Assembly (NCBI GenBank): GCA_963703285.1
Contig: OY969807.1
Coordinates: 320,001 to 384,000, forward strand
Source: an uncultured Nitrososphaerota archaeon
Lineage (GTDB): Archaea; Thermoproteota; Nitrososphaeria; Nitrososphaerales; Gagatemarchaeaceae
Direction of reading: 5' to 3'
DNA: 64,000 nucleotides
In this document: positions 1 to 64,000 of the stretch, in pieces
How the letters are laid out: each line of letters starts with the position of its first letter
How positions within the stretch are numbered: the stretch's first letter is position 1
The notes under the pieces: model-generated
What the model was told of the DNA's origin: nothing
Seen by the model: only the letters and a program-made list of their open reading frames with translations
Databases searched by the model: none
Made by a program: the position numbers and the translations under genes

Positions 1-1
1 C

Positions 2-616
2 TGGATTCAGAGGTTCATCCCTCAAATCTCCGAATATGTCAATTCCCTGACTCCACAACTCTCCGACACTTGGCACGCAGATGAGCTGTTCGTCAAGATG
101 AAGGGCGGGGTCAAGGAGAGCCAGTACGGTCAGAAGAACATGGCCTTCCTTTGGAACGTGATGGACAGGAAGACGCGGTTCCTTCTCGCCTCCAAACTGT
201 CTGAGAAGCGGTGCGTGGTCAGCGCGGCAGGCGCGTTCAGGGAGGCGATTCAGAACGCCCATGAGAGCAGACCGGAGAGAATCTTCACCGACGCGCACAA
301 GTCATACAAGGATGGAATCGAGATTGCCTTCGGTCAGGAGCGCCCCGAGCACATCGCCAAGGCGGGCATGGGCAAGCCCCACGCCAACAACAACCGCATA
401 GAGCGGTTGAACGGGACGCTCCGCGAGAGGGTCAAGGTCCAGCGCGGATGGAAGAGCATGACTTCACAGATCGCCGAAGGTCAGCGTATCCAGTATAACT
501 TCGTCAAGCCTCACATAGCCTTGGATGGGCAGACACCTGCGCAAGCGGCGGGTGTCGGCATAAACGGGAGAGACAAGTGGATGGAACTGCTTAAGAAAGC
601 CATGATACAGGGATGA
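2..616 (+). CDS. IS6-family DDE transposase, 5'-truncated by the window edge
   Basis: Frame is open from nt 2. WHADELFV (first D), IFTDAHKSY (second D) and NNNRIERLNGTLRER (E) match the IS6/IS240-type DDE triad. Confidence 0.9.
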   Translation, partial: WIQRFIPQISEYVNSLTPQLSDTWHADELFVKMKGGVKESQYGQKNMAFLWNVMDRKTRFLLASKLSEKRCVVSAAGAFREAIQNAHESRPERIFTDAHKSYKDGIEIAFGQERPEHIAKAGMGKPHANNNRIERLNGTLRERVKVQRGWKSMTSQIAEGQRIQYNFVKPHIALDGQTPAQAAGVGINGRDKWMELLKKAMIQG

Positions 617-628
617 TGCAGGTAAGCC

Positions 629-841
629 ATGAGAATGTCCGTCTCGGAGGTGGTCGAGATAGCCAAGAAGTTTGTAAGATCACAAGCGGGCTACTCCAGT
701 GTAGAAATTGCATCCGTAGACGCTCTCACACAGCAAGGGAGATGGAAGGTGCTCGCTGACGTGGGATTATTTGCGACCATGAGAAAGGAACTGATAATTG
801 ATGATAGCGATGGAAACATCCTCTCCTACAGGCAAATTTGA
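629..841 (+). CDS. Small hypothetical protein, PepSY-like alpha/beta pattern
   Basis: 70 aa; 'EVVEIAKKF...WKV...IIDDSDGNILSY' resembles PepSY-like folds; lower GC than host genes. Confidence 0.55.
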   Translation: MRMSVSEVVEIAKKFVRSQAGYSSVEIASVDALTQQGRWKVLADVGLFATMRKELIIDDSDGNILSYRQI

Positions 842-1226
842 AAGAATTTCTGAGTATCTAAAGATGCGGGACCAGTATTACAAGAACGCTGAAGAGTTCA
901 TAGGGCGTGGGGAGCTAAGAAAATCATCAGAATTACTCTGGGGTGCAATCTCGCAGAGCATCAAGGCGTTGGGTATACTTGCAAATCAAGAACTCGTCAG
1001 TCATAGGGACTTCTTTCCGTTTATGCAGCAGCTTTCTAAAGAATTAGGCGATCCCAGCTTATACGAGGATTTTGTCGACCTTAACACTCTACACAGAAAT
1101 TTCTATGACGAGTTTATTCCTCCTGAAGCATTTCCACTTTTTTTCAGAAAGGCCACTCTTTATGTCAAGAGAATCAATGACCTGATTCAAACCAAAGTAG
1201 GAAGACCAGCCAGGGAGAAAGGGTAA
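810..1226 (+). CDS. PaREP1-family (HEPN-like) protein
   Basis: 'YYKNAEEFIGRGELRKSSELLWGA...SHRD...LHRNFYD' is the PaREP1 pattern. Start is uncertain (798/801/810). Confidence 0.8.
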   Translation: METSSPTGKFERISEYLKMRDQYYKNAEEFIGRGELRKSSELLWGAISQSIKALGILANQELVSHRDFFPFMQQLSKELGDPSLYEDFVDLNTLHRNFYDEFIPPEAFPLFFRKATLYVKRINDLIQTKVGRPAREKG

Positions 1227-1252
1227 CGCCATCACCCCAAATGAACCACCCC

Positions 1253-1282
1253 GACCCATCACCCCGCTAACGAAGCAGAACC
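1253..1282 (+). repeat. 30-bp repeat copy 1 (putative IS6 right IR)
   Basis: GACCCATCACCCCGCTAACGAAGCAGAACC; 29/30 identical to 1405-1434. Confidence 0.9.
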
Positions 1283-1404
1283 CTACGACCAATTATTCGG
1301 CAACTGTGGGCCATACTACTGTCAGCACCATCGGCCCCAAGGCCGAATTTGGGACAGCCGAAGTGTATATCACCAGTTCTTGCACCTTCGTAAAGTAATC
1401 GTCT

Positions 1405-1434
1405 GACCCGTCACCCCGCTAACGAAGCAGAACC
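1405..1434 (+). repeat. 30-bp repeat copy 2 (second putative IS6 right IR)
   Basis: GACCCGTCACCCCGCTAACGAAGCAGAACC; direct repeat of 1253-1282. Confidence 0.9.
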
Positions 1435-1559
1435 GGGCCGTTCGGACAAGACTATCAATCGTGAAACGCGACCTTGATATGAATGGTGGGAATGTTGATT
1501 TCAGAACGCCTTATAACGCCATGAATACTCGCCGCGCCAGCAAGCAAGGGTTGGAAGAG

Positions 1560-2534
1560 ATGACCGAGTTTATGCTTTCATTGACGGGAGTGCACGCGAG
1601 GAACGAGTCGACCATCCAGGCGACCCAGGACTGGGAGAGGGCAAGGATTGACTCCAGGCGACTGCGAGCCGCGTTCAGGGAGGACGCAGACTCGCTGGTT
1701 CGGCTGCAGAAGCAGGTCGGCGCGGACTACCTCTCCGACGGCCAGCTCTCCGCATCGTGGCAGGACTTCCTCACCCCAATAACCGAGGGCTTCGAGGGGG
1801 TGAAGAAGGGGGCGATGGTGAGGTGGTACAACACGAACACGTTCTATCAGACTCCCGTGGTCGACGGTGCGATATCCAGCAGCGGTAGGGTCGTCTGGGG
1901 GAAGCTGGAGCGCAGGTTCGCTCGCGGAGGCCGGTTCAGGGTGGCCCTCCCCGACCCGCTCACGTTCTCAGAGCTGGCCGAAGACAGGTACTACCATGAC
2001 ACCGGGAAGGTAATGTTCGGCTATGCCGAGGCTCTCAACGGAGAGCTGAGGACGCTCCAGGCTAACGGCGTCGCATACGTGCAGTTCTCCTCGCCCGCCC
2101 TCGTGGCGAGGTTCAGGAAGAAGCCGCTGACGCCCGAAGGTCTCAGGCGGCTGGGCGACGCGCTCAGCGTGAGCACGAAGGGCACGACGATCCGGACCGG
2201 GTTCCACACGTTCTTCGGCGACGCCGCGCCCTACATCCCGGAGCTCTTCGACGCGCTCCCTACGGACGAAGTGGGGTTCGACTTCACTCAGACGGACCCC
2301 TCGCGACTCTCCCCGACGAAGAAGGGGATAATCGCCGGGGTCGCAGACGCCCGGACCACCTACCTCGAGGGCGTCGCCGACCTTCGGGAGAAGGTCGAGC
2401 AGATCGCCGAGAAGACCGGTTCGAGGTCGATAACGCTCGCGCCTTCCTGCGACCTGCGGTACATCCCGCGAGTCTCGGCCGACGAGAAGCTGAGGCTCTT
2501 GGGCTCGGTCAAGGCGGAGCTGGAGGCGACCTAG
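1560..2534 (+). CDS. Cobalamin-independent methionine synthase, N-terminal-like (non-Zn) subunit of split MetE
   Basis: SDGQL..W.D and VRWYNTNTFY..P motifs; HxC Zn motif is replaced by HTF. ATG 1560 is preferred over GTG 1461. Confidence 0.8.
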   Translation: MTEFMLSLTGVHARNESTIQATQDWERARIDSRRLRAAFREDADSLVRLQKQVGADYLSDGQLSASWQDFLTPITEGFEGVKKGAMVRWYNTNTFYQTPVVDGAISSSGRVVWGKLERRFARGGRFRVALPDPLTFSELAEDRYYHDTGKVMFGYAEALNGELRTLQANGVAYVQFSSPALVARFRKKPLTPEGLRRLGDALSVSTKGTTIRTGFHTFFGDAAPYIPELFDALPTDEVGFDFTQTDPSRLSPTKKGIIAGVADARTTYLEGVADLREKVEQIAEKTGSRSITLAPSCDLRYIPRVSADEKLRLLGSVKAELEAT

Positions 2535-3736
2535 AGCTGGCCAAGCCGTTCCCGACCCAGGAGATAGGGAGCCTGCCCAAGTTCGCCTGGAGGACCAAGC
2601 CCTTCAGGGGGATGGAGCTCTCGGACGCGGACATCGAGTCCGCGCGGTCGTGGGGCGAGCGCCTCCAGGTGCGAGGGCTGCGGGGCCTTCTGGGGATCCT
2701 CTCGAAGAGGGCGGACTTCTCGGACGCAGATAAGGCGTCCATCGTCGACTTCTCTCTCCTCTACGCCATCAGGATGGGGGAGACCGCGGGGAGCGGCCTG
2801 GCGAAGCAGACCGGGCTCGACCTCGTATGGTCGGGGGAGCAGGCGAGGACCGAGATGTACGAGACGCCCGTCTCGAGCATCAGGGGATTCGAGTTCATAG
2901 GGAAGGTCAGGAGCTTCGACAACAAGTACTGGAGGATGGCCTCGATCAGGTCCCCCCCGGCCTACGAGAGCAACTACCACCTGGACGAGCTCCTCTTCAC
3001 GCAGAAGCACGCCAGGCGCAAGATCAAGCTGCCCGTGACAGACGCCATAACCATCATGGCTTGGTCGGACAACAACTACTACACCTCGAAGTGGGCGGCG
3101 GAGAAGGTCGCGCCGCTCGAGAGATTGTTCAACGCGAGGCGCGAGTTCACCCTCGACCTCGCCAGGATAATCAGGAGGGTCATCCGCGAGCTCATAGCGA
3201 AGGGCGTCGAGGAGGTGCAGATCGACATCCCGGCCGCCACACAGTACCAGTCCCGGGAGGACATCGCCCTCGTGACGGAGGCGTTCAACGAGACGACGAA
3301 GGGGCTGAGCGCGACCTTCAGCGTCCACAGCTGCTTCCCGCCGAGCGTCGGCTACGGCATCCTCTTCCCTGAGATCCTCGAGATGAGGAAGTGCGAGCGC
3401 TTCTCCTTCGAGTACGGCAACAGGGACTCCTACGGCCGGGGGGTCACCGACGGCAGCAGGCCGGGCTTCGCGGACCTGAAGCTCTTCAAGGAGTACGGCT
3501 ATTCCCGAGGCCTGGGGGTCGGCGTGATACACATCCACACCGACCGGCTCCCGTCCGTCGACGTCGTGAGGGACAGGGCGCTGTACGCGGCCAAGGTGAC
3601 GGATATCGATCCGGAGGACCTGTACGTCAACCCGGACTGCGGGCTGCGCACCAGGCGGCCGGAGGTCGCCCAGGCCATGCTAGACCTCGTCGTGGCCGGG
3701 GCGGAGAAGGCGAGGGGTGAGCTGGCCGCATCTTGA
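2531..3736 (+). CDS. metE: Cobalamin-independent methionine synthase, catalytic Zn-binding subunit (non-canonical start CTA 2531 or CTG 2537)
   Basis: In-frame FPTQEIGSLPK motif lies upstream of the first ATG (2612); GEQ.R.EM, HSC, FSFE and NPDCGLRTR motifs. Confidence 0.85.
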   Translation, partial: LELAKPFPTQEIGSLPKFAWRTKPFRGMELSDADIESARSWGERLQVRGLRGLLGILSKRADFSDADKASIVDFSLLYAIRMGETAGSGLAKQTGLDLVWSGEQARTEMYETPVSSIRGFEFIGKVRSFDNKYWRMASIRSPPAYESNYHLDELLFTQKHARRKIKLPVTDAITIMAWSDNNYYTSKWAAEKVAPLERLFNARREFTLDLARIIRRVIRELIAKGVEEVQIDIPAATQYQSREDIALVTEAFNETTKGLSATFSVHSCFPPSVGYGILFPEILEMRKCERFSFEYGNRDSYGRGVTDGSRPGFADLKLFKEYGYSRGLGVGVIHIHTDRLPSVDVVRDRALYAAKVTDIDPEDLYVNPDCGLRTRRPEVAQAMLDLVVAGAEKARGELAAS

Positions 3737-4980
3737 TTCCCAAGACGACAACCATCGGAAGCTACCCCACGTTCCCGAAGCCCGAGGACATCGAGTACTA
3801 CCTCGCGATTTCCAGTCACGGGCTCGGGGACGAGGTCATCGACCCCTACCTCTGGTCGATCGACGAGGCCCTCGAGGATTTCACCTCGGCGGGCATAGAG
3901 GTCCCGTCGACGGGCCAGTCGCGCGGCGACCTGTACTCGCTATTCCTCGACCCCAAGTTCGTCAAGGGCCTCAGCTGGAACGGTTCCGAGGCCTTCGTGG
4001 ACGGCAAGATATCGAGGCTCGGCCCGTCAAGGCTGGCGGACGTCATTCACGCGCGTAAGACGCTCCCATCCAACTACGAGATCAAGGAGCCGATTACGGA
4101 CGCGTACACGCTCGCCAGGTTCGCGAAGATCAACACCACGGCGTACGCCGACACGCGCGAGCTCGCGGTCGAGATAAACAGGAAGATCATCATCCCCGAG
4201 ATAGAGCAGCTCCAGCAATCAGGCGCCGTCTCGTGGATACAGCTCGACTCGCCCGCGGTCGCCTCCGACTCGTTCGTCCCCGACTACTTCATCGGCCTCT
4301 ACGAGGAGGTGGCCTCGGCCGCAAGGCTCCCCGTCGTGCTTCATGCGTGCGGCGACGCGTCCAGGGTCTTCCCCGAACTGACCCGGACCAGGGTCCACAC
4401 CATCTCCCTCGACTTCTACCACTATCCGCGCCTCTTCGACGAGACGAGCCGGAGGAGCTACGACCAGCTCATAGGCCTCGGCTGTACCGACAGCCAGGGT
4501 CTCAGGGTGGAGACGGCCGAGGAGACGGGGAAGATGATTGACTTCGCACGCAGCCGGCTGGGCGAGGACAGGATACAGTTCGTCCACCCCCACTGCGGGC
4601 AGAGGAACCTCAACAGGGAGGTGGCCTACTCGAAGAACGTCGTGCTGACGCTCGCGAGGGACGACGTCTACTTCGGTCGCCCCGAGGAGGCCCTCCCGTC
4701 CAGGCTCGCCTCCGACGAGTACGACCCCCAGGGCTACTTCCTCGTCTCGATACTCCGGGAGACGAAGGAGATACTCGTCACCTACTACTCCTACCAGCAC
4801 GTCCCGAAGAGGCGCTTCAAGTCGAGGTCCGCTGAGCGCATATTCCAGTCGCTGAACGACGAAGCCGACGGCCTGGGCGTGTCCCGGCGGCATCTTGCCT
4901 ACCTGACGCTCGAGCTCGGGAGGGCCGAGGCGTCCCTGCAGTCTGGCGCGCAGGTCTACCGCCAGAAAGTGATCGAGTAG
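3733..4980 (+). CDS. Core methionine-synthase-like protein fused to a C-terminal DUF4346-like domain
   Basis: TTTIGSYP, STGQ.RGD, LHAC and HPHCG motifs; C-terminus DPQGYF...HLAYLTLELGRAE..L..G..Y.Q matches DUF4346. Confidence 0.75.
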   Translation: MIPKTTTIGSYPTFPKPEDIEYYLAISSHGLGDEVIDPYLWSIDEALEDFTSAGIEVPSTGQSRGDLYSLFLDPKFVKGLSWNGSEAFVDGKISRLGPSRLADVIHARKTLPSNYEIKEPITDAYTLARFAKINTTAYADTRELAVEINRKIIIPEIEQLQQSGAVSWIQLDSPAVASDSFVPDYFIGLYEEVASAARLPVVLHACGDASRVFPELTRTRVHTISLDFYHYPRLFDETSRRSYDQLIGLGCTDSQGLRVETAEETGKMIDFARSRLGEDRIQFVHPHCGQRNLNREVAYSKNVVLTLARDDVYFGRPEEALPSRLASDEYDPQGYFLVSILRETKEILVTYYSYQHVPKRRFKSRSAERIFQSLNDEADGLGVSRRHLAYLTLELGRAEASLQSGAQVYRQKVIE

Positions 4981-5853
4981 TTGAGGCTCAACGAGAGGAT
5001 GAGCAGGGGCATCTTCACGACGCTCATAGAGGTCTTCCCACCTAACTTCAGCCTGGAGACGGCTAGGGAGCCCCTGATAGGGATAAAGCAGAAGATGCGC
5101 GACATGGTGGCCAGGGTGAGGAAGATAGAGGACCTGGCCGACGCCATCCTCGTCGCCGACATGAAGGACCCGGGTCGCCTCCAGCTGGCTTCGGTCTACA
5201 CCTCCGCCGTCCTGAAGGAGGAGCTCGGCACTGAGGTCATACCGGTGGTCCCCATGAGGGACATGAACCGCAAGGCGGTGCGGACGACCTTCCTCACGTG
5301 CCTCTCGCTGGGGCTCGAGTCCGTCTCCCTCGTGTGGGGGGACAAGTACGGGGAGGGCGAGGGCTCCAGGAACGTCTACGACTTCAAGACCCTCGCCGAA
5401 GCCCTCTCCGAGGTGAGGGCCCTCGCAGAGAGGTCAGACGTCAACGCGACTTTGCTCTCGCCCGTCGACATCTCGACCCTCGACGGGAACCGGGGGGCGA
5501 GGATTGCAGAGGGCCGGTTGAAGTCCGGCGCGGACGTCCTCCTGGCGCAGCCGCCGACCTCGGATGTCGCCCGAACGCTTCAGACGCACGTAGCGAAGCT
5601 GAGCGCCAACCACCTGGAGGGTAAGGTCCTCCACAATATCTTCCCGTTCAGGAGCCTCGAGGACGTCCGGAGCTGCAGGGCGAGGTTCGGGTGGGACCTG
5701 CCAGCGGAACTGGACGCGATCGCGGCCGAAGGGGAGCCGGCCCTGCTCAAGGAAGCCCGCGCGGTGGCCGAGGCCGTGAGGGACCGCGGCCTTCCCGGGA
5801 TATACGTCTCGACCCGCGGGAAGCCCGAGCTGGCCCGCTATCTGCTCGACTGA
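4981..5853 (+). CDS. Methylenetetrahydrofolate reductase (MetF)-like protein
   Basis: EVFPP, D(A)ILVAD, RDMNR, LVWGD and GADVLLAQP motifs; cotranscribed with the MetE-like genes. Confidence 0.75.
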   Translation: MRLNERMSRGIFTTLIEVFPPNFSLETAREPLIGIKQKMRDMVARVRKIEDLADAILVADMKDPGRLQLASVYTSAVLKEELGTEVIPVVPMRDMNRKAVRTTFLTCLSLGLESVSLVWGDKYGEGEGSRNVYDFKTLAEALSEVRALAERSDVNATLLSPVDISTLDGNRGARIAEGRLKSGADVLLAQPPTSDVARTLQTHVAKLSANHLEGKVLHNIFPFRSLEDVRSCRARFGWDLPAELDAIAAEGEPALLKEARAVAEAVRDRGLPGIYVSTRGKPELARYLLD

Positions 5854-5955
5854 ACTCCTCCAAAAGCCTAAATATCGTCCGGAGTCCGGCGGCCAACAGA
5901 GTCCCATGCAAGACTCAGCTCCTCTCTTGAGTTCCTCCGCTCGGGTGAGTCGGTC

Positions 5956-6672
5956 ATGAAGGCCCTCATTCTCGCAGGAGGGCAGGGTCTGCGCCTGAGG
6001 CCCCTGACGGACGACAGACCGAAGCCCCTAGTCCTCGTCAACGAGCGTCCCATCGCGGAGTGGCAGATAGACTGGCTGAAGAGGGAGATCCCGCTGGACG
6101 AGGTGGTCTTCCTCAGCGGATACAAGTGGGAACGGCTGAAGGACCACTTCGGCTCCACCTACAACGGCGTCCGTGTCTCCTACAGCGTCGAGGAGACGCC
6201 GCTGGGCACGGGGGGCGCGATCAGGAAGGCCCTCGACGGTCTGTCCTCGCCGGGCGAGAACATCGTCGTCATGAACGGAGACATCATAACCTCCCTCCCG
6301 CTGAAGAACATGCTCGAATCCCACCAGACGCCAGGGACGCAGCCTACCGTCACGATGGCGCTCGTCCCCTACAAGTCAAGGTTCGGGATAGTCCACATCG
6401 ATAAGCTGAAGGTCGTCAGGAAGTTCGAGGAGAAGCCCGAGTTCCCGGACGTCTGGATCAACGGAGGGGTCTACATAATCAACGTTCAGAAGATCGCCAA
6501 GCACCTGCCGGAGGAGGGCGACATCGAGAGGGAGACGTTCCCCAAGCTCGTCCAGTACGCCGAGATAGTCTCCTACCCGTTCTACGGGTTCTGGTCGCTC
6601 ATCGACTCGATCAAGGACCTGCACGAGGTCGAGACAGAGATGAAGGCCCAGCAGGCCGAGCAACGGGGTTAG
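5956..6672 (+). CDS. Sugar-phosphate nucleotidyltransferase
   Basis: ILAGGQGLRLRPLTDDRPKPL, PLGTGGA, NGD, EKP motifs. Confidence 0.9.
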   Translation: MKALILAGGQGLRLRPLTDDRPKPLVLVNERPIAEWQIDWLKREIPLDEVVFLSGYKWERLKDHFGSTYNGVRVSYSVEETPLGTGGAIRKALDGLSSPGENIVVMNGDIITSLPLKNMLESHQTPGTQPTVTMALVPYKSRFGIVHIDKLKVVRKFEEKPEFPDVWINGGVYIINVQKIAKHLPEEGDIERETFPKLVQYAEIVSYPFYGFWSLIDSIKDLHEVETEMKAQQAEQRG

Positions 6673-6681
6673 GGCTCCGAA

Positions 6682-7266
6682 CTGGTCCGGGAACCCCTTA
6701 GGCTGGCCGGATCCCTCCTCTTCGTCGGGGGTGCCCAGTTCCTCGTGGCCCTCGTGATCGCCGAGGCGGTCTTCCCCGGCTACAGCGTCTCGGCGAACCA
6801 CATAAGCGACCTGGGGGCGGACTGCACCAGCACCTGCATCGTGAACCAGCCTTCTGCCGGCGTCTTCGACGTCAGCGTCTTCATCCTCGGCGTCCTCGGG
6901 CTCGCCGCCGGCTACCTGGTAGTCTCCGGCCGCCACAGGGTCACGGGAGTTCTCACGATGATCGGCAGCATCGGCGCTATGGGGGTCGGTGTGTTCCCCG
7001 AGTCGACGGGAGGGCTCCACGTCCTCGTGTCGTTCATCGCCTTCTTCTTCACCGGTGTCGCGGCCATCTCTTCCTTCCGCCTGCTCGCCCGCCCGATGTC
7101 CTACTTCGCCGTCGTCCTGGGGGCCTTCACCCTCGTCGCCCTGGTCCTCTACGCCAGCGGGACGTACCTGGGGCTGGGCCCGGGAGGGATGGAGAGGATG
7201 GTCGCCTACCCCGCGCTGATCTGGGTGGTCGCAGCTGGGGGTAACCTCGCGGGCCGCGCTGGATAG
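6682..7266 (+). CDS. DUF998-family membrane protein (probable CTG start)
   Basis: PGYSVSANHISDLG, GVGVFPE and GLGPGGMERM motifs; first TM helix RLAGSLLFVGGAQF lies upstream of GTG 6745. Confidence 0.75.
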   Translation: MVREPLRLAGSLLFVGGAQFLVALVIAEAVFPGYSVSANHISDLGADCTSTCIVNQPSAGVFDVSVFILGVLGLAAGYLVVSGRHRVTGVLTMIGSIGAMGVGVFPESTGGLHVLVSFIAFFFTGVAAISSFRLLARPMSYFAVVLGAFTLVALVLYASGTYLGLGPGGMERMVAYPALIWVVAAGGNLAGRAG

Positions 7267-7326
7267 GACTCCACAATCCTTATTATAGCACCTTGGAGTG
7301 CTTCTTTTGGCAAGGACTACAAGACC

Positions 7327-8436
7327 TTGCCCCTAAGTTTCGTCTCAAAACTGAAGAACGCTTCCAATGTCTTCACCTTCCGGGATTTCATACTCCTCCC
7401 GGGTAGGAGCGAGGTCGAGCCGCGCGACATCTCGCTCGCCTCCCATCTGACGAAGAAGATCGCGCTCGAGCTCCCGTTCGTCTCTTCCCCGATGGACACG
7501 GTCACGGAGTGGAGGCTGGCCCTCGAGATGGCGCGTCTCGGTGGCGTCGGCGTGATACACCGGAACCTCTCCATCGAGGACCAGGTCGCGCAGGTAACCA
7601 GGGTGAAGGCATCGAAGGTCCAGGTCAGGTCGGCCGACACCCAGGGACGTCCCCTTGTCGGTGCGTCCGTCTCGCCGATGGATGCCAAGAGGTGCGAAGC
7701 GCTCGACAGGGTCGCTGACTTCCTCGTCGCTGACGTCGCCCACTTCCACAACTCGAACGTCCTCAGGGCAGCCGCGAAGGTCCTCCCTAATCTCAGCAGG
7801 GACTTCATCGCAGGGAACATAGGGACGAGGAGGGCGGTCCACGACATCGTCTCCGAGCTCCCCAGGGTCGACGGCTTTCGCGTGGGGATAGGCTCCGGGT
7901 CCGTCTGCATCACGTCAGAGGTCACGAGGGTCGGCGCCCCAACGCTCTTCGCGGTCGCGGAGGTCGCGACGGCGGCGAGTGAACTCAACGTGGACATCCC
8001 GATAATCGCCGACGGCGGAATAAGGGGCTCCGGGGACGCCTCCCTCGCCTTCGCGGCGGGCGCCTCGACCGTCATGCTCGGTTCGGTCCTGGCGGGCACA
8101 GACGAGTCGCCCAGCAAGGTCATCACGAGGAACGGGAGGAAGGTGAAGGTGCACAGGGGGATGGCAAGCGCCGCGGCCCGGAGGGCCAGGTTCGCGCTCG
8201 ACAGGTACAGCGTGCCCGCGAAGGGGCTCGACGAAGGCGTGGAGGCCTACGTCAACTACGCCGGGAGCGCCGAGGACGTCCTGGGGGGGATGGCAAACGG
8301 GCTCCGGGCCTCGTTCGGGTACGCCGGGGCGAAGAGCATACCTGACCTGTGGGGCGTCGCATCCTTCGGGCTCGTCTCGGCTGTGGGTTACACAGAGCTG
8401 GGGGTCCATTCGTTGACCCTGAAGGGGGGGACCTAG
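7327..8436 (+). CDS. guaB: IMP dehydrogenase lacking CBS domains
   Basis: SSPMDTVTE, GIGSGSVCIT, IADGGI, RGMAS, EGVE motifs; adjacent to guaA. Confidence 0.9.
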   Translation: MPLSFVSKLKNASNVFTFRDFILLPGRSEVEPRDISLASHLTKKIALELPFVSSPMDTVTEWRLALEMARLGGVGVIHRNLSIEDQVAQVTRVKASKVQVRSADTQGRPLVGASVSPMDAKRCEALDRVADFLVADVAHFHNSNVLRAAAKVLPNLSRDFIAGNIGTRRAVHDIVSELPRVDGFRVGIGSGSVCITSEVTRVGAPTLFAVAEVATAASELNVDIPIIADGGIRGSGDASLAFAAGASTVMLGSVLAGTDESPSKVITRNGRKVKVHRGMASAAARRARFALDRYSVPAKGLDEGVEAYVNYAGSAEDVLGGMANGLRASFGYAGAKSIPDLWGVASFGLVSAVGYTELGVHSLTLKGGT

Positions 8437-8437
8437 G

Positions 8438-9988
8438 CTGGACGAGGGTCTCCTCGAAGGCGGGATAGCGGTACTCGACTTCGGCGGACAGTACTCGCAC
8501 CTGATCTGCCGGAGGCTGAGGGGACTGGGCGTCTACGCCTCCCTCTTCAGGCACGACACGCCGGTCGAGGAACTGCTCAGGCTCAAGGTCGCGGGCGTCG
8601 TGCTCTCCGGCGGCCCCGCCAGCGTCTACGCCCCCTCCTCTCCACACCCTGACGAGGCGCTCCTTCGCAGTCCCATCCCAGTCCTCGGCATCTGCTACGG
8701 CTACCAGCTCATCGTCCAGGCGCACGGGGGCGAGGTCGAGAGGGCGGCCAGGCGCGAGTACGGCAAGTCCAGCCTCACGATCCTCGACAGGTCGGGCATC
8801 TTCGGCGGCTTCTCCCAGAGCAAGATATCCTGCTGGATGTCCCACGGCGATTCCGCCACCCGCTTGCCGGAGGGGATGTCCGTTCTCGGCGTCAGCGAGA
8901 ACTCCCCCTACGCCGCCGTCCGGTCGGCCGACGGGAGGCAGTACGGCGTGCAGTTCCATCCCGAGGTGGCGCACACGGAGAACGGCAACGCCATCCTCTC
9001 GAACTTCGTCTTCGACGTCTGCGGGGCGAGCAGGAGGTGGAGCATGTCGAGCTTCCTCGAAGACCAAGTGGCCGGGCTGGCCGCCACCATCGACGGCAGG
9101 GTGCTCTGCGCGGTCTCCGGCGGAGTCGACTCCTCGGTCGCGTCGGTCCTCCTCAACCGAGCGGTGGGCGAAAAGCTCCAGTGCGTCTTCATAGACACGG
9201 GCCTCCTCAGGGAGGGGGAGGGAGCCGAGGTCTCCAAGTTCCTCAAGGAGGACCTAGGCGTCCCAGTGGATTCGGTCGACGCCTCCCGGACGTTCATAGA
9301 GGCCCTGCGCGGCGTCTCCGAGCCGGAGGCCAAGCGCAAGGTCATAGGGCGAGTCTTCGGCGACGTCTTCGAGCGGTACGCAAGGGAGCGGGGGCCCTTC
9401 CGCTACCTCGCCCAGGGGACGCTCTATCCCGACGTCATCGAGAGCGGCCACTCGTCCGCTCCTGCCTCCGTGATCAAGACACACCACAACGTGGGCGGCC
9501 TCCCGAAGGATCTCTCTCTGGAGGTGGTCGAGCCGCTCCGCGCACTCTACAAGGACGAGGTCCGCTCGCTCGGGGCCCTCCTTGGCCTACCGGCGAAGGT
9601 CCTGCAGAGGCACCCCTTCCCGGGGCCTGGCCTAGCGGTGAGGATAATCGGCGAGGTGACGCCCGAGAAGCTCAGGGTCTGCCGGGAGTCGAACAGGGTG
9701 GTCGAGGGCGCGCTCCTCGAGGAGGGCGTCTACAACAAGGTCTGGCAGGGCTTCGCCTACGTCGGTGACGACAGGGTGACGGGAGTGCTCGGGGACGAGA
9801 GGAGGGTCGGATACCAGGTCACCGTCAAGATCGTGGAGTCGATCGACGCCATGACGGCCGACTGGTACAGGGCTCCCCACGCCCTCCTCGAGAAGATCTC
9901 CGCGAAGATCACGAACGAGGTGGAGGGCGTGGTGAGCGTGGTCTACTCGATCTCCTCCAAGCCTCCGGCGACCATAGAGCCCCAGTGA
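8438..9988 (+). CDS. guaA: GMP synthase, glutamine-hydrolysing (CTG start)
   Basis: In-frame IAVLDFGGQYSHLICRRLR begins upstream of GTG 8600; GICYG, QFHPE, SGGVDS, HPFPGPGL, KPPATIE motifs. Confidence 0.92.
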   Translation: MDEGLLEGGIAVLDFGGQYSHLICRRLRGLGVYASLFRHDTPVEELLRLKVAGVVLSGGPASVYAPSSPHPDEALLRSPIPVLGICYGYQLIVQAHGGEVERAARREYGKSSLTILDRSGIFGGFSQSKISCWMSHGDSATRLPEGMSVLGVSENSPYAAVRSADGRQYGVQFHPEVAHTENGNAILSNFVFDVCGASRRWSMSSFLEDQVAGLAATIDGRVLCAVSGGVDSSVASVLLNRAVGEKLQCVFIDTGLLREGEGAEVSKFLKEDLGVPVDSVDASRTFIEALRGVSEPEAKRKVIGRVFGDVFERYARERGPFRYLAQGTLYPDVIESGHSSAPASVIKTHHNVGGLPKDLSLEVVEPLRALYKDEVRSLGALLGLPAKVLQRHPFPGPGLAVRIIGEVTPEKLRVCRESNRVVEGALLEEGVYNKVWQGFAYVGDDRVTGVLGDERRVGYQVTVKIVESIDAMTADWYRAPHALLEKISAKITNEVEGVVSVVYSISSKPPATIEPQ

Positions 9989-9992
9989 GAGT

Positions 9993-10980
9993 ATGTCGCA
10001 CTTCCTCGGCCCCCAGACGAAGCTCGCCGAGCTCCACGTCCACCTGGGGAGCTCCGTCGACCCCTCGGTGATGTGGGAGATAGCCCACGCCCAGGGCATC
10101 AAGCTGCCCACCAAGGACTACTGGCGCTTCACGGACATGATCACCGTCAACCCCCGCAAGGTCAAGTCCTTCGACGACTACCTCGAGATGTTCAAGTGGA
10201 CCGAGCTGATCCAGTCCAGCCCCCTGGCGATAGAGCAGTCCGTCTACCACACTATTGCCGGCGCCTACAGGAAGAACAACATAACCCTGCTGGAGCTCCG
10301 CTTCAACCCCATGAAGCGGAACAGGGGCGGAGAGCAGGACCTGGACCAGATAATGATGGCGGCGATCCGGGGGATCGACAGGTCCTCGCTCGAGTATCCC
10401 GTTCGCACAGGGCTGATCGTCTGCCTCGACAGGACGTTCAGCCACTCCCAGAACGAGATACTCCTGGAGAAGGCGCTCCGATACCGTTCCAGGGGCGTCG
10501 TCGGCATAGACATAGCGGGGCCGCACAGCAAGCGGTTCCGCTACTCCGAGTGCAAGGACCTCTACAGGCGCGCGCAGGGACGAGGGGCTCGGGCTCACAG
10601 TCCATGCAGGCGAGGACGAGGGGCACAACTCCGTGAGGGAGGTCATCAAGCAACTGCAGCCCGACAGGATCGGCCACGGCGTCAGATCGATAGAGAACGA
10701 CCGCACCCTCGAGATGGTCAGGCAGGCGGGGGTCACCCTCGAGGTCTGCCCATCCTCGAACCTGAACACCCGCGTGATCAAGGGGGTGGGACACATGAAG
10801 CAGATCTTCAGGGCTTTCGAGTCCCGCCACATCAAGTACACCATAAACACGGACGGTCCCGAGATGCTCATGACCAACCTTAGGGGCGAAATCGACTTCC
10901 TCCTCCGCAACGGGATCCTGAACGAGGAGGACGTGCTGCGGGCAAACCGCTACGCGTTCGCGGCCTCGTTCATCAAGTGA
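9993..10980 (+). pseudogene. add: Adenosine deaminase with a single +1 frameshift near 10570-10575 (pseudogene or sequencing error)
   Basis: ELHVHL motif in the first frame; removing one base in GGCGCGCGCAGG restores ...ARDEGLGLTVHAGEDE...RIGHG...EVCPSSN...INTD. Confidence 0.85.
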
Positions 10981-11666
10981 CGCAGACGGAAGTTCCTCCC
11001 TGGCGCCTTCTGGGACCGGGCGCTCAAGGACAGACCTCGCTGCGGGCCGAGAGGGTTCTTCATGAGCACCTACGGCATAGGCTAAAGGGTCTTCCCGATG
11101 GTAACGTATATCGGCACCCCCTAGGTGCCCGGAATGAAGCCTTGGTCTCGAAGAGTCCGCCGGAGGGTCCTGACGAGGTCGACGACGCGCTCGACGAAGG
11201 ATGCTACTATCTCTCCATCCTGGGACTCAAACCCGAGGAGGTCGGTGAGAGGTTCGAGATATCTGGACAGGAAGTCCTGAGGCGGAAGACGCGGTTCGAG
11301 ACGAGGGTCAGGAGTGGCGAACTCGCAGAGGAGAGCGTCTCGCTCGAATTCTGGAAGAGCGTCAGGGAGGAGGCGGAGGGCAACGTGAAGGTCACCTTCG
11401 TCAGCGGGAGGGGTTTCCACCACGCCTGGCGGTCGGACCTGAAGAAGTTCGACGGGCCCACGCTCCTGGCCATCTACGAGTCCTGCAAGGAGTTCCTGAA
11501 CCTGGACCCCAACGCGCGCTTCCTCCAGTACGATGCCCCCAAGAACTACGACCCGCTGGCGATGCAGAGGGAGATCTCCAAGGCGGTCGTCGTCGTGGGG
11601 AACCTCCTCGAGGAGAGGTGGAAGCAGGAGGGCGCTGAAGGGTCGCGGACGGAGCCTGGGCGCTAG
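10977..11666 (+). CDS. Hypothetical protein
   Basis: 229-aa ORF with GTGA overlap to add and host-like codon usage. Confidence 0.65.
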   Translation: MTQTEVPPWRLLGPGAQGQTSLRAERVLHEHLRHRLKGLPDGNVYRHPLGARNEALVSKSPPEGPDEVDDALDEGCYYLSILGLKPEEVGERFEISGQEVLRRKTRFETRVRSGELAEESVSLEFWKSVREEAEGNVKVTFVSGRGFHHAWRSDLKKFDGPTLLAIYESCKEFLNLDPNARFLQYDAPKNYDPLAMQREISKAVVVVGNLLEERWKQEGAEGSRTEPGR

Positions 11667-12718
11667 CGCACGGTGATGCGGACCCTCTCGACCGCGTTGT
11701 AGCCGTACTGGAACCTGTTCTCGAACGGCTCGGGGGGCTGGACGTTCCCGAGTTCGTCGGCGGCCCTGGCTGAGATCACAAGCCCGCCCCGCCTCTCCGG
11801 CGTCCATTTCATCCTCCAGGGCACCCAGGCGTACCTTCCCCCCTTCGTACGGCCGAGCACCGCTCTCTCCCACCCCCCTCCCAGGTCGACCTCCACGGTG
11901 GTAACCCTCCCGCTTCCCGACCACGCCATCCCCGTCACCTCCGTCGGCTTGCCCAGCCCGAGCTCTTCACCCTCCAGCGGGCGTGTGATCAGGGACTTCA
12001 CCCTCATCTCCCTCACCGGTTCCCGCCTCTCCCGCGACCCCGCCCCGGTGACGTAGACGTACTTCACGCCGTTGAAGTACGGCGGGGTCCCCCGCCCCGA
12101 GACGACCCCCACCCTGCCAATCCACTTGACAGAAGCCATGCCGTACCAGCCGGGGACGATCAGCCTCGCCGGATACCCGTGCTCCCTCGTGAGCGTCCTT
12201 CCGTTCATGCGAAGCGCTACAATGGTCCCCGCGTCCAGTGCCTTCTCAATTGGGAGGGAACGCGCAAATGCGACGCGGCCTGCGCCTGGGACCTCACCCG
12301 AGTCCGAGCCCTCTGTCACGACTTTGGTCGCGGTCTTCCTCGGGCGGCAACTGCCGAGGACCTCGCGCAGCGGCACCCCCGTCCAGATCGCCGTACCGAC
12401 GGCGCCGTGACCCCACCGCACCTCTCCCTCTGCGGCCGTCGCGAATCCCTTCCTGCCGTTGCCCGCGCACTCGAGCGTGACCGGGATTGTCACCGTCGGC
12501 ATGGCGAGGAGCTCGTCATAGGTGAAATCGCGCGGGGAATCGACGTCCCCATCAACCCTGAGCTTCCAGGTCGCGGCCTCCAGGCTCGGCATGTCGAAGT
12601 GGGTTCTGACGAAGAACGACGAGGTTGGGGTCGTCGGGGTACGGAGCACCGTCCTGGGCGCCTCCGCGTTCAGGGGAGAGTCCCTCACTACGATCATCCG
12701 CGCTTCGGCCTTCTTCAT
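11663..12718 (-). CDS. Sulfite oxidase-family molybdopterin enzyme
   Basis: FFVRTH, LECAGNGR, HGYPARLIVPGWYGMASVKW, G.AWSG motifs; TATAAG about 30 nt upstream. Confidence 0.9.
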   Translation of the reverse strand: MKKAEARMIVVRDSPLNAEAPRTVLRTPTTPTSSFFVRTHFDMPSLEAATWKLRVDGDVDSPRDFTYDELLAMPTVTIPVTLECAGNGRKGFATAAEGEVRWGHGAVGTAIWTGVPLREVLGSCRPRKTATKVVTEGSDSGEVPGAGRVAFARSLPIEKALDAGTIVALRMNGRTLTREHGYPARLIVPGWYGMASVKWIGRVGVVSGRGTPPYFNGVKYVYVTGAGSRERREPVREMRVKSLITRPLEGEELGLGKPTEVTGMAWSGSGRVTTVEVDLGGGWERAVLGRTKGGRYAWVPWRMKWTPERRGGLVISARAADELGNVQPPEPFENRFQYGYNAVERVRITVR

Positions 12719-12829
12719 GCCCCCCGAGCGTGCCACGCCCGGCCCTTATACGCGCTTGCGGACGCCTCGCCACCAAAGTCTTAAAATGAGGCCATCACCG
12801 GGCAAAACTCAAGAGGGCCAGCAGTCAGC

Positions 12830-13864
12830 ATGGAAGTTCTCTCCGTCGAACGGCTTGCCTCGGTCCTCTCCAGATTTCAGGGCAGGCGGATACTCGTCGT
12901 GGGCGACCTCATAGTGAGCAGGTTCGTGGAGGTCTCCGCGCGGAAGCTTGCGCGGGAGGCCCCGGTTCCGGCTGGCGACTACGTCGGAGAGACGCTTCTC
13001 CCCGGAGGGGCGGCGAACCTGGCCAGGGAGATTTCTTCGCTGGGAGCCAACGTCTCGGTCCTCGGGGTCGTGGGCGACGACGCCCAGGGAGCGTGGCTCA
13101 GGGAGGACCTCAACAGGAACGGGATCGGCACCGCAGGGATCGCTGTCGACAAGAACAGACCCAGCTCGCTCCGCACGTGGGTGATGGTGAACCGGCTGCA
13201 CTACCTCAGGATCGACCAGGAGACGCGGAAGGACATCCCCCCTGTGACGACGCGGGCGTTCATCGAGGCCGCCACGGGGGAGATCCCCAGCGTCGACGCC
13301 GTCGTCCTCTCGGACTACGACAGGGGGGTGATCGGCCCCATGCTCATAGACGGAGTCGTCTCCGCCGCGAAGGAGTCGAAGAAGATCGTAGTCGCCCAGC
13401 CCAAGATGCGCCACTACCTCGACTTCTCGGGCGTGACCTACATCAAGTCGAACATGGAGGAGGCGACGCACGCCACCGGCATGAGCATGGTGAACGAGAC
13501 GAGCCTGCGGAACATGGGCGTCAACCTGATGCAGAGGCTCGACTGCAAGGGGATGCTCATCACGAGGGGCGAGCAGGGGATGACAGTCTTCGAGAGGGAC
13601 CAGATAACGAACTACCCGCCGATCTACGGCAGGAGGAACTTCTTCAGTAAGGTGGGCGTGAGGGACGCCATGACAGGGGTCTTCGCCCTGGGGGTCGCGG
13701 CGGGAGGGTCCATCACGGAGGCCGCCTGCCTCTCCAACATCGCGGGGCCGCTGAGGTCGGACAAGGCGCGCAACGTGACGCTGACTACCTCGGACTTCCA
13801 AGCGGGATTCGACGAGCTTGGTGACTTTTTACAGCGGATTTCCCAGGCCCCCGTGAGGAGGTAG
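12830..13864 (+). CDS. PfkB-family kinase resembling the RfaE/HldE kinase domain
   Basis: ILVVGDL, REAPVP, PGGAAN.A, LSDYDRG, ITRGEQGM motifs; GAGD is replaced by GVRD. Confidence 0.8.
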   Translation: MEVLSVERLASVLSRFQGRRILVVGDLIVSRFVEVSARKLAREAPVPAGDYVGETLLPGGAANLAREISSLGANVSVLGVVGDDAQGAWLREDLNRNGIGTAGIAVDKNRPSSLRTWVMVNRLHYLRIDQETRKDIPPVTTRAFIEAATGEIPSVDAVVLSDYDRGVIGPMLIDGVVSAAKESKKIVVAQPKMRHYLDFSGVTYIKSNMEEATHATGMSMVNETSLRNMGVNLMQRLDCKGMLITRGEQGMTVFERDQITNYPPIYGRRNFFSKVGVRDAMTGVFALGVAAGGSITEAACLSNIAGPLRSDKARNVTLTTSDFQAGFDELGDFLQRISQAPVRR

Positions 13865-13870
13865 AGCCAG

Positions 13871-14689
13871 ATGGAGACAGCCCACGAGGCCGCCAGGCTT
13901 CAGGAGATATCGAGGAACACTAGGAAGCTCATCCTGGGGACGCTGGCCGAGGCGGGGTCGGGCCACCCCGGCGGCTCGCTCTCTGCCGTCGAACTACTGG
14001 TGACGCTCTACTTCTACAAGATGAAGCACGACCCGAAGAACCCCCACTGGCCCGACCGTGACCGGTTCATCCTGTCGAAGGGTCACGCCGCACCCCTGCT
14101 CTACTCGATTCTCGCCCAGGCGGGATACTTCCCCGCACAGGAGCTACTCTCCCTCCGCAAGCTCGGGGCCCTCCTGCAGGGCCACCCCGACCTCAGGATC
14201 CCGGGGGTGGAGATGCCCGCCGGCTCAGAAGGCATCGGCCTCTCCGTGGGCGTGGGCGAAGCCCTCGCCGGGAAGCTCGACGGCAAGTCCTATCGCACCT
14301 ACGTTCTCATGGGTGACGGCGAGCAGCAGGAGGGAGAGGTGTGGGAGGCAGCGATGTCGGCCTCGAAGTTCAAGCTCGACAACCTGACCGCGATAATCGA
14401 CAGGAACGGCATCCAGCAGGACGGGCTGACCGAGCAGATAATGCCGCTGGAGCCCCTGGCGTCGAAGTGGCGCGCGTTCAACTGGAACGTCATAGAGGTG
14501 GACGGCTATGACTACCTCCAGCTCATAGACGCCTTCGACAACGCGGAGATGACCAAGCACCGGCCGACTATGATCATCGCGCACACGGTCAAGGGGAAGG
14601 GCGTCTCGTTCATGGAGTGGTCACCCACCTATCACGGCACCGCGCCCTCCAAGGACAAGATGACGGCCATCTACGACGAGTTGAAGTGA
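13871..14689 (+). CDS. Transketolase, N-terminal subunit
   Basis: SGHPGGSLS, RDRFILSKGH, GDGE..EG, HTVKGKG motifs. Confidence 0.92.
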   Translation: METAHEAARLQEISRNTRKLILGTLAEAGSGHPGGSLSAVELLVTLYFYKMKHDPKNPHWPDRDRFILSKGHAAPLLYSILAQAGYFPAQELLSLRKLGALLQGHPDLRIPGVEMPAGSEGIGLSVGVGEALAGKLDGKSYRTYVLMGDGEQQEGEVWEAAMSASKFKLDNLTAIIDRNGIQQDGLTEQIMPLEPLASKWRAFNWNVIEVDGYDYLQLIDAFDNAEMTKHRPTMIIAHTVKGKGVSFMEWSPTYHGTAPSKDKMTAIYDELK

Positions 14690-14691
14690 CC

Positions 14692-15378
14692 ATGAGGCCC
14701 ATCAAGATCGCCCCCTCCATCCTCGCCTCCGACCTGAGCAACCTGAGGGAGGGCCTCGAGATCGCATCGCGGGGCGGGGCGGACCAGATCCACCTCGACG
14801 TCATCGACGGACGGTTCGCCCCCAACATAACCTTCGGGCCCGGGACCGTCAAGGCGCTCCGCCCGCGCAGCAGGATCAAGTTCGACACTCACCTCATGAT
14901 TGCCGACCCGCAGCTGTACGTCGACAAGTTCCTCGAGGCAGGGTCGGACCTCCTGACCTTCCAGGCCGAGGTGCTCGACTCGGCTGCCTTCGACGCTCTC
15001 CACTCCAGGATCAGCTCGAAGGGCAAGGAGATGGGGCTCGCGCTCAGACCCGAGACTCAGCTCCCGAAGTGGGCCGAGGACCGGCTGCACGCGCTCAGCG
15101 CTCTCCTCCTCCTCACGGTCAACCCGGGCTTCAGCGGCCAGGCCATGGAGGTAGGCGTCTTCCCCAAGATAGAGAGGATGAGCGCGCTCGTGGCCGAGAG
15201 GGGACTGGACCTGGACCTCGAGGTCGACGGAGGCATCGACGAAGGGAACGTCGGGGAGGTAGCGAAGCGCGGGGGGAACGTCTTCGTGGCCGGCGCAGGC
15301 GTCTACGGAAAGCCTGACCCGGTACGCTCCATAGGCGAGCTGAGGGCGAGGGCCCAGGCGGCGAGGGGTGGGAGCTGA
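14692..15378 (+). CDS. rpe: Ribulose-phosphate 3-epimerase
   Basis: IAPSIL, HLDVIDGRFAPNITFG, DTHLM, VNPGFSGQ, EVDGG motifs. Confidence 0.92.
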   Translation: MRPIKIAPSILASDLSNLREGLEIASRGGADQIHLDVIDGRFAPNITFGPGTVKALRPRSRIKFDTHLMIADPQLYVDKFLEAGSDLLTFQAEVLDSAAFDALHSRISSKGKEMGLALRPETQLPKWAEDRLHALSALLLLTVNPGFSGQAMEVGVFPKIERMSALVAERGLDLDLEVDGGIDEGNVGEVAKRGGNVFVAGAGVYGKPDPVRSIGELRARAQAARGGS

Positions 15379-16376
15379 TGCTCGAAAAGCTGGCATCGAT
15401 GCGGTCGGCCTACGGGGAGGCCCTGGTCGAGCTCGGGGAGAGTCACCCGAACCTCGTGGTCCTGGGCGCCGACACAACGGAGTCGATCAAGTCGGGGATG
15501 TTCGGCTCCAAGTACCCAGAGCGCTTCTTCAACGTCGGGATAGCGGAGCAGAACCTGGTCGGGGTCGCGGCGGGGCTAGCCCTCGCGGGCAAGACGGCCT
15601 TCGCAGGGACCTACGCCATCTTCGTCCCGGGAAAGTGCGTCGACCAGATCCGGAACATCGTCGCCTACGCAGACCTTGACGTCAAGCTGATCTGCTCCCA
15701 CGGCGGGATATCGGTGGGGCCGGACGGGGCGTCCCACCAGCAGCTCGAGGACATCGCCATCATGCGCGCCATCCCCAAGATGCGCGTGATCGTGCCCTCC
15801 GACTCCGTCTCGACGAAGGGCATAGTCAAGGCGATCGCGGACATCCGGGGTCCCTTCTACGTCCGCCTGACGCGGGGCGTCGTGAAGGGGTCCTCAGTCC
15901 CGGTGATATACGAGACGGGATTCGAATTTAGGCTCGGGTCGGCCAACGTCCTGAGGGACGGGAGCGACGTGGCGATCTTCGCCTGCGGCGTGATGGTCGC
16001 GGAGGCCCTCAGGGCCGCCGACTCGCTCGGAGCCCGCGGGATAAACGCCGCGGTGATAGATTCCCACACCGTCAAGCCCATCGACGAGGCGCTCGTGCGG
16101 AAGTATGCGAGGCAGTGCGGCTCGATAGTGACCGTTGAGGAGCACAACGTCCTTGGAGGGCTCGGGTCCGCCGTCTGCGAGGTAGTGACTGACGACCATC
16201 CCGTGAGGGTCAAGAGGGTCGGGGTGAACGACAGGTTCGGAGAAAGCGGCGAGGCCCCCGAGCTCTTCGAGAAGTACGGGCTCACGGCCCGCAAGATAGA
16301 GGAAGCGGCCGTCACGGTACGCGGCGAGAAGGGACAAACCGATTCCTCCGTTGCCTCTATCGGTACCAAAACTTAA
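15378..16376 (+). CDS. Transketolase, C-terminal subunit
   Basis: NVGIAEQN, GPDGASHQ, VEEH...GGLGS motifs. Confidence 0.92.
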   Translation: MLEKLASMRSAYGEALVELGESHPNLVVLGADTTESIKSGMFGSKYPERFFNVGIAEQNLVGVAAGLALAGKTAFAGTYAIFVPGKCVDQIRNIVAYADLDVKLICSHGGISVGPDGASHQQLEDIAIMRAIPKMRVIVPSDSVSTKGIVKAIADIRGPFYVRLTRGVVKGSSVPVIYETGFEFRLGSANVLRDGSDVAIFACGVMVAEALRAADSLGARGINAAVIDSHTVKPIDEALVRKYARQCGSIVTVEEHNVLGGLGSAVCEVVTDDHPVRVKRVGVNDRFGESGEAPELFEKYGLTARKIEEAAVTVRGEKGQTDSSVASIGTKT

Positions 16377-16405
16377 ATCGGGTAAGGGAGCCGCGGGCTG
16401 ACCTC

Positions 16406-18985
16406 TTGCCGCGGTCTCGATTCGAAGCCTTCAACTCGTTCCTGAAGAGGCGGCGCAAGCTCATCATCGTAGCATGGATCATCGCCCTGATAATCGCGGG
16501 GACGCAGGTCCCCACGTTCTTCGGAGCCGTGTCCTACAACGTCGCAGACCAGAGCTTCGGCGGACCGACGAACTCCGAGTCGCAGCAGGCGCAGAACATC
16601 ATAGATGCGCAGTTCCCCTCCTCCAACAGCTCTGGACTGAACACGATCATCGTGGTCCTCCAGAACGACGAGATGTATTCCGCCTCGGTCCAAGCCGCGG
16701 TCCTAGGGCTGAACCGCACCCTCGCATCCGACCCCGCGCTTTCGCCGAGCTTCACAGGGATCGAGAGCATCTACTCCACCGAGTATTCGTTCCTGGAGTC
16801 GGTGGTCCCCTCGCTCCTGCAGCAGGTCTCCCAGCTCAACGAGAGCCTGGCCTCCGCGGGCATGGCGTCGACCTGGCAGACGGCCTCGGCGCTTGTGGCG
16901 AACGCGACCGCGGCCTCGTTCGCCTCGTCCCCCCTGTTCACCGCCCGCGTCGCCCCGCTCGCGTCCCTCCTCTCGTCCCTCGCTTCGGGCTACGCCCCGT
17001 CACAGGTCAGAGCCGCCATAGAGAGCGCAGTCGTCTCTGAGGACTACCAGCAGTACCCGCTCGCGCTCTCCCCCTCGATCACCAGGAACTTCGTCAGCCC
17101 CGACAACGGCACGATGATAGTGGTCTACAGCTTCTCCGTCCCGCCCACCTCGGCGATGATCGCCGCCTTCCGGTCGGACATCGTTGCCTCGGCGCTTCCC
17201 CCTCTCGGCACCTATTACGTGACCGGGTCGGCGGTCCTCACCCAGGACATCTCGAAGGTCTTCGGCCCCGTGGTGGGCATAACGGTGGTCCCCGGGGTTC
17301 TGGCCTCGCTCGCCATAGTCGGAATTCTGCTGCTTGCGCCCCTGGCGGCGCTGATCCCGGTGCTCGTCGGCGGGATAGCGATCGCGATAGCGCTCCCCAC
17401 CATATACTACGGCGTCGACATCCTCGGCCACGGGACCCTCACGTTCCTGACCCCCGCCCTCACCATCCTCCTAACGCTCGGCCTCGCCGTGGACTACTCC
17501 GTGCTCCAGCTCAGACGGACCAAGGAGGAGAGGAACAACGGAAGGACGACCGATGAGAGCGTCTCCGTCTCCGTCAAGTGGGCCGGCCAGGCGGTGCTGA
17601 CCGCCGGCGTCACCGTCGTCGTGGCGTACATAGTCATGGCCGTCGCCAACGTCCCGCTCTTCAGCGGCGTCGGCACCGCGATAGCAATCGCCGTCTCAAT
17701 CCTCATCCTGGCCTCCCTAACGCTCCTCCCGGCGCTCGAGTTGACGCTCGGCGACAGGCTCTTCTGGCCGGGCCTCAACAGGCGGAAGAACGTCCAGCGG
17801 TCCAAGATCAGCCGGCTGAACCGCATCGGGGAGAAGACCCTCAAGAACAAGGTCGCAGTCATCGCGGTCGTCTCGGTCTTCGCCCTGGGCGCGGTCTTCG
17901 TGGTGGCGGAGACAGCGACGGGGTCCGACATACTGAAGCTGTTCCCGAGCTTCGAGAGCAACGTGGGGCTCAACGTGATGGAATCGGCGCTGGGAAGCTC
18001 CACGGTGGATCCCTCCATCATCGTCATCACGACGCCCACGCCCATAGTCTACGGGCAGGACCAGTTCAACCAGACCCTGCTGAAGCAGATAGAGCTGATC
18101 AGCTCCACAGCTTCCTCGGTCCGGGGTGTCTCCACCGTCTCGGGTCCCACGCGCCCGTACGGTTCGCCGTTCAACTACTCGGGCGTGCAGCAGCTGCCGG
18201 AGCCCGAGAGGTCGCAGTACCTCGCCGGCATGCTCTCGACGATCGGCAAGAACAACGAGACCGCGCAGGTCGTCGTGGGGCTCGGCAGCGACGCCATGGG
18301 CCAGAGCTCCATCGACACGCTCCTCAAGGTGGAGTCTGCGGTCGCGGCGCTTCCGGGCGTGAAGGGCGTCGCGCTCTACTACGGCGGGACCACCCAGTCG
18401 ACCTACGACAGTCAGGCATTCCTGAATGGGATTCTCCCCGAGGTGATAGCAGTCCTAGCCGCCTCCGTCTACGTCATACTCCTGATCCAGCTCAGGTCCG
18501 CGTTCACCCCCGTAAGGCTCGTCTTCACCATCCTTTGCAGCGTCGCCTTCGCGAGCGCTCTCCTAATCGTCCTCTACTACTACATCCAGGGGCTGCCAAT
18601 CCTGGACTTCGCGCCCCTCTTCGTGGTCGTGACCATGCTCGGGGTCGGCATCGACTATGACATCTTCTTCGTCACCAGGATCAGGGAGGAGGTGCTCAAC
18701 GGCAAGTCGGACGACGACGCCATCAAGACCGCGCTGAACAAGATCTGGGTGACCATATTCGGGCTCGGCCTGGTGCTGGCCACGGTCTTCTCTTCGTTGA
18801 TAGCCACGAGGATCGCTCTCCTGGGGGAGATAGGCTTCGTCGTGGCGGCTGCGGTCCTAGTTGACGTCGGAGTCGTGATCCTGCTCTTCGTCCCGGCGCT
18901 CATGGGACTAGCGGAGAGGTTCAACTGGTGGCCCTCCAAGCTCGGGAGCCGCGAGGCCCAGGGGGCCTCCGAGACCAAAGACTGA
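16406..18985 (+). CDS. MMPL/RND-family transporter
   Basis: Two TM repeats with GLAVDY and GVGIDY..F...RIREE motifs and large extracellular loops. Confidence 0.88.
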   Translation: MPRSRFEAFNSFLKRRRKLIIVAWIIALIIAGTQVPTFFGAVSYNVADQSFGGPTNSESQQAQNIIDAQFPSSNSSGLNTIIVVLQNDEMYSASVQAAVLGLNRTLASDPALSPSFTGIESIYSTEYSFLESVVPSLLQQVSQLNESLASAGMASTWQTASALVANATAASFASSPLFTARVAPLASLLSSLASGYAPSQVRAAIESAVVSEDYQQYPLALSPSITRNFVSPDNGTMIVVYSFSVPPTSAMIAAFRSDIVASALPPLGTYYVTGSAVLTQDISKVFGPVVGITVVPGVLASLAIVGILLLAPLAALIPVLVGGIAIAIALPTIYYGVDILGHGTLTFLTPALTILLTLGLAVDYSVLQLRRTKEERNNGRTTDESVSVSVKWAGQAVLTAGVTVVVAYIVMAVANVPLFSGVGTAIAIAVSILILASLTLLPALELTLGDRLFWPGLNRRKNVQRSKISRLNRIGEKTLKNKVAVIAVVSVFALGAVFVVAETATGSDILKLFPSFESNVGLNVMESALGSSTVDPSIIVITTPTPIVYGQDQFNQTLLKQIELISSTASSVRGVSTVSGPTRPYGSPFNYSGVQQLPEPERSQYLAGMLSTIGKNNETAQVVVGLGSDAMGQSSIDTLLKVESAVAALPGVKGVALYYGGTTQSTYDSQAFLNGILPEVIAVLAASVYVILLIQLRSAFTPVRLVFTILCSVAFASALLIVLYYYIQGLPILDFAPLFVVVTMLGVGIDYDIFFVTRIREEVLNGKSDDDAIKTALNKIWVTIFGLGLVLATVFSSLIATRIALLGEIGFVVAAAVLVDVGVVILLFVPALMGLAERFNWWPSKLGSREAQGASETKD

Positions 18986-18993
18986 GCCGCTGC

Positions 18994-19563
18994 TCAGGAC
19001 GCCAGCCAGGTGACCTTCTCGCGGAAGGGGGTCCTCTTCCCCGGAGCGACCGCTCCCGAGGCGTATCCGACCTGGACCATCGCGACGAGCACCTCGCCCT
19101 CAGCCATGGCGAAGAACCTCTTCACCACCTCCGAGTACGAGTGCATCCCCGTCCTCACCGAGGTCGCCAGCCCGAGTGACCGCGCGGCAAGGAGCATGTT
19201 CTGGAGGGCCGCTCCGGCAGCTACGATCTCCTCCTGGGGGACGACGTTCCCCCCGGTCCCCGGGGCCCCTATGAGGGCGATCAACACCGGTGAGGAGAGC
19301 GGCTTGGACCTCTCCTTCTCGAGCCGTTCCGACGGAAGGGGCTCCGGGGAGGATCCTTCCAGCGCCGCCGCCAGCGCTTCCCCCAGTCTCACCCGCGCGC
19401 CCTTCTCAAGGACGACGAACCTCCAGGGCTCGGTCAGGTGGTGGTTGGGGGCCCAGGTCGCCGCCTCGATAATCTCCTCGATGAGGGCTCGGGGAGGCTC
19501 TCCGTCCGGGTCCATCCTCTTGACGTTCCTCCGCGACCTGATCGCCTCGATGACCTCGTTCAT
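18994..19563 (-). CDS. Nitroreductase-family protein
   Basis: RSRRNV, AATWAPNHHLTEPWRF, QNMLLAA motifs. Confidence 0.9.
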   Translation of the reverse strand: MNEVIEAIRSRRNVKRMDPDGEPPRALIEEIIEAATWAPNHHLTEPWRFVVLEKGARVRLGEALAAALEGSSPEPLPSERLEKERSKPLSSPVLIALIGAPGTGGNVVPQEEIVAAGAALQNMLLAARSLGLATSVRTGMHSYSEVVKRFFAMAEGEVLVAMVQVGYASGAVAPGKRTPFREKVTWLAS

Positions 19564-19645
19564 CGCGTCAGCCGCGCGATCCCGACCCTAGATAAGCGGG
19601 TCTCTACCTAGAACTTAAATAGAAAAAACAGTCGTCGTGAGAACG

Positions 19646-20311
19646 ATGAAGTTCTACCTCGACACAGCGAACCTTGCCTCGATCCGGAGGTACAACCAGA
19701 TGGGCCTGGTGGACGGGGTGACGACGAACCCCTCCCTCGTGGCCAAGGAGCAGGGCGACTTCGAGGAGATCGTCGTCGCGATATGCAAGGAGGTCAACGG
19801 CCCGGTATCCGCCGAGGTCGTCAGCACCGACCACGACGGTATCGTCTCAGAGGCGAAGCACCTCTCGAAGCTCGCGCCGAACGTCGTCGTGAAGATCCCG
19901 ATGATTCCCGAGGGTCTGAGGGCGACCAGGACCGTGAGCTCGATGGGCATCCCCGTCAACGTAACCCTCATCTTCTCGGCGAACCAGGGCCTCCTCGCCG
20001 CCAAGGCTGGCGCCTCGTACATCAGCCCCTTCATAGGGAGGCTCGACGACATCGGCCAGAGGGGCATGGGGGTGATAGAGGACCTCGTCAAGATAAAGCG
20101 GAACTATGGCCTGAAGGCGGAGGTCCTGGTCGCGAGCATCAGACATCCGCAGCACGTCCTCGAGGCCGCGAAGCTGGGCGCGGACATAGCCACGATGCCG
20201 GCCGAAGTGATGGAGAAGATGATGATGCACCCGCTCACCGACGCGGGCCTGAAGAAGTTCCTCGAAGACTGGTCCAGGGCCAAGAAGGAGAAGCCGTCGC
20301 TTACGGTCTGA
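19646..20311 (+). CDS. tal: Transaldolase / fructose-6-phosphate aldolase (short type)
   Basis: FYLDTA, GVTTNPSL, VVKIP, SPFIGRLDD motifs. Confidence 0.9.
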   Translation: MKFYLDTANLASIRRYNQMGLVDGVTTNPSLVAKEQGDFEEIVVAICKEVNGPVSAEVVSTDHDGIVSEAKHLSKLAPNVVVKIPMIPEGLRATRTVSSMGIPVNVTLIFSANQGLLAAKAGASYISPFIGRLDDIGQRGMGVIEDLVKIKRNYGLKAEVLVASIRHPQHVLEAAKLGADIATMPAEVMEKMMMHPLTDAGLKKFLEDWSRAKKEKPSLTV

Positions 20312-20339
20312 GACCTTCGGTGACGTCAGGGTCCACCGC

Positions 20340-20630
20340 ATGAAGTACATGACGGACGCCAACGTGAGCGGTCTCGCGAGGGAGCTGAGGGCGCGGGGGG
20401 TCGACTGCGAGACGGTCCACAGGCTCATGCTGGGGAACGAGGACTCGCGCGTTCCGATATCCGACCCCCAGATCGTCAAGTTCCTTTCTGACAAGGGCGG
20501 CTCGATAACCCTAATCACGCTCGACAGCGAGCTCGCCTCCTACTGCGCCGCCTTCGGAATCTCGTGCATCCGGCTGCAGGACCTCGTCATCGAGCACATC
20601 TCCCCCGCAGGAACAAAGCTACCTAAGTAA
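20340..20630 (+). CDS. Small Mut7-C/DUF5615-like PIN-domain protein
   Basis: MKYMTDANV..LARELR..G.D, SD..I and LITLD.EL motifs. Confidence 0.7.
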   Translation: MKYMTDANVSGLARELRARGVDCETVHRLMLGNEDSRVPISDPQIVKFLSDKGGSITLITLDSELASYCAAFGISCIRLQDLVIEHISPAGTKLPK

Positions 20631-20636
20631 AGTAGC

Positions 20637-20661
20637 GGTTCTGTCAACTCTTCGGCTCATG
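20637..20661 (+). repeat. Terminal inverted repeat at the tnpB 3' side
   Basis: GGTTCTGTCAACTCTTCGGCTCATG; contains the tnpB stop codon. Confidence 0.88.
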
Positions 20662-21816
20662 TCCGAAGGAGTCAACTTCCACCCATCTGCTCGGAGGATT
20701 ACCCGCCTTCTCCTGCCTTCGGGGTTCCCCTTCACCGCTTCTTCTGGGTGGCCGAGCCGCACGAACCTGTGCGGCCATCATGATGTTCCTCGATGCGTTC
20801 GCGTCCCTATCCTCGGTCTTGCCGCAAGAGGGACAGATCACCGTCCGTCCCTCGAATCTCTGAGAGGAGCCACACTTCGAGCAGTTTCGGGACGTGTAGC
20901 GCGGGCTCACGTATGTGACGGGGAGACCCTCCCATCTTGCCTTGTACTCGATTTGCCTTTGAATTTCCCGGAAGGTCCAGGAGTTCATCCTGCCTCTGTA
21001 GACGGCATCCTGCCAATTCCCTTTGCGGTAGAGCTTCCGTATCCCTTTCAGCCTCTCCATGACCGCACCGAATCGCTTCCGTTTCGCCTCCTGAACGATG
21101 GCCCTGCTGATCAGGTGAAGTCTGTGAACCGTCCTGTCCTTTTCCCTCCTTCCGTACTTGCGATAGAGGCGCTGGCTGACTCGTCTGTCCTGCCTTGTCC
21201 GATTTCCTATCTTCGCCCTAATGTCCCTATATCGCTCCCTGAGCTCGGAAATCTCGGAGGTGTCGTACCGGGCCACGCGTCCAGACGCGTCTGACGTGGT
21301 GACGTTCCTCTCGTTCACGTCTAGTCCTACGTTACCTGCGATGTCAATCGTCGCGGATTCCTTCGAGAACGCGATCGAGAGGCCCTGAGGCGTAAGAGTG
21401 ATGGAGCCTTTCCTGAGGCTTGAATCGTCGATGAACGCGAGGTGGTACCTGGAGCCCTGCAGGACAAGGTAGACGAACTGCCTGGGCCTGGTCGGGATCC
21501 TCAACACCATGTGGTTCAGGAGGTACGACTGGCTGTCTAGCTTGAGAAAGACGCGCTTCACGTACGGTCGTGACCTTCTCTCCTTGTTGCGATATATCGA
21601 GAATGCGACTTCGCAGGCCGAAAGCAGGTAGTGAGTGTGGAGACCGTACTCCTTCAGGCGGGAGTATGCGAGCCTGATTAGAGCGAACCTATTCTTGGGC
21701 TTCTCCTGCAATGCTATCCTGATGGCGTCGTTGCACATCAGGCGGAAGTCCTCCAGGAGGGAGCCCAGCTCCTGGGAGTAGGCGTAACTGAACCGGACGG
21801 CCCTGACGGCTCGCAC
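20644..21816 (-). CDS. tnpB: TnpB-family RNA-guided endonuclease
   Basis: RuvC-I GLDVN, RuvC-II VMERL, QIEYKA.W.G, YTSRNCSKCG...CPSCG Zn finger, RuvC-III DRDANASRNI. Confidence 0.93.
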   Translation of the reverse strand: MRAVRAVRFSYAYSQELGSLLEDFRLMCNDAIRIALQEKPKNRFALIRLAYSRLKEYGLHTHYLLSACEVAFSIYRNKERRSRPYVKRVFLKLDSQSYLLNHMVLRIPTRPRQFVYLVLQGSRYHLAFIDDSSLRKGSITLTPQGLSIAFSKESATIDIAGNVGLDVNERNVTTSDASGRVARYDTSEISELRERYRDIRAKIGNRTRQDRRVSQRLYRKYGRREKDRTVHRLHLISRAIVQEAKRKRFGAVMERLKGIRKLYRKGNWQDAVYRGRMNSWTFREIQRQIEYKARWEGLPVTYVSPRYTSRNCSKCGSSQRFEGRTVICPSCGKTEDRDANASRNIMMAAQVRAARPPRRSGEGEPRRQEKAGNPPSRWVEVDSFGHEPKS

Positions 21817-21847
21817 ATCTTCTCTGTTCCGCCGAATACTTAAGCGC

Positions 21848-21872
21848 CATGAGCCGAAGGGGTACTAGAACC
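21848..21872 (-). repeat. Terminal inverted repeat at the tnpB 5' side
   Basis: Reads inward GGTTCTAGTACCCCTTCGGCTCATG. Confidence 0.88.
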
Positions 21873-21914
21873 AAAGTAGCAAAGGTTTTAACGAGTCGGG
21901 CCGGCCAAACTCTC

Positions 21915-22520
21915 ATGGCTAAGACCTACACTCTTCCGCCGCTGCCGTACGCCTACAACGCTCTCGAACCGTACATATCGCAGCAGATAATGACGCTGCA
22001 TCACGACAAGCACCACAACGCCTACGTGACGGGCGCGAACGCAGCCCTCGACAAGCTCGAGAAGGCGCGGGCGGGGCAGATGCAGATTGACGTGAGGGGC
22101 GTCCTCAGGGACCTGAGCTTCAACCTGGACGGCCACAAGCTCCACTCTCTCTTCTGGCCGAATATGGCCCCCGCAGGAAAGGGAGGAGGCAAGCCCGGAG
22201 GGAAGCTGGCCGACAAGATCGACGCCGACTTCGGGGGGTTCGACAAGTTCAAGCAGCAGTTCGGAGACGCGGCCAAGGCCGTGGAGGGTGTGGGATGGGC
22301 CCTCCTATGTTACGATTCTGAACTGGGTCAACTCATGATGACACAAGTCGAGAAACAAAACGTGATGCATCTGGCCGAACTCCCAATTCTGCTGGGCTGC
22401 GACGTTTTTGAACACGCATATTACTTGCAGTATCTGAACGACCGAGGAAAGTACGTCGACGCTTGGTGGAACGTGGTGAACTGGGACGACGTCGGGAAAA
22501 GGCTGGACAAAGTGAAGTAG
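21915..22520 (+). CDS. sod: Fe/Mn superoxide dismutase
   Basis: LPPLPYAYNALEP, HHDKHH, GH.LH..FW, DVFEHAYY motifs. The ORF-track ATG at 21849 lies inside the TIR. Confidence 0.95.
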   Translation: MAKTYTLPPLPYAYNALEPYISQQIMTLHHDKHHNAYVTGANAALDKLEKARAGQMQIDVRGVLRDLSFNLDGHKLHSLFWPNMAPAGKGGGKPGGKLADKIDADFGGFDKFKQQFGDAAKAVEGVGWALLCYDSELGQLMMTQVEKQNVMHLAELPILLGCDVFEHAYYLQYLNDRGKYVDAWWNVVNWDDVGKRLDKVK

Positions 22521-22766
22521 TCCAACAGCTAATCTGCTACCTAGTTCGGAAGCTCTCGGTAGGTCTCACGCAGTAGACCTTGCCGGCGACGAAACCGATC
22601 AAAAGCAGGGCCGGGGGGTCGAGAAGGAAACTCAGGGACTACACGCGCGCCTCTGGAGAGGACTTCGTATTTAGGCGCTCCCTCGTCAGAGTGAAGAAGC
22701 CCGACGTCAAGATTCCTGAGATGTCCGGCAGGCTATTTATAGCGAGTTCGACCCGTTCAAGAGCCG

Positions 22767-23690
22767 ATGGGCGAATTCACCATCAACACCGAGGGCGTCC
22801 CCTTCAGCCTCCGCTACACCCTCGAGAGCGGCCAGTCCTTCCGGTGGGCGCAGAGGGGCGACTGGTGGGTCGGCGTCGTGGGCCCGGGCGTCGTCCGCAT
22901 CAGGCAGGACGGCGCGTCCCTCGTCTGCGCCTCCAGCACCGAGGCCCTGGACTCCCACGCCCTCTTCGGCTACCTCGGCCTCGAGGACGACCTCGAGCGC
23001 ATCCTCGCCTCCATAATGAAGGACGAGAAGATAACCGAGGCCGTCCAGGCCCTCTACGGCCTGAGGCTTATGAAGCAGGATGTCTGGGAGTGCCTGCTCT
23101 CGTTCGCCCTCGCCCAGAACTCCAACATCCCGAGGATCAGGACGATGATATCGAGCCTCTGCGGGCTCCTGGGAGAGAGGGTCGATTTCGAGGGTGAGGC
23201 CTACTCGCTCTTCCCCACGCCGGAGTCGGTCGCGTCCGCCGAGGTCTCCGCGCTGACGGCCTGCGGCCTCGGGTACAGGGCGAGGTACGTGAAGGGCATA
23301 GCGGAGGCGGTCAACCTGGGCTATCGGAACCTCGACGAGCTGCGCCTCTACGACTACCCCAGATCGAAGGAGCTTCTCATGGAGGAGGTCCTCGGAAAGA
23401 AGACGCTGATGGGGATCGGTCCCAAGGTCGCCGACTGCGTCCTCCTCTTCTCGTGCGGCAAGTACTCTGCGTTCCCCATCGACGTCTGGATCGCCAAGGT
23501 TCTCGCGGGCTACTACCCCCACCTGTTCGCCCCGGAGCTGAAGGAGAAGCTCGCGTCAGCGGTCTCGGGCAAGAGCAGCCTCTCGGAGGCCACCTACGAG
23601 GCTCTCGCGGCCGACGCCAGGGGGTACTTCGGGGAGTTCGCGGGCTACGCTCAGCAGTACCTCTTCCACAACGAAAGGACGCGGACCTAG
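22767..23690 (+). CDS. 8-oxoguanine DNA glycosylase (OGG1-like HhH-GPD)
   Basis: TLESGQSFRW, GLGYRA, GIGPKVADC, FPIDVW, AGYAQQYLF motifs. Confidence 0.88.
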   Translation: MGEFTINTEGVPFSLRYTLESGQSFRWAQRGDWWVGVVGPGVVRIRQDGASLVCASSTEALDSHALFGYLGLEDDLERILASIMKDEKITEAVQALYGLRLMKQDVWECLLSFALAQNSNIPRIRTMISSLCGLLGERVDFEGEAYSLFPTPESVASAEVSALTACGLGYRARYVKGIAEAVNLGYRNLDELRLYDYPRSKELLMEEVLGKKTLMGIGPKVADCVLLFSCGKYSAFPIDVWIAKVLAGYYPHLFAPELKEKLASAVSGKSSLSEATYEALAADARGYFGEFAGYAQQYLFHNERTRT

Positions 23691-23694
23691 GGCT

Positions 23695-24126
23695 CTAGTC
23701 TTCCTTCGACTTTCGGGCCTTCTTCGGCCTAGACACCTTCTTCTTCTTCTCCTTCTCCTCTCGGGCCTCCTCGGCCTTCCGCGTCTTCGGCTCGGGGACG
23801 TACCACCCCCTCAGGCTGCTTACGTTCCTCTCGAGCACCGACCTCCTCTTGCTATCGACACGGACATCGTTCCTCCTCGCGAAGAGCACACCCACACCGG
23901 CGCTCTCGAGCTCGCCCAACGAGTAGCCCCGCGCGTCCCTCTCCTTCATCTCGCGATCGTGCCTCGCTAGGACGACCGGCGTCGGCGCGGGCCCCGGGTC
24001 CGCCCTCGCAGCCGTGACCTCGGCGGCGGGCTCCGCCTTCTCCTCCTTGGGCGCCTTCTTCCTCGCCGCGGCCCTCCTGGCGGACGTCTTCTTGGCGGGG
24101 GCCTTCTTCTCGTCCCTGTCGCTCAT
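23695..24126 (-). CDS. rpl13e: Ribosomal protein eL13-like with Lys/Ala-rich extensions
   Basis: RGYSLGEL..AG......VD.KRRS....NV..L motif. Confidence 0.75.
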   Translation of the reverse strand: MSDRDEKKAPAKKTSARRAAARKKAPKEEKAEPAAEVTAARADPGPAPTPVVLARHDREMKERDARGYSLGELESAGVGVLFARRNDVRVDSKRRSVLERNVSSLRGWYVPEPKTRKAEEAREEKEKKKKVSRPKKARKSKED

Positions 24127-24270
24127 GTTCTGGTGCCGCCCGGCCCGCGGACTTTAAAAGTCGTTCCCCGCGCCTCGTCCTGACGGCGGTCCTCGCCATC
24201 TGCGACCTCGCAGGCTGCGCCACGGAGACCTCGGAAACGCTTAAGAAATGCGGGGCGGGCGCGCCGTCGT

Positions 24271-24408
24271 CCCGGAGTAGCTCAGCCTGGTAGATCCTCG
24301 TGGGGAACCAACAGCTTCCGGCTGTAGCGGTCGGCCATCGGCTGACCCGATCAGCCTACTCAGGCCACAGTAACCGGAGTGTCGTCGGCTCAAATCCGAC
24401 CTCCGGGA
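24271..24408 (+). tRNA. tRNA-Tyr(GTA) with two BHB introns (24294-24312 in the D-arm; 24328-24372 at 37/38)
   Basis: Acceptor CCCGGAG/CTCCGGG, D-stem GCTC/GAGC after splicing, anticodon stem TCCGG/CCGGA, loop CT-GTA-G^A, T-stem GTCGG/CCGAC; central BHB helices TGGT/ACCA and CTGT/ACAG with 3-nt bulges; CCA not encoded. Confidence 0.92.
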
Positions 24409-24431
24409 CGTATTCCTATGTGACTAATCCA

Positions 24432-25340
24432 TCATTGCCAATTATGCCTACCAGTAATCTTTGCCCACCTTCGGTTTCGAAGTGTATAGCTCGAGAGAAA
24501 TGCGACGTATCGACCCTTGAGAGGAACCTCGTTGATTATTGCAATCATGTCGTCGAGTTTGTCCTTCTTGCTGGGAACCGAGAACCCCACGACTGAATGG
24601 TAACGAAAAGCGTTCTGGATGCCGTCAATTCTGATCTGGGATACCTCGTGCCTCCTCGTGAAGGTCTTGCCGCGGCTAGTCATTGCCTCGCCAATCTTGT
24701 GAGTTTTGGCCAGACGTGACTCGATACCCAGACCCGTAAGGAAATCGCTCACCAGCGCCAAGTAGTCCAAATTCGTGTTTGCCGCTCCTATCTCGATTCC
24801 ACTGAACAACTGTTTCTTGTGATTGAGCTTGGGCGAGGCGAAGCCCTCGGCATCGAAGAAACCACGGAGAAAATCGCTTGGAAATGATTCGATCAACTTC
24901 GAGAATTCGTGAATGGGCTGTTGCAGAAAATCATAGAGAACCGCAGAATCGTAGCTGACGGAATAGAATCCTCCGTCTACTGTCACGGTCTTCAGGGTTG
25001 CCCCAAGAACCTGCGCGACCAATTCGTTAAGCAGATTTGCAAATGCTGAATCTGCAAGATTGAACCTCACCCTCTTGTCTTTAGGTCCGGCTGTCCTTCC
25101 ATCCCCAAGATACGCGCCGACGAGGTAGGACAGATCCGGCCTCGGCGTGAGGTCAGGACTATAGACGGTCCTCGAAGGCCGGTTAACCCTGAACCAGTAG
25201 CTCACGTCGCGCCTGCTGATGCCGAGACTTTGCGCAATGTCCCTGATTCCGAGGCCTTTCGACCTCAACTCGTGGACCTTAGAATACAGCTCAACTCTCT
25301 CCTCGAGAGGCCTATGCCTGTAGATTCTCGGCGTCCCCAC
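24432..25340 (-). CDS. Free-standing double-motif LAGLIDADG endonuclease with N-terminal HTH
   Basis: LSYLVGAYLGDG and FLRGFFDAEG motifs; HTH GIRDIAQSLGISRRDVSYW; lower GC than neighbours. Confidence 0.9.
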   Translation of the reverse strand: MGTPRIYRHRPLEERVELYSKVHELRSKGLGIRDIAQSLGISRRDVSYWFRVNRPSRTVYSPDLTPRPDLSYLVGAYLGDGRTAGPKDKRVRFNLADSAFANLLNELVAQVLGATLKTVTVDGGFYSVSYDSAVLYDFLQQPIHEFSKLIESFPSDFLRGFFDAEGFASPKLNHKKQLFSGIEIGAANTNLDYLALVSDFLTGLGIESRLAKTHKIGEAMTSRGKTFTRRHEVSQIRIDGIQNAFRYHSVVGFSVPSKKDKLDDMIAIINEVPLKGRYVAFLSSYTLRNRRWAKITGRHNWQ

Positions 25341-25443
25341 ATCCTGAGAGCATTGCCGCTCTCATAAGGGCCACCCGAGTATTCGTCCCTCGTCCCTTCA
25401 CTGGAACGATTAAAGCCACATCGTCCGTGCACCCGGCTCGGCA

Positions 25444-26700
25444 TTGAAGCTAAGCCTGGGCGGGAACCTCGCGCACCACAGGGACTTCGCGAGGCTCTGG
25501 CTCGGCGAGACGATAAGCTCATTCGGCGCGCAGTTCAGCTCCATCGCCATCCCCGCTCTCGCCATACTCCCCCCGTTCAACGCGCCTCCCCTCTACGTGG
25601 GCCTACTCACGTCCCTGGCGATCTTGCCCTACCCCCTCTTTGGCCTCTTCGTGGGCGTCTGGGTCGACCGGTTCAGGAAGCGGAGGATAATGGTCGCCTG
25701 CAACGTCGGGAGGATGGCATCGCTCGCCACGATACCGATAGCCGCCGCTCTGGGCCGACTCACACTCGACCAGCTCTTCGTGGTCGCCTTCGTCACAGGT
25801 GTCTTCTCGGTCTTCTTCGACATCTCATACCAGGCGTTCCTGCCTATTCTCATCGAGAGGAAGGACCTGATCGAGGGGAACCAGAAGCTCCAGGTGAGCG
25901 CCTCGGGGGCGTCGGTGGCGGGGCCGCCCGCCGCTGGCTTCGTATACGGCCTGATTGGTGGCGCCCTCACGTGCCTTGGCGACGCCATCGGCTATGCCAT
26001 GGCCGCGCTTGCGCTGCTCGACATCAGGCGGGTCGAGGAGAAGCCGAAGGCCCCCCGCCGCGACTTCTTCCTGGAGATGAGGGAGGGGCTCCACTCGGTG
26101 CTCTCGAACCGCCTGCTCTGGACCATCGCCGGGAGCACGGCCACGAGCAACCTAGGCTCGTACATGGTGGGAACTCCCCTGTACATCTTCGTGCTCAGGG
26201 CGCTCCACCTGTCTGTGTTTGACTATGGGATTATCGGCGGGTTCGGGGCGCTGGGCTTCGTCACCGGCGCGATCGTCGCGGCGAGGTTTACTCGAGTGTT
26301 CGGGCTCGGGAGGACCCTCGCGGTCTCCGTCTCGGTTGCGGGCCTCGCCGTCCTCTATCCGTTTATGAGGTTCACATATCCCATCGTCTTCGCGTCCCTC
26401 ATCGCGTTCATCATAGGGACGAGCTCTCCCATCTACAACATCGGCCAGGTCAGCCTGAGGCAGGCGATAACCCCCAACAGGCTCCAGGGCCGGATGAACG
26501 CGACCATGAGGGTAATAGTCTGGGGGACCATCCCTGTGGGTTCGATCCTGGGCGGCTATCTCGGGGGGGCCATCGGGCTTGTCGACACGATGTACCTGGG
26601 CGGGGCCGTGGCCGCAGCGGCGGGCCTGTGGATAGCGCTCGGACCGGTGGTCCGGCTGAGGACGCAGCCAGAGCCTCTCGAGGAACCGCCCGGCTCCTAA
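25444..26700 (+). CDS. MFS transporter
   Basis: 12-TM pattern, GVWVDRFRKRRIM motif A, LQGRMNA. Confidence 0.9.
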   Translation: MKLSLGGNLAHHRDFARLWLGETISSFGAQFSSIAIPALAILPPFNAPPLYVGLLTSLAILPYPLFGLFVGVWVDRFRKRRIMVACNVGRMASLATIPIAAALGRLTLDQLFVVAFVTGVFSVFFDISYQAFLPILIERKDLIEGNQKLQVSASGASVAGPPAAGFVYGLIGGALTCLGDAIGYAMAALALLDIRRVEEKPKAPRRDFFLEMREGLHSVLSNRLLWTIAGSTATSNLGSYMVGTPLYIFVLRALHLSVFDYGIIGGFGALGFVTGAIVAARFTRVFGLGRTLAVSVSVAGLAVLYPFMRFTYPIVFASLIAFIIGTSSPIYNIGQVSLRQAITPNRLQGRMNATMRVIVWGTIPVGSILGGYLGGAIGLVDTMYLGGAVAAAAGLWIALGPVVRLRTQPEPLEEPPGS

Positions 26701-26762
26701 GGGACTCCGTCCGTGCGGAACTCATTTAAGCAGAGAACGGGGCCGCGGCCACAGCAAGCAGA

Positions 26763-27620
26763 ATGGCTTCGAAGGCCCTGATTGTCGGACTGGTCTCCCT
26801 CGTCGCAGGAGCCTCGATAGCGTTCTTCAACATGTTCAGGTGGTCATCCGCCCAGGACTCCATTGGCTACGCCGCGAAGGACCCCGGGGCCGTGGTTCTC
26901 GAGTTCTACCTTGCTCAGGCCCTCTCCACGGTCCTTGTGGTCGTTGGGCTTTACGTCGTCTACAAGTTCATCCTCACGAGGCGCGGGGCGGCGAGCCCCA
27001 CCATAAGGTCGGTCATGGGCGAAGCGCTGAGCTCCAGAAGGGCGCTACGGATTGCGACCGTCGTCGCAATCCTTTATGGCATCATCTATGCGTTCTTCTC
27101 GAGCCTGCTGACCTTTCAGCCGACCGTGGATTTCGCCAAGGCCTACGGTGTCACCCAGCCGAGTTGGGTCTACTTGACTTGTTGCGGCGACACGGGCACA
27201 GTCCCCAAGCTGGTGGTCTACCTGTCTCCTTGGCTGCACCTGGGGATGGTGATCCTGCCACTCACCCTCCTCTTCGTCTTCGTCGTACCCCTCCTCTTGG
27301 GGTTCAACGTCGCGCTCAGCTACTACGCCTTCAGGCAATCGTCGTTTCCCATGTCGGAGCGCTGGATTCTGGGCTCGGGGGCCATCGTGGGCCTCTTCAC
27401 TGCTTGCCCGACGTGCGCAGGGCTCTTCCTCGCCAGCTCCATCGGCGGGATCGGCACTACGCTCGCCATCGCCCTCGCACCCTACCAGCTCCTCTTCGTC
27501 GCCGTAACCATCCCCGTCCTCCTCGTAGGCCCGTTTCTCACCGCCCTGACCGTCAAGCGGTCATACGAGGCCTCGTGCAGGGTCCCCGGCGCGCCCGCCA
27601 CAGGGAAGGTGCGGGCCTGA
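26763..27620 (+). CDS. Membrane protein with CCG and CPTC motifs
   Basis: Multiple TM helices; Cys motifs; upstream of the heme o/a synthases. Confidence 0.7.
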   Translation: MASKALIVGLVSLVAGASIAFFNMFRWSSAQDSIGYAAKDPGAVVLEFYLAQALSTVLVVVGLYVVYKFILTRRGAASPTIRSVMGEALSSRRALRIATVVAILYGIIYAFFSSLLTFQPTVDFAKAYGVTQPSWVYLTCCGDTGTVPKLVVYLSPWLHLGMVILPLTLLFVFVVPLLLGFNVALSYYAFRQSSFPMSERWILGSGAIVGLFTACPTCAGLFLASSIGGIGTTLAIALAPYQLLFVAVTIPVLLVGPFLTALTVKRSYEASCRVPGAPATGKVRA

Positions 27621-27675
27621 TACAGTTAAATCGCCTTCCGGAGGGCTCCGCCAGATTCAAAGGACCGTATTGTGA

Positions 27676-28536
27676 ATGACGCTTAGGGACTACCTGCGCC
27701 TCGTCAAGCCGAGGATCATCCCGCTCCTGGTGCTCGTCGCTCTGGCCTCCGCAATAATCGCCGGGAGGTCGATCCCCTCAGCGCGGACCCTGGCGGGTCT
27801 GGTCGCCGGGGGGACGTTCACCTCTGCGGGGGCGCTGGCGACGAACAGCTACCTCGAGATCGGGGTCGACTCCATGATGAAGCGCACGAAGGGCAGACCC
27901 CTGCCCACCCGGCAGATACCCAAGTCGCACGCGCTCGCCTTCGCCGTCGCCCTCCTCGCCCTCGGGATCCTGGTGGCCTTCCTCACGCTGAACGTCTACG
28001 CGACGGTCTTCATCGCGCTGGGGGCCCTCGTCTACATAGAGATCTACACCATCTGGCTGAAGCCGCGCACGACGTGGAACATCGTGCTCGGCGGCTTCGC
28101 CGGCAGCTGCGCCGCGCTCGCAGGTTGGTACGCAGTCACCTTCGCCGACCCGCTCATAGCGTGGGTGCTCGCGGCGCTCGTCTTCGTCTGGACCCCGAGT
28201 CACTTCTGGTCGCTCGCCGTGATAACGGAGTCGGACTACTCGGCCGCCGGGATACCCATGCTCCCCTCCGTCGTCGGCAAGAAGAGGGCCGCGCAGTTCA
28301 TAGTCGCCAACACGCTGCTCCTCATCCCCATCAGCCTCCTCTTCTACCTCTACCTCTCCGGGACGGGGGGCATAGTCTACCTCGCCGGCGCAGTCATCTT
28401 CGACGGCGGCCTCCTCGCCACGAACATCAAGCTGCTCCTCGCTCCGACCAAGGAGAACGCCTTCCTCGCGTTCAAGTTCTCCAGCCCTTACCTCGCGGTG
28501 ATCTTCGTCCTCGGCTGCGTCGCGGCGATCCTCTAG
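27676..28536 (+). CDS. ctaB: Heme o synthase (protoheme IX farnesyltransferase)
   Basis: LVKPRI, D.MMKRTKGRPLP, YTIWLKPRT, WTPSHFW, DY..AGIPMLP motifs. Confidence 0.92.
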   Translation: MTLRDYLRLVKPRIIPLLVLVALASAIIAGRSIPSARTLAGLVAGGTFTSAGALATNSYLEIGVDSMMKRTKGRPLPTRQIPKSHALAFAVALLALGILVAFLTLNVYATVFIALGALVYIEIYTIWLKPRTTWNIVLGGFAGSCAALAGWYAVTFADPLIAWVLAALVFVWTPSHFWSLAVITESDYSAAGIPMLPSVVGKKRAAQFIVANTLLLIPISLLFYLYLSGTGGIVYLAGAVIFDGGLLATNIKLLLAPTKENAFLAFKFSSPYLAVIFVLGCVAAIL

Positions 28537-28577
28537 AAAGTTATAACTAATCTGCCGGGGGCGCGGCCGAGACGGCC

Positions 28578-29072
28578 ATGAGCCTGGGGAAGTATCTCGT
28601 CTACGCAACGATACTCTCGACCTTCGTCCTGATAGTCTGGGGGGCGTACCTCACCGCAGGCAACTACGGGGGCGACTGCGGGACTAGCTCCGGCCTCGTC
28701 AGCGGCGACTGGCCGTTCTGCAACGGGTCCCTCGCGATACCCAACCCCGCCGTCAACTACGGCGCGCTCGTGGAGTACATCCACAGGACGCTCAGCGTGG
28801 TGACGACGGTCTTCCTCGTCGTCACGCTGGTGGTGGTCTGGAGGATGAAGCCGCGGCCGGTCGAGCCGGCCAGGGCCCTGCTGCTCGCCATGTTCCTCCT
28901 GCTCGTCCAGATAGCGCTCGGGGACTTCGTGATAAACTCCAACCTCAACTCCGTCGTCACTGCGATCCACCTCGCCAACGCGACAGCGCTCTTCGCGGTC
29001 ATTGTCTTCGCCGGGACCCTGATGTACGTGCGCGAGAGGGTCCAGACGCAGCCCGGTGTGACCGGAAAGTAG
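28578..29072 (+). CDS. ctaA: Short (4-TM) heme A synthase, COX15/CtaA family
   Basis: C......DWPFCNG, EYIHR, QIALG, AIHL motifs. Confidence 0.85.
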   Translation: MSLGKYLVYATILSTFVLIVWGAYLTAGNYGGDCGTSSGLVSGDWPFCNGSLAIPNPAVNYGALVEYIHRTLSVVTTVFLVVTLVVVWRMKPRPVEPARALLLAMFLLLVQIALGDFVINSNLNSVVTAIHLANATALFAVIVFAGTLMYVRERVQTQPGVTGK

Positions 29073-29099
29073 AAGGGCGCGAGAGCCCCTCCCGCCCGC

Positions 29100-29582
29100 A
29101 TGGCCGAGGGTCCCAAGTTCATCGCGGACGCCATGCTGGGGAGCCTCGCGAGGAAGCTCCGTATCTTCGGCTTCGACACGGTCTACTTCCGGGAGGGTCC
29201 AGACAGCGACCTCGAGCGCATCGCGAGGAGCGAGGGGAGGGTGATACTCACCTCCGACAGGGCCCTCCTGGAGCACTCGAGGCGGCGCGGCCTTAGGGCT
29301 CTCTGCGTTACAGGGAAGAGCGAGCGCGCGAGAATCGAGCGGCTCCGCGAGGAGGCCCGGGCCGCGGGGACGGAACTCAACCCTGGCGCGCCCCGGTGCG
29401 CCCTCTGCAACCGCGTCCTCGCTAGGGTCGCGAGGGCCGAGGTCGAGGCGGACCTCCCTAGCTCCATAGCGAGGCGCCACAGGCTCTACTTCAGGTGCAC
29501 CGGCTGCGACAAGTTGTACTGGAGGGGAAGGCACTGGTCGCGGCTGCGGGGCCTCTCGTCGCTGATGGCAGGGCGACAATAA
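29100..29582 (+). CDS. Mut7-C RNase-domain protein
   Basis: FIADAMLGSLARKLRIFGFDT, RC..CN, C..C.KLYWRGRH motifs. Confidence 0.9.
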   Translation: MAEGPKFIADAMLGSLARKLRIFGFDTVYFREGPDSDLERIARSEGRVILTSDRALLEHSRRRGLRALCVTGKSERARIERLREEARAAGTELNPGAPRCALCNRVLARVARAEVEADLPSSIARRHRLYFRCTGCDKLYWRGRHWSRLRGLSSLMAGRQ

Positions 29583-29613
29583 CAATTTATGCGGACTCCG
29601 GGTCGCCGCGTCC

Positions 29614-30216
29614 ATGGCCCTCACAGGTGAGCAGGGTGAGGAGATGGTCCGTCTCGCGAGGGCGACCGTCGACGCCTTCGTGAGGGGGGAGGATATAGCA
29701 GGCGCCTACGCGCCGACGGGGGACTTCCTGCAGGAATCGCGGGGGGCCTTCGTCACGTTGAAGCGGCAGGACGGCGAGCTCAGGGGCTGCATCGGTTTCA
29801 CCCAGCCAATAATGCAGCTCGGCGAGGCGATCAGGGAGGCCGCCATCAGGGCCGCGGCCTACGACCCCCGCTTCCCGAAGGTCGAGCCTTCAGAGCTCGA
29901 GGGGCTGCTCGTCGAGGTGAGCGCGCTCACCAGGCCAGAGAGGATAGCGGTCAAGTCCCCCAAGGAGCTTCCCAAGCACGTCCGCATAGGAGTGGACGGG
30001 CTGATAGTCAGCTCGTTAGTGACCAGCGGGCTGCTGCTGCCGCAGGTGGCGACGGAGTACAAGCTCTCCGCCGAGGACTTCCTCGTGCAGACGTGCCTGA
30101 AGGCGGGCCTTCCTCCCGACGCCTGGCTGACCGACAAGGTGAAGGTCGAGAGGTTCCAGGCCGAGGTCTTCTCAGAGACCTCGCCGAGGGGGAAGGTCAA
30201 GCGCGAGCTGGACTAG
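29614..30216 (+). CDS. AMMECR1-domain protein
   Basis: GAFVTL, LRGCIG, DPRF, GLLLPQV, CLKAG motifs. Confidence 0.92.
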   Translation: MALTGEQGEEMVRLARATVDAFVRGEDIAGAYAPTGDFLQESRGAFVTLKRQDGELRGCIGFTQPIMQLGEAIREAAIRAAAYDPRFPKVEPSELEGLLVEVSALTRPERIAVKSPKELPKHVRIGVDGLIVSSLVTSGLLLPQVATEYKLSAEDFLVQTCLKAGLPPDAWLTDKVKVERFQAEVFSETSPRGKVKRELD

Positions 30217-30273
30217 GGACGAAGCTGCCCGCATACCGTCCCCCGTCTCTGGCCGCGCGCACCGGACCGGGCC

Positions 30274-31266
30274 CTAGGTCTGGATAGAATCCAGGACGGC
30301 GTTCTGGTCCGCCTCGAGTCCCCCGAAGGACCTCGTGGTGAAGGCCGTCTTCCTCCTCGAGACCTTCAGCCCGGCGACGCTGTCCGACGGCTTGGTGCGG
30401 AGGCCCAGCTCATCGAGCTTCGCCCTCACCTCGGGCTCCTGGAGGAGGAGGAGGGGGAAGAGGGCGGACTTGTAACGGCGCAGGAGCCCCAACCCCCCCG
30501 CCCCCCTGCACTGCGGGTGGACTCCGGTGAAGGCTTCCGCGTTCGCGCGCTCAAGCCACGCCGCGACGCGGTCGCCTGTCGGGCCGTCCCCTTCGAGCAC
30601 CGTCAGCGTCAGGTTGGACGCGTCCATCCTCCTCGAGAGCTCGGCGTAGAGGCGGGCGACCTGCCTGAGCGACTCGTCGTCGTCCCTCGCGTGGACCATC
30701 GTAAGTGTGTAGCCGGAGACCGCGGCCATCCAGGCGGTGACGGAGCTGTGATACCCGCCCGAGACGAGCACCGATGCCCTAAGCTTGCGCGACGTCGGGA
30801 CGCCTCCCACCCCCTCCCTCAGCTGGACGCCGCAAGCTCCGCTCCCTCCCACCATCACGATCCTGAACCGGACCCTAGGATTCTTCTCGTCCACCGCGGT
30901 CCCCCCCGCCGCCTTCAGGATGGCCGTCGTGGCCTCGATCAGGACGTCGCCCTCCTCCTTCCCCCTCCCCTCCACCTCGGCGGTCACCTTGAAGCTCTCC
31001 CCCGGCCGCAGGTATCTCGAGGCGAGGACGGAGAGCCTGTCGATGCACGACTCGAACGACCCGAATTCGTAGCCGACCGCGATCCACGCGATCCCCGGGA
31101 GGTGCGCCAGCCTGCGTGCCACGGCGATGGGGTCCTCGCCCCGGACCGTCAGCGACCTCGCGCCGTTCGTGACACGCGCCCCCCTGGGGAGCTTGGACCT
31201 CGTCGTTCTCGACAGGTCGCCCAGCGCCCCGCGTCCCGTCCATCCCAGTATGGCTGCGCCCTTCAA
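30274..31266 (-). CDS. THUMP-domain ThiI-like protein with a degenerate PP-loop
   Basis: THUMP-like region, then G.GG.P and LVSGGYHS (cf. ThiI SGGIDS). Confidence 0.6.
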   Translation of the reverse strand: MKGAAILGWTGRGALGDLSRTTRSKLPRGARVTNGARSLTVRGEDPIAVARRLAHLPGIAWIAVGYEFGSFESCIDRLSVLASRYLRPGESFKVTAEVEGRGKEEGDVLIEATTAILKAAGGTAVDEKNPRVRFRIVMVGGSGACGVQLREGVGGVPTSRKLRASVLVSGGYHSSVTAWMAAVSGYTLTMVHARDDDESLRQVARLYAELSRRMDASNLTLTVLEGDGPTGDRVAAWLERANAEAFTGVHPQCRGAGGLGLLRRYKSALFPLLLLQEPEVRAKLDELGLRTKPSDSVAGLKVSRRKTAFTTRSFGGLEADQNAVLDSIQT

Positions 31267-31330
31267 GACTCCAGCGATGGGTGCACGACGTTTTTAAGCC
31301 GATTAGGGGCGCGCCTTCAGGAGCTACTCG

Positions 31331-32632
31331 ATGGAGAGTCAACCAAAGCGCGTGCGGGTCAGACAGGTCTTCGGCTCGAACGCCGGCGAGGCCGTCGAGG
31401 TCAGGGGATGGGTCGCCTCCAAGAGCGCCATCGGGGGCCTCGTCTTCGCGGTGGTAAGAGACGGAACGGGGTACGTCCAGGTCTCGGCGAAGGGCGGCGT
31501 CACACCACAGGAGCCCATGGACGCCATCAGGTCCGTCACCAAGGAGTCGGCCGTCTCTGTGACCGGGATCGTGAGGGAGGACAAGCGCGCCCCCGGGGGG
31601 AAGGAGATTTCCGTCCGCGGGTTCAGCGTCCTCTCTCGGGCCGAGACGTGGCCCATCACAAAGACTGCGGCGAAGTCCGCGTCCTACCTCTATGACATCA
31701 GGCACCTGAGCATAAGGAGCAGGAAGGTCGCAGCGACTATGAAGATACGGAGCGAGATCGTCGCCGCAACCTTCGACTACTTCCGGGCCGGAGGGTTCAC
31801 CCTCATCAGCGCCCCGTCCTTCGTCCAGGCGGCAGTGGAAGGCGGGTCCACGCTATTCGGGGTCGACTACTTCGGGAAGAAGGTCTACCTCAGCCAGAGC
31901 GCACAGTTCTACGAGGAGGCGGCCCTCGCAGCCCTGGAGAAGGTCTGGATCTACCAGCCCGCGTTCCGCGCCGAGAAGTCGAGGACCCCCAAGCACCTCA
32001 CAGAGTTCTGGATGATAGAGGCGGAGCAGGCGTTCGTCGACCAGGCGGAGAACATGTCCCTGCAGGAGGGCCTGCTCTCCTCCATGGTCAAGAGGGTAGT
32101 CGAGAGTCGCGCGGAGGAGCTCGCGATCCTGGGAAGGTCGCCAACGCCTCCTTCGCTGCCTCTCGAGAGGGTCTCCTACGACGAGGTCCGCGACTTCGCA
32201 GAGGCCAAGGGCCTGCCCTTCGTCTGGGGCGAGGACGTCCCGACCGAGGTGGAGAGGCTCATATCGCTGACGCGCCAGAGCCCCTTCTTCATCACGGACT
32301 ACCCGCTCTCGGCGAGGAGCTTCTATCACATGACCTACCCGGACCGGCCCAAGGTGACCAAGTCCGCCGACCTCATCGCCCCCGAGGGATTCGGGGAGCT
32401 GGCGACGGGTGGGCAGCGCATAGCCAGCTATGATGTCCTGATGGAGAGGATCAGGAGCCAGGACCTCCCCACGGAGGCCTTCGGCTGGTACCTCGACCTG
32501 AGGAAGTACGGGATGCCCGAGCACGCGGGCTTCGGAATGGGCGTGGAGAGGGTGACGCGCTGGCTGGCGGGCCTGAAGCACATCAGGGGGGCGAGCCTCT
32601 TCCCGAGAACCATGACCCGCGTCTCTCCCTAG
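31331..32632 (+). CDS. asnS: Asparagine--tRNA ligase
   Basis: OB-fold N-terminus, RHL.IRS, YLSQSAQFY.E, FRAEKSRT..HLTEFW, WYLDLRKYG..HAGFGMGVER motifs. Confidence 0.8.
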   Translation: MESQPKRVRVRQVFGSNAGEAVEVRGWVASKSAIGGLVFAVVRDGTGYVQVSAKGGVTPQEPMDAIRSVTKESAVSVTGIVREDKRAPGGKEISVRGFSVLSRAETWPITKTAAKSASYLYDIRHLSIRSRKVAATMKIRSEIVAATFDYFRAGGFTLISAPSFVQAAVEGGSTLFGVDYFGKKVYLSQSAQFYEEAALAALEKVWIYQPAFRAEKSRTPKHLTEFWMIEAEQAFVDQAENMSLQEGLLSSMVKRVVESRAEELAILGRSPTPPSLPLERVSYDEVRDFAEAKGLPFVWGEDVPTEVERLISLTRQSPFFITDYPLSARSFYHMTYPDRPKVTKSADLIAPEGFGELATGGQRIASYDVLMERIRSQDLPTEAFGWYLDLRKYGMPEHAGFGMGVERVTRWLAGLKHIRGASLFPRTMTRVSP

Positions 32633-32683
32633 GGCTCCGAGCACCGCCACGCTTATTTACACAGACCCGGGTTGAAAATCGAA

Positions 32684-33694
32684 ATGGCAGAGGAGGAGAA
32701 GGCTGAGGACGAGGTGGACGAAGAGCTCGACGTCACGACCATAGCGGGCGTCGGAGCGGTCACCAAGCAGAAGCTCAACGAAGCCGGGATATTCTCGATA
32801 CTGGACCTCGCGACGTCGGGGCCCGCAGAGATAGCTGAAGCCACCGACTGGGACATCACGAAGTCGGTAGACGTCAACAACAAGGCCAGGAAGAGGCTCG
32901 TGGAGCTGGGGAAGCTCGAGCCTGACTTCGTCAGCGCCTCGGCGCTGCTGACGCGGAGGAAGAACATAGCGCGCATAAGCACGGGATCGAAGAACATCGA
33001 CGACCTGCTTGGCGGCGGGATCGAGACGTGGGCGATCACAGAGTTCTACGGGGAGTTCGGCTCTGGCAAGTCCCAGATCTGCCACACGCTCAGCGTCATG
33101 GTGCAGCAGCCGGAGTCGCAAGGGGGCGTCGGCGGAGGCGCGGTCTACATCGACACCGAGGGGACGTTCAGGCCCGAGAGGGTCTCCGAGATAGCCGTGG
33201 CTCGGGGCTACAACCCCGACGAGGTGCTCTCCCGGATCATGGTGGCGAGGGCCTACAACAGCGCGCACCAGGAACTCATCGTCAAGGACCTCGGGAGGCT
33301 GATAGCGAAGCACGACATCAAGCTTATCATCGTGGACAGCGCCGTAGCCCACTACCGCGCCGAGTTCCTCGGCAGGGGCACCCTGGCTGAGAGGCAACAG
33401 AGGCTCAACCGCTTCATGCACAACCTCCTCCGCACCGCCGAGATCTACAACGTCGCAGTCGTGATGACCAACCAGGTGCAGTCCGCGCCGGACAGCTTCT
33501 TCGGTGACCCCACGAGGGCGACCGGCGGGCACGTCGTGGCGCACACCAGCACCTACAGGATCTACCTCAGGAAGGCGGGTAAGAACCGCATAGCGAGGAT
33601 GGTCGACAGCCCCTACCACCCCGAGAGGGACGCGGTCTTCATGCTCGACGAACGGGGGATCGACGACCCGTCTGAGGATACAAAGAGGAAGTAG
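32684..33694 (+). CDS. radA: DNA repair and recombination protein RadA
   Basis: GEFGSGKSQ, YIDTEGTFRPER, LAERQQ, TNQV, GGHVVAH motifs; no intein. Confidence 0.96.
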   Translation: MAEEEKAEDEVDEELDVTTIAGVGAVTKQKLNEAGIFSILDLATSGPAEIAEATDWDITKSVDVNNKARKRLVELGKLEPDFVSASALLTRRKNIARISTGSKNIDDLLGGGIETWAITEFYGEFGSGKSQICHTLSVMVQQPESQGGVGGGAVYIDTEGTFRPERVSEIAVARGYNPDEVLSRIMVARAYNSAHQELIVKDLGRLIAKHDIKLIIVDSAVAHYRAEFLGRGTLAERQQRLNRFMHNLLRTAEIYNVAVVMTNQVQSAPDSFFGDPTRATGGHVVAHTSTYRIYLRKAGKNRIARMVDSPYHPERDAVFMLDERGIDDPSEDTKRK

Positions 33695-33745
33695 CTTCCG
33701 CTCTGGCAACGGTTTAATATCGTCCTTTGGGCGGCGAGAACCTTC

Positions 33746-36445
33746 ATGAAAGCAAGGGGGATACTCGTCCTGCTGCTGGTGGTCTCTCTCGCCCTGGTAC
33801 CCGTGCTGGTCTCCGTCCCGGTCCGCGCCTCGGGCCAGTACACGGAGAGCCTGGTCGTCTACACGGCTGGGACGAGCGCCTACTGGCAGATGTCGTTCAA
33901 CCAGCTGAACGCATCGATCCCGGCCCTGGCGTCCGCCGAGTCGACTGCGGGCCTCACCTCATACCGGCTAGTCGCGATGTCCACGCAGGAGGCGACCTCC
34001 GATCTCCAGGTCTTCGGGGTTGACGGGTTCAACGTCCTGGGCGTGCCTTCGCTCCCCTCCGAGGCTCTCTTCCTGGACGTCAACGCGTCGAGCAGCTCAG
34101 CGGCCTCGGCGATCGTATCGTATTTCGCCGGCAGGTTCGACACCACCTTCACGCTCGTATCGTCCGGCTCCGGGACGTTCGTCTACTCGGCCCCGGTCAA
34201 CTTCGTGGGCGTCGCGGCGCCGGTCCTCTACCGGCTCGTGCCGAGCGCCATGAAGGGCTTCGCCGCCTACATGACCGAGCCGGTCTTCGTCGGTCTCGCG
34301 ATGCCCTCGATTGAGCTCTACGGTGTCAACGACGGATCGGGCTTCAGTCACTCCATAACGATAGGTGCAGCCGCGACGAGCGCAGTGACCTCGGGGAGCC
34401 CCATCAGCATCGTCGGGATACTCGGCGATTCCAGCTCAACCCTGACCGCCTCGTCATCCTCCTCTTCGAGCGAGGTCACGGTCCACGCCCTGGACGGCGT
34501 GATACAGTCGACCGACAAGACCGCCACCATGTCCAACGACGCCTCCAGCTTCTCGGGCACGTACTCCCTCCCGGTCACCGCCGGGGCCAACGTCGACGCC
34601 AACGTCACGATCTCCACCACGCCTGTGACGGCCATCGCCTACAGGCTGTTCGACCGAGGCTCGCTGACCGCCGGCCAGAACCTCACGGTGTCCGTCTTCG
34701 TCGAGAATACGGCAAAGAGCGGCGTGATCGCCAACGTCACCGGTGACGACGACTGGTGGAAGGCCGACTCGTCCGTCTTCAAGCTCGTGAGCGGGAACTA
34801 CAGCTTCGACATACCGTCCATCGCGGCGGGACAGAACTACACCGAATCCTACGTCCTCCAGGTGCTCACCTCCTCGGGCCAGCAGGTCGCGGTGCCCTCG
34901 GCGTCCGTGGGCTTCCAGTACGCTCTCTCCACGGAGAGCTACAGGGGTGAGGCCGAGCTCGGCGAGGCGACCCTCCAGGTGAACAACTTGGGACCTGCGG
35001 TCTCGGTCACCGCCCGGCCGACCATCTCGTCCGGCTCTGCGCTCGGCACGGACGGGAACTACACCCTCACCGTTACCAACAACGGCAACTCGCCCGCCCT
35101 CAACCTCAAGGTGGGGAAGGCCTCGATACAGAGCCTGTTACAGGGAGCGACGCAGACCGTGAACGTCCCGATCACGCTCTCGAACCTGCTCCAGAGCAAC
35201 CTCACAAGGACGTTCCCGCTGGAGTTCTCCAACTCAAACGGACAGACCCAGAACGTGACGTCGAACTCTGTGACGCTCGACCTCTCGCACGCTGGCATGG
35301 TGATACCCCTGCTGCAGGTCTCCACGAACGACTCGCTGACGGCCAGCTCGCTCGCGTCCCGTGTCCTGAACGTCACCTACACCTTCACCAACGGCGGCTC
35401 CGGAACCTCCGGGACGGTCGTGGGGACCCAGGTCCTTCCGCCCGGTGTCACCTGCAAGATTCTGAAGGCTGGGAACGCCACGGTCGCGTGCTCTGGGGGG
35501 TTGTACACGATGACGATCCCGATACTCACCGTCTCGGACACGGTCGTCAACGAAATTCAGCTCAGCTTCGCCCGGGACAACTACATTATCCCTCCCGCAA
35601 TCATGACGACGTCCTACGAGGGGGCGACGCTGCACACGTTCGGCTCACCCTACCTGGTGCCCGCCGGCGTAGTCCTCACGAAATCTTTCGGGCTCTCCGG
35701 AGGGTTCCCCGGGATGACCTCCTCCGTCACGCTCGGCATAACCAACGCCGGCTCGACGCCCGTCTACAACGCGACCCTCAGCTCGTCCCAGGACCCCTTC
35801 GACTCGGCCAGCGGGACACTTAGCCACACGTACGCTTCGCTCACCTCCCAGCAGTCCGAGAGCTTCAACTACACGGTGGAGCTGACGACGGGTGCCTACG
35901 GGATTGAGAATTCATCCGCGGCTACCGTCGACCTGGTGCTCGGCGGCCTCACCACGACCTTCTCCTCGGGTCCGGCCCAGATACAAGTCTACAAGCCGGT
36001 CTCCGCGGTGGTGACGTCCAACCCCTCTACACCGGAGGAAAACCATGACTTCACAATCTCGATAACCTTCGTGAACTCCGCCAACGTAACAGTCTCCGAC
36101 GCGACCTACAAGGTGACGATCCCGACCGGTCTCAAGGTACTCTCCGGCGGGCAGGTATCGGGCAAGACGCTGACGGTCTCCGTGGCGACGCTCGGTCCAG
36201 ACTCGAACCAGACCCAGACCGTGACGCTCTCCTCGTCGATGGGCCTCACGTTCGACCTCTCCTCGTCTCACGTCACCTTCCAGTACCAGGGGTCCTCGCT
36301 CTCGGGCCTTGCCCCCGCGAAGTCAATCAGGGTAGCCGTAGACGTCACGCTGAGGTACACCTTGCCGATAGCCGTGGCGATATTGATAGCCATAGCGGGA
36401 TTGGTTTACATGCGGCGCAGAATCACCCCCGCCGTCGAGAAATGA
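33746..36445 (+). CDS. Large secreted S/T-rich surface protein with Ig-like repeats and C-terminal TM anchor (S-layer-like)
   Basis: Signal peptide, repeated 'V.N.G...A.N' beta motifs, many N-x-S/T sequons, terminal TM followed by RRR. Confidence 0.75.
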   Translation: MKARGILVLLLVVSLALVPVLVSVPVRASGQYTESLVVYTAGTSAYWQMSFNQLNASIPALASAESTAGLTSYRLVAMSTQEATSDLQVFGVDGFNVLGVPSLPSEALFLDVNASSSSAASAIVSYFAGRFDTTFTLVSSGSGTFVYSAPVNFVGVAAPVLYRLVPSAMKGFAAYMTEPVFVGLAMPSIELYGVNDGSGFSHSITIGAAATSAVTSGSPISIVGILGDSSSTLTASSSSSSSEVTVHALDGVIQSTDKTATMSNDASSFSGTYSLPVTAGANVDANVTISTTPVTAIAYRLFDRGSLTAGQNLTVSVFVENTAKSGVIANVTGDDDWWKADSSVFKLVSGNYSFDIPSIAAGQNYTESYVLQVLTSSGQQVAVPSASVGFQYALSTESYRGEAELGEATLQVNNLGPAVSVTARPTISSGSALGTDGNYTLTVTNNGNSPALNLKVGKASIQSLLQGATQTVNVPITLSNLLQSNLTRTFPLEFSNSNGQTQNVTSNSVTLDLSHAGMVIPLLQVSTNDSLTASSLASRVLNVTYTFTNGGSGTSGTVVGTQVLPPGVTCKILKAGNATVACSGGLYTMTIPILTVSDTVVNEIQLSFARDNYIIPPAIMTTSYEGATLHTFGSPYLVPAGVVLTKSFGLSGGFPGMTSSVTLGITNAGSTPVYNATLSSSQDPFDSASGTLSHTYASLTSQQSESFNYTVELTTGAYGIENSSAATVDLVLGGLTTTFSSGPAQIQVYKPVSAVVTSNPSTPEENHDFTISITFVNSANVTVSDATYKVTIPTGLKVLSGGQVSGKTLTVSVATLGPDSNQTQTVTLSSSMGLTFDLSSSHVTFQYQGSSLSGLAPAKSIRVAVDVTLRYTLPIAVAILIAIAGLVYMRRRITPAVEK

Positions 36446-36921
36446 CTCCCGCAGGCTCCCGACACGTCGCGGGACCGAGTCCAACCTCTGGCCGCGCCGA
36501 GGAGCGGTCGGCCGGCGCCCTCGTCTTCAACGAGTCCTCCACCGGGAGGAGGTATCTCCTCCTGGAGTATCCCGCGGGGCACTGGGACTTCCCGAAGGGG
36601 AACATCGAGAAGGGCGAGGCCCCCCAGCAGACGATGGTCCGCGAGGTTCGGGAGGAGACGGGGCTCGTCGACGTAGTTCCCGTGCCCGGCTTCAGGAAGG
36701 TCATAGAGTACTACTACAAGAGGGGCGGAAAGACCGTCCACAAGCAGGTCACCTTCTTCCTGGCCGAGTCGAAGGTCGACAAGGTGGTCCTCTCCTTCGA
36801 ACACAGGGACTACGCCTGGCTTACGTTCGATGAGGCGATGAAGCTGGTGAACCACTCCAACTCCACGATGCTGCTCCGTGCGGCCGAAGATTCCTTCAGG
36901 CCGCGGTCAGAGCAAGGTTGA
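36442..36921 (+). CDS. Nudix hydrolase (Ap4A hydrolase-like)
   Basis: HWDFPKG.IEKGE......REVREETG Nudix box; LS.EH motif. Confidence 0.9.
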   Translation: MTPAGSRHVAGPSPTSGRAEERSAGALVFNESSTGRRYLLLEYPAGHWDFPKGNIEKGEAPQQTMVREVREETGLVDVVPVPGFRKVIEYYYKRGGKTVHKQVTFFLAESKVDKVVLSFEHRDYAWLTFDEAMKLVNHSNSTMLLRAAEDSFRPRSEQG

Positions 36922-37633
36922 TCTCTCTCAGGGCTAGGATTGGGGAGTCGGCGTCCACGACGGACCTCCCCACGATGGCGAAGTCAGCGCCTGCATCCAG
37001 CAGGGCCCTGTCGGCGCTCCCTCCCTGAGCCCCCACTCCCGGACTCAGGATGAGCTGGTCGCTCCTCAGGATGGCCCTCACCTCGCGGATTATCGACGGC
37101 GACTTGGCGGAGACCACCGCACCGTCGGCGTCCCAGTCCCTGACGCGCCTCGCGAACTCCAGGTAGAGCGGCTTTCCGTCCACGACCAACCCGTAACCCT
37201 CCCTCGCACCAGCGTGGCTCATGTAGACGAGGAGGATCACCCCCTTCCCCTGCGCCCTGGACCTCGAGATCACCCTTGAGAGCCCCTCCTCGGCCCCCAC
37301 GAAGGGGTTCGCGATGACCGCGTCTATCCCGCTCGAGTAGAGCAGGTCCACGGTCTCGAGGTTCGTCGACTCTATGTCGTTCAGCTTGATGTCGGCTATC
37401 ACGGGGAGTCCCTTGCTGAAGGTAACCCCGAAGACCTCCCGGAGGCCCTCGAGCCCCCCGGGGAGGAGGATGTGGAATTGGACCTTCACGGCTGCGATCT
37501 CGTCCCCGACCTGTCGGAGGAGTTCTGCCGCCCTCGCAGCCCTCGTCTCCGGAGGCCCCTTCAGGTCGAGGCCGAGGACGATGCGGCTGGAGTGCCTTTT
37601 CGATGATGAGAGTAGGCTCTCCCGAAATCCCAC
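36896..37633 (-). CDS. pyrF: Orotidine-5'-phosphate decarboxylase
   Basis: LGLD, DIKLNDI..T, PGVGAQGG, IVGRS motifs. Confidence 0.93.
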   Translation of the reverse strand: MGFRESLLSSSKRHSSRIVLGLDLKGPPETRAARAAELLRQVGDEIAAVKVQFHILLPGGLEGLREVFGVTFSKGLPVIADIKLNDIESTNLETVDLLYSSGIDAVIANPFVGAEEGLSRVISRSRAQGKGVILLVYMSHAGAREGYGLVVDGKPLYLEFARRVRDWDADGAVVSAKSPSIIREVRAILRSDQLILSPGVGAQGGSADRALLDAGADFAIVGRSVVDADSPILALREINLALTAA

Positions 37634-38316
37634 TAGAACTCCACCAGCGGGTGTTTCTCCGCCAGCTTGATCACCTTGACGTAGTAGAACCCGTGCTCGT
37701 CGGTCCGCTTGCTGAAGCCCGTCTCGGCGACGTTGGTGGGGGAGTACTTTACGAACCCCGTGGTGGGCTCGTCCTTCATCTTGGTGTAGAAGAACAGCGA
37801 GGCCTCCTCGTAGTCATCGAGCCTTGCGAAGGACCCCACAATCCAGCTCGTCCCGACCTTGAAGGAGTAGAGGGGAAGTGGCGGCTCCTCATAGAGCATC
37901 TTGTATGTGGCTAGCTTCACCAGGGACGCCAGGTCCCCGACCTCGGCCGCAAGAAACTTCTGGTGGAACTCCCTCTTGTGCTCCAGAATGCTGGGCATCT
38001 TGAGGACGTGGATCACGGGGGAGTAGATGTAGGAAGGGGTCGAGGCGGAATCGACCAGCTGCACTTCCTCGGTCTCACCTGCGTTCCTGTAGGCGAGAAA
38101 CTCGCCGCCCTTCTCGGCCTCCGCGTAGTAGAAGATGGGCACGCCCATGAAGAGGTCATTCTGCACCGAGAGCCTCGTCGCCCCCCCGTGCTTGGACATG
38201 AAGATGGGCAGCTGAGCCCTCTCAAGCGCGCACGCAAGCCTTCCAAGCTCCAGGAGCCCGCCAAGCCTCACAAAGCATCCCCCGATTATCCTCCGGGTAA
38301 CCTTCTTGGCTGGCAA
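37633..38316 (-). CDS. Conserved-looking hypothetical protein
   Basis: Internally duplicated pattern (..L..L.RLA / DL.SL.KLA), host codon usage, coupled to pyrF. Confidence 0.7.
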   Translation of the reverse strand: MPAKKVTRRIIGGCFVRLGGLLELGRLACALERAQLPIFMSKHGGATRLSVQNDLFMGVPIFYYAEAEKGGEFLAYRNAGETEEVQLVDSASTPSYIYSPVIHVLKMPSILEHKREFHQKFLAAEVGDLASLVKLATYKMLYEEPPLPLYSFKVGTSWIVGSFARLDDYEEASLFFYTKMKDEPTTGFVKYSPTNVAETGFSKRTDEHGFYYVKVIKLAEKHPLVEF

Positions 38317-38397
38317 CCTGTCCGCCCGTCTGTTGTGGGATTTAATAATGTTCTGACCCGAAAACGAAAAAGCAGGCCGCGCACGGACCCGGAGACC

Positions 38398-38823
38398 ATG
38401 ACCCGGCCGACCCCTCCCCGATTCGAGGACGTCTCCCTCGAGGTCGAGGCCCTCGTCCAGGCGCTGTCGAACGCCACCTCCATCGCAGGTCCTGCCCCGC
38501 CCGTCGAAGCCGACCTATGGAGAATCTACGCGCGGAGCGAGGTGGCGGTCGCCAGGCTGAAGTACCGCCTCGGAGTTGAGCGGCCAGGCGCCTTCTCCAC
38601 GCTTCCTCGGCCCGAACTTCCAGCAGAACTCCTTCCCGAGGCGCTGGCCGACATGAGGAAGGCCGCCTCGCTGATGCGCTCGGGTGAACCCGACGCCGCC
38701 CTCGGGTCGCTCAGGAGCGCCAGGACCTCTCTTCGGGCGTACCTTGCAGAAATCGAGCGTGTCAGGAGGAGGGAGAAGCGGAAGGCTGCTGCTTCGCGGA
38801 GGCCTTCTTCGTCCTCTTCTTAG
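38398..38823 (+). CDS. Hypothetical helical protein
   Basis: ATG 38398 downstream of TTTAATAA; 3' part of ORF 37963-38823. Confidence 0.6.
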   Translation: MTRPTPPRFEDVSLEVEALVQALSNATSIAGPAPPVEADLWRIYARSEVAVARLKYRLGVERPGAFSTLPRPELPAELLPEALADMRKAASLMRSGEPDAALGSLRSARTSLRAYLAEIERVRRREKRKAAASRRPSSSSS

Positions 38824-39295
38824 TCTCCTTGGGCGCGGGTTTCTCCTCCTCTGCGGGAGGTTCGGGGGCGGGCTCAGGGGCAGGCGCCTCCGCAGGCGCG
38901 GGCAGAGCTGGCTCTACCACGGGCGGGACTAGCTCCTTCGCAGGTGCCGCTTCCTCCTCGGCCGGGGCCTCTTCTTCGGGCTCCTCCTTCTTCGCGGCCT
39001 CCTCTCTCTCCTCCTTCTTCTTCCTCTCCTCCTTTTCGGCCTCCGAAGGCTCGAGTTCGAGGAGCCTCAGTTCCTTACCTTCGACCAGCACCCTGTAGTT
39101 CTTCCTTTCGCCCTTCTTCCAGAGGAACCTCTTCACGTACGTCTTCACGTGCCGCGTCCTCACGGTCTTCTTCATCGAATCGTCATCCACCGTGAGCTCC
39201 CCACCGCTCACCTGCAACTTGGCACCGACCCTCGGCTCAAGGAACTCGGCCAACTCGTCGCCGTTGTCCTTGAAGGTGCCCAGAATTATCTTCAT
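38762..39295 (-). CDS. Ribosomal protein eL22-like with a charged/Pro-rich tail
   Basis: 'ELAEFLE.R...VRTRHVKTYVKRFLWKKGERKNYRVL' resembles the eL22 core; TTATAA about 28 nt upstream of ATG 39295. Confidence 0.6.
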   Translation of the reverse strand: MKIILGTFKDNGDELAEFLEPRVGAKLQVSGGELTVDDDSMKKTVRTRHVKTYVKRFLWKKGERKNYRVLVEGKELRLLELEPSEAEKEERKKKEEREEAAKKEEPEEEAPAEEEAAPAKELVPPVVEPALPAPAEAPAPEPAPEPPAEEEKPAPKETKKRTKKASAKQQPSASPSS

Positions 39296-39330
39296 TTCCC
39301 CGACCTCTTCGGGTGTGGCATTATAACGGT

Positions 39331-40092
39331 TTAGGACGGGGCGCCCGCCGAAGGCTCCTTCTCTGTGCGGGGCGACCCGAGTCGGGGGGTCTGCGGCGGA
39401 CCCCCCTCCCTGAGCGGCCCTCCTCCGGAGTCCTGCTTTCTCAGCCTGACGTAGAGCGTCGAGAGCGCGAAACAGCAGGCCCCCAGCAACATGAGGTTCT
39501 CGTTGGTCAGCCACGTCACTCCCATCCTGTTCAGCTCGTCCGAGAACCCGACGTAGAACCAGTGATTGTCATCGAAAAATAGGATCGCCCCGAGGGCGAT
39601 GGGAGCGACCGAGACCGCCCTTAGGGAAAGAATGAAGGAGCGGGACGAGGCGAGGAACGAGGCGAAGACGAAGGCGAACATGGCGAACCAGATGTCGTCG
39701 AAGGTGTTCACGTTCTGCGTGACGCGGGGACCTGGCCAGGTTTGGGGCCAGGCGCACGGCGATGTGAACGTCCCGCAGACGTGGATGCTCCCGTAGGTGA
39801 TGAACTGGGCGAGGTAGAACATGGAGGCCGCCGGGGCTATCAGGAGCTGTATGGGGAGGGGCGTCCCTGGCTGGATGCCGTAGGAGTTTATCGACGTAGA
39901 CTGTGTTATGCCGTAGGATACGGCGCACACGATCAGCCATGAATAAGCGGCGATCGAGACGTAACGGAGGACCCGGTGATGAGCCTGAAGGAACCCCGAC
40001 AGGCGTGGTCTGAGCTTCGCCTTTGGGCTTGCGGCCCGAGCGTCGGGACCGGGAGCGCTCCCAACTATCTGGGGTGTCAACCTCAGGTGCAA
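39331..40092 (-). CDS. Hypothetical membrane protein
   Basis: Several hydrophobic segments; start uncertain. Confidence 0.55.
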   Translation of the reverse strand: MHLRLTPQIVGSAPGPDARAASPKAKLRPRLSGFLQAHHRVLRYVSIAAYSWLIVCAVSYGITQSTSINSYGIQPGTPLPIQLLIAPAASMFYLAQFITYGSIHVCGTFTSPCAWPQTWPGPRVTQNVNTFDDIWFAMFAFVFASFLASSRSFILSLRAVSVAPIALGAILFFDDNHWFYVGFSDELNRMGVTWLTNENLMLLGACCFALSTLYVRLRKQDSGGGPLREGGPPQTPRLGSPRTEKEPSAGAPS

Positions 40093-40188
40093 TCTCGGGC
40101 GTCCGGGTTATACCCGCTCTGGAATAATCTTAGGGTTCGCCGCTTCGCAGGACGGGAACGGAGTTCTCCCGCCGGCGGCGCCGGAGCT

Positions 40189-40944
40189 TCATTCCTTGGT
40201 TCCGACGGTGCGCCGCTTTCCCATGGCCATCATCCTCGTCACCATCTTCCCGTGCTTCGCCTCGTCCATGTCAATCCATTCCAGGAGAAGCCGAGCCACG
40301 GGATGGTCTACCGTGACGCTCTCCCTTAGGTTCGCCTCCCTCGCCGAATCCTCGAGCGCGAGCATGCTCTTGAGGAGGTCTTCTCCGGGTATCTCGAATC
40401 CCCTCCCCTTCTCCGTCTCGAGCCAGGAGAGCACCTGGGAAACTATGTCGGAGTGCCTTATGCTGTCAGACGCTATCAGGCGTAACAGGAGCTTCGTGTG
40501 GTCGTCGGTGGTCTTGTTCGCCAGCTCGAGGTAGTTCTCCGCAGCACCCAGCTCGAGCTGTAGCCTCTCCCTCAGCAGCTCCAGCGACTTGTGCCTCCCC
40601 GGGTCCTCAGACTCGCTCGAGACGATCCTCCTGCCCTCGTTCATGACCATCACCTGGCGGGCCGTCTCCAGGAGCTCCACGGCTCTTATTCCTCCGGCCC
40701 CCGAGCGGACGAGCCTCGCCGCTTTGTCGGAGAGTGGGCCTATGAGGTGGTCGATGCTCTCGACCGAGAGGAGGTTCGCGCCCCTCTTGTGCTTGAGGTA
40801 CTGGGTCACCGCCGCGGGGGTCACGTTGAGCGCGAGCGCAATCTCCCGGACCTGGAACCCCTGGCTTGCGAGCCTCGCGGCGACGGCCGCACGGATTATT
40901 GGTATCAACCTCTCCTCGCTCTTGAATCGGGAAGGGGTGGTCAT
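40189..40944 (-). CDS. HTH transcription regulator fused to a ferritin-like domain
   Basis: EIALALNVTPAAVTQYL..KRG HTH; C-terminal E..A...Y / D..RH / DE.KH diiron-type motifs. Confidence 0.8.
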   Translation of the reverse strand: MTTPSRFKSEERLIPIIRAAVAARLASQGFQVREIALALNVTPAAVTQYLKHKRGANLLSVESIDHLIGPLSDKAARLVRSGAGGIRAVELLETARQVMVMNEGRRIVSSESEDPGRHKSLELLRERLQLELGAAENYLELANKTTDDHTKLLLRLIASDSIRHSDIVSQVLSWLETEKGRGFEIPGEDLLKSMLALEDSAREANLRESVTVDHPVARLLLEWIDMDEAKHGKMVTRMMAMGKRRTVGTKE

Positions 40945-40973
40945 CGGGTTCGCCGGATGTCCCCAGGTCGAGC

Positions 40974-41007
40974 CTGTTAATAACAGTGTTAATGGAAAAG
41001 GTTAACA
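40974..41007. promoter_or_regulatory. Candidate operator palindromes between the regulator and the ZIP gene
   Basis: CTGTTA-A-TAACAG (40974-40986) and TGTTAA-N9-TTAACA (40987-41007) in an AT-rich divergent intergenic region. Confidence 0.55.
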
Positions 41008-41046
41008 TCGTTGCCATTAAATATTACATATGTTATGGCCGGCCCG

Positions 41047-41796
41047 ATGGTCGACTTCGTGGAGGCCGTGGCCCTCTCCGCCGTCATGGGCTTCTCGATA
41101 TTCATCTCTCTCCCCATCGTCCTCCGGATGCGTACAAGCAGCATATTGAACAAGCTCCTCCTCGCCGCCGCCATAGGGATACTGATCTTCCTGATGGGAG
41201 ACGTCTGGGGAGACTCCGCCGCGATAATGTTCAACGGCTCTCTGTACGGCTACGGGACCTCTCCCTACTTCGACTTGATCTTCACGGGCGCCCTCTGCTT
41301 CGGTTTCCTGGCGCTCTACTACGGCGAGAACAGGAGGAGGTCGGGGCTCTCACCCTCGCAGACGGGGCTCATCATCGCCCTTGGAATCGGATTCCAGAAC
41401 CTGACCGAGGGGCTGATATTCGGAGCCCTCGCGGCCTCGTTCGGGCTCTCTGGGGTCGCCCTCGTCGTCCTGTTCGGTTTCGTCCTGCAGAACATCACGG
41501 AGGGTTTCCCGATAGCGTCCCCCTTCCTCGGCCTTTCGGACAAGAAGCCCTGGGCGATGGCCTCTCTCTTCTTCGTGGGCGGAGTACCGACCGTCCTGGG
41601 AGGCGCCTTCGGCTTCTTCTATAGCTCCGGCGCCTTCGAGGTCTTCTTCGGGGGTCTCGCCATAGGTGCCATACTCTACGCAGTCCTGCCCATGCTGAAG
41701 TCGATGTTCAGGGACTCCGAGCACGCCGCCCAGAGGGTGACATACCTGGGCATATTCCTCGGCTTCCTCGTCGGCTTCCTGGTGAACCTGATCTGA
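41047..41796 (+). CDS. ZIP-family metal transporter
   Basis: GIGFQNLTEGL..G and LQNITEGF.I motifs (Q at the usual H position). Confidence 0.85.
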   Translation: MVDFVEAVALSAVMGFSIFISLPIVLRMRTSSILNKLLLAAAIGILIFLMGDVWGDSAAIMFNGSLYGYGTSPYFDLIFTGALCFGFLALYYGENRRRSGLSPSQTGLIIALGIGFQNLTEGLIFGALAASFGLSGVALVVLFGFVLQNITEGFPIASPFLGLSDKKPWAMASLFFVGGVPTVLGGAFGFFYSSGAFEVFFGGLAIGAILYAVLPMLKSMFRDSEHAAQRVTYLGIFLGFLVGFLVNLI

Positions 41797-41799
41797 CTG

Positions 41800-41874
41800 C
41801 TAACTTCCCGTCCTCCGCTTTCTCTTCTGGTAGGTCCTTATTGCGCGCAAGAGGTCTATCTTGCGGAAAGAGGG
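41800..41874 (-). pseudogene. Displaced duplicate of the uppS 3' end
   Basis: Translates PSFRKIDLLRAIRTYQKRKRRTGS* versus uppS PAFRKIDLLRAIRTYQKRKRRLGR*. Confidence 0.93.
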
Positions 41875-41889
41875 TCGAGTAGAGATTCA

Positions 41890-42022
41890 ATGAACATGAG
41901 TGTTCATAAGACCTAGGAAAGGAAATCCCTTGAGATAGAGGCCTTGGCCAAGCGAGGAGTAAAGGACTTTTCTCAGTGGGAACGCGCTTGGATTGGCGAA
42001 CTTGTCGCTGTTCAGGCGTTGA
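41890..42022 (+). pseudogene. Remnant ORF convergent on uppS, possibly a PD-(D/E)xK nuclease N-terminus
   Basis: MNMSVHKT*ERKSLEIEALAKRGVKDFSQWERAWIGELVAVQAL; internal TAG at 41914; 'GE..A...L' helix. Confidence 0.4.
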
Positions 42023-42814
42023 TCATCTACCTAGTCTTCGTTTCCGCTTTTGGTAGGTACGTATTGCGCGTAACAAATCAATTTTTCTAAACGCCGGCCA
42101 GTAGACGTCCATGAAGATTAGCTCGCTGTAGGCTCCCTGCCAGAGGAGGAACCCGCTCATCCTCTCCTCCCCCGAGGTGCGTATTATCAGGTCGGGCTCG
42201 GGGTTGGGCAGGTGGGATGTGTAGAGCCTACCGGCTATGGTGTCCTCTCCGATCCTCGAGGGGTCGAGCGTCCCATTCTTCACGTCCTCTGCTATCGACC
42301 TGACGACGTCCGTAATCTCGGCCCTCCCGCCGTAGGCTATGGCTATGTTCAGGAAGTGCCCGTCGTAGGCTGCGGTCCTCTCCTCCACCTCTCTCAGGAT
42401 GTCGAGGAGCGACTTGGGCAGGACGTCGAACTTGCCGATCCCCTTGACCCTCACCCTGTACTTGTAGATTCGTTCGTCCGTAAGCAGCTTCTGGAGCCTC
42501 TCCTCGATCAGCCTGAAGAGCTCCTGCACCTCCTCCGAGGTCCTCTGCAGGTTCTCGGTCGAGAGCACGTAGAGCGTTATCGATTTGATGCCGATCTCGT
42601 GGCACCAGTCGAGGAGCTTCTCGACGACGTCGGCCCCGTAGGCGTGCCCCGCGTCCACGGAGTACCTGCGGTCCTGCGCCCACCTCCTGTTGCCGTCGAG
42701 GATTATCCCGACGTGCCCCGGAATCGGGCCGTCCTCGACCTGCCAGCTCAGCCTGTTCTCGTAGAACCTGTACGCCCCGGTCGCCCTAAGCAGCCCGTCA
42801 AGCACTCGTGTCAC
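42023..42814 (-). CDS. uppS: cis-Polyprenyl diphosphate synthase
   Basis: HVGIILDGNRRWA, STEN..R, YGGR.EI, IIRTSGEER.SGFLLWQ..YSE motifs. Confidence 0.95.
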   Translation of the reverse strand: MTRVLDGLLRATGAYRFYENRLSWQVEDGPIPGHVGIILDGNRRWAQDRRYSVDAGHAYGADVVEKLLDWCHEIGIKSITLYVLSTENLQRTSEEVQELFRLIEERLQKLLTDERIYKYRVRVKGIGKFDVLPKSLLDILREVEERTAAYDGHFLNIAIAYGGRAEITDVVRSIAEDVKNGTLDPSRIGEDTIAGRLYTSHLPNPEPDLIIRTSGEERMSGFLLWQGAYSELIFMDVYWPAFRKIDLLRAIRTYQKRKRRLGR

Positions 42815-43931
42815 TCCTGAGCATCGGGTTCCTGCTCCTTATGCGGCCGTAGAGCGCGGTCAGGACGGCGAAGGCGACCGCGAGCGTCAGGAGGACGTAC
42901 GAGATGAGCAGGACCGAGCTGTTGGCCCCGCCGGTCAGGACTACCGCGAACTGGTCGACGGGCAGGTAGAGCAGGCCGAGCAGGACTATGAGGACGCCGT
43001 CCCGCCAGACCCTCCTCGACCCCCTCGCCAGGTGGGCGAGCAGCGCCCCGATGAGGTAGACCGCGTAGGCGGCCCAGACGAGGGGGATTGCCCCCTCCAT
43101 GTACCATCCCACGAGCGTCGGTCCGACGATGAGGAACTTCGCCGGGTCGGCCACCACCTGGGCGATGCCGCCCGCGTCGTTCGAGCTCATGTAGGAGTAC
43201 CCAGCCGAGAGCCCCACCAGGAAGATCAGCGTGCCAGCCACGGCCGAGAAGATCCTGAGGTAGCCGTACGGTCTCTGGCTGAGCATCGCGGCGACCGAGC
43301 GGTCCACGCCGAACCCCCTGACGAAGAACGTCGAGCCGAGTATCAGAAGGATCGCTATTCCCGCCTCGTAGGCGCGCCCGAACAGGACCAGGACGCCCGC
43401 AAAGAGGAAGATGACCCCCGGGACTCCGATTACCCACTTGGAGTATCGCTCGTCGAAGACTAGCATCCTGAGGTACCTACCCAGGACCATGTAGGTCTCC
43501 TCAACCGTCCTGCTGTGCTTGACCGCGATCCTGACCACCGAGGCGACGGGCTTCATCGACTGTATTATCGGAAGTACCTGCTCGTCCTCGGCGCCGTCGG
43601 TGACCAGGACTATCCCCGAGAACTGCCCCTTGCTTAGGATGTTCTCTATCTCCCTCTTGATCTTCCTGTCGGCGTCGACGCCGTTGTCCGGGACGCCGCA
43701 CACGATCCCTATCTCGCAGCCCTCGCCCATCGACTGGAGCCTGTCGTACTCCCTCACCGCTGCGAAGAAGGAGTTGGCGTCGGCCTCCTCCGGGTCGGAG
43801 ATGGCGAGCTGCGTGGCGGCGGCGAGGACCTGCTCCCTCCCGAAGACGGGGGTGCGGACCCTCGTCTTGCTTTCTAGGTCTCCATCCCGGTCGACCGCGA
43901 GTATGAGCAGCCTGTCCCCCTGCGCGGACAT
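42798..43931 (-). CDS. DUF373-family membrane protein
   Basis: VDRDGDL, DPEEADAN, DGAEDE..LPIIQS motifs. Confidence 0.88.
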   Translation of the reverse strand: MSAQGDRLLILAVDRDGDLESKTRVRTPVFGREQVLAAATQLAISDPEEADANSFFAAVREYDRLQSMGEGCEIGIVCGVPDNGVDADRKIKREIENILSKGQFSGIVLVTDGAEDEQVLPIIQSMKPVASVVRIAVKHSRTVEETYMVLGRYLRMLVFDERYSKWVIGVPGVIFLFAGVLVLFGRAYEAGIAILLILGSTFFVRGFGVDRSVAAMLSQRPYGYLRIFSAVAGTLIFLVGLSAGYSYMSSNDAGGIAQVVADPAKFLIVGPTLVGWYMEGAIPLVWAAYAVYLIGALLAHLARGSRRVWRDGVLIVLLGLLYLPVDQFAVVLTGGANSSVLLISYVLLTLAVAFAVLTALYGRIRSRNPMLRSDTSA

Positions 43932-44054
43932 CTCTGTTCCAAGTTTGGGGCGCCTAGATACTTAAGCGCTCCCTCAATGACCGACGACGAAGGGCGAGCG
44001 CGCGTCGCGCAACGTACATAAGAGGGAGCGGCGTAATCGCCCGCCCAGACGGGA

Positions 44055-45758
44055 TTGCAAGTTTCACGACCCTGGTTCGGATCCTGGCCGAAGCATCTCC
44101 CCCGCGACGTGGGCGTCGACCCGCAGCCTCTCTACAAGCTCCTCGAAGACCCTGCGCGCCGTTCGCCGGGCAGGACGTGCTTGGTGTTCCAGGGCCGGTC
44201 CCTGACCTACGGCGAGGTCGACGGGATCGCCTCGCGCCTGGCTTCGGGACTGGTCTCGCTCGGCCTCAAGAGGGGTGACCGCGTCGCCCTATTCATGCCC
44301 AACATGCCGCAGTTCGTAATGTCCTACTTCGGCGCGCTGAAGGCTGGCGGGATTGTCGTCCCGTGCAGCCCGATGTACAAGGAGAAGGAGCTCGAGTATC
44401 AGCTCCGCGACTCGGGCGCCTCTATCCTCGTCGCCGCGAACGACATCGTCGGCGGGAACGACCTCTTCGCCAGCGTCGAGAAGTGCAGGTCCAGGCTCGA
44501 GCTCAGGTCCCTGGTGACGGCCAGCGTCACCGACTACATCCCCTCCTTCAAGAGGCCGTTCGCAGGGCTGAAGGGGGTCAAGAACGTCGAGAGGTCGGGG
44601 ACCATCGCGTTCACGGACCTCGTGGGGAAGAGCGAACCCATTGAACGATCGACCGAGGTCGACCCCGTCAGGGACGTCGCCGTGCTCCAGTACACGGGGG
44701 GCACGACCGGAGTCTCGAAGGGGGCGATGCTGTCGCACGCCAATCTCTACATAAACGCCTTCCAGACAGCGGTCGTCCTCCCCCTGAGGGAGAGCGACGT
44801 AGCCCTCGCGGTCCTGCCGTTCTTCCACATCTACGGCATGACCACGGCGATGAACGCCCCGCTCAGCGTGGGGTGCTCGATAGTCGCGCTCCCCCGCTTC
44901 GACGTGGAGGACGTGATGAAGACCATCGAGAAGTACAAGGTCACCAGCTTCTGCGGTGTCCCGACTATGTACATCGCGGTGATCAACCACGCCAAGGTCT
45001 CGCGGTTCAACCTGAGGACCGTCCGTTCCTGCATATCCGGAGGCGCGGCCCTGCCCGTCGCCGTGAGGAAGCGCTTCATAGAGCTGACGGGGAGCGCGCT
45101 GGTGGAGGGATACGGTCTGACGGAGGCGAGCCCCGTCACACACGTCAACCCCACAGGCGAGGGGGCGACGGTGAAGGACGGCTCGATAGGGATACCCGTC
45201 TCGGGGACCGACGCCGGGGTGGTCTCGTTGGAGGACCCCTCCAAGTTCGTCGGCGTCGGGGAGGAGGGGGAGCTGGTCGTGAAGGGCCCGCAGGTGATGC
45301 TGGGCTACTGGAACAGGAAGGACGAGACGGACACCGTGATAAGGGGAGGCTGGCTACTCACCGGGGACATCGCCAGGATGGACGAGCAGGGTTTCTTCTT
45401 CATCGTGGACAGGAAGAAGGACATGATCGACGTGGGCGGTTTCAAGGTCTGGCCCCGCGAGGTCGAAGAGGTGCTCTTCACCCACCCGGGGGTAAGGGAG
45501 GCCGCCGCCGTGGGAGTCCCGGACGACTACAGGGGCGAGGCCGTCAGGGCTTACGTCGTGCTGAGGCCCGAGAGCAAGGGGAAGGTCTCCGAGAGGGAGA
45601 TAATCGACTTCTGCCGGGAGCGCATAGCGACCTTCAAGGCCCCCCGTTCCGTGGTCTTCGTCGACGAGCTTCCCAAGACGCTGGTGGGCAAGGTGCTGCG
45701 GAGGAAGCTCCGGGACAGGTCCGACTGGCTGAAGGATACCGCTAGCCCACCTGTATGA
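44055..45758 (+). CDS. Long-chain fatty acid--CoA ligase
   Basis: YTGGTTGVSKG, EGYGLTE, TGD, DRKKD, LPKT.VGK motifs. Confidence 0.92.
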   Translation: MQVSRPWFGSWPKHLPRDVGVDPQPLYKLLEDPARRSPGRTCLVFQGRSLTYGEVDGIASRLASGLVSLGLKRGDRVALFMPNMPQFVMSYFGALKAGGIVVPCSPMYKEKELEYQLRDSGASILVAANDIVGGNDLFASVEKCRSRLELRSLVTASVTDYIPSFKRPFAGLKGVKNVERSGTIAFTDLVGKSEPIERSTEVDPVRDVAVLQYTGGTTGVSKGAMLSHANLYINAFQTAVVLPLRESDVALAVLPFFHIYGMTTAMNAPLSVGCSIVALPRFDVEDVMKTIEKYKVTSFCGVPTMYIAVINHAKVSRFNLRTVRSCISGGAALPVAVRKRFIELTGSALVEGYGLTEASPVTHVNPTGEGATVKDGSIGIPVSGTDAGVVSLEDPSKFVGVGEEGELVVKGPQVMLGYWNRKDETDTVIRGGWLLTGDIARMDEQGFFFIVDRKKDMIDVGGFKVWPREVEEVLFTHPGVREAAAVGVPDDYRGEAVRAYVVLRPESKGKVSEREIIDFCRERIATFKAPRSVVFVDELPKTLVGKVLRRKLRDRSDWLKDTASPPV

Positions 45759-46922
45759 CCATGGCCACGGCGTTCCCCCCTCCGAGGCAGAGCGTGGCCA
45801 AGCCGAGCTTACCTCCCCTCCTCCTGAGCTCGTAGATCAGCGTCGTCAGAACCCTCGCGCCGCTCGCTCCGATGGGGTGGCCCAGGGCGACCGCGCCTCC
45901 GTTCACGTTGAACTTCTCCTCCGGTATCCCCAGCTCGTCCCTCACGACGATGGAGGCCGTCGAGTAGGCCTCGTTGTGCTCGAAGAGGTCGATCTCCTCT
46001 ACGGTGAGCCCGGTCTTGTTCAGAAGAGCCCTGACGGTCGGTATGGGAGCTTCCATGATGTCGGCCGGCTCGGTCCCGCCGGTGTGGTAGCCGATCACCT
46101 TCGCAATCGGCCTCAGCCCCATCTTCTCCGCCCTCTCCTCCGACGCGAGCACCAGAGCGGACGCGCCATCGGAGAGCTGCGATGAGTTCCCGGCCGTGAG
46201 CACGCCTCCCGGCTTGAACGCCGGCGGCAGCTTGGAGAGTCCCTCGACCGTTGTCTCCGGGCGTATGCACTCGTCGCGGGTGAGGATCTCTGACGCCGCG
46301 GGTCCTCCCTCCGAACTCACCTTGACGATCTCGTCGTCGAACCTCCCGGCCTTCTGCGCGGCGGCGGCCTTCATGTTGCTGGAGTATGCGAACCTGTCCG
46401 CCGCTTCCCTGGAGACGTGGTACTTCTCGGCGATCCGCTCGCCGGTCATGCCCATGTGATAGTTGTTGAAGGTCTCCCAGAGGCCGTCGTTCAGCATCGA
46501 ATCGACCAGGCGGGAGTCCCCGTACTTGCTGCCCCACCTCAGGTCCTTGACGAGGTACGGCGCGTTGCTCATGCTCTCCATCCCCGCGGCGACGACGAGC
46601 TGCGCGTCCCCCGCCTTGATGGCCTGGGCCGCAAGCATCGCCGCCTTGAGCCCGGAGCCGCAGACCTTGTTGACCGTGTACGAGCCGACCGTCACGGGGA
46701 CGCCCGCCCGTATCGCCGCCTGCCGCGCAGGGTTCAGCCCGGCCCCGGCCGGGAGCACCATCCCGGCAACGACCTCTTCGACGTCCGCCGGCTGCACGCC
46801 CCGCGCGATATCGCCTCCCTGACCACGATTTCGCCCAGCCGCGTCGCTGGGACCCGCACGAGGCTCTTACCGAACTTCCCTATCGGGGTTCTGCACGCAG
46901 ACAGGATGACCGGTTGGATCAT
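45742..46922 (-). pseudogene. Acetyl-CoA C-acyltransferase (thiolase) with a -1 frameshift near 46800 (pseudogene or sequencing error)
   Basis: RTPIGKF N-terminus in one frame, NKVCGSG, NEAY, GHPIGASG and CLGGG in another; adding one C (CGC GCG GGC GTG) joins them. Confidence 0.85.
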
Positions 46923-47017
46923 GATGACCGGTGCACCCTCCAGCTGGACCCGATAATAACGGGCGCGGTCGCACCACGGTCACGCTTATAAGGATGGCTG
47001 GATGAGCCATCCAGCTA

Positions 47018-47614
47018 ATGCAGGGCCCTGGCCTCGCGGGAAGCAGGAAGGTCGCCATCGTCTCCATGTTCACCGCGCTCGCCGTCGCGACCGACTACGC
47101 CATGCTGCCGCTGGCCAACGTCAAGCTGATGGACTCGGTAGTCTTCGTCTCCTCGCTGGCCTTCGGCCTCGAGGTCGGCGTCTCGGTCGGCGCGCTGACC
47201 TGGCTCGTCTACGGCGAGGTGAACCCCCTTGGCCCCGACGGCGGCGTCCTCCTCCTGGTCCTCATCGCGTCGGAGACCGTCTACGCGCTGCTCGGATACG
47301 GCGTGCGGCGGTTCTTCAATCCGGAGGCGTCGTCCATCCCCTCGAGGAGCCTGCTCTGGGGCTCGCTCGGTCTGATCGGAGCCTTCGTCTACGACCTTGT
47401 CACGAACGTCGTCCCGCCCCTCCTCTCCGGGACTTCGCTCGGCCACGCCGTCCTCTTCCTCGTCCCCGGCGCCCCCTTCATGCTCGCCCACGAGATAAGC
47501 GACTTTGTGTTCTTCTCCACCGTCGCGCCGGTGCTCTACGTGGCCATTCGCAAGGTAGCCAGGCGGCGTGGCTTCGTCGAGGTGAGGAGTCAGGTCCTCG
47601 ACGCGAAGCCCTGA
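47018..47614 (+). CDS. ECF transporter S-component-like membrane protein
   Basis: VAIVSMFTAL, P.ANVK and PF...H motifs; about six TM segments. Confidence 0.65.
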   Translation: MQGPGLAGSRKVAIVSMFTALAVATDYAMLPLANVKLMDSVVFVSSLAFGLEVGVSVGALTWLVYGEVNPLGPDGGVLLLVLIASETVYALLGYGVRRFFNPEASSIPSRSLLWGSLGLIGAFVYDLVTNVVPPLLSGTSLGHAVLFLVPGAPFMLAHEISDFVFFSTVAPVLYVAIRKVARRRGFVEVRSQVLDAKP

Positions 47615-48024
47615 ATGTCGTCTATCGAGCCGGTCCTCTGCCTCTTCGGTCTGAACTTCGCGGCCACCTCGCTCCCGACCCTGGCCCTTCCGATCAGCCT
47701 GTGGACGAGCCCGCCGCGCACGCCCTTGAACGTCACGAAGACGAAGGCGCCGTCTCCGCCTCCGGACGTGACCGCCTTCGCCCTCCCCACGCGCCCCACG
47801 CTCACGGCCCTGCTGATCTCGCCGTAGCAGAGCAGGCAGTACATCCTCAGCGGGATCCAGGTCTCCCCGCATCCGGGGCAGTAGCCCGCCAGTATCTTCC
47901 CGTCCGCCAGACCGCGAAGGAACTTCTCGCCCGCCACCCCGGCGGTGTACTCGTAATGGAAGGGGATGCTGTCAGCCCACTGCCTCACGCCCTTGACCGA
48001 GTCGAGCCTCTCCTCGATCGGCGT
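47590..48024 (-). CDS. Zn-ribbon/OB-fold (DUF35) protein; start uncertain (GTG 47988 or non-canonical about 48018-48024)
   Basis: YTAGVAGEKF, CPGC, P.RMYC..C, GSIDDI motifs. Confidence 0.85.
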   Translation of the reverse strand, partial: TPIEERLDSVKGVRQWADSIPFHYEYTAGVAGEKFLRGLADGKILAGYCPGCGETWIPLRMYCLLCYGEISRAVSVGRVGRAKAVTSGGGDGAFVFVTFKGVRGGLVHRLIGRARVGSEVAAKFRPKRQRTGSIDDIQGFASRT

Positions 48025-48027
48025 CCC

Positions 48028-48546
48028 CTACCGCCTCCCCCTCTTCGGCCTGAAGTACAGGATGTCGGTGATCGCACCTGCCCTCTCGCCGTCGGGCTTC
48101 CACACGGCCTCGACTTCCATCCCTACCTTCACCTTCTCCGGCCTCACCTCGCCCAGGAGGTGGAGGATCCCCATCATCGGCGACGCGCCTGCGATCTCAA
48201 CCACAGCGACCACTATCGGCTCCTCCCTCCTGCTGGCGTCCGAGTTCACGTAGGCTACCGAGTAGGTTACCACCCTCCCCGAGTCCTTCAGCCTGACCCA
48301 GCGGTCCGTCGGCCTGAAGCACCTCTCGCAGTACATCCTCGGGGGGACGAGCGTCCTCCCGCATCCGTCGCATTCCCTCCCCCAGACCTCCTTCTTCGCG
48401 AGCCCTGCGAGGAAGCGTGAGGTGGCTACCCCCGAGCTCCAGGCGTACCTGAGGTCGGTCTCGTACCTCGTGATGAGGTACCTGTGCCCTCTGGCCTCCT
48501 CCGGGGTGATCTCAACGCCCGGGTACCTCGAGATCTTCGAGCTCAA
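48028..48546 (-). CDS. Zn-ribbon/OB-fold (DUF35) protein
   Basis: CDGC, PPRMYCERC, GAITDI.YFRP motifs. Confidence 0.9.
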   Translation of the reverse strand: MSSKISRYPGVEITPEEARGHRYLITRYETDLRYAWSSGVATSRFLAGLAKKEVWGRECDGCGRTLVPPRMYCERCFRPTDRWVRLKDSGRVVTYSVAYVNSDASRREEPIVVAVVEIAGASPMMGILHLLGEVRPEKVKVGMEVEAVWKPDGERAGAITDILYFRPKRGRR

Positions 48547-48585
48547 CCCGGTCGTCAGCCGCTACCTGCGCTCATATAAGCTGAG

Positions 48586-50538
48586 TCACTTCTTCATCTC
48601 CCGTGCGAAGCTGACGAAGTACTCCATCGACGAGGGGTTCTCGAGGGAGTCCGGGTTGTAGACCTTGGCGGGGTCGGCCCCGAGGAGGATTCTCCGCACG
48701 GGAACCTCGACCTTCTTCCCGTTGAGCGTCCTCGGGACCTCCTTCACGGCGAAGATGTCGTCGGGGACCATCCTAGGCGAGAGCTCCGCCCTTATCCTCT
48801 GCCTTATCTCCGCCCTGAGGGGCTCGTCGAGCGCGGCGTCCTCTCGCGGGACCACGAAGAGGGGCATGTACGAGCGGCCGCCCAGGAACTCCATGTCGAC
48901 GACGAGGCTGTCGGCGACGGCCGGAATCGCTTCGACGACTCGGTAGAGCTCGCTCGTCCCCATCCGTATCCCCATCCTCTTTATCGTGGCGTCCGACCTC
49001 CCGAAGATGACGCAGGTGCCGTCCTCGTTGATCTGGATCCAGTCGCCGTGCCTCCACTTCCCCGGGAAGAAGGTGAAGTAGCTCTCGCGGTACCTCTCGC
49101 CGTCACTGTCCCCCCAGAGGTAGAGGGGCATGGAGGGCATCGGCTCCTCTATGACGAGCTCCCCCATCTGTCCGACGACCGTCCGCCCGATCTCGTCGTA
49201 GGCGGCTACGTCGGCACCCAGGCATCTGCACTGGATCTCCCCCGACCTGACGGGGAGCACGGGGCACCCCCCCAGGAAGGCCGTCACAAGGTCAGTCCCG
49301 CCGCTTATCGACGCCAGCCAGACGCTCTCTTTCACGTGGGAGTAGACCCACTCGAACCCGTCGGCGGTGAGCGCCGAGCCGGTCGAGCCGAAGCCCTTCA
49401 GCTGCCTCAGCGAGTGCGTGGAGATCGGGTCGACGCCGGTCTTCATCTGGGCTCCCACGAACGCGGCGCTCGCCCCAAGGAATGTCATCTCCGCCTCGTC
49501 GGCGAGGTCCCAGAGTGCGTCCGCTGTGGGAAAGAAGGGGTCTCCCTCGTAGAGTACTATCGTGGAGCCGAGCAGAAGGGACGAGACGAGGTAGTTCCAC
49601 ATCATCCACCCCGTGGAGGTGTACCAGAACATCTCGTCGTCCGGCCCCAGGTCGTTGTGAAGGGCGAGCGCCTTGAGGTGCTCCAACAGGATCCCTCCGT
49701 GACCGTGCACCATGGCCTTGGGGAGGCCGGTCGTCCCAGAGGAGTAGACTATCCACAGCGGGTGTTCGAAGGGGACCTGCTCGAAACGCATCTTCGATGC
49801 TGACCTGGTCAGGTCGTCCCAGTTGTGCACGCGGTCGATACCCCCGGTGTCCCGCCCGACCATCACCGTGTGCCCGATGGTCGGGATCGACTCCCTGACC
49901 TGCCCGACGACCTCGGCCTTCTGGATCCACTTCCCCCTGTAGCTGTAGCCGTAGGAACCGATGAGGACCTTCGGCTCTATCTGCTTGAATCGGTCCACCG
50001 CGCTGAGGACACCGAAGTCGGGCGCGCAGCTGGACCAGACCGCACCGATCGACGAGCAAGCCAGGAGGGCGATCACCGCCTCGGGGACGTTCGGGAGGTA
50101 CGCGGCCACCCTGTCACCCTTCTCCACCCCCATGTCCCTGAGCGACTCGGCGAAGGCCGCGGTCTTCCTCTCGACCTCCGACCAGGAGACGCTGCGTAGA
50201 CCCTCCGTCTCGGTCTTGGCGAGGATCGCGGTCTTCGCCGGATCCCTCGCAGCGAAGAAGTGCTCCGCATAGTTGAGCGCGCCGCCGGGGAACCACTTCG
50301 CCCCAGGCATCGTCCTGCTCTCGAGGGGGGTCGTGTACGGCGAGCTCCACTTCACACCGAAGAACTTCGAGAGCGACTCCCAGAAGCTCTCCAGGTTGTC
50401 GACGGACCACCTCCAAAGCTCTCCATAGCTACCCGTCCTGACTCCGCATTCGCGCTCCAGCCAGCGCGAGAACACCGTGATGTTGGCTTTGTCGATGGTC
50501 GCCTGCGAGGGCTTCCAGAGAGTCTTCGGCTCAGCCAT
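48586..50538 (-). CDS. Acetoacetate--CoA ligase
   Basis: LWKPS, WFPG..LNYAE, SSGTTGLPK, GWMMWN, SGGTD, WRHGD motifs; ATG 50538. Confidence 0.92.
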   Translation of the reverse strand: MAEPKTLWKPSQATIDKANITVFSRWLERECGVRTGSYGELWRWSVDNLESFWESLSKFFGVKWSSPYTTPLESRTMPGAKWFPGGALNYAEHFFAARDPAKTAILAKTETEGLRSVSWSEVERKTAAFAESLRDMGVEKGDRVAAYLPNVPEAVIALLACSSIGAVWSSCAPDFGVLSAVDRFKQIEPKVLIGSYGYSYRGKWIQKAEVVGQVRESIPTIGHTVMVGRDTGGIDRVHNWDDLTRSASKMRFEQVPFEHPLWIVYSSGTTGLPKAMVHGHGGILLEHLKALALHNDLGPDDEMFWYTSTGWMMWNYLVSSLLLGSTIVLYEGDPFFPTADALWDLADEAEMTFLGASAAFVGAQMKTGVDPISTHSLRQLKGFGSTGSALTADGFEWVYSHVKESVWLASISGGTDLVTAFLGGCPVLPVRSGEIQCRCLGADVAAYDEIGRTVVGQMGELVIEEPMPSMPLYLWGDSDGERYRESYFTFFPGKWRHGDWIQINEDGTCVIFGRSDATIKRMGIRMGTSELYRVVEAIPAVADSLVVDMEFLGGRSYMPLFVVPREDAALDEPLRAEIRQRIRAELSPRMVPDDIFAVKEVPRTLNGKKVEVPVRRILLGADPAKVYNPDSLENPSSMEYFVSFAREMKK

Positions 50539-50630
50539 GTGATGAAGAGTAGTAGGAGGGGGGCGGTATAAGCTCGCTGGAGTGAGCCGCCCAGGGGTGG
50601 GGCTGATATGCTCGGACTGACTCTCGACGC

Positions 50631-51569
50631 GTGAAGAAGAATCCCGCGCCGACACTCGAGCGAATCAAATCCTACGAGATGCTCCGGAGGCTGGTCGACG
50701 AAGGGGTCGATGACGGGCCGGCGGCGATTGTTATCAGGCTTCGAGAGGCAGGATTGCAGGTTCCTTCCAGGGGTACAGTCCAACGCTGGGTCCACAAGAG
50801 GAGTTCTCCCTCGACGAGCATGAGAACGTTCGAGCCAGTGCCTTCCAATGAATTGTCGTTCTTCGTTGCAGCATGGATTGGTGACGGCTGGGCGGACGAG
50901 GCCGACGGAGGGAAGAGGATGCGGCTGAAGGTGAGGTCAAGATCGTTTGCGGAGGAGTTCGCTCGCTGCGCAAGCGTAATCCTCTCAAAGTCGAAGCCTT
51001 ATTGCGTCTGGACGACGGAGGACGAAGGTGGCAAGTGGTACAACGTCAAAGTAACGAGCCTCAGATTGTACGAATTCGTCACCCGGCCTCTCACAAGTTT
51101 GAAGAGTTTCATATCTGAAAATCCAGAGGGATTTCTACGGGGCTTCTTCACGGCCGAAGGTTGTCCCTCAATCAACATCTCCAAGCTCCCTTCGGAATCC
51201 GGCAAGAAACTGCGCCTTGACATAGCTGCCGTTGTCTCGAATTGCGACATTGAACTTCTCGAGTACTCTAGGGACTTGCTTAGCAAACTCGGATACCATC
51301 CAGGGAAAGTTCGCCTGAATCATCCTAAAGGGAAGAAGACCAATCTGTCAGTAGCCTCGAAGGACAATTACCTGGTTACTATGGGAAGATTTGACGAGCT
51401 CTCTGCCTTCGCCGATGAAGTGGGCTTTGCGGATTCGGAGAAGAACGCGAAACTGCACGAGGCATTGGAACTTGTGGGCGAGGCGGGGTCATTTCGTGCC
51501 GCCGAGCGCTGGCTGGAACTTTACGTGAAGGTCGGCGGCAAGTGGACCCGAAAGGACTCACCTACGTAA
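50631..51569 (+). CDS. Free-standing double-motif LAGLIDADG endonuclease with HTH-like N-terminus
   Basis: LSFFVAAWIGDG and FLRGFFTAEG motifs; VPSRGTVQRW; lower GC; overlaps the thiolase stop by 12 bp. Confidence 0.9.
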   Translation: MKKNPAPTLERIKSYEMLRRLVDEGVDDGPAAIVIRLREAGLQVPSRGTVQRWVHKRSSPSTSMRTFEPVPSNELSFFVAAWIGDGWADEADGGKRMRLKVRSRSFAEEFARCASVILSKSKPYCVWTTEDEGGKWYNVKVTSLRLYEFVTRPLTSLKSFISENPEGFLRGFFTAEGCPSINISKLPSESGKKLRLDIAAVVSNCDIELLEYSRDLLSKLGYHPGKVRLNHPKGKKTNLSVASKDNYLVTMGRFDELSAFADEVGFADSEKNAKLHEALELVGEAGSFRAAERWLELYVKVGGKWTRKDSPT

Positions 51570-52721
51570 GGTTATGACTGTGCCACATTGGAGTAAGTCC
51601 CCCCAGGCCTGCGCGAGGCCCCTCTCCGCCTTCTTCTTGATCTGCCTCTTCCCCGCCTCGCCCTTCAGCTGCCAGTAGACCTCGCAGACCTTCATCATCC
51701 CGGCCGCGGCGATGGGATTCCCCACGCCCAGCAGCCCGCCGGACGGGTTGATCGGGAACTCGCCTCCTCTCTGGGTCACGCCCTCCTTGGTCAGCCTGGG
51801 CGCCTCCCCCTTCTTCGCCAGCAGCAGGCCCTCCATGTGGTGAAGCTCCTTGTAGTCGAAGGGGTCGTAGACCTCGGCGAAGTCCAGGCTCTTCATCGGG
51901 TCCTCTATCTTCGCCATCTTGTAGGCCATCCTCGCGGCGCTCTCGACGTACGACGGGTAGTACAGGTCCCTGTTGGTCCAGTACTGCGTGTCGACGTTCC
52001 AGCCCACGCCGTCGATCCAGACCGGGTCCTTGGTGTACCTGCGGGCCACCTCCTCCGAGGCTAGGATGACCGCTGCCGCGCCGTCCGAGGGGGGCGAGAC
52101 GTCGTACCGCTTCACGGGCGAGACTATCCTCTCGCTGTTCATCACGTCCTCGACCGTTATCTTCGCGGCGAGCTGCGCGCACGGGTGGTCGAGCGCGTTC
52201 ATCTTGTTCTTGACTGCGACCAGTGCGATCTCCTCCTCCGTCACGTGGTGGACGTGCATGTAGCGCCTCATCTCGAGCGCGAAGATCCAGAGGAGTGTCA
52301 CCCCCAGGGGCCTCTCCGTGGTGTGGTCGAAGATGGACCAGAAGGCGGACTGGGGGTGCGGGTGCAGCGGCGACATCTTCTCCTCGGCGACGGCCAGGCA
52401 GGTGTCGAAGAGCCCCGAAGCGACGTGCCACCATGCGCCGATGGGGGTGAAGACGCCCGTTCCTCCCCCGACATAGACCCTGCTCGTCGGCCTCCCAATC
52501 CCCCCAGCGCCCTCGAGCAGGTACTCGCCCTTCATGTGGACGCCGTCGAATGCGTCTGGCGCGCTCCCCATCACCACGGATTCGACGTCCTTCATAGTCA
52601 TCCCGGCCGAGTCGAGCGCCATCCTCGACGCCTCGAACGAGAGCTCCCTACCCGTCTCCAGCAGCCGCCGCCTGAAGAGGGTCATCCCAGCCCCGATGAC
52701 CGCGACCCTTCTCTTGATCAT
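51558..52721 (-). CDS. Thiolase-family (SCP-x/lipid-transfer type) protein
   Basis: VAVIGAG, SDGAAAVILA, EVYDPF, NPSGGL motifs; ATGA overlap at 52718-52721. Confidence 0.9.
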   Translation of the reverse strand: MIKRRVAVIGAGMTLFRRRLLETGRELSFEASRMALDSAGMTMKDVESVVMGSAPDAFDGVHMKGEYLLEGAGGIGRPTSRVYVGGGTGVFTPIGAWWHVASGLFDTCLAVAEEKMSPLHPHPQSAFWSIFDHTTERPLGVTLLWIFALEMRRYMHVHHVTEEEIALVAVKNKMNALDHPCAQLAAKITVEDVMNSERIVSPVKRYDVSPPSDGAAAVILASEEVARRYTKDPVWIDGVGWNVDTQYWTNRDLYYPSYVESAARMAYKMAKIEDPMKSLDFAEVYDPFDYKELHHMEGLLLAKKGEAPRLTKEGVTQRGGEFPINPSGGLLGVGNPIAAAGMMKVCEVYWQLKGEAGKRQIKKKAERGLAQAWGDLLQCGTVITLRR

Positions 52722-53857
52722 ACCCTCGCCCCCGACAGTATCGCGACGCCCCCGGTGGCGGTCGGGACCCCCCGCCAGGACTGGACGAGGGCCCTCCGCG
52801 CCCCATCCACCTGCATCGGGCCGGCCTCCCCGCGCAGCTGGAGCACGCACTCCAGCAGCCGGTGCAGCGCCGACGCCTCTAGGAGGTTGCCCACCCCCAG
52901 GGAGCCACCGCACGGGTTGATGACGGGCCCGTCCCCCGAGAGGATCCTCTCCATCTCTGCGCGGCTCTTGGCGAGGGAGAGCAGGTGCTGGAGTAGCTTG
53001 AACGAGTAGGCGTCGTCGAGCTCGAGGACGTCGAAGGCTCCCAGGTCGCGCTTGAGCCCCGCTCGAGCGAGCGCCCTGCCGTAGGACTCGCTGGCGTAGC
53101 CGGCCACCGACGGGTCGCCCCCGTCGTACCACGGGAGGGACGAGCTCCAGGCGACCCCGTCTACGAAGACTGCATGCCTCCTGTTCTTCCTTATCCAGCG
53201 CTCCGAGGCGAGGACGAGCACGACCCCGGCGTCGGCGAACGGGGCCCTGTCGACCCTCCGAAGAGGAGGCGAGAGGTACCCCGACCCATCCAGGTCGGAC
53301 TTGCTCAGCCTGGCCCCGTAGCTCGCCCGCGGGTTGTCCAAGGCGCGGCCCTTCACGCCGATCAGCAGCCCGTCAAGAACGTCCCTCCGGCTGCCCGAGG
53401 ACCTCATGAAAGCCCCCATCTCCAGGGCGGCTAGCGAGTCCGTGCTGATGCCGAGAGGCCGGATGAGCGTCGGTTCCTGGGCGAGCCTCTCCACGGCCTC
53501 CTTGTCGATGACGTCCGCCGCCTTGCTGTGAGCTTCGAGCGCGACGACCTCGGCCACGCCCGAGAGTATCTGCATGACCGCGTTCCCGAGCCCGGTTATC
53601 GAGTCACCCGCGATGGTGCACAGGGGTCTGCCTGCCCCCCCTATCTGGTCGGGGACCATCTCGTCGGCGATGGACCAGCCCTCCCAGAGGTCCTCGGTGC
53701 AGCAGACGAATGAGTCGACGTCTCTCCTCGGCTCGACCGAGGCGTCGTCGTATGCCCTCGCGGCGGCCTCGTACATCATCTCCCTCGTGGAGAGGTCGGC
53801 TACGACGGGTCTGAAACCCTCCGACCCCACGCCCACGATACCGACTCGGTTCGGCAT
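52718..53857 (-). CDS. Thiolase-family partner subunit
   Basis: VGIVGVG, D.G.VLVLA, INP.GG.LG.G motifs; ATG 53857. Confidence 0.85.
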   Translation of the reverse strand: MPNRVGIVGVGSEGFRPVVADLSTREMMYEAAARAYDDASVEPRRDVDSFVCCTEDLWEGWSIADEMVPDQIGGAGRPLCTIAGDSITGLGNAVMQILSGVAEVVALEAHSKAADVIDKEAVERLAQEPTLIRPLGISTDSLAALEMGAFMRSSGSRRDVLDGLLIGVKGRALDNPRASYGARLSKSDLDGSGYLSPPLRRVDRAPFADAGVVLVLASERWIRKNRRHAVFVDGVAWSSSLPWYDGGDPSVAGYASESYGRALARAGLKRDLGAFDVLELDDAYSFKLLQHLLSLAKSRAEMERILSGDGPVINPCGGSLGVGNLLEASALHRLLECVLQLRGEAGPMQVDGARRALVQSWRGVPTATGGVAILSGARV

Positions 53858-53949
53858 GTCCGTGGAGCGGCGTTTTCCCGTCTCGGGCCATAAGGCTTCC
53901 GAAAGGGTTCGTCGATGGCTTAAATTCCGGGGCGAACGGTAGGCCAACC

Positions 53950-54939
53950 ATGACCGGAAGGCTCGCACTCGGTTTCAATCCGGTACTGCCCGTGAAGGAC
54001 GCGGTCGCGGTGGGGAAGAAGGCGGAATCTCTGAGCTACGAATCGGTCTGGTTCCACGAGAGCCTGTTCCAGAGGGACGTCTTCTCCTACCTCTCGGCCG
54101 TCCTCCTATCCACGTCCCGCATCCGTGTGGGTTCGGGGGCGATCAACACGTTCACGAGGCACCCGCTGACCACCGCCGCCACCTTTGCGTCGCTCAGCGA
54201 GCTCTCGGGGGGGCGCGCGGTGATGGGTGTCGGGTTGGGGAGCTTCCCGACGATACCGAACATCGGTTACAAGATATTCCCGGTGGCCGAGACGAGGCCC
54301 CTCCAGAGGATTCGGGAGTACGTTGCCATCTGCAGGTCCTTCTGGGCCGGCGAGAAGCTGGACTATCATGGCACCTTCTTCACGGCCGAGAAGCTCCAGT
54401 CGGACATCAAGCTCGCGTTCAAGGTCCCGGTGTACATAGCCTCGCTCTCGGAGAGGACGCAGAGGTACGCGGGGGCCGAGGCCGACGGTGCGATACTCTC
54501 GCCCTCCATCGCGACGACGGAGACCACGGCCACGATGGTGGCGCACGTCAGGGAGGGGGAGAAGACCTCCGGACGGACGGTCGACAAGGCCTCGTATCTT
54601 CTCACCTCGGTGGACGAGGACAGGGAGAGGGCCCGGGCCGCCGTCAGGGGGTTCTACTTCTTCAAGTATCAGCTGGGCGAGGTGATAAAGCCCGAGTCGT
54701 TGAGCAGGTACGGGGTTTCACTCGACGAGGTCGAGAGGTTCAGGGCTGCCTGGAGGTCCCGGGACCCCGGGGCGGAGAGCCTCGTGCCCGAGGGGGCCAT
54801 CGACGCGATGAGCGTCTGCGGAACCCCCCAGGACGCGCGGTCGAAGATTGAGGGCTTTCGGAGGGCCGGCGTGGACCTGCCAATCCTGATGCCCATTGGA
54901 AACGTTAATTATGCGATAGAATCACTCGCACCAAGCTAA
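53950..54939 (+). CDS. LLM-class flavin/F420-dependent oxidoreductase
   Basis: AE...Y..VW..E, RHP...A, S.GR..G.G.G, ADG motifs. Confidence 0.88.
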   Translation: MTGRLALGFNPVLPVKDAVAVGKKAESLSYESVWFHESLFQRDVFSYLSAVLLSTSRIRVGSGAINTFTRHPLTTAATFASLSELSGGRAVMGVGLGSFPTIPNIGYKIFPVAETRPLQRIREYVAICRSFWAGEKLDYHGTFFTAEKLQSDIKLAFKVPVYIASLSERTQRYAGAEADGAILSPSIATTETTATMVAHVREGEKTSGRTVDKASYLLTSVDEDRERARAAVRGFYFFKYQLGEVIKPESLSRYGVSLDEVERFRAAWRSRDPGAESLVPEGAIDAMSVCGTPQDARSKIEGFRRAGVDLPILMPIGNVNYAIESLAPS

Positions 54940-54941
54940 GC

Positions 54942-55865
54942 ATGCCAAGCCGGCCGCTGGGTGAACGACTTGGACTGTTCGTCCGGTTCGCACGGGTCCA
55001 GTTTCTCCCCGTCGTCCTAGCCCCGATGCTCGTGGGTACGTCCGCCGCCTGGTACGCGTCGCACTCCCTCAACCCGCTCCTCATCGCGCTCCTTTTCGTC
55101 GGGAGCGCGTCCCTGCTGATCGCTGCCAACTCGATCGACGACGTCTACGACTACATCAACGGGGTCGACCAGATTTCGGAGAGGATGTTTCCAAAGGAGT
55201 TTCCAGGGTGGAAACCGATCCCCCGGGGCATGATGTCCGTGGGGGAGGGGTTCGCGATATCGATGGGGTTCTACCTCGTCAGTCTCGCCGTCGGGGTCTA
55301 CCTCGCGGTGACGGTCGGCTGGCTGGCGCTCGCCATCGCGGTGCCAGGCATCATCCTCAGCTACTTCTACGCCGCCCCCCCGCTCAAGCTCGATTACAGG
55401 GGGTTCGGCCTCGGCGAGATCGCGATATTCCTCAGCTTCGGCCCGATCCCCGCCCTGGGCGCCTTCTACGTCCTCACGGGGGGCGTCGGCAGCCTCCCCG
55501 TCCTTGCGGCCATACCCGCGGGGATGCTCACCGCGAACGTCGTGTTGACCCACGACATGATCTACTACGATTCCTACAAGGAAGGAGGCAAGCGCTCCCT
55601 GACCGTGGTCCTGGGGAGGGTCCGCACGGAGCGGCTGACCTTCGGGCTCTCGCTGCTCGCGTACGCATTCGTCTTCGCGCTCATGGCGGCTAGGATCGTC
55701 CCCCTCTCCGCCGCGCTGGTGCTTCTGTCCGTGCCCCTCCTTCTCTGGCGGGGGCTGCCCTCCGGGAGGGAGAGACCACCCTCGGAGTACGGGAGGATGA
55801 CGGCGCGCGTCTTCGTCCACTCCATCGCCTTTTCCGCGCTGCTCGCAGTGGGGTTGTTCCTTTAG
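54942..55865 (+). CDS. MenA-like UbiA prenyltransferase
   Basis: N..DD.YDY..GVD, Y..PP..L.Y.G.GE, D...GKRSL.V.LG motifs. Confidence 0.85.
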   Translation: MPSRPLGERLGLFVRFARVQFLPVVLAPMLVGTSAAWYASHSLNPLLIALLFVGSASLLIAANSIDDVYDYINGVDQISERMFPKEFPGWKPIPRGMMSVGEGFAISMGFYLVSLAVGVYLAVTVGWLALAIAVPGIILSYFYAAPPLKLDYRGFGLGEIAIFLSFGPIPALGAFYVLTGGVGSLPVLAAIPAGMLTANVVLTHDMIYYDSYKEGGKRSLTVVLGRVRTERLTFGLSLLAYAFVFALMAARIVPLSAALVLLSVPLLLWRGLPSGRERPPSEYGRMTARVFVHSIAFSALLAVGLFL

Positions 55866-55884
55866 CGCCGCCGGAGGCCGAGCG

Positions 55885-56517
55885 ATGAAGAGCGCCCGCG
55901 GGGCCTCCTGGCGCCTGGTCTTCCTCGGGTTCCTCGTCGTCGCCGCCTCGATGGCCGTCCTGTTCACCGCCCCTTCGCGCTACTTCATCGCCGCCACCTT
56001 CGCTTCGATGACGGTCATGATGGCCGCGACCCTCGCCCTGACCGGCTACCGCTGGCTCTTCAGGCCCAGAGCCAAGACCATCGCCTTCGGCCTCGCGAGC
56101 GCCGCCCTGCTCTACCTCGTGTTCTACATCGGCAACCTGGGGGTGACGTCGCTGCATCCCTTCGGCATGAGCGCCGCGAGCGAGACTTCGATCTACTCGC
56201 TCATCGCCTCGCCCTCCAACCCCATCCCGCTCCAGGTCGGCGTTCTCGTCTTCGACGCCGCCGGGTACGAGTCGTTCTTCAGGGGCGTGCTTCAGACCCG
56301 ACTGGAGCCGCGGCTGGGCGCCGGTTCCCCCTTCGCCGTCGCGCTCATCGACGCCCTCCTCCACGTGGTCACCCTGAACCCGCTCTGGGTCGTCACCACC
56401 TTCGTCGCGGACTCGGTCTGGGGTCTCACGTACCACTACACGAAAGACCTGGCCTCGAGCATGACCAGCCACCTGGCCTGGGACCTCGTGATCTTCATCC
56501 TCCTGCCGATTCGGTGA
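55885..56517 (+). CDS. CPBP/Abi-family intramembrane protease
   Basis: YESFFRG, H and SH..WD motifs. Confidence 0.8.
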   Translation: MKSARGASWRLVFLGFLVVAASMAVLFTAPSRYFIAATFASMTVMMAATLALTGYRWLFRPRAKTIAFGLASAALLYLVFYIGNLGVTSLHPFGMSAASETSIYSLIASPSNPIPLQVGVLVFDAAGYESFFRGVLQTRLEPRLGAGSPFAVALIDALLHVVTLNPLWVVTTFVADSVWGLTYHYTKDLASSMTSHLAWDLVIFILLPIR

Positions 56518-56587
56518 CCTCTTTGGCAACTGTCGAAATGCACTGAATCCTTTAATCCGCCACGAAGTGCACGGGGGTGGTTCTTGG

Positions 56588-57754
56588 ATGGGCCTCTTTC
56601 GACCCGAACACGGGGACGCGCTCAAGGCGTTCTACGGACCTGAGGCCGAAGGCTACGGCACGGTCCTCGGTTCGCTCGCCACGTACCTCGAGTCGGAGGT
56701 GGCCCCCCGGTCCCTCGAAGTCGACGCCGGCACCGCCCGCATCTCCGACCTCAGAAAGAAGCTCTTCGACCACGGTCTCTCCCTCATGCCGTTCGAGGAG
56801 CCCGTCGGCATGTCGCTCCCTTTCGGTGTCTACACGCTCGCGATGGAGCTGGTGGGCGCCGCCGATGCGCCCACAGCCATGAGCATGGGCATACACAACA
56901 CGGTCGCGGAGAGCGTCCTCCGCTACGGCACCGCGTCCCAGAAGCAGGCCCTCCTCGCCGACCTGATATCCGGGAGGAGGCTCGCTGCCTTCTCCCTCAC
57001 CGAGCCCTCCTCCGGGTCGGACGCCAGGTCGATGTCGACCCGCGCAGTCCGCACAGGGTCGGGGTTCACGATCAACGGGTCCAAGACCTTCATAACAAAC
57101 GCCGGCGAGGCGGATCTCTACCTCGTCTTCGCGCGGACCGGGGACGGGCACTCGGCCTTCTTGGTCGACGCCTCGACGCAAGGCCTCTCGGCGGGCGACG
57201 ACATCGCCAAGCTCGGGATGAGGGGCTCTAGGACGGCGGAGCTGAGGTTCGAAGACTGTCCGGTCCCTGCTGACCGCCTCCTGGGCGAGGAGGGGAGGGG
57301 CTTCGACTACGCCAAGGCCCTGCTCAACGGGAGCAGGATAGTAATGGGAGCGATCTGCGTGGGGATCGCCCTAACCGCCTACGGGAAGGCCCTCGAATAC
57401 GGCACCCAGCGGGAGTTGTTCAAGACGAAGCTCGCCGACCTGCAGATGACGCGCGAGAAGATCGCAAACATGAGGACGGAGATCAGCTCGGCGCGCCTCC
57501 TCTGCCTCTACGCATCGCGCCTGAAGGAGCTGGGGCTCGGCTACGCATCGGAGGCTGCGCAGGCCAAGGTGCTGGCCACCGAGATGGCGGCCCGCGTCTG
57601 CGACCAGGCGATACAGATGTTCGCGGGATACGGCTACACCAATCCGGACGTGCACAGGCACTGGAGGGACGCCCGCCTCCTCACCATCGGGGAGGGTACC
57701 TCGGAGGTCCTCAGGATGCTGATCGCCGCCAAGGAGGTCGCTGGCGCGAGATGA
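56588..57754 (+). CDS. Acyl-CoA dehydrogenase
   Basis: FSLTEP.SGSD, NGSK.FITN, KLGMRG, IGEGTSE motifs. Confidence 0.92.
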   Translation: MGLFRPEHGDALKAFYGPEAEGYGTVLGSLATYLESEVAPRSLEVDAGTARISDLRKKLFDHGLSLMPFEEPVGMSLPFGVYTLAMELVGAADAPTAMSMGIHNTVAESVLRYGTASQKQALLADLISGRRLAAFSLTEPSSGSDARSMSTRAVRTGSGFTINGSKTFITNAGEADLYLVFARTGDGHSAFLVDASTQGLSAGDDIAKLGMRGSRTAELRFEDCPVPADRLLGEEGRGFDYAKALLNGSRIVMGAICVGIALTAYGKALEYGTQRELFKTKLADLQMTREKIANMRTEISSARLLCLYASRLKELGLGYASEAAQAKVLATEMAARVCDQAIQMFAGYGYTNPDVHRHWRDARLLTIGEGTSEVLRMLIAAKEVAGAR

Positions 57755-58512
57755 ACGTCGTCGTCTGCGTCAAGCACGCCATCGACGAGTCGGAGTTGAG
57801 GGCAGACTCGAGCGGCTCCCCCCAGCTTCAGGGTGCACAGGCCAGGATGAGTACCTTCGACAGGAACGCCGTCGAGGAGGCCGTAAGAATCAAGGAGGCG
57901 CGAGGAGGGGCCGTGACCGTGGTGAGCCTCGGCAGCGGGGACTGGAAGAAGTCCATCAAAGAGGCGCTGGCCATGGGGGCGGACAGGGCCGTTGCCGTGA
58001 ACTCTTCCGGGCAGCTCGACGCCCTCGCCACGTCCTACTTCCTCTCCCGCGCCATAACGCGCTCTGGGCCGTTCGACGTCGTCATCCTCTCGGAGGGCTC
58101 CTCCGACACCTACACCGGCCTCGTGGGCCCGATGACCGCCGAATGGTTGCGCCTGCCCTTCATGGGCTACGTCCGCAAGCTCGAGGTCCGCGAGGGCACT
58201 CTGCGGTGCGAGCTCTCCCTCGAGGAGCACGACGAGATCGCCGAGTCCGACCTTCCAGCCGTCGTCACCGTCGTGAGCGAGATCAATTCGCCGAGGTATC
58301 CTACGCTGCTGCAGATAATGCAGGCGTCGAAGAAGCCGATGGAAGAAGTCTCCCTCGATTCGCTGAAGGAGAACGATTCGCCCGCGTCGAGGGTGCAGGT
58401 CGGCGAGGTCAAGGTTCAGGCCGTGAGCAGGAAGAGGGTCTTCCTCGAGGGGACACCGGAGGAGAGCTCCAGGAGCCTCGTCGAGGCGCTGAGGAAGGAG
58501 GGAGTGATTTAA
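57751..58512 (+). CDS. etfB: Electron transfer flavoprotein beta subunit
   Basis: VVCVK, D.NAVEEA, ALAMGAD, PRYP motifs. Confidence 0.92.
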   Translation: MNVVVCVKHAIDESELRADSSGSPQLQGAQARMSTFDRNAVEEAVRIKEARGGAVTVVSLGSGDWKKSIKEALAMGADRAVAVNSSGQLDALATSYFLSRAITRSGPFDVVILSEGSSDTYTGLVGPMTAEWLRLPFMGYVRKLEVREGTLRCELSLEEHDEIAESDLPAVVTVVSEINSPRYPTLLQIMQASKKPMEEVSLDSLKENDSPASRVQVGEVKVQAVSRKRVFLEGTPEESSRSLVEALRKEGVI

Positions 58513-59429
58513 CCGACATACTGTCATTCTCGGAGGACGAGGGCCTCGCGCGCGAGCTGTCGAACGGGTGCGCCGCGCTGGGGGCCGCTTCCGGGAAGAG
58601 GTCCTCTTCGGTGGTCCTGGATGCCATCGGAGGAGCTTCGCCGGCGGGCTCGGTCCTTCTGGCTAGGTCCGAGGGGCCGCTCGCCGGCGACTACGAGCGG
58701 ATATCGGAAGCCCTCTCCGCCATCGGGAGGGCGAAGGGCGCGACCATCTTCGTGATAGGCGCGACCCGGCTTGGGCGACAGGTGGCGGCGAAGCTCGCCG
58801 TCTCCCTCGGCGCCGGAGTCCTCAGCGACGTCAGGGGGCTCGCCGTCTCCGATGGCAGGATGAAGGGTACCCGGGGCGTCTACGCCGGGAGGTTCCTCGC
58901 GACGGTCGAGTCGGGCCTGCCCTGCATCGCCCTCGTCCCTCCGGGCTGCTATCCGGGAGACGCCAATGGCGCCCGCACCGTCGAGGAGGTCGACCTCGGG
59001 GCGCTGCCTTCGAAGGTCCGATACCTGGAGTCGCGTCCAAAGACGAGGGGGACTGTCGACCTCAGGAGCGCCAAGATAATCGTCTCCGCAGGGAGGGGGT
59101 TCAAGAAGAAGGAGGACCTCTCGCTGGCTGAGGAGCTGGCGCGCGCCCTGGGAGGGGAGCTCGGCGCGTCGCGCCCTCTCTCCTCTGACCTCGGATGGCT
59201 AGGGGAGGAGCGCCACGTGGGGCTGACCGGGATTTACGTGAGGCCCGACCTCTACGTAGCCGTGGGCATCTCGGGGCAGCTGCAGCACGTGGCGGGGATC
59301 AAGGACTCCAAGGTCATAGTCGCCATAAACAGGGACAGACAGGCGCCGATATTCCAGGTCGCAGACTATGGGATCGTCGGAGACCTCTACCAGGTGGTCC
59401 CAGCGCTCGTCAGGGCGCTGGGCGCCTAG
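58509..59429 (+). CDS. etfA: Electron transfer flavoprotein alpha subunit (non-canonical start, TTA 58509 or ATA/CTG nearby)
   Basis: [29 protein letters not shown] motifs; N-terminal strand 'ILSFSE' begins at the etfB stop. Confidence 0.88.
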
Positions 59430-61432
59430 CTCTTGGGAAGGCTCTCCGCCACTATCTCGGCGACGTCCTTGACGGCGATGGTCTCGTTCCCGAGCCCTTT
59501 CGCCGCGTCCTCGAACATGGCGACACAGAACGGGCACCCCACAGCGAGGGTCCCCGCCCCCGTCTCGACGGCCTCCTCCAGCCTTATCTCGCTGATCTTC
59601 TTCTTCTCGGGGACCTGGTACCAGGAGTTGGCGCCGCCGCCCCCGCAGCAGAACCCCTTGGACCTGTTCCTCTTCATCTCGACCAGCTCGATCCCGGTCT
59701 GGGAACCGAGGACGGAGCGGGGCTCCTCGAAGACGCCATTGATCCTTCCGAGGTTGCACGGGTCGTGGAATGTAACCCTCCCCTGGGTAGACCCCGGCTT
59801 CAGCCTCCCCGACGTCGTCAGCTCCCAGATGAGCTGCGTGTGATGGATTACCTGGAAGTCCGCGCCGAACTCCGGGTAGTCGTTCAGGAAGGTGTTGAAA
59901 CAGTGCGCGCAGTGCACGACCACCTTCTTCTTCCCTGCCGACTTCAGCGTCGCTATGTTGCGCATCGCGAGCTCCTGGAACCTCGCCTCCTCGCCCATCC
60001 TCCTCACCGGCTCGCCCGTGCAGACCTCCTCGTTGCCCAGGATGGCGAAGTCCACCTTCGCCGCCCTGAGGATTTGGACCACGGAGGCGGTTACCTTCCG
60101 TGCCCTCGGATCGTAGCTGCCCTGGCAACCCACCCAGTAGACGTACTCCGCTCCAGGGTTCTCCTTCAGAGTGGGCACGCCGAGGTCGGTGAGCCAGGTC
60201 TGCCGCTCGCCCTGCGGGAGGCCGAAAGGATTGTTGCTCCTCGCTATGTTCTCAAGGAACGCCCGCTTCAAGGGGTCTAGCTTGTTCTCTGCGACGAGGG
60301 TTCGCCTGAACTCGACGATGTAGTCCACCTGGTCTATGAGAACAGGACAGGCGTTCACGCAGGCGTTGCAGGTCGTGCACGACCAGACCTCCTGCTCCCT
60401 GATCACGCCGGTCGCGAGGGAGTCGCGCCCTCCCGACTTCAACTCTGCCCCGAGGTCCCGGACCACCGACCTCGGCGAGAGGTCCCTCCCCGCCGCGTAG
60501 GCCGGGCAGACGTCCTGGCACCTGCCGCAGTTGGTGCAGGCGTCGAGGGCCAGGAGCTGCATCGGCCCGAAGTCGGTGCTCGAGGTCACGTTCGGGGGAG
60601 CCTCGACGTCCCCGGACTCTAGCATTGCGGCCAGGCTGAACGGCGTCGCGAGCCGGCCCATGGGCTTCGCTTCCGCGACCGCGACGTTCAGGCCCGAGGT
60701 GAAGACGTGGACGAGCTTCGTGTAGGGGACCAGAGCCACGAGCGCGAACACCGAGAACATGTGAGCCCACCAGAAGTCCTGGTAGGCGACGGGCGCACCC
60801 GCCCTCGAGACGAGACCTCCCACTAGCCAGGAGAGGAAGCTTCCCACCGGGGAGTAGAGCGAGGCCTGAGCGGGATGAGCGACGAACTTGAGCGTCTCGA
60901 GGAGGAAGCCGGAGATCCCTATCCAGACAAGGAACCCGAGCACGACGTAGTCGTCCCACGCCGTCCTGAGCTTCTCGGGTCTCTGGACGAACCTCCTGTA
61001 GAGCGCTATGCCGAGGCCGACGACGAACGCGAGGCCGAAGGTGTCACCTAGGAACTCGAGCGTCTGGTAGAACTGGCCCTGTATGAAGAACGCGCTGTAG
61101 AAGAGGGGGACTATGTCGCTCTGGATGAAGATGATGGTCGTGTAAGCGAGCAGCATGAGGAAACCGTAGAAGATCGCTCCGTGCATCACACCACCCTCGC
61201 CATCGGAGAGGACGCGCTCCTGTTCCATCCCAAACCTGGCGAACCTCCGGAGCTTTGTCCCTGCGTCCCTCGAGGAGAGCTTGAGGAACTGCCAGGGGGA
61301 GAGGCCGTATCGCGCAAGGTGCCTGTAGAGCCCGTAGATCATGATCGCGCCGCTGATGAAGAACGTGACGAAGAGGACGTCCGGGGCGTACCAGGGTAGG
61401 AAGAGGTAGCTGGGTCTTATCGGACCGGACAT
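59426..61432 (-). CDS. Membrane-bound Fe-S oxidoreductase (FadF / heterodisulfide reductase-like)
   Basis: TM cytochrome-b-like N-terminus, two CxxCxxCxxxCP motifs, CCG domains. Confidence 0.9.
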   Translation of the reverse strand: MSGPIRPSYLFLPWYAPDVLFVTFFISGAIMIYGLYRHLARYGLSPWQFLKLSSRDAGTKLRRFARFGMEQERVLSDGEGGVMHGAIFYGFLMLLAYTTIIFIQSDIVPLFYSAFFIQGQFYQTLEFLGDTFGLAFVVGLGIALYRRFVQRPEKLRTAWDDYVVLGFLVWIGISGFLLETLKFVAHPAQASLYSPVGSFLSWLVGGLVSRAGAPVAYQDFWWAHMFSVFALVALVPYTKLVHVFTSGLNVAVAEAKPMGRLATPFSLAAMLESGDVEAPPNVTSSTDFGPMQLLALDACTNCGRCQDVCPAYAAGRDLSPRSVVRDLGAELKSGGRDSLATGVIREQEVWSCTTCNACVNACPVLIDQVDYIVEFRRTLVAENKLDPLKRAFLENIARSNNPFGLPQGERQTWLTDLGVPTLKENPGAEYVYWVGCQGSYDPRARKVTASVVQILRAAKVDFAILGNEEVCTGEPVRRMGEEARFQELAMRNIATLKSAGKKKVVVHCAHCFNTFLNDYPEFGADFQVIHHTQLIWELTTSGRLKPGSTQGRVTFHDPCNLGRINGVFEEPRSVLGSQTGIELVEMKRNRSKGFCCGGGGANSWYQVPEKKKISEIRLEEAVETGAGTLAVGCPFCVAMFEDAAKGLGNETIAVKDVAEIVAESLPKS

Positions 61433-61485
61433 CGCTCGGCGGTCGAAAGTCCGGTGCTTTTAATCGGTTCGACTCGCGGCCATGG

Positions 61486-63369
61486 TCATGCCGCCGAAGG
61501 CGCGGGACCGTTCTCCGGGGGATCCTCTTGCTTTCGATTCACCCTTCTGCGAACGACCTTCCCCCCGCCGGCTGGCAGTGCCCTGGCGACCTCGTCCAGG
61601 CTCAGCCTCCCCGCGTCGTCGCCGTAGAGCTTCTTCAGCTCGAAGAGGACCTTCTTGGCTGTGTCCGAGGTCTTCTCCCTCGCCGGTACGAGCGTAACGT
61701 GGGCGCGGCAGGCCTTGATGAGCGACTCCTCAGGACCCGCCATGACCCTCCCCCTGGAGTCGAGCCCCACGGCGACCTCGACGGGGTTCTTCGTGGCGAA
61801 GTTCTTCTTGCCCCTGATGACGAACGAGCCCTTGGCCAGGAACTCTCCGCTCGGTGCGGTCGTGCTGACCTGCTCCGGCCTCACCCAAAAGGCGTCGGCA
61901 GCGGCCAACCCCGTCTTCCAGGCGCTGCTGAAGGACGCGGTCGCCTGCGCCACCTGGCGTATCTCGTCGGCGGTCTGGTGCTCGCCTCCCTTCAGGACGA
62001 AGAACGGCGATCCGAAGAGGTCCGCGTGATATGCGACATCACCCTCCTCGAGGTGCTTCTTCACCAGGATTGTGTTGGATTGGGCGTCCCTTCCTCCGAC
62101 GGCCAGCCTGCCCTCGGTGGTGAAGAACCACCTGAACTTCTCGTACCATTCCTTGCTCGCCCGCGTCACGACCTGCACCCTGGCCTTGGGGATCTCCTTC
62201 TGGGCCCTGCGCAGCCTCGGCCTGAGCGAGAGCTCGACCTCGTGTATCCTCCTGATCTCCGCCTCCGCGCCCTTGGCGCTATCGAAAAGACTCGACGAGA
62301 TGGCCGCGGTCGACATCCCCAGTAGCGAGGTGCGTAGAGACGGCTCCAACTTCATCTCTGCCAGGGCTCGGTCTGCCTCGTCCGGAGAGGGAGCCGCCCG
62401 GACGGCGATGGCCGCTGCTCGGAGTGCCGATGCCCTCAGCGCCAGATCGCCAGCCTGCTCCTCGAGCCTCCTCAGGGTCACCTCCAGCTCCTTCGTCCGC
62501 TGGTTCTCGCTTCCCTCGGGCGCGCTCTCCTCCTCTAGGAGGAGCGGCGAGAGCGCGCTGTCGGCGAGGAGGCTCATCGTCGGGGCGGACTCGACCACCT
62601 CCGCGCTCTCGGGCCGGACGGCCATCAGCTCCAGACCGTCGCCCGTCCTGACCAGGCTCGGGCTGGGTGACTCGAGGCTCGCCACAAGCTCCGCCACGAC
62701 GGAGGATACCCTCCGTATCCTCTCGGGCGGGACGTCCGTCGAGTCGCCCTGGGAGAGAGATGCCCTCTTCAGTATCTCGTCGACGTATCTCCTCGGCAGC
62801 GACAGGCCGCGCCCGAGCGCCCTCCCCACCGTCTTTTCTGCAGAAAAGGCCTCCGCCAGGGACTCCGGGTCGGCTCTCTCGGGAGACGACCTGCTCTGGG
62901 GAGGCGGCTCATACAGCCTCCCCCTGATGATGCTCCTCTGGGGGCCGCTCGCCTCCCTTAGCGAGAGCACTATCCTGCCCGCCGCGTCGGTGAGTATGAT
63001 GTTCCCGGGAGGCATGACCTCGAGGACGAGCTGGAAATCCTCCCTGGCTCCGGAGAAGCGGAAGAACACGACCCTGTCTAGGTCGAACTGGGATACGCCG
63101 TCGAGCTTCATCCTGAGGAGCTCGCGCCTGAGCGAGGTCGTGAACTCGTCGGTGACGGTCTGAGCCGGCCTGGTCGTGATCCACGCGCCGTACTTTGGAG
63201 AGACGACGACGTCGACGTCCTCGCCAGTCTGCCGCCTGATCCGGAAGACCTGGGACTGTCCCAGCGAGTGGATGTTGGAGACGTACCCCCCGCTCAGGCT
63301 CCCGAGCTCCCTGACGAGAACCCTGACCTCGAAACCCGAGAGCGACGGCCTCCTCTGTCTCTTCTCCAC
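61486..63369 (-). CDS. rqcH: Ribosome rescue factor Rqc2/RqcH (NFACT)
   Basis: DR motif, WYEKFRWF, GGRDA..N, HAD..GSP, PSGE.L.KGSF.I.G motifs. Confidence 0.88.
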   Translation of the reverse strand: MEKRQRRPSLSGFEVRVLVRELGSLSGGYVSNIHSLGQSQVFRIRRQTGEDVDVVVSPKYGAWITTRPAQTVTDEFTTSLRRELLRMKLDGVSQFDLDRVVFFRFSGAREDFQLVLEVMPPGNIILTDAAGRIVLSLREASGPQRSIIRGRLYEPPPQSRSSPERADPESLAEAFSAEKTVGRALGRGLSLPRRYVDEILKRASLSQGDSTDVPPERIRRVSSVVAELVASLESPSPSLVRTGDGLELMAVRPESAEVVESAPTMSLLADSALSPLLLEEESAPEGSENQRTKELEVTLRRLEEQAGDLALRASALRAAAIAVRAAPSPDEADRALAEMKLEPSLRTSLLGMSTAAISSSLFDSAKGAEAEIRRIHEVELSLRPRLRRAQKEIPKARVQVVTRASKEWYEKFRWFFTTEGRLAVGGRDAQSNTILVKKHLEEGDVAYHADLFGSPFFVLKGGEHQTADEIRQVAQATASFSSAWKTGLAAADAFWVRPEQVSTTAPSGEFLAKGSFVIRGKKNFATKNPVEVAVGLDSRGRVMAGPEESLIKACRAHVTLVPAREKTSDTAKKVLFELKKLYGDDAGRLSLDEVARALPAGGGKVVRRRVNRKQEDPPENGPAPSAA

Positions 63370-63497
63370 CCTGTCTCCCCTTTTTCCGCCGGACCACTCG
63401 AGAATTATAACCTATCCTCTTCGGCGGTGGAACCTTTTTTTAGCCCACTCTGGCTGGTGCCATTCCCGTTGACGCGGAAGGATGCTCTGAGGGCCAG

Positions 63498-63788
63498 ATG
63501 ATGGTCCTCACCAAGACCGACAAGATATTCTGGCTGAGGGTCGGGTTCGGCGCCTTGGCGGGGGTCGCGTCCGAGCTGCTCTTCGGGACCGACTACGTCA
63601 GCGGGGTGCTGCTGGCAATGATCACGTACTTCGCGTCCTATTACCTGGTGAGGTGGGTCTGGGGCTCCCAGTTCAAGGTCGAGGAGGCGACCAAGATGTA
63701 CACCGCGGGGCTGGGCAGCTTCGTCCTCCTCTTCCTCTTCCTTTACATTCTGCTCTTTACGCTTGGGGTGCACTCTCTAAATCTCTAG
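63498..63788 (+). CDS. Small 3-TM protein, EMC6/Rab5ip-like
   Basis: W.RV....LAG, G......Y and G..SF..LFL...IL..TL pattern. Confidence 0.55.
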   Translation: MMVLTKTDKIFWLRVGFGALAGVASELLFGTDYVSGVLLAMITYFASYYLVRWVWGSQFKVEEATKMYTAGLGSFVLLFLFLYILLFTLGVHSLNL

Positions 63789-63999
63789 CCGGGCTGCGGC
63801 TCTTCTTCGCCCACTTCGATATGGTCTGGATGTACCCCCTGTCCATGTCGTCTGTGGTGTGCAGCCTCGGTATGCGCTCCGCGGCACGGAGGATCTTGTC
63901 GTAGTCGGACATCCTCTCCGTGTTCTTGTTGTCCAGCACGCTCATGATTCCGTTGAGTGCGAGGATCGCTCCCCTCCCGTACTCTGAGGAGACCTCGGG
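63757..63999 (-). CDS. Hypothetical protein, 5'-truncated by the window edge
   Basis: Frame is open to the edge (..EYGRGAILALNG...DDMDRGY..). Confidence 0.6.
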   Translation of the reverse strand, partial: PEVSSEYGRGAILALNGIMSVLDNKNTERMSDYDKILRAAERIPRLHTTDDMDRGYIQTISKWAKKSRSPARDLESAPQA

Positions 64000-64000
64000 G

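Follow-up and report, generated by a model that had tools for sequence, protein, structure and literature searches.

The 64,000-nt stretch of archaeal DNA analysed here (the window) contains a 1236-bp element (20637–21872) whose sole gene, tnpB, lies on the minus strand, and whose ends, judged by their sequence, belong to the IS6 family, a point absent from the preliminary description of this DNA. In our preferred reading, to which we assign a probability of roughly 0.65 as a whole, tnpB and an omegaRNA sit between IS6-type inverted repeats and are mobilised in trans, with a guide that begins with the target-site duplication, a T-rich target-adjacent motif (TAM) and a role in homing. The anatomy of the element, its IS6-type ends, RNA covariation up to the element tip and a motif specific to the left end are observed; the reading further proposes that the RNA is transcribed and its guide bounded as described below, that the motif acts as a TAM, and that the element is trans-mobilised and homes.

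What TnpB does is understood for IS605 and IS607 elements, where excision is scarless and the target site of the transposase doubles as the TAM. DDE transposons make duplications and may never excise, which raises the questions of where their TAM comes from, how the element spares itself and what purpose TnpB serves. The lineage described here is a testable case for TnpB in DDE-type, duplication-making transposons. In it, a single 25-nt sequence would serve as both IS6 transposase site and 3' scaffold of the predicted omegaRNA, with left repeat, right repeat and RNA loop changing together; the duplication would fall in the guide seed, a one-sided T-rich motif stands at the expected TAM position, and the insertion sites are host core promoters. 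The layout is unusual in how RNA-guided nucleases may tell occupied from empty sites.

The terminal inverted repeats (25 nt, 80% complementary) are the longest among 94 such pairs in the region, and an 8-bp direct repeat, identical at 8/8 positions, adjoins both tips (Table 1). When the right end was kept constant, the actual left end scored 17 out of a possible 22 (14 positions in the repeat, 8 in the duplication), and the runner-up among ~750 candidate positions scored 12. The genome contains another copy (copy B, 84% identity to the element), whose homology breaks off exactly at both repeat tips. Since the end-pair score is far above the next best and the homology of copy B ends at the tips, the inverted repeat with its duplication is beyond chance. 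In an unconstrained search for left and right end pairs, background hits reached 15–17/22, and only scores of at least 18 were therefore usable; for the family-level insertion set, right ends were fixed by profile and left ends then sought. Within the family, 23 TnpB insertions have inverted repeats and at least 7/8 duplication bases, and such repeats and duplications recur in other families. The tnpB stop codon had been placed within the right repeat by the preliminary description, and direct reading locates it at positions 8–10 of that repeat (20644–20646), 7 nt from the element tip; the translated tail after the RuvC-III motif also reads as given there, as do the empty site, once reconstructed, and the minus-strand flank past the right end. 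A TATA-like box similar to that in the left end is present at the same left-end position in copies B, C and R7.

Table 1 Features of the tnpB element and its flanks (window positions)
Feature	Position	Strand	Remarks
Predicted guide	20617–20636	-	First 20 nt of the flank past the right end; initial 8 nt are the target duplication
Target-site duplication, right-end copy	20629–20636		AAAGTAGC on the plus strand; 8/8 match to 21873–21880
Right terminal inverted repeat, IS6-type	20637–20661		Also predicted 3' end of the omegaRNA scaffold, and last 5 codons plus stop of tnpB
Predicted omegaRNA scaffold, about 139 nt	20637–20775	-	RNAalifold and pair counts, 46 right ends; 5' boundary provisional
Scaffold terminal helix	20671–20676 paired with 20643–20648	-	
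Scaffold pseudoknot	Loop 20763–20767 paired with tip 20637–20641	-	
Scaffold hairpin 1	20756–20775	-	
tnpB	20644–21816	-	390 aa; RuvC D/E/D motifs and CxxC...CxxC zinc ribbon
TATA-like box within left end	21837–21844	-	Conjecturally the tnpB promoter
Left terminal inverted repeat, degenerate	21848–21872		15/25 positions match X1 repeats
Target-site duplication, left-end copy	21873–21880		Pairs with the right-end copy
TAM-position motif	21881–21885	-	CCTTT on the tnpB strand; BRE-like part of SOD promoter on the plus strand; putative TAM
TATA-like box of SOD promoter	21886–21892	+	Follows the BRE-like part

The encoded protein scores above the cut-off of NF040570 (guided_TnpB; 116.9 bits against 100) and matches PF07282 (E = 9.8e-24; 83.7 bits against 26.3). 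Its RuvC-I D, RuvC-II E and RuvC-III D (DRDxN) residues and its zinc ribbon were identified by visual inspection of the translation and of a Cas12f/TnpB chain alignment. Elements with tnpB alone are usually classed as IS200/IS605 (IS1341-type), and by that token the present one would be an ordinary member moved by a Y1 TnpA, its inverted and direct repeats being accidental. We find this scarcely credible, given that such repeats and 8-bp duplications recur across the TnpB insertions described above, that IS6 transposase genes are flanked by the same ends, and that the Y1 transposase profile PF01797 had 0 matches in this 96%-complete, single-contig genome; control genomes did match it. With an inverted repeat and a duplication present and PF01797 absent from the genome, membership of the IS1341 group of IS200/IS605 was rejected.

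Three other elements of this genome, each with an IS6 transposase (X1–X3), are bounded by the tips seen here. A genome scan for end pairs with an 8-bp duplication returned five elements, namely three with TnpB, X1 and X2, and none in the shifted control; the ORFs of X1 and X2 match PF13610 and NF033587, and a profile search found three PF13610 genes in the genome. The right repeat, which agrees with the X1 repeat at 18/25 positions and at 14 of the first 15 (read by eye), is more IS6-like than the left (15/25). Terminal GG, a CTGT motif and 8-bp repeats are listed for the family in the relevant passages of the IS6 review (PMC7986276), and the studied element resembles IS6/IS26 elements and MITEs in all three, its tips carrying terminal GG with cTGTt / caaa motifs and its direct repeats matching at 8/8 positions. 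Unlike IS6/IS26 elements, it encodes no DDE_Tnp_IS240 transposase, such genes lying elsewhere in the genome, and its cargo is tnpB plus the predicted omegaRNA. Because tnpB is the only gene, we regard it as a non-autonomous element with IS6-type ends and not as an IS6 member proper. Most likely, an IS6 transposase (DDE_Tnp_IS240) moves it in trans, that of X1 being the best candidate.

Across 97 genomes of the family, co-occurrence of IS6 transposase and TnpB showed no association (p = 1.0; IS6 in 23/41 TnpB-positive vs 32/56 TnpB-negative genomes), and several fairly contiguous genomes had TnpB elements and no IS6 match. Among 30 IS6 transposase loci, with ends located by motif, TnpB lay inside the IS6 element in none and at the element edge in one (L169). 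A candidate composite of IS6 and TnpB in the genome G080 was discarded, as its IS6 part is complete with separate repeats and a 7/8 duplication and stops ~800 nt short of the tnpB start. A relaxed scan of the genome studied here for more IS6-type elements was noisy (18 observed vs 12 and 5 in shifted controls), with only D, E, X1 and X2 being credible.

TnpBs in DDE-type inverted-repeat transposons, which the preliminary description did not mention, have already been published (Altae-Tran et al. 2023, PNAS, PMC10691335). As described in the pertinent parts of that paper, the DDE-associated branches likewise have inverted terminal repeats and a TnpB 3' end near the transposon end; the ends of their solo TnpBs recur on elements with a transposase, and trans-mobilisation was proposed. 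The studied element is similar, with its inverted repeats, a 3' end <250 bp from the element end and ends in common with X1–X3. The DDE families named in the parts of these sources drawn on here are IS630 (PMC10691335) and ISL2, IS630 and IS1031 (review PMC13565253); IS6 is not among them, and in the portion of the PMC10691335 supplementary text consulted it figures as a search profile only. The same portions of PMC10691335 contain neither a duplication-as-seed geometry, nor RNA use of the repeat, nor a promoter-edge motif, unlike the studied element as interpreted here. Titles and abstracts joining TnpB and IS6 yielded nothing on IS6-ended TnpB elements, and the text of the IS6 review PMC7986276 mentions TnpB 0 times and names a single passenger-carrying member.

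An omegaRNA running through the right repeat, with the duplication as the start of its guide, had been predicted from the single copy, and comparison of 46 homologous right ends supports the first part, in that a conserved covarying structure extends to the last base of the repeat. In these ends 93.3% of cells pair, compared with 79.6% in shuffles (0/500 equal it) and ≤50.2% when slid, and 18 of the 27 scaffold pairs are changed on both sides. The helix with repeat bases 7–12 is 86.8% paired, with 5/6 of its pairs changed on both sides, while the pseudoknot with repeat bases 1–5 is 90.9% paired and shows U-A to C-G replacements in 4 and 2 sequences. The predicted scaffold also contains a long helix with an inner helix, and its single-sequence fold gives z = -2.93. 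Since the last helix and the pseudoknot use the right repeat, one 25-nt sequence would combine the coding tail with part of the RNA scaffold and a site for the transposase.

Alternatively, the right end might be conserved solely because a transposase binds it and because it codes for protein; the omegaRNA would then stop before the repeat or be absent, and the duplication would lie outside any guide. The right repeat is indeed needed for transposase binding, and its closer likeness to IS6 fits such a role, but repeat bases 7–12 and 1–5 covary with non-repeat partners 23–130 nt upstream. Five TnpB lineages of this genome, at 28–36% protein identity, have a common 3' nucleotide module and tip; this module lies in two different reading frames or past the stop codon, and in most of 27 elements the tnpB ORF stops 7 to 98 nt short of the tip, while in two it extends beyond it. 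Conservation across two frames and beyond stop codons, together with retention of the whole module in TnpB-less miniature elements, makes the purely protein- and DNA-based explanation very doubtful.

Returning to the preferred reading, the predicted scaffold extends to the terminal base at the right end (20637), so the flank starting with the duplication takes the guide position. This flank differs from copy to copy, and the second part of the prediction thus holds as far as the scaffold end can place the guide: copy-specific DNA beginning with the duplication would be read first. The guide length of 20 nt is an assumption. As far as covariation and position can tell, a structured RNA overlaps the tnpB 3' end in the manner of an omegaRNA, and a guide taken from the flank would come after it. 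A covariance model of the omegaRNA had matches in 25 of the 151 genomes sampled from the order (a count that includes G193, marked unpublished), spread over 11 of 20 families, so the type is not a one-off. Rfam returned no family at gathering score across the whole window, and none at E up to 1 over 20500–21000.

We then compared the bases 5' of the duplication over insertions, a comparison put forward in the preliminary description, and found a strong T-rich motif at the left end. TT at −3/−2, i.e. two to three bases 5' of the left-hand duplication, was present on 18/24 left sides and 2/24 mirrored right sides of the family-level insertions, against a background frequency of 4.7% (Fisher p = 4.6e-6, with insertion sites counted as independent events, yet the elements being related to one another). 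In other families of the order the counts, read by eye, were 9/10 on the left and 1/10 on the right, for 10 loci taken from 39 by virtue of an unshifted end and at least 7/8 duplication bases; a looser scripted set gave 6/10 vs 1/10. The −1 base tracks the TnpB clade, changing 5 times on the TnpB tree vs a shuffled mean of 11.4 (0/200 shuffles as low), although clade-specific partner transposases could be an alternative source of this pattern.

At the studied copy, the motif at the TAM position is the reverse complement of the BRE/TATA of the neighbouring host promoter, that of an SOD gene. At 15/15 same-genus SOD loci no element was present ≤150 nt upstream and the same promoter motif was kept; one of them (L192) has a short left-end remnant upstream of SOD. 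Accordingly, the motif could be the product of promoter-edge targeting alone, through the insertion machinery or selection of harmless sites, in which case it would be a BRE read backwards, the TAM of TnpB would be different or irrelevant, and TnpB would have no bearing on which sites retain a copy. In line with this, a TATA-like hexamer at −12..−7 occurs on the left side of 14/23 TnpB elements (right side, 3/23), and similar boxes at a fixed distance occur at 13/24 ends of TnpB-less IS6 elements (7/11 transposase-upstream and 6/13 downstream ends). TT is likewise enriched at TnpB-less IS6 ends (6/24 by eye), but it is threefold commoner at TnpB left ends (Fisher p = 0.0012, the IS6-only control being small, hand-curated and mostly of another IS6 subgroup with 9-bp duplications). 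Other features also weigh against promoter-edge targeting as the whole explanation. TT is almost missing at TnpB right ends, while the IS6-only TATA box stands on either side; about half of the G-clade insertions have a TTG motif without a TATA-like box (by-eye reading of flanks); the −1 base is linked to TnpB clade; and the omegaRNA-only miniature elements R7, L241 and L246 have the motif too. Taken by itself, promoter-edge targeting therefore seems to us an unlikely account. Because TnpB-less IS6 elements also sit at promoter edges, part of the motif signal does come from target choice by the transposition machinery. The T-rich TAM proposed in the preliminary description is thus supported by a strong left-end-specific motif with a clade-linked −1 base, and weakened by the coincidence of that motif with BRE/TATA. 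In the orientation of insertions, TnpB elements (16 left / 4 right) did not differ significantly from IS6-only elements (7 / 6; p = 0.14).

Under the trans-mobilised, duplication-first reading, the non-autonomous transposon would insert with an 8-bp duplication, the IS6 transposase being supplied in trans. The omegaRNA would be transcribed together with the tnpB 3' end or from within it, and the transcript would run on into the flank, yielding a guide composed of the 8-bp duplication and then unique flank. In the empty allele, the T-rich motif (TTN; C[C/G]TTT in the clade) precedes the target and would act as TAM. The occupied allele would present the motif followed by just 8 matching bases on the left, and on the right a full match with the tip of the element in front of it, which is why the element would be spared; the self/non-self geometry proposed in the preliminary description follows logically from this layout. 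IS6-type elements of the lineage would tend to insert at the upstream edge of host BRE/TATA promoters, and since insertions favour such edges, the motif would stem largely from the BRE read on the opposite strand.

According to the relevant sections of review PMC13565253, IS200/IS605 and IS607 systems (ISDra2 among them) share with this arrangement an omegaRNA overlapping the tnpB 3' end, a guide from the right-end flank and a TAM 5' of the target matched to the target preference of the transposase; a pseudoknot with the scaffold 3' end, as predicted here, is described there for prokaryotic systems. In contrast to the studied element, they have neither inverted repeats nor a duplication, and their TAM abuts the left end, leaving zero guide match at the occupied left junction, whereas here 8 matching bases lie between motif and left end. 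Fanzor, in the account of the same review, is similar in that a TnpB homologue guided by RNA resides in DDE transposons and the omegaRNA extends up to the terminal repeat, but the 5' duplication lies in the TAM and the 3' duplication in the scaffold. In the studied lineage the duplication is 8 bp long, different at every insertion and in the predicted guide position.

Transposition also differs, being excisive in IS200/IS605 and IS607 and replicative in IS6, as established for IS26 in the part of PMC7986276 that covers it. Because IS6 transposition is replicative, TnpB would promote copying into empty alleles (homing) and not repair of an excised donor. A more specific version, which we put forward tentatively and regard as somewhat unlikely, is a promoter-edge gene drive, i.e. 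a replicative IS6-type transposon whose TnpB has evolved a TTN TAM equal to the reverse-strand BRE. Empty alleles, whether on incoming DNA or on further copies of the chromosome, would be cut by the RNP and would then receive a copy of the element. With the TAM being the reverse-strand BRE, every insertion in the right orientation would have a TAM beside its duplication, which would account for surviving copies lying nearly all in one orientation. The RNP might possibly also dock on its own left junction, where TAM and 8-base seed overlie the host BRE, and so influence the neighbouring promoter.

The TnpBs of this lineage are compact, at about 370–440 aa (longest open frames), and with their short predicted TAMs they may be of interest for genome-editing work.

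The tnpB element measures 1236 bp, and its features are collected in the table. The protein matches the Cas12f1-like/TnpB TNB domain PF07282 (E 9.8e-24) and exceeds the cut-off of NCBIfam guided_TnpB, with RuvC-I, -II and -III motifs and a zinc ribbon recognised by eye in the translation and alignment. The tail following the RuvC-III motif reads in translation exactly as in the preliminary description, and the stop codon does lie inside the right repeat, as was proposed there. The inverted repeat was the longest among the 94 pairs of the region and, with the right end (the end holding the stop codon) held fixed, the true left end scored 17/22, with the runner-up position at 12.

Features of the main TnpB element (window coordinates)
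Feature	Position	Strand	Remarks
tnpB	20644-21816	minus	390-aa protein
Terminal inverted repeat	20637-20661 with 21848-21872		25 nt, 80% complementary
8-bp direct repeat AAAGTAGC	20629-20636 and 21873-21880		adjoins both repeat tips
tnpB stop codon	20644-20646		within right repeat (20637-20661)

The source genome carries another copy (G000:C1:2133237-2134474), 84% identical to the main element, with homology ending precisely at both tips (the outermost repeat ends) and a decayed target duplication. Upstream of SOD, the host gene neighbouring the left end, the element was absent in 15/15 same-genus loci, all of which kept the same BRE/TATA-like promoter motif, and reconstruction of the empty site gave the sequence proposed earlier. 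One of these 15 loci, L192 (G018:C87) of a sister species, holds at that promoter edge a left-end remnant of roughly 50 nt, as judged by eye, some 40-100 nt ahead of the start of SOD. Its left end is homologous and the adjoining sequence is different; either the species shared an old insertion that was deleted afterwards, or this promoter was hit independently.

The same anatomy, with an identical tip, recurred in four further TnpB lineages of the source genome (C, D, E and F; protein 28-36% identical). The target duplication was a perfect 8 bp in C, D and F and 7/8 in E; C has a damaged left end. A scan of the source genome for repeat pairs of this kind flanked by an 8-bp duplication returned five elements, and a shifted control returned none. 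These were three TnpB elements and two TnpB-less ones, X1 (4626 bp) and X2 (2785 bp), both encoding DDE_Tnp_IS240 / IS6-family transposases. Three PF13610 genes occur in the genome, which gave no match to a Y1 transposase. The main element's right repeat is identical to the X1 repeat at 18/25 positions, and the sections of an IS6 review drawn on here list GG tips, a CTGT motif and 8-bp repeats as family marks (PMC7986276). Since its ends are common to IS6 transposase elements and the repeats carry the family marks, we regard the main element as a non-autonomous cassette bounded by IS6-type ends, which is probably mobilised in trans. A finding against this reading is that IS6 transposases and TnpB did not co-occur above expectation in 97 family genomes (IS6 in 23/41 TnpB-positive vs 32/56 TnpB-negative ones).

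A third IS6-family element, X3 (G000:C1:317994-321282), overlaps the window start (window 1-1282); its transposase gene is a 417-aa ORF ending at ~617, with a PF13610 match at 65-466. Its terminal inverted repeats, at least 24 nt and the same at both ends, begin with the common GGTTCTG tip, and its right-end sequence is present twice, 152 nt apart, the second right-end-like copy ending at window 1434. X1 (G000:C1:1251536-1256161, 4.6 kb) encodes a 406-aa SWIM/zinc-finger DDE transposase and an 804-aa ORF whose translation resembles an N6-adenine DNA methyltransferase, while X2 (2.8 kb) holds four more ORFs without assigned function. In one IS6 subgroup of related genomes, all six elements with both ends seen (L162, L163, L165, L167, L168 and L170) have 9-bp rather than 8-bp direct repeats, with tips beginning GATTCTG (GGTTCTG in L165).

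The final 100-200 nt ahead of the right tip are conserved in nucleotide sequence between divergent TnpB lineages. This conserved 3' module is independent of coding, since it is translated in two frames depending on the clade, or falls downstream of the stop; the ORF ends 7-98 nt short of the tip in most of the 27 listed elements, and in two it runs past it. We aligned 46 right ends over 185 nt, six from the source genome and 40 distinct ones drawn from 69 fetched family loci by a profile match reaching the tip. In the nested helices from RNAalifold, 13/19 pairs stay paired despite changes on both sides. To these were added by hand three pairs of a 5' hairpin (its inner pairs excluded, as their register varies between clades) and a pseudoknot of the hairpin loop GGTTC with the element's last five bases, GAACC. 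Paired cells made up 93.3%, compared with 79.6% after shuffling (0/500 as high) and at most 50.2% with partners slid, some unpaired cells coming from rows D, E and F, whose 185-nt slice does not extend to the 5' hairpin. The helix using repeat bases 7-12 was 86.8% paired, with both sides changed in 5/6 pairs, and the pseudoknot 90.9% paired, with U-A to C-G replacements at two positions (in 4 and 2 sequences). A limit on these counts is that a changed tip goes with a changed left repeat (e.g. L045, L075). Folding of the single sequence gave the same helices with the tip unpaired (z = -2.93), and no Rfam family matched.

The predicted scaffold would thus end at the repeat's last base. The sequence after the right-end tip differs in every copy and starts with the duplication, so that the duplication and then the following flank would occupy the guide position. 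The preliminary description had run an omegaRNA through the repeat with the duplication as guide start; to this is now added covarying structure up to the last repeat base. The transcript and its boundary are predicted.

The left-hand duplication adjoins the candidate TAM. The family set comprised 109 fetched TnpB loci and six source-genome elements (115 in total), 104 of which had a right-end profile match; 24/104 passed a rule that asked for similar repeats and a match at 7/8 or more duplication bases, L111 among them probably falsely. TT stood at -3/-2 ahead of the left-hand duplication in 18/24 and on the mirrored right side in 2/24, over a background of 4.7%, which places the T-rich motif anticipated earlier in the putative TAM position. 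Position -5 was C in 14/24, and -1 was never C. The base at -1 tracks the TnpB tree (5 changes vs a shuffled mean of 11.4; 0/200 shuffles as low), being T in the main element's clade (10/13), G in two other clades (8/8) and A in D/E/F (3/3). For an independent replicate, a covariance model of the omegaRNA module was built; it matched 25/151 genomes sampled from the order, in 11/20 families (positives include G193, marked unpublished), and 39 loci from other families were analysed. A script-selected set had TT on the left in 6/10 and on the right in 1/10. Among the ten other-family loci whose end was unshifted and whose duplication matched at 7/8 bases or more, the counts by eye were 9/10 and 1/10; two of these latter ten are miniature elements without TnpB. 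Comparing the bases 5' of the duplication across insertions, a check suggested at the outset, thus found TT specific to the left side, again in other families.

The opposite strand of the main element's flank reads as SOD's BRE/TATA-like core promoter. In the family set, 14/23 left flanks and 3/23 right flanks had a TATA-like hexamer at -12..-7; with a phase tolerance of one base, 12 elements had it on the left alone, one on the right alone and three on both sides. TATA-like boxes also adjoin those TnpB-less IS6 elements whose ends are defined, at 7/11 transposase-upstream and 6/13 downstream ends, so IS6-type elements as such insert at promoter edges, in either orientation; the orientation difference between TnpB and TnpB-less elements was not significant (p = 0.14). 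TT at -3/-2 occurred in 6/24 TnpB-less ends (by eye), above background, vs 18/24 TnpB left ends (p = 0.0012), the control being small and mostly of the other IS6 subgroup with 9-bp duplications. Our reading combines the two: promoter-edge sites come from the transposition machinery, and TnpB copies persist mainly where the BRE gives TTN beside the duplication. This parallels IS605 and IS607, where, according to the part of a 2026 review consulted, the TAM matches the TnpA target site (PMC13565253).

IS6-type elements of this lineage, with or without TnpB, often have ~6 nt between target duplication and TATA-like box, and so lie immediately ahead of host core promoters, which they leave undisrupted; the recurring spacing looks like promoter-edge targeting.

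Under the mechanism we propose, the guide would consist of the duplication and then the adjoining flank. The motif would stand directly ahead of the target in an empty allele; in an occupied one, the left junction would offer the motif and just 8 matching bases, and the right junction a complete match with the element's own tip ahead. IS6 transposition is described in the review sections used here as replicative, through cointegrates (PMC7986276), so TnpB would convert empty alleles instead of restoring an excised donor, a 'non-restorative homing' in a term discussed in part of PMC13565253. Copies with good repeats and unrelated flanks, such as L104, L121, L098 and L125 (TT at -3/-2 in 0/4, by eye), fit IS6-type rearrangements.

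Altae-Tran et al. 2023, in the portion covered here, describe TnpBs that are associated with DDE transposases and have inverted terminal repeats, as well as solo TnpBs with those ends (PMC10691335), and the 2026 review, likewise in part, names ISL2, IS630 and IS1031 as DDE partners (PMC13565253). No paper linking TnpB to IS6 was found at title/abstract level, although supplementary loci of PMC10691335 may include such cases; the text of the IS6 review makes no mention of TnpB (PMC7986276). New here are the IS6-type ends on a TnpB element, an inverted repeat doubling as predicted RNA scaffold, a duplication in the seed of the predicted guide, and a one-sided motif derived from a promoter. In Fanzor, by contrast with the predicted guide seed of the main element, the duplication is TAM or scaffold (PMC13565253, in part).

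Outside the window, R7 (G000:C1:1229977-1230287) is a 311-bp miniature element without tnpB. Its repeats are of the same type, its 8-bp duplication is perfect, and inside it lie a TATA-like box and a complete omegaRNA-like module; R8 (G000:C1 ~1322799-1322924) is a second, partial module. Both are guide-RNA-only elements, which could use TnpB supplied in trans. R7-like miniature elements occur in other families (L241, 300 bp; L246, 218 bp). A 501-bp miniature element (G000:C1:141348-141848) shares these repeat tips and is flanked by a duplication of 7-8 bp; it has no transposase or TnpB gene of usable length, and no match in the right-end profile search of the source genome.

Two further TnpB genes (G000:C1:684734-685630 and 634609-635502), 28% identical to the main TnpB and near-identical in their 3' parts, are without an IS6-type right end; the upstream sequence hints at a possible recombinase gene ahead of them, an arrangement like that of IS607. 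Within the window, a minus-strand 302-aa ORF (24432-25340) has a helix-turn-helix-like N-terminal part followed by two LAGLIDADG-like motifs, and is possibly a free-standing homing endonuclease.

Follow-up and report, generated by a model that had tools for sequence, protein, structure and literature searches.

A tnpB gene as the sole cargo of a probable IS6-type transposon in a soil archaeon

Introduction

Which enzyme mobilises a tnpB gene that stands alone between inverted repeats is the question raised by a 1.24-kb element in the genome of a soil archaeon. Cas12 descends from TnpB, and nearly all that has been learned of TnpB biology comes from IS605 and IS607 elements, whose excision leaves no scar. 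Here TnpB appears to ride in a different kind of transposon, one with inverted ends and target duplications and probably served by a DDE enzyme in trans. This raises the further questions of what use a homing-type nuclease is to a transposon that probably copies itself instead of excising, how one 25-nt end might serve transposase and guide RNA alike, and how such elements locate a spot just upstream of archaeal promoters.

IS200/IS605 and IS607 elements have neither inverted ends nor target duplications and require a Y1 or serine TnpA, as set out in the accessible part of a 2026 review (PMC13565253). The accessible part of the IS6/IS26 review (PMC7986276) gives that family short inverted ends starting GG, an 8-bp duplication and a DDE_Tnp_IS240 transposase; it describes classical members of 0.7-0.9 kb that carry the transposase only, ISDsp3 as the one member known with a passenger, long transposases that have zinc fingers at the N-terminus (clades h and i), the existence of MITEs and the replicative cointegrate mechanism known for IS26, and the word TnpB is absent from it.

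We analysed a window, by which we mean the whole stretch of 64,000 nt under study, from an uncultured Nitrososphaerota archaeon (Gagatemarchaeaceae; assembly GCA_963703285.1, contig OY969807.1, positions 320,001-384,000 of the forward strand), and compared it with the remainder of the genome and with relatives. A sequence-only reading had proposed an RNA-guided-nuclease transposon moved in trans by an IS6-type DDE transposase, and the 8-bp duplications and IS6-like ends detailed below support that proposal. We put at about 0.8 the probability that positions 20637-21872 are a non-autonomous IS6-type transposon whose sole cargo is a TnpB/omega-RNA module.

Results and Discussion

An element with inverted ends and a target duplication

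The element had been described as a lone tnpB gene between inverted repeats with a perfect 8-bp target-site duplication (TSD), and we confirmed this description. Its two 25-nt arms are complementary at 20/25 positions (80%), by direct reading and in an independent repeat search, both ends start GGTTCTG, and AAAGTAGC stands flush outside both arms with 8/8 identity. The end on the tnpB 3' side is here called the right end (RE) and that on the 5' side the left end (LE).

20629-20636, unstranded: TSD on the tnpB 3' (RE) side, AAAGTAGC, equal to 21873-21880
20637-20661, plus strand: right-end (RE) terminal inverted repeat, on the tnpB 3' side, GGTTCTGTCAACTCTTCGGCTCATG, from reading and repeat search
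20643-20751, minus strand: putative omega-RNA-like structured region overlapping the tnpB 3' end, its scaffold ending ...AGUUGAC AGAACC at the element boundary (coordinates converted by hand from the RNA alignment, A2)
20644-21816, minus strand: tnpB, 390 aa, GTG start, the only long open reading frame between the arms
21836-21844, minus strand: TATA-like box, presumed internal tnpB promoter, minus-strand sequence CTTAAGTAT, some 25 nt upstream of where tnpB starts
21848-21872, minus strand: left-end (LE) terminal inverted repeat, on the tnpB 5' side, inward sequence GGTTCTAGTACCCCTTCGGCTCATG, agreeing with the RE repeat at 20/25 positions
21873-21880, unstranded: TSD on the LE side, AAAGTAGC
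21881-21892, plus strand: BRE/TATA promoter of the host gene for superoxide dismutase, AAAGGTTTTAAC, immediately next to the duplication
21915-22520, plus strand: sod (PF00081, PF02777)

With at most one mismatch the internal motif CTTCGGCTCATG matches the window twice, only at the two arms, where 0.39 matches are expected and 5/100 shuffles reach two; the count taken alone is poor evidence of a non-chance pattern. The combination of inverted ends and duplication can be regarded as non-chance because it recurs, in a second copy of the same genome and in 15 copies of relatives, with other 8-bp duplications.

The product of the tnpB frame matches Pfam PF07282 (Cas12f1-like_TNB; 9.8e-24, 83.7 bits against a cut-off of 26.3) and NCBIfam NF040570 (guided_TnpB; 116.9 bits, cut-off 100), and its Cas12f/TnpB matches in the PDB reach down to 3.7e-14. 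It possesses a RuvC-I D (GLDVNE), a RuvC-II E (AVMERL), a RuvC-III D (DRDANA) and a CxxC...CxxC zinc finger; we take the D/E/D residues to be catalytic from their motifs and from alignment to Cas12f/TnpB chains. These three columns are kept in 17/17, 17/17 and 16/17 copies of the family described below, the four zinc-finger cysteines are mostly kept, and dN/dS is 0.15-0.30, with 0.18 against the paralogous copy of the same genome. By these comparisons TnpB is under purifying selection with its RuvC site intact, and it looks functional because the D/E/D residues are kept and dN/dS lies in this range. The TATA-like box probably serves as the tnpB promoter; in other copies the equivalent place, just inside the left-end repeat, reads TTTATAC or TATATTT.

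Copies in related genomes

Seventeen tnpB copies with both ends readable were collected from this thaumarchaeal genome and its relatives. Their TSDs agree at 8/8 positions in ten copies, 7/8 in five, 6/8 in one and 4/8, through indel decay, in one, and the TSD sequence differs in all 17. Other tnpB copies with the same type of end and different 8-bp TSDs, which the sequence-only reading had proposed to look for, do therefore exist, at 7/8 or better in 15/17. The second copy in the same genome (84% identical) starts at the same GGTTCT, and copies at 65-85% identity all start at the same GGYTCT. The end motif is found in 91/251 searched genomes of the order; a transposon with such ends is widespread in soil Thaumarchaeota.

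Set against this, four of 11 copies read (L034, L038, L039 and L040) have no readable second end or matching flanks, L038 having both repeats and no adjacent duplication, and several more distant copies retain the RE end only. An automatic search for inverted repeats and TSDs at 16 loci was clean for three (the window copy, L069 and L071) and noisy at the others because left ends have decayed; the remaining ends were read by eye.

The window copy could be a fossil, an old IS6-type insertion, now immobile, whose tnpB is kept for some host or selfish role that has nothing to do with its mobility today. Its ends compare poorly with the 22/22 of the very fresh copies in one relative (G005, TSDs 7-8/8), its paralogue has diverged to 84%, many distant copies have kept the RE end and lost the LE end, and contigs of four soil-metagenome runs show occupied junctions only; however, the TSD is still perfect, the reading frame is intact and dN/dS against the paralogue is low, and we consider this explanation unlikely. 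It is a statement about the present state of the copy and is compatible with an IS6-type origin. Since its own two ends are only 20/25 alike, the window copy may no longer be mobile.

A covarying RNA structure at the right end

RNAalifold, applied to 15 copies, gives 22 pairs across the omega-RNA-like region, eight of them with compensatory changes; pairing holds in 97% of cells, a share that falls to 27-43% on sliding the partners, and as much covariation arises in 0/500 shuffles. On this alignment the 3' part of tnpB and the right-end repeat together form a covarying RNA structure, which has no Rfam match at E<=1. Bases 7-13 of the RE repeat are predicted to close the last RNA helix as its 3' arm, and the repeat contains the stop codon of the tnpB frame; being part of the covarying RNA and holding this codon, it is no independent, older shell around the gene. 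At the other end, the LE repeat adjoins the predicted tnpB promoter. An older MITE, which the first reading had listed as an alternative source of the repeats, does not fit this arrangement at either end. The RE-side AAAGTAGC would supply the opening 8 nt of the guide in the presumed omega-RNA.

Candidate mobilising enzymes

A DDE_Tnp_IS240 transposase gene is absent from the window element and its only gene is tnpB; it is therefore at most a non-autonomous IS6 relative and not an IS6 insertion sequence proper. PF13610 matches at three loci of the genome, representing three IS6/IS240-type transposon copies (IS6_A, IS6_B and IS6_C). The first 18 nt of the window RE repeat match the IS6_B IRR at 17/18 positions, IS6_A at 12/18 and IS6_C at 10/18. 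It had been suggested that the cognate enzyme may be another IS6 member than the window's own, and so it appears: the IS6 copy inside the window matches the ends of the tnpB element at only 10/18, whereas IS6_B (G000:C1:1251536-1256161), which lies outside the window, has inverted repeats GGTTCTGTTAACTCT(C/T)CGTCATCG and a perfect 8-bp TSD, CGACAGCG. Over 25 nt the RE repeat and the IS6_B IRR agree at 18/25 positions without gaps, the divergence lying beyond nucleotide 18. A 19-nt end pattern with at most one mismatch matches the genome five times, at four tnpB-element ends and the IS6_B end, and its reversed control does not match. For the IS6 family as a whole we take the end consensus to be GG(C/T)TCTGTTGCAAA.

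The IS6_B transposase (G000:C1:1254934-1256151) is a 406-aa zinc-finger/DDE protein that scores 56.4 bits with PF13610 (cut-off 27) and 102.5 with NF033587 (equivalog cut-off 125), and because it falls below the NCBIfam IS6 equivalog cut-off we term it IS6-like, not canonical. Similar transposases in relatives (15 loci) yielded seven complete elements, 7/7 with perfect 8-bp TSDs and GGYTCTG ends; the IS6 elements of relatives read CGGCTCGCG in place of the CGGCTCATG of the internal motif noted earlier. Among ten IS6-like elements examined with both ends, nine have 8/8 TSDs and IS6_C has none. The same ends also occur on transposase-less cargo elements of 688 bp (with a VOC/YjdN-like gene), 414 bp and 763 bp, all with 8/8 TSDs. 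We rejected an origin of the 688-bp element by deletion from a tnpB element, the match being limited to its first 34 nt. IS6 transposase and tnpB are held together in 0/7 complete IS6 elements, nor do the two occur in proximity in the genus-level match lists. G005, a 90%-complete assembly in 200 contigs, has very fresh tnpB copies but only one weak partial IS240 match and no IS6_B-like match at E<=1e-20.

The element had also been judged not to be a usual IS200/IS605 host of TnpB with a Y1 enzyme; its inverted repeats and TSD agree with this, and Y1 TnpA (PF01797) has 0 matches in the genome (96% complete, one contig) and occurs in 1/23 genomes of the genus. The lone serine recombinase of the genome, at an IS607-type locus, adjoins a different TnpB paralogue without such ends. 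That an IS6-like DDE transposase from another locus of the genome moves the element in trans appears well supported, because no Y1 TnpA was found and the IS6_B ends combine a 17/18 match with an 8-bp duplication.

The mover might instead be a DDE transposase of another family with 8-bp TSDs, such as IS1595, ISL3 or IS256; its resemblance to IS6 at the ends would then be convergent or generic. Two identical IS1595-type copies are indeed present in the genome, and the match to IS6_B fades after nucleotide 18; but the IS1595 ends read CGCTCATGTGACTG... and are unrelated to those of the tnpB element, the 19-nt end pattern is limited within the genome to the tnpB elements and IS6_B, and the IS6-like elements of relatives have the same end type, TSD length and promoter-side target, which together make this quite improbable. 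There is very little chance that the element is an ordinary IS200/IS605 (IS1341-group) or IS607-type element with a Y1 or serine TnpA, its repeats and duplication being coincidental or an older MITE, since weak TnpB matches to IS200/IS605 and IS607 TnpB models, a possible small hairpin at the RE end (CTTCGG...CCGAAG) and the one IS607-type locus are set against seventeen independent insertions with different 8-bp duplications, the scarcity of Y1 in genome and genus, and a GGYTCT start shared by copies as little as 65% identical.

Insertion beside promoters

All 17 tnpB copies share one orientation: the end with the tnpB promoter adjoins a BRE/TATA promoter of the host, at a constant register. 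An AT-rich 7-mer at +4 to +13 beyond the TSD is present in 15/17 flanks on the LE side, in 2/17 on the RE side and at 5.5% of genome positions taken at random, and IS6-type elements without tnpB, read by eye, mostly have a TATA-like box in the same register. AAA directly follows the LE-side duplication in 8/17 copies of the tnpB family and in 0/13 elements without tnpB (p 0.004). It does so also in one of four further non-tnpB elements (L127), and the 688-bp VOC-cargo element likewise has its LE-like end toward a TATA box, so the bias may stem from the ends and not from TnpB.

At the window locus the sod BRE/TATA promoter is kept in seven relatives without the element, and the last three bases of the LE-side duplication, AGC, with the AAAGG that follows correspond to the conserved GAGCAAAGGCTTTAAC of these unoccupied relatives. 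An exact empty site with a single AAAGTAGC was not found in the seven relatives that have the upstream reading frame followed by sod and no element, where it is unreadable because the intergenic DNA is only about 75% alike and the promoter part GAGCAAAGGCTTTAAC alone aligns. In the four soil-metagenome runs (one study; shares 0.08-0.38) the left junction is bridged by two records and the right by one, and no contig joins across the element, a result that is uninformative either way on polymorphism. On one further contig the flank belongs to the second copy of the genome, and no RNA run was listed as containing the stretch.

If the element is a non-autonomous IS6-type transposon, an IS6-like transposase acting in trans, for which the IS6_B protein or a relative is the best candidate, would bind both ends and insert the element with 8-bp staggered cuts, probably in a copy-in/cointegrate mode by analogy with IS26, the IS6-like machinery picking a target next to promoter DNA. 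Transcription of tnpB would start at the TATA-like box that lies just within the left end, and the omega-RNA would extend past the right-end repeat into flanking DNA. Its guide would in that case begin with the target duplication and match the unoccupied site, which might allow TnpB to work as a homing or retention nuclease in the manner of IS605 elements.

More tentatively, and to our minds doubtfully, these archaeal IS6-like transposons may be aimed at promoters, at a fixed distance upstream of BRE/TATA, and in those that carry tnpB the BRE complement (5'-CCTTT / TTT) by the duplication may be the target-adjacent motif (TAM) of TnpB. Were this so, an omega-RNA with a guide, made of duplication plus flank, able to cut the empty site would arise only from insertions whose tnpB 5' end points to the promoter, which would explain the 17/17 orientation bias, and the target choice of the transposase and the TAM of TnpB would be fitted to one host signal. 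The right-end repeat would then double as the transposase binding site and the last helix of the guide RNA scaffold. Ty3 and Tf1 are promoter-targeting elements; promoter-side insertion, if an active choice, would be a prokaryotic counterpart and could give a handle on TBP/TFB-bound DNA in archaea.

Relation to known systems

Like IS6/IS26 members, the window element has GG-starting inverted ends and an 8-bp duplication, as the available part of PMC7986276 describes; unlike classical IS6 members, the archaeal elements here are 2-4.6 kb long with cargo, or lack a transposase, and their partner transposase falls below the NCBIfam cut-off. TnpB itself, a putative omega-RNA from its 3' end to the right end and a guide from the flank are shared with IS1341-group IS200/IS605 and with IS607 elements, which differ in the want of inverted ends and 8-bp duplications and in their need of a Y1 or serine TnpA, of which Y1 has no match in this genome. 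In eukaryotic DDE transposons Fanzor is similarly a TnpB-family nuclease carried as a passenger between inverted repeats and TSDs, although, as far as the accessible parts of PMC3627910 and PMC10530073 go, those systems are eukaryotic or viral, have larger proteins and belong to other transposon superfamilies.

The first reading had doubted whether such an association was already published. Its general form is: in the accessible text of Altae-Tran et al. (2023, PNAS; PMC10691335), DDE-associated TnpB branches DDE-1 to DDE-6 include solo TnpBs with the same ends, which are thought to be mobilised in trans, and the parallel to Fanzor is drawn. As here, those prokaryotic TnpBs lie in transposons with inverted terminal repeats and the tnpB 3' end is less than 250 bp from the transposon end. 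The partner named there is IS630, and the accessible part of PMC13565253 lists ISL2, IS630 and IS1031; unlike here, IS6 is not named as a TnpB partner in these portions of either source, nor is promoter-side targeting mentioned in that of PMC10691335, and in this sense the IS6 partner and promoter targeting were not found in print. The TnpB clade of the window may itself be one of the branches DDE-1 to DDE-6.

Structure of the tnpB element

The 25-nt inverted repeats that a sequence-only reading had placed around a tnpB gene were recovered by a repeat search of the window (80% complementary). The 8-bp duplication is present directly outside both of them, and the only long ORF enclosed is tnpB itself.

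Features of the tnpB element and its flanks (window coordinates)
20340-20630: 96-aa ORF, directly left of the element
20629-20636 and 21873-21880: target duplication, AAAGTAGC, immediately flanking both repeats
20637-20661: right-end inverted repeat (tnpB 3' side), GGTTCTGTCAACTCTTCGGCTCATG
20644-21816, minus strand: tnpB, 390 aa, sole long ORF within the inverted repeats
21848-21872: left-end inverted repeat (tnpB 5' side), an imperfect inverted copy of the 20637-20661 repeat
Other side of the element: Fe/Mn superoxide dismutase gene (sod)

The 390-aa product is a TnpB, matching PF07282 (9.8e-24), NF040570 (116.9 bits; cut-off 100) and Cas12f/TnpB chains in the PDB (best 3.7e-14). No Pfam family matched the 96-aa ORF, which in some relatives separates a transaldolase-like gene from sod and in others is absent.

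Copies and target duplications

The window is G000:C1:320001-384000, part of a 2.25-Mb genome in one contig that contains nine TnpB-type loci. A second copy of the element at 2133252-2134474, 84% identical to that in the window, shares the initial GGTTCT and is flanked by ACGG(G)ATA at both ends; three more paralogues have a right end of the same kind, two of them with 8/8 or 7/8 duplications. Many element matches in 18 genomes of the same genus have the repeat's first G (query position 1001) as their exact start. Among 11 loci first read for their ends, both ends were present in seven; the left end is decayed in L034, L039 and L040, and L038 has both repeats without an adjacent duplication. 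A second set of 33 loci yielded nine complete tnpB elements and one 688-bp element without tnpB, the remainder being broken at contig ends, having no credible second end in the fetched stretch, or representing the ends of other elements. The hosts are Thaumarchaeota/Nitrososphaerales metagenome-assembled genomes, including 'Candidatus Gagatemarchaeum stordalenia'.

Agreement of the 8-bp flanks in 17 tnpB elements with both ends (window copy included)
8/8: 10 copies
7/8: 5 copies
6/8: 1 copy
4/8, with a one-base indel: 1 copy

The expectation that other tnpB copies would have the same ends and different duplications was thus borne out: 15 of the 17 agree at 7/8 or better, and since all 17 duplication sequences differ from one another, the insertions are independent.

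Candidate transposases and shared ends

Y1 TnpA (PF01797), without a match in the 96% complete G000 genome, was matched in one of 23 genomes of the genus. The only serine recombinase in G000 (PF00239) adjoins another TnpB paralogue (684749-686262), the two being arranged as in IS607-type elements, and that paralogue is without ends of the window-element kind. A near-identical TnpB match occurs at G000:C1:635281-635487, with no adjoining recombinase match. Two identical IS1595-type copies have ends (CGCTCATGTGACTG...) unrelated to those of the tnpB element. These copies (1314 bp, 100% identical) stand in inverted orientation at about G000:C1:1213745-1215058 and 1243356-1244669, and the sequence left of one copy recurs to the right of its partner (CGGTTTT / TAATGAA), a pattern that recombination between the copies would produce by inverting the approximately 29 kb that separates them. 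The IS6 family domain, PF13610 (DDE_Tnp_IS240), was found at three loci.

IS6/IS240-type transposon copies in G000 (contig C1), with identity of their ends to the first 18 nt of the window right-end repeat
IS6_A, about 1357534-1360319: inverted repeat GGTTCTGCTAACTCGG...; perfect duplication CCCCGAAG; 12/18
IS6_B, 1251536-1256161: inverted repeat GGTTCTGTTAACTCT(C/T)CGTCATCG; perfect duplication CGACAGCG; 17/18 (IRR)
IS6_C, 317994-321434 (window 1-1434): 3.3 kb, running into the window start; transposase at window 2-616; inverted repeat GGTTCTGCTTCGTTAGCG...; 10/18

IS6_C has inverted ends that are perfect over 40 nt (GGTTCTGCTTCGTTAGCGGGGTGATGGGTCGGGGTGGTTC), two small passenger ORFs (window 629-841 and 798-1226) and a third copy of its end 152 bp beyond (window 1411-1434); comparison of its flanks showed no matching 8-bp duplication. 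Earlier doubt that this in-window copy is the partner of the tnpB element was well placed, given its 10/18 against 17/18 for IS6_B. The latter encodes an intact 406-aa transposase, scoring 56.4 on PF13610 (Pfam cut-off 27) and 102.5 on the NCBIfam IS6 model, below the cut-off of 125, and an 805-aa passenger whose NPPF motif suggests an N6-adenine DNA methyltransferase or a restriction-modification fusion. The window right-end repeat and the IS6_B IRR agree at 18 of 25 positions when compared without gaps. Allowing at most one mismatch, the 19-nt pattern GGYTCTGTYRANTCTTCGG matched five times in G000: four of the matches are at ends of tnpB elements and the fifth is at the end of IS6_B. Its reversed control did not match.

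IS6_B-like transposases (57-64% identical) are present in the genus, and a search at E<=1e-20, which also takes in more distant IS6-like proteins, matched 17 of 23 genomes. In genome G005 the tnpB copies are very fresh, yet there is only a weak partial IS240 match. Fifteen loci of IS6_B-like transposases gave seven complete elements of 2.0-2.6 kb, all with perfect 8-bp duplications and none with tnpB inside; in the other eight no right end was found or the contig stopped. Some inverted repeats of these IS6-like elements read ...ACGGCTCGCG at the place of ...TCGGCTCATG in tnpB elements. Elements with the same ends, no transposase and other contents were also found (688, 414 and 763 bp), all with 8/8 duplications. 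The 688-bp element (L102, G014:C7:118683-119370; IS6-type ends, perfect duplication GACAAACC) carries a 167-aa VOC/YjdN-like gene (PF06983) in place of tnpB or a transposase.

Because of this enzyme survey of G000, the shared ends, the duplications and the other cargo elements, we conclude that an IS6-like transposon system has several cargo cassettes, of which the tnpB element is probably one, moved in trans. The proposal of mobilisation by an IS6-type transposase is therefore supported at the level of sequence comparison, by the IS6_B end and by the lack of a Y1 TnpA match in G000.

Integration of the repeats into the tnpB module

In RuvC, the first D and the E are kept in all 17 copies and the last D in 16, the exception being truncated, and dN/dS for tnpB is 0.15-0.30 in seven pairs, an eighth being saturated; from these patterns the cargo appears functional. 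Across 15 copies, the final 180 nt read on the tnpB strand share a fold of 22 pairs, eight with compensatory changes, in which 97% of cells are paired versus 27-43% with the partners slid by 1-3 columns; the observed covariation was reached in 0 of 500 shuffles. The last helix joins GUUGACU with AGUUGAC, the complement of right-end repeat bases 7-13, and since it uses these bases the RNA scaffold would end ...AGUUGAC-AGAACC at the element boundary, so that a read-through guide would begin with the target duplication. The tnpB stop (TGA or TAA) falls within the right-end repeat in most copies, and a TATA-like box directly follows the left-end repeat, about 25 nt upstream of the start codon. The tnpB module thus incorporates both repeats, which argues against the alternative that they belong to an older MITE into which an ordinary tnpB element inserted.

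Insertion beside promoters

Beyond the duplication, the flank on the tnpB 5' side is A-rich at +1 to +3, with G at +4/+5, T at +8 and A at +11 (15/17 each), then T at +12 and C at +15. The motif across 17 copies, AAAGGnTTWWATAnC, we take to be an archaeal BRE/TATA promoter facing the neighbouring gene. In the window this is the sod promoter, conserved in seven relatives without the element. An AT-rich 7-mer at +4 to +13 occurs in 15/17 of these flanks, 2/17 opposite flanks and 5.5% of random genome positions (binomial p = 1.6e-17), and orientation is identical in all 17 copies (p = 1.5e-5).

Judged by eye, IS6-like elements with a transposase and other cargo elements mostly have a TATA-like box in the same register, on either side: clearly so for IS6_A, IS6_B, L053, L055, L061, L102, L127, L128 and three G014 ends, the register being off or unclear for L056, L057, L062, L063, L129 and L130. 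The G014 ends (L101, L103, L104) are three copies of GGCTCTGTCAAGTCTTCGTTGGGTAAGGGTGGGCGCTTAA, each 5-7 nt from the box, in a genome with only a weak IS240 match. This common target is a second, independent link of the tnpB cassettes to IS6-like machinery. AAA at +1 to +3 was seen in 8/17 tnpB copies versus 0/13 other elements (p = 0.004), and then in one of four further other elements; the T-rich complement of the BRE may also be a candidate TnpB TAM.

Relation to published work

The general phenomenon of DDE-associated TnpB is published: six TnpB branches were associated with DDE transposases, IS630 being named (Altae-Tran et al. 2023, PMC10691335), and a 2026 review (PMC13565253) lists ISL2, IS630 and IS1031, as far as the portions covered here extend. 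Within the portions covered of an IS6 family review (PMC7986276) 'TnpB' is absent and one passenger-carrying member is known; in those of a thaumarchaeal mobile-element survey (PMC6563490), which counted IS200/IS605 elements by ISsaga, 'TnpB' is likewise absent. A literature search on the IS6 family and TnpB returned nothing on the subject by title or abstract, and a search on promoter-targeted archaeal insertion sequences found nothing; the IS6 link may already be contained in Fig. 4 or Additional Files 10-11 of PMC10691335, which would name the DDE partners. Three details appear to be new: an IS6-like partner, a right-end repeat with two uses, and insertion on the promoter side in a single orientation.

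Spread in the order

Across a sample of 251 genomes from 72 genera of the order, a TnpB homologue at E<=1e-25 occurs in 51 genomes (22 genera), and the 19-nt end pattern in 91 genomes (90 of 250 without the unpublished genome G130) and 36 genera, the reversed control giving a handful of matches.

Follow-up and report, generated by a model that had tools for sequence, protein, structure and literature searches.

Conserved protein-coding genes and tRNA genes in the chromosome of an uncultured Nitrososphaerota archaeon (Gagatemarchaeaceae) appear, judging from their sequence, to be followed directly past their ends by selfish LAGLIDADG nuclease genes, which some sister species also carry and others lack or hold in decayed form, and at one such site the tail of the essential gene uppS appears to have been replaced by a recoded copy belonging to the nuclease element itself. 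The window analysed is a stretch of 64,000 nt of contig OY969807.1 (GCA_963703285.1, positions 320,001-384,000), and its nuclease genes probably form a guild of free-standing LAGLIDADG homing-endonuclease genes (HEGs) that stand at different stages of a cycle of invasion, decay and loss; they are best read as the counterpart, on an archaeal chromosome, of the mobile ORFs (mORFs) of fungal mitochondria. A first-pass annotation of this DNA had proposed a single layout at four loci, a recoded 3' end followed by a convergent nuclease gene or its remnant and a relic of the original tail, and had taken it as the trace of spreading HTH-LAGLIDADG genes. The layout is present in full at uppS and the nucleases beside a thiolase gene and tRNA-Tyr are confirmed, but the relics outside uppS and the recoded tail at sod are not. 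The idea of spread is itself partly supported, and better so than by the evidence first given for it, by the fixed sites and varied allele states of sister genomes, but not by any relic beyond uppS, by the sod locus of this genome or by the nuclease at uppS, which is not of the HTH type.

The gene uppS (42023-42805, minus strand; Pfam Prenyltransf, E 1.2e-74) encodes a cis-prenyltransferase and all four parts of the proposed layout were found there, with a recoded tail, a convergent nuclease remnant and a clear relic. The last 23 codons, read as element-borne (42026-42094, minus strand), have a GC3 of 0.30 as against 0.88 in the 170 codons ahead of the 30-codon tail, a drop that ranks 2/1717 among genes genome-wide. 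Downstream lies the relic of the native tail (41803-41871, minus strand), 23 codons with a GC3 of 0.70 and then a stop codon, the alignment score of which (107) was reached by none of 300 shuffles, their maximum being 52. Element tail and relic agree at 45/69 nt, with 14 codons that differ synonymously and 3 non-synonymously. The nuclease remnant (41917-42030, plus strand; E 3.5e-11) comprises the first ~38 codons of what appears to be a small single-motif I-CreI-like LAGLIDADG gene and is 76% identical to the copy at L008.

The assignment of this nuclease to the HTH-LAGLIDADG type is rejected, as it is a small single-motif LAGLIDADG protein. Profile searches with the uppS-linked ORF gave 235 matches at E<=1e-3, and in an alignment of 46 rows (the L089 query and 45 picked hits) 18 rows match LAGLIDADG_1 (PF00961) and 13 match LAGLIDADG_3 (PF14528), with a G-E-G that is almost invariant across all 46 sequences. 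The predicted structure has a pLDDT of 92.5 and all 41 listed of its 50 matches in the PDB (E<=0.001) are LAGLIDADG enzymes, the best among those listed being I-MsoI, I-CreI and I-CvuI. These three are homodimeric single-motif enzymes encoded in group I introns, and the uppS-linked ORF is predicted to share their fold and size, with a sequence identity of 11-18% and no match in a direct search with Pfam models; unlike them it lies outside any intron. Across the whole window no Rfam family was matched at gathering score, a more permissive scan having covered 22000-26000. Profile and predicted structure together point to membership of the single-motif, I-CreI-like LAGLIDADG enzymes.

Comparison with sister genomes, which are metagenome-assembled and 54-96% complete, shows the uppS insert in several states. 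Insert and relic occur together at four loci of the genus (relic scores 107, 100, 108 and 57), whilst at four others the site is empty and the convergent stops of uppS and the downstream ZIP-transporter gene lie 6-9 nt apart; seven uppS loci with other synteny have no relic. Full inserts in sister genomes measure ~555 nt and contain nuclease ORFs with frameshifts at differing places, some of which could be assembly errors. An intact uppS-linked ORF is found at L089, in another genus, together with a recoded tail and a relic (score 90, reached by 0/300 shuffles), and the AT-rich start of the element tail is common to that element and those of the genus. In G010 and G001 the native tail is nearer the relic (54 and 54 of 69) than the element tail (45 and 48), an order that is reversed in G004 and G015 (relic 51 and 49, element tail 53 and 54, of 69). 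Between the genera the uppS HEG has 59% amino acid identity as against 71-72% for uppS, and this greater divergence means that recent transfer is not required. On the uppS tree, a single-gene tree with many unresolved forks, insert state changes 4 times over 16 tips and 191/500 shuffles need 4 changes or fewer.

The second nuclease, LAG2 (50631-51569, plus strand), is an intact gene of 312 aa and GC3 0.65 that lies between the stop of a thiolase-like gene (51558-52721, minus strand; Pfam Thiolase_N and Thiolase_C_1) and the start of an acyl-CoA synthetase (ACS) gene, convergent with the thiolase gene and overlapping it by 12 nt. The claims of an intact nuclease and a recoded thiolase tail hold for LAG2 and for the last 12 codons (51561-51596, minus strand; GC3 0.42), the drop of which ranks 19/1783; over 23 codons the rank is only 102/1717. 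The relic claimed here is not significant (the observed score was reached by 12/300, 48/300 and 79/300 shuffles), and none was found when sought at eight related loci. A TATA-like box (50565-50572, minus strand) that precedes the ACS start codon by ~27 nt falls within the inserted segment and a matching box is present in the occupied alleles L038 and L051, so that the insert may hold a putative ACS promoter. Among 16 readable thiolase/ACS junctions in the genus six are occupied, seven are empty (0-6 nt) and three have spacers of 46-156 nt; four of the occupied alleles hold an intact nuclease, one a nuclease with one break and one a nuclease in at least 4 pieces. Mean thiolase tail GC3 is 0.65 in occupied and 0.83 in empty alleles, a modest difference (one-sided p 0.034) between genomes that are not independent. 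Occupancy of the thiolase/ACS site needs 5 changes on a 14-tip tree, again a single-gene tree with many unresolved forks, which equals the shuffled-label median. Contigs from soil metagenomes that cover the thiolase site include no empty allele, with coverage too thin to weigh either way.

The states at these two sites bear on whether the inserts might simply be old, each having entered once in the genus ancestor and since been inherited vertically, with decay and loss and no current homing. Many nuclease copies are broken, same-site copies have diverged far more than host genes (36-70% vs 76-91% identity), and the insert-bearing uppS alleles fall inside one poorly resolved clade. Against such inheritance, empty alleles without a scar (0-9 nt between the flanking genes) stand beside occupied ones, as in the thiolase sister pair G003 and G033 (support 100/99), one occupied and one empty, and in the empty uppS alleles of G010 and G001 that adjoin occupied G014 (support 97/96), and it would therefore need repeated exact deletions; furthermore another genus has an intact copy of this uppS element, AT-rich tail start included. 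We regard purely vertical inheritance as rather unlikely, and homing as the likelier account.

The third locus is a tRNA-Tyr(GUA) gene (24271-24408, plus strand) that was found by direct reading, ARAGORN and Rfam having reported no tRNA in the window. Its acceptor, D, anticodon and T arms form a cloverleaf interrupted by two introns, a D-arm intron of ~19 nt and a 45-nt intron at the canonical position 37/38, and it is because of these two introns that tRNA finders miss it. ARAGORN recognises the gene, with the same ends, if the D arm is shortened by 17-20 nt. The shortened gene is called Asn(gtt), since the program sets the 45-nt intron within the anticodon; that call was set aside, as the position of archaeal tRNA introns follows the bulge-helix-bulge rule and a CTGT/ACAG helix with two 3-nt bulges gives GUA. 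The gene is real. There is no other tRNA-Tyr in the ARAGORN list of this genome, the 5' and 3' parts of the gene are present at all 15 genus loci compared and the genes of seven relatives were read base by base. LAG1 (24432-25340, minus strand; 302 aa, GC3 0.63) is convergent with it across a gap of 23 nt, as had been claimed. LAG1 homologs occupy this position at 4/15 genus loci, regardless of the gene on the far side, and L076, L079 and L080 have them at this tRNA-Tyr site. The accompanying relic falls away, as 323/500 shuffles reach its score, and among the four loci the relic alignments thus surpass shuffled controls at uppS (0/300), those at thiolase, tRNA-Tyr and sod not being significant.

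LAG1 and LAG2 score 32.4 and 37.5 bits against PF14528 (LAGLIDADG_3), above its curated cut-off of 22.5, and each combines an HTH with two LAGLIDADG helices in which motif 1 ends GDG and motif 2 AEG and the acidic residue is retained. They belong on this evidence to the LAGLIDADG endonuclease superfamily, with cleavage predicted, and homologs of LAG2 are named in public records as 'LAGLIDADG family homing endonuclease' or 'intein-encoded DNA endonuclease-like'. Every one of the genome's five HTH-LAGLIDADG genes is convergent with the end of a conserved gene, in four cases a tRNA gene; nuclease sites outside the window adjoin tRNA-Cys, tRNA-Ser, one further tRNA and PCNA. At 19/28 loci with homologs ARAGORN detected a convergent tRNA within 300 nt (10 tRNA-Cys, 6 tRNA-Ser), and at none of the 28 a codirectional one. 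A further three LAGLIDADG ORFs in this genome are codirectional with their neighbours. The suggestion that GC3 drops accompany convergent nucleases is borne out, as all three protein genes convergent with a LAGLIDADG gene show one, PCNA (rank 9/1717, with no relic of its tail) joining uppS and thiolase. Each nuclease gene keeps to one fixed site by a conserved gene end, where alleles across the genus are intact, broken, reduced to a remnant or cleanly empty.

It would seem improbable that the HTH-LAGLIDADG genes are instead domesticated DNA-binding proteins, host regulators or repair factors that lie beside tRNA genes by chance and resemble WhiA-like descendants of homing endonucleases. That their ORFs are full-length and have an HTH domain at the N-terminus would suit such a role, as would the presence of the tRNA-Cys-linked lineage in roughly half the genomes of the genus. 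Patchy presence, common in-frame stops and split copies, a GC3 of 0.61-0.77 that is below the ~0.88 of host genes and acidic residues kept in both motifs all argue the other way. The 3' ends of tRNA genes are also classic integration sites, and the genes beside them could be remains of tRNA-integrated elements, with the uppS duplication an attL/attR pair left by an integrase; elsewhere in the genome a toxin-antitoxin cassette does lie between direct repeats, 110 nt long, of the tail of the EF-2 gene. The inserts, however, are one gene long (0.5-1.1 kb), with the nuclease the only long ORF in their ORF lists, no repeat surrounds LAG1 or LAG2, and the duplicate at uppS shows synonymous recoding (45/69 nt identical) where the EF-2 repeat is near-identical (105/110), all of which makes an integrase origin very unlikely.

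Each HEG lineage is bound to one site directly past a conserved gene, where it lies in convergent orientation. If these genes are homing endonucleases, the enzyme would cut alleles that lack the HEG, within the end of the conserved gene or close to it. The break would be repaired by recombination from a HEG-bearing chromosome, copying the HEG with donor flanking sequence, which would call for transfer of DNA between cells. Where the insertion point is inside coding sequence, as at uppS, the element would need to bring a gene tail of its own, synonymously recoded, presumably to escape cutting and so be immune, and the native tail would be displaced downstream as a relic. Insertion just beyond a stop codon or tRNA would leave no relic, and at such sites a short recoded stretch beside the junction is all that is seen. 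Decay of the HEG would follow, and it was observed intact, frameshifted, as an internally deleted remnant and gone altogether.

The closest parallel is provided by the mORFs, which replace gene C-termini in fungal mitochondria (atp6 of Allomyces macrogynus; atp6, atp9, cox2 and nad3 of a Glomus species). As these are described (PMC3630166), they and the uppS element alike consist of a LAGLIDADG ORF (in mORFs also GIY-YIG) that is inserted at a conserved gene's 3' end and comes with a foreign version of its C-terminus. This version differs mainly by synonymous changes, the native C-terminus remains downstream as a duplicate and the insert is absent from close relatives. The host here is an archaeal chromosome and not an organelle, and the ORF and the host gene are convergent, neither in phase nor in the same direction. 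A duplicated tail flanking the ORF, foreign in the in-frame copy and native in the downstream one, was found at uppS only among the sites examined, and this genome's own copy is a remnant.

Intronless homing by a free-standing endonuclease of T4-like phages is also reportedly the subject of a study of SegF. Accounts of other such enzymes, SegB within a tRNA gene cluster and MobE (PMC2330249, PMC2790892), describe stand-alone endonuclease genes between conserved genes, one of them among tRNA genes, as are found here, and a spread by cutting of the HEG-free genome with co-conversion of flanks, as is proposed here. The phage enzymes in those accounts are GIY-YIG or HNH and act in mixed infections, whereas these are LAGLIDADG genes on a cellular chromosome, for which a route of DNA exchange must be assumed. 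With the intron- and intein-encoded LAGLIDADG enzymes described from archaea, among them I-DmoI and, in Thaumarchaeota, the ORFs of rRNA group I introns (PMC6125680, PMC3384342), the genes in the window share protein family and archaeal host. They differ in having no intron or intein around them, in the extra N-terminal HTH-like domain and in adjoining their target genes and not lying within them.

Finally, the sod gene (Fe/Mn superoxide dismutase; 21915-22520, plus strand; Pfam Sod_Fe_N and Sod_Fe_C) is followed by a 246-nt spacer up to OGG (22521-22766) that, as had been stated, contains no nuclease gene. The recoded tail and relic described there did not withstand scrutiny: the tail shows no GC3 drop (rank 1501/1783), the dip being internal at about codons 120-180 (roughly 22275-22455), the relic scores are reached by 286/300, 291/300 and 229/300 shuffles and a search of the spacer for a nuclease remnant detected none (61/200 shuffles). 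In relatives a convergent HTH-LAGLIDADG gene occupies this very site at 6/8 loci tested, and a further eight sod loci have only 59-117 nt between sod and OGG; the sod site thereby joins uppS, thiolase/ACS and tRNA-Tyr as an insertion site that is the same in different genomes and is untouched and empty in close relatives.

The genome is a single contig of 2.25 Mb with 61% G+C, of which the window forms bases 320001-384000, and the protein clusters related to its genes bear the names 'Thaumarchaeota archaeon' or 'Nitrososphaerales archaeon'. Genes were placed using ORF lists, GC3, a simple codon-usage gene caller and Pfam; host genes have a GC3 of ~0.85-0.93 and foreign codon usage is therefore conspicuous. 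At uppS the first-pass annotation had proposed a recoded tail (an in-frame copy of the gene end with foreign codons), a remnant of a convergent nuclease gene and, beyond it, a relic of the native tail, and all three were borne out. GC3 is 0.30 in the final 23 codons of uppS (42026-42094, minus strand) and 0.88 in the 170 codons preceding the tail, a drop that ranks second among 1717 genes. A second copy of the last 23 residues starts 151 nt beyond the stop codon (41803-41871), with a host-like GC3 of 0.70 and a local alignment score of 107 that was reached by 0 of 300 shuffles (mean 37, maximum 52); tail and relic are identical at 45 of 69 bases, with 14 synonymous and 3 non-synonymous codon differences. 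The stretch separating them holds, on the other strand (41917-42030), the initial ~38 codons of an ORF whose versions in relatives are longer.

The uppS site is empty in four relatives of the same genus (G010, G001, G004 and G015), where 6-9 nt separate the convergent stops of uppS and a ZIP-transporter gene, the uppS tail has a GC3 of 0.67-0.83 and there is no relic. Three others (G009, G014 and G002) carry an insert of ~555 nt and a relic, with scores of 100, 108 and 57 respectively, and the insert in the genome studied here is the same one minus an internal deletion of ~335 nt; the ORFs of G009 and G014 are broken at differing positions. At L089, a uppS locus in another genus, the ORF is uninterrupted (141-152 residues, GC3 0.39), convergent and immediately after uppS, which has a recoded tail of GC3 0.48 and a relic with a score of 90, again reached by 0 of 300 shuffles. 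The relic is absent at 7 further genus loci with other synteny and at 12 loci of other genera, these uppS counts excluding L021 and L032/L035, which have aberrant tails.

The small uppS-linked ORF is not recognised by Pfam, a sequence-profile search of solved structures gave only chance matches to superoxide reductase (E 0.5), and the L089 ORF, searched against a word index for homologs, matched a single protein. A profile search over 1.84 billion proteins gave 235 matches at E<=1e-3, and when the query was aligned with 45 picked matches the consensus motif resembled the textbook LAGLIDADG helix, with 18 of the 46 rows matching Pfam LAGLIDADG_1 and 13 matching LAGLIDADG_3. A first structure model, based on 6 sequences, had a pLDDT of only 47 and was discarded; of the 50 PDB matches of the small-ORF model with E<=0.001, the 41 listed are all LAGLIDADG enzymes, the top ones among those listed being I-MsoI, I-CreI and I-CvuI with TM 0.5-0.58. 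Motif, Pfam rows and modelled fold together identify the ORF as a single-motif, I-CreI-like LAGLIDADG enzyme, rather than the HTH-LAGLIDADG protein that had been assumed at this locus.

Double-motif enzymes with an HTH are found at other gene ends. LAG2 (50631-51569; 312 aa, GC3 0.65, with a LAGLIDADG_3 match) is convergent with a thiolase gene and overlaps its end by 12 nt in antisense, upstream of an acyl-CoA synthetase (ACS) gene. The intact nuclease gene expected here is thus present, as is a tail drop over the last 12 thiolase codons (GC3 0.42, rank 19 of 1783; over 23 codons only rank 102 of 1717), but the expected relic is not, as nothing significant was found in this genome or at 7 other loci. 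Sixteen of 19 genus loci were kept for comparison, having dropped L052 (no stop codon within the contig) and L050 and L053 (truncated alignments). Seven of these are empty, with ACS starting 0-6 nt past the thiolase stop, six are occupied by an insert of ~0.9-1.1 kb that carries a LAG2 homolog in convergent orientation, and three have spacers of 46-156 nt, one of which looks by eye like the far end of a degraded insert. Of the ORFs in the occupied alleles, four run the full length, one is broken once and the sixth is split into at least four pieces. Mean tail GC3 is 0.65 in occupied and 0.83 in empty alleles (one-sided p 0.034, with genomes that are not independent). Three occupied alleles have in common a TATA-like box ~27-40 nt upstream of the ACS start and an altered ACS N-terminus, and the insert may supply a promoter to an ACS gene that insertion severed from its operon. 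Contigs from four soil metagenome runs gave thin, fragmentary cover of 49800-52600 and no joints.

The tRNA-Tyr gene was missed by standard tRNA and Rfam scans, which found no tRNA in the window, and by ARAGORN with its intron option on 24200-24450. Read directly, 24271-24408 contains in turn an acceptor stem, a D arm interrupted by ~19 nt, an anticodon stem and, past an insertion of 45 nt, a T arm. With 17-20 nt deleted from the D arm, ARAGORN reports a tRNA with exactly these ends, which it names Asn because it puts the long intron inside the anticodon. By the archaeal splice rule, which is well established, a four-pair helix between two three-base bulges instead gives a GUA anticodon. The 5' and 3' parts of the gene are present at all 15 genus loci compared; D-arm and anticodon-loop introns were seen in all genes read, and three of the seven relatives' genes read base by base (L078 in G033, L080 in G012 and L081 in G004) carry a third one, in the T loop. 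The acceptor stem (24271-24277 / 24401-24407) differs from the seven relatives at 2 base pairs, each change on one strand being compensated on the other, and many tRNA genes of this genome were found only with the intron option. The nuclease gene LAG1 is convergent with tRNA-Tyr, as had been annotated, and ends 23 nt after it; homologs (scores 735-841) occupy the same place in G014, G003 and G012, whichever gene comes next, and are missing at 11 tRNA-Tyr loci. The weak relic proposed here did not stand, since no repeat of tRNA-Tyr or its flank was found beyond LAG1 and the score was reached by 323 of 500 shuffles.

LAG1 and LAG2 belong to a set of five HTH-LAGLIDADG paralogs in this genome (25-43% identity), of which two more are convergent with tRNAs, one with tRNA-Cys at a distance of 81 nt and the other with tRNA-Ser at 38 nt, and the fifth ends against an intron-bearing tRNA that was read by eye only. 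Homologs were checked for tRNAs at 28 of 30 genus loci returned, L146 and L148 being second pieces of split genes. At 19 of the 28 ARAGORN detected a convergent tRNA within 300 nt (tRNA-Cys at 10, tRNA-Ser at 6), at none a co-directional one, and nuclease lineage predicts the type of the adjoining tRNA; many of the copies are split or have stops. A 179-residue single-motif LAGLIDADG ORF at locus L091 of G031 (1243-1779, minus strand) keeps an open frame antisense through a tRNA gene (Rfam, 1296-1367, plus strand), with a second tRNA 90 nt further on.

A further gene, encoding a 579-residue double-motif LAGLIDADG protein with a long N-terminal extension, is convergent with PCNA across 14 nt (G000:C1:1701802-1704311, L116). 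The last 23 codons of PCNA have a GC3 of 0.39 against 0.86 in the body, a tail drop that ranks 9 of 1717, and there is no relic at the locus. Three further LAGLIDADG ORFs of the genome are co-directional with their neighbours.

The sod site is a nuclease-gene target within the genus, since in six relatives (G001, G002, G005, G010, G014 and G033) sod is immediately followed by a convergent HTH-LAGLIDADG gene, and one of these six genes was checked against Pfam (E 6e-07); at 8 other sod loci there are only 59-117 nt to the next gene. For the genome studied here the earlier suggestion of a recoded sod tail with a relic largely fails. The tail proper has a GC3 of 0.83-0.87 (rank 1501 of 1783), a dip to 45-60% at around codons 120-180 is common to the orthologs in G012, G002 and G033, no significant tail relic was found, and the 246-nt spacer holds no trace of a nuclease gene and resembles neither the sod-linked nuclease gene nor the relatives' sod-OGG intervals. 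Directly upstream of sod, where G+C is lower (0.55-0.58), is a TnpB/Cas12f-like gene (20644-21816, minus strand; Pfam Cas12f1-like_TNB, E 9.8e-24).

On a thiolase tree of 14 tips, which leaves out the partial genes L051 and L054, occupancy needs 5 changes, the median of shuffled labels, and occupied G033 and empty G003 are sisters (support 100/99). The main rival explanation, a single old insertion at each site with loss afterwards, is a lesser possibility, weakened in that empty sites without scars adjoin occupied ones on trees. Fixed sites, clean empty alleles, graded decay and foreign codon usage are consistent with free-standing homing endonuclease genes caught at various points in a cycle of invasion, decay and loss. 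We infer that the enzymes cleave their sites, that recoding protects the gene ends and that the DNA has a route between cells. Considered as a whole, a wider reading seems possible but rather doubtful: that the chromosomes of soil Nitrososphaerales harbour an active community of free-standing, site-specific LAGLIDADG homing lineages, at least seven in number and with one gene end each (tRNA-Tyr, tRNA-Cys, tRNA-Ser, thiolase/ACS, sod, uppS and PCNA), and that their scattered distribution directly records frequent exchange and recombination of DNA between chromosomes in an uncultivated archaeal group. As part of the same tentative reading, the unusually intron-rich tRNA genes of the lineage, such as tRNA-Tyr with its two or three introns, may have been partly shaped by nuclease pressure, as target sites are split by introns.

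Phages and organelles supply the textbook cases of free-standing homing endonuclease genes; here the homing life cycle would be readable in a cellular archaeal chromosome, with several independent lineages and clean empty sites, each lineage keeping to one tRNA gene and one entering coding sequence with a recoded gene tail. A passage of a recent review-style introduction describes such genes as generally confined to intergenic targets (PMC13619312). The uppS case matches C-terminal replacement by mobile endonuclease ORFs in fungal mitochondria, as outlined in sections of PMC3630166, and the tRNA-linked lineages recall SegB of T4 as excerpted from PMC2330249. Literature searches, supplements aside, turned up no description of elements like these in archaeal chromosomes. 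If the enzymes are active they would provide natural markers of gene flow among uncultivated soil archaea and a source of new rare-cutting nucleases with target sites already inferable, and would explain local codon-usage anomalies at gene ends.

Other gene ends in this genome have features of their own. At locus L122 (G000:C1:2035981-2038521), outside the window, the final 110 nt of the EF-2 gene recur 727 nt downstream, with 105 of 110 bases identical and no recoding. Between the two copies are genes for a MazE-like antitoxin and a PIN-domain toxin and no homing-type nuclease, so that a toxin-antitoxin cassette is framed by a duplicated gene tail. No nuclease gene was noticed beside a luciferase-like monooxygenase gene (53950-54939, plus strand), whose GC3 drop over the last 12 codons (-0.55, rank 12 of 1783) is among the strongest in the genome.
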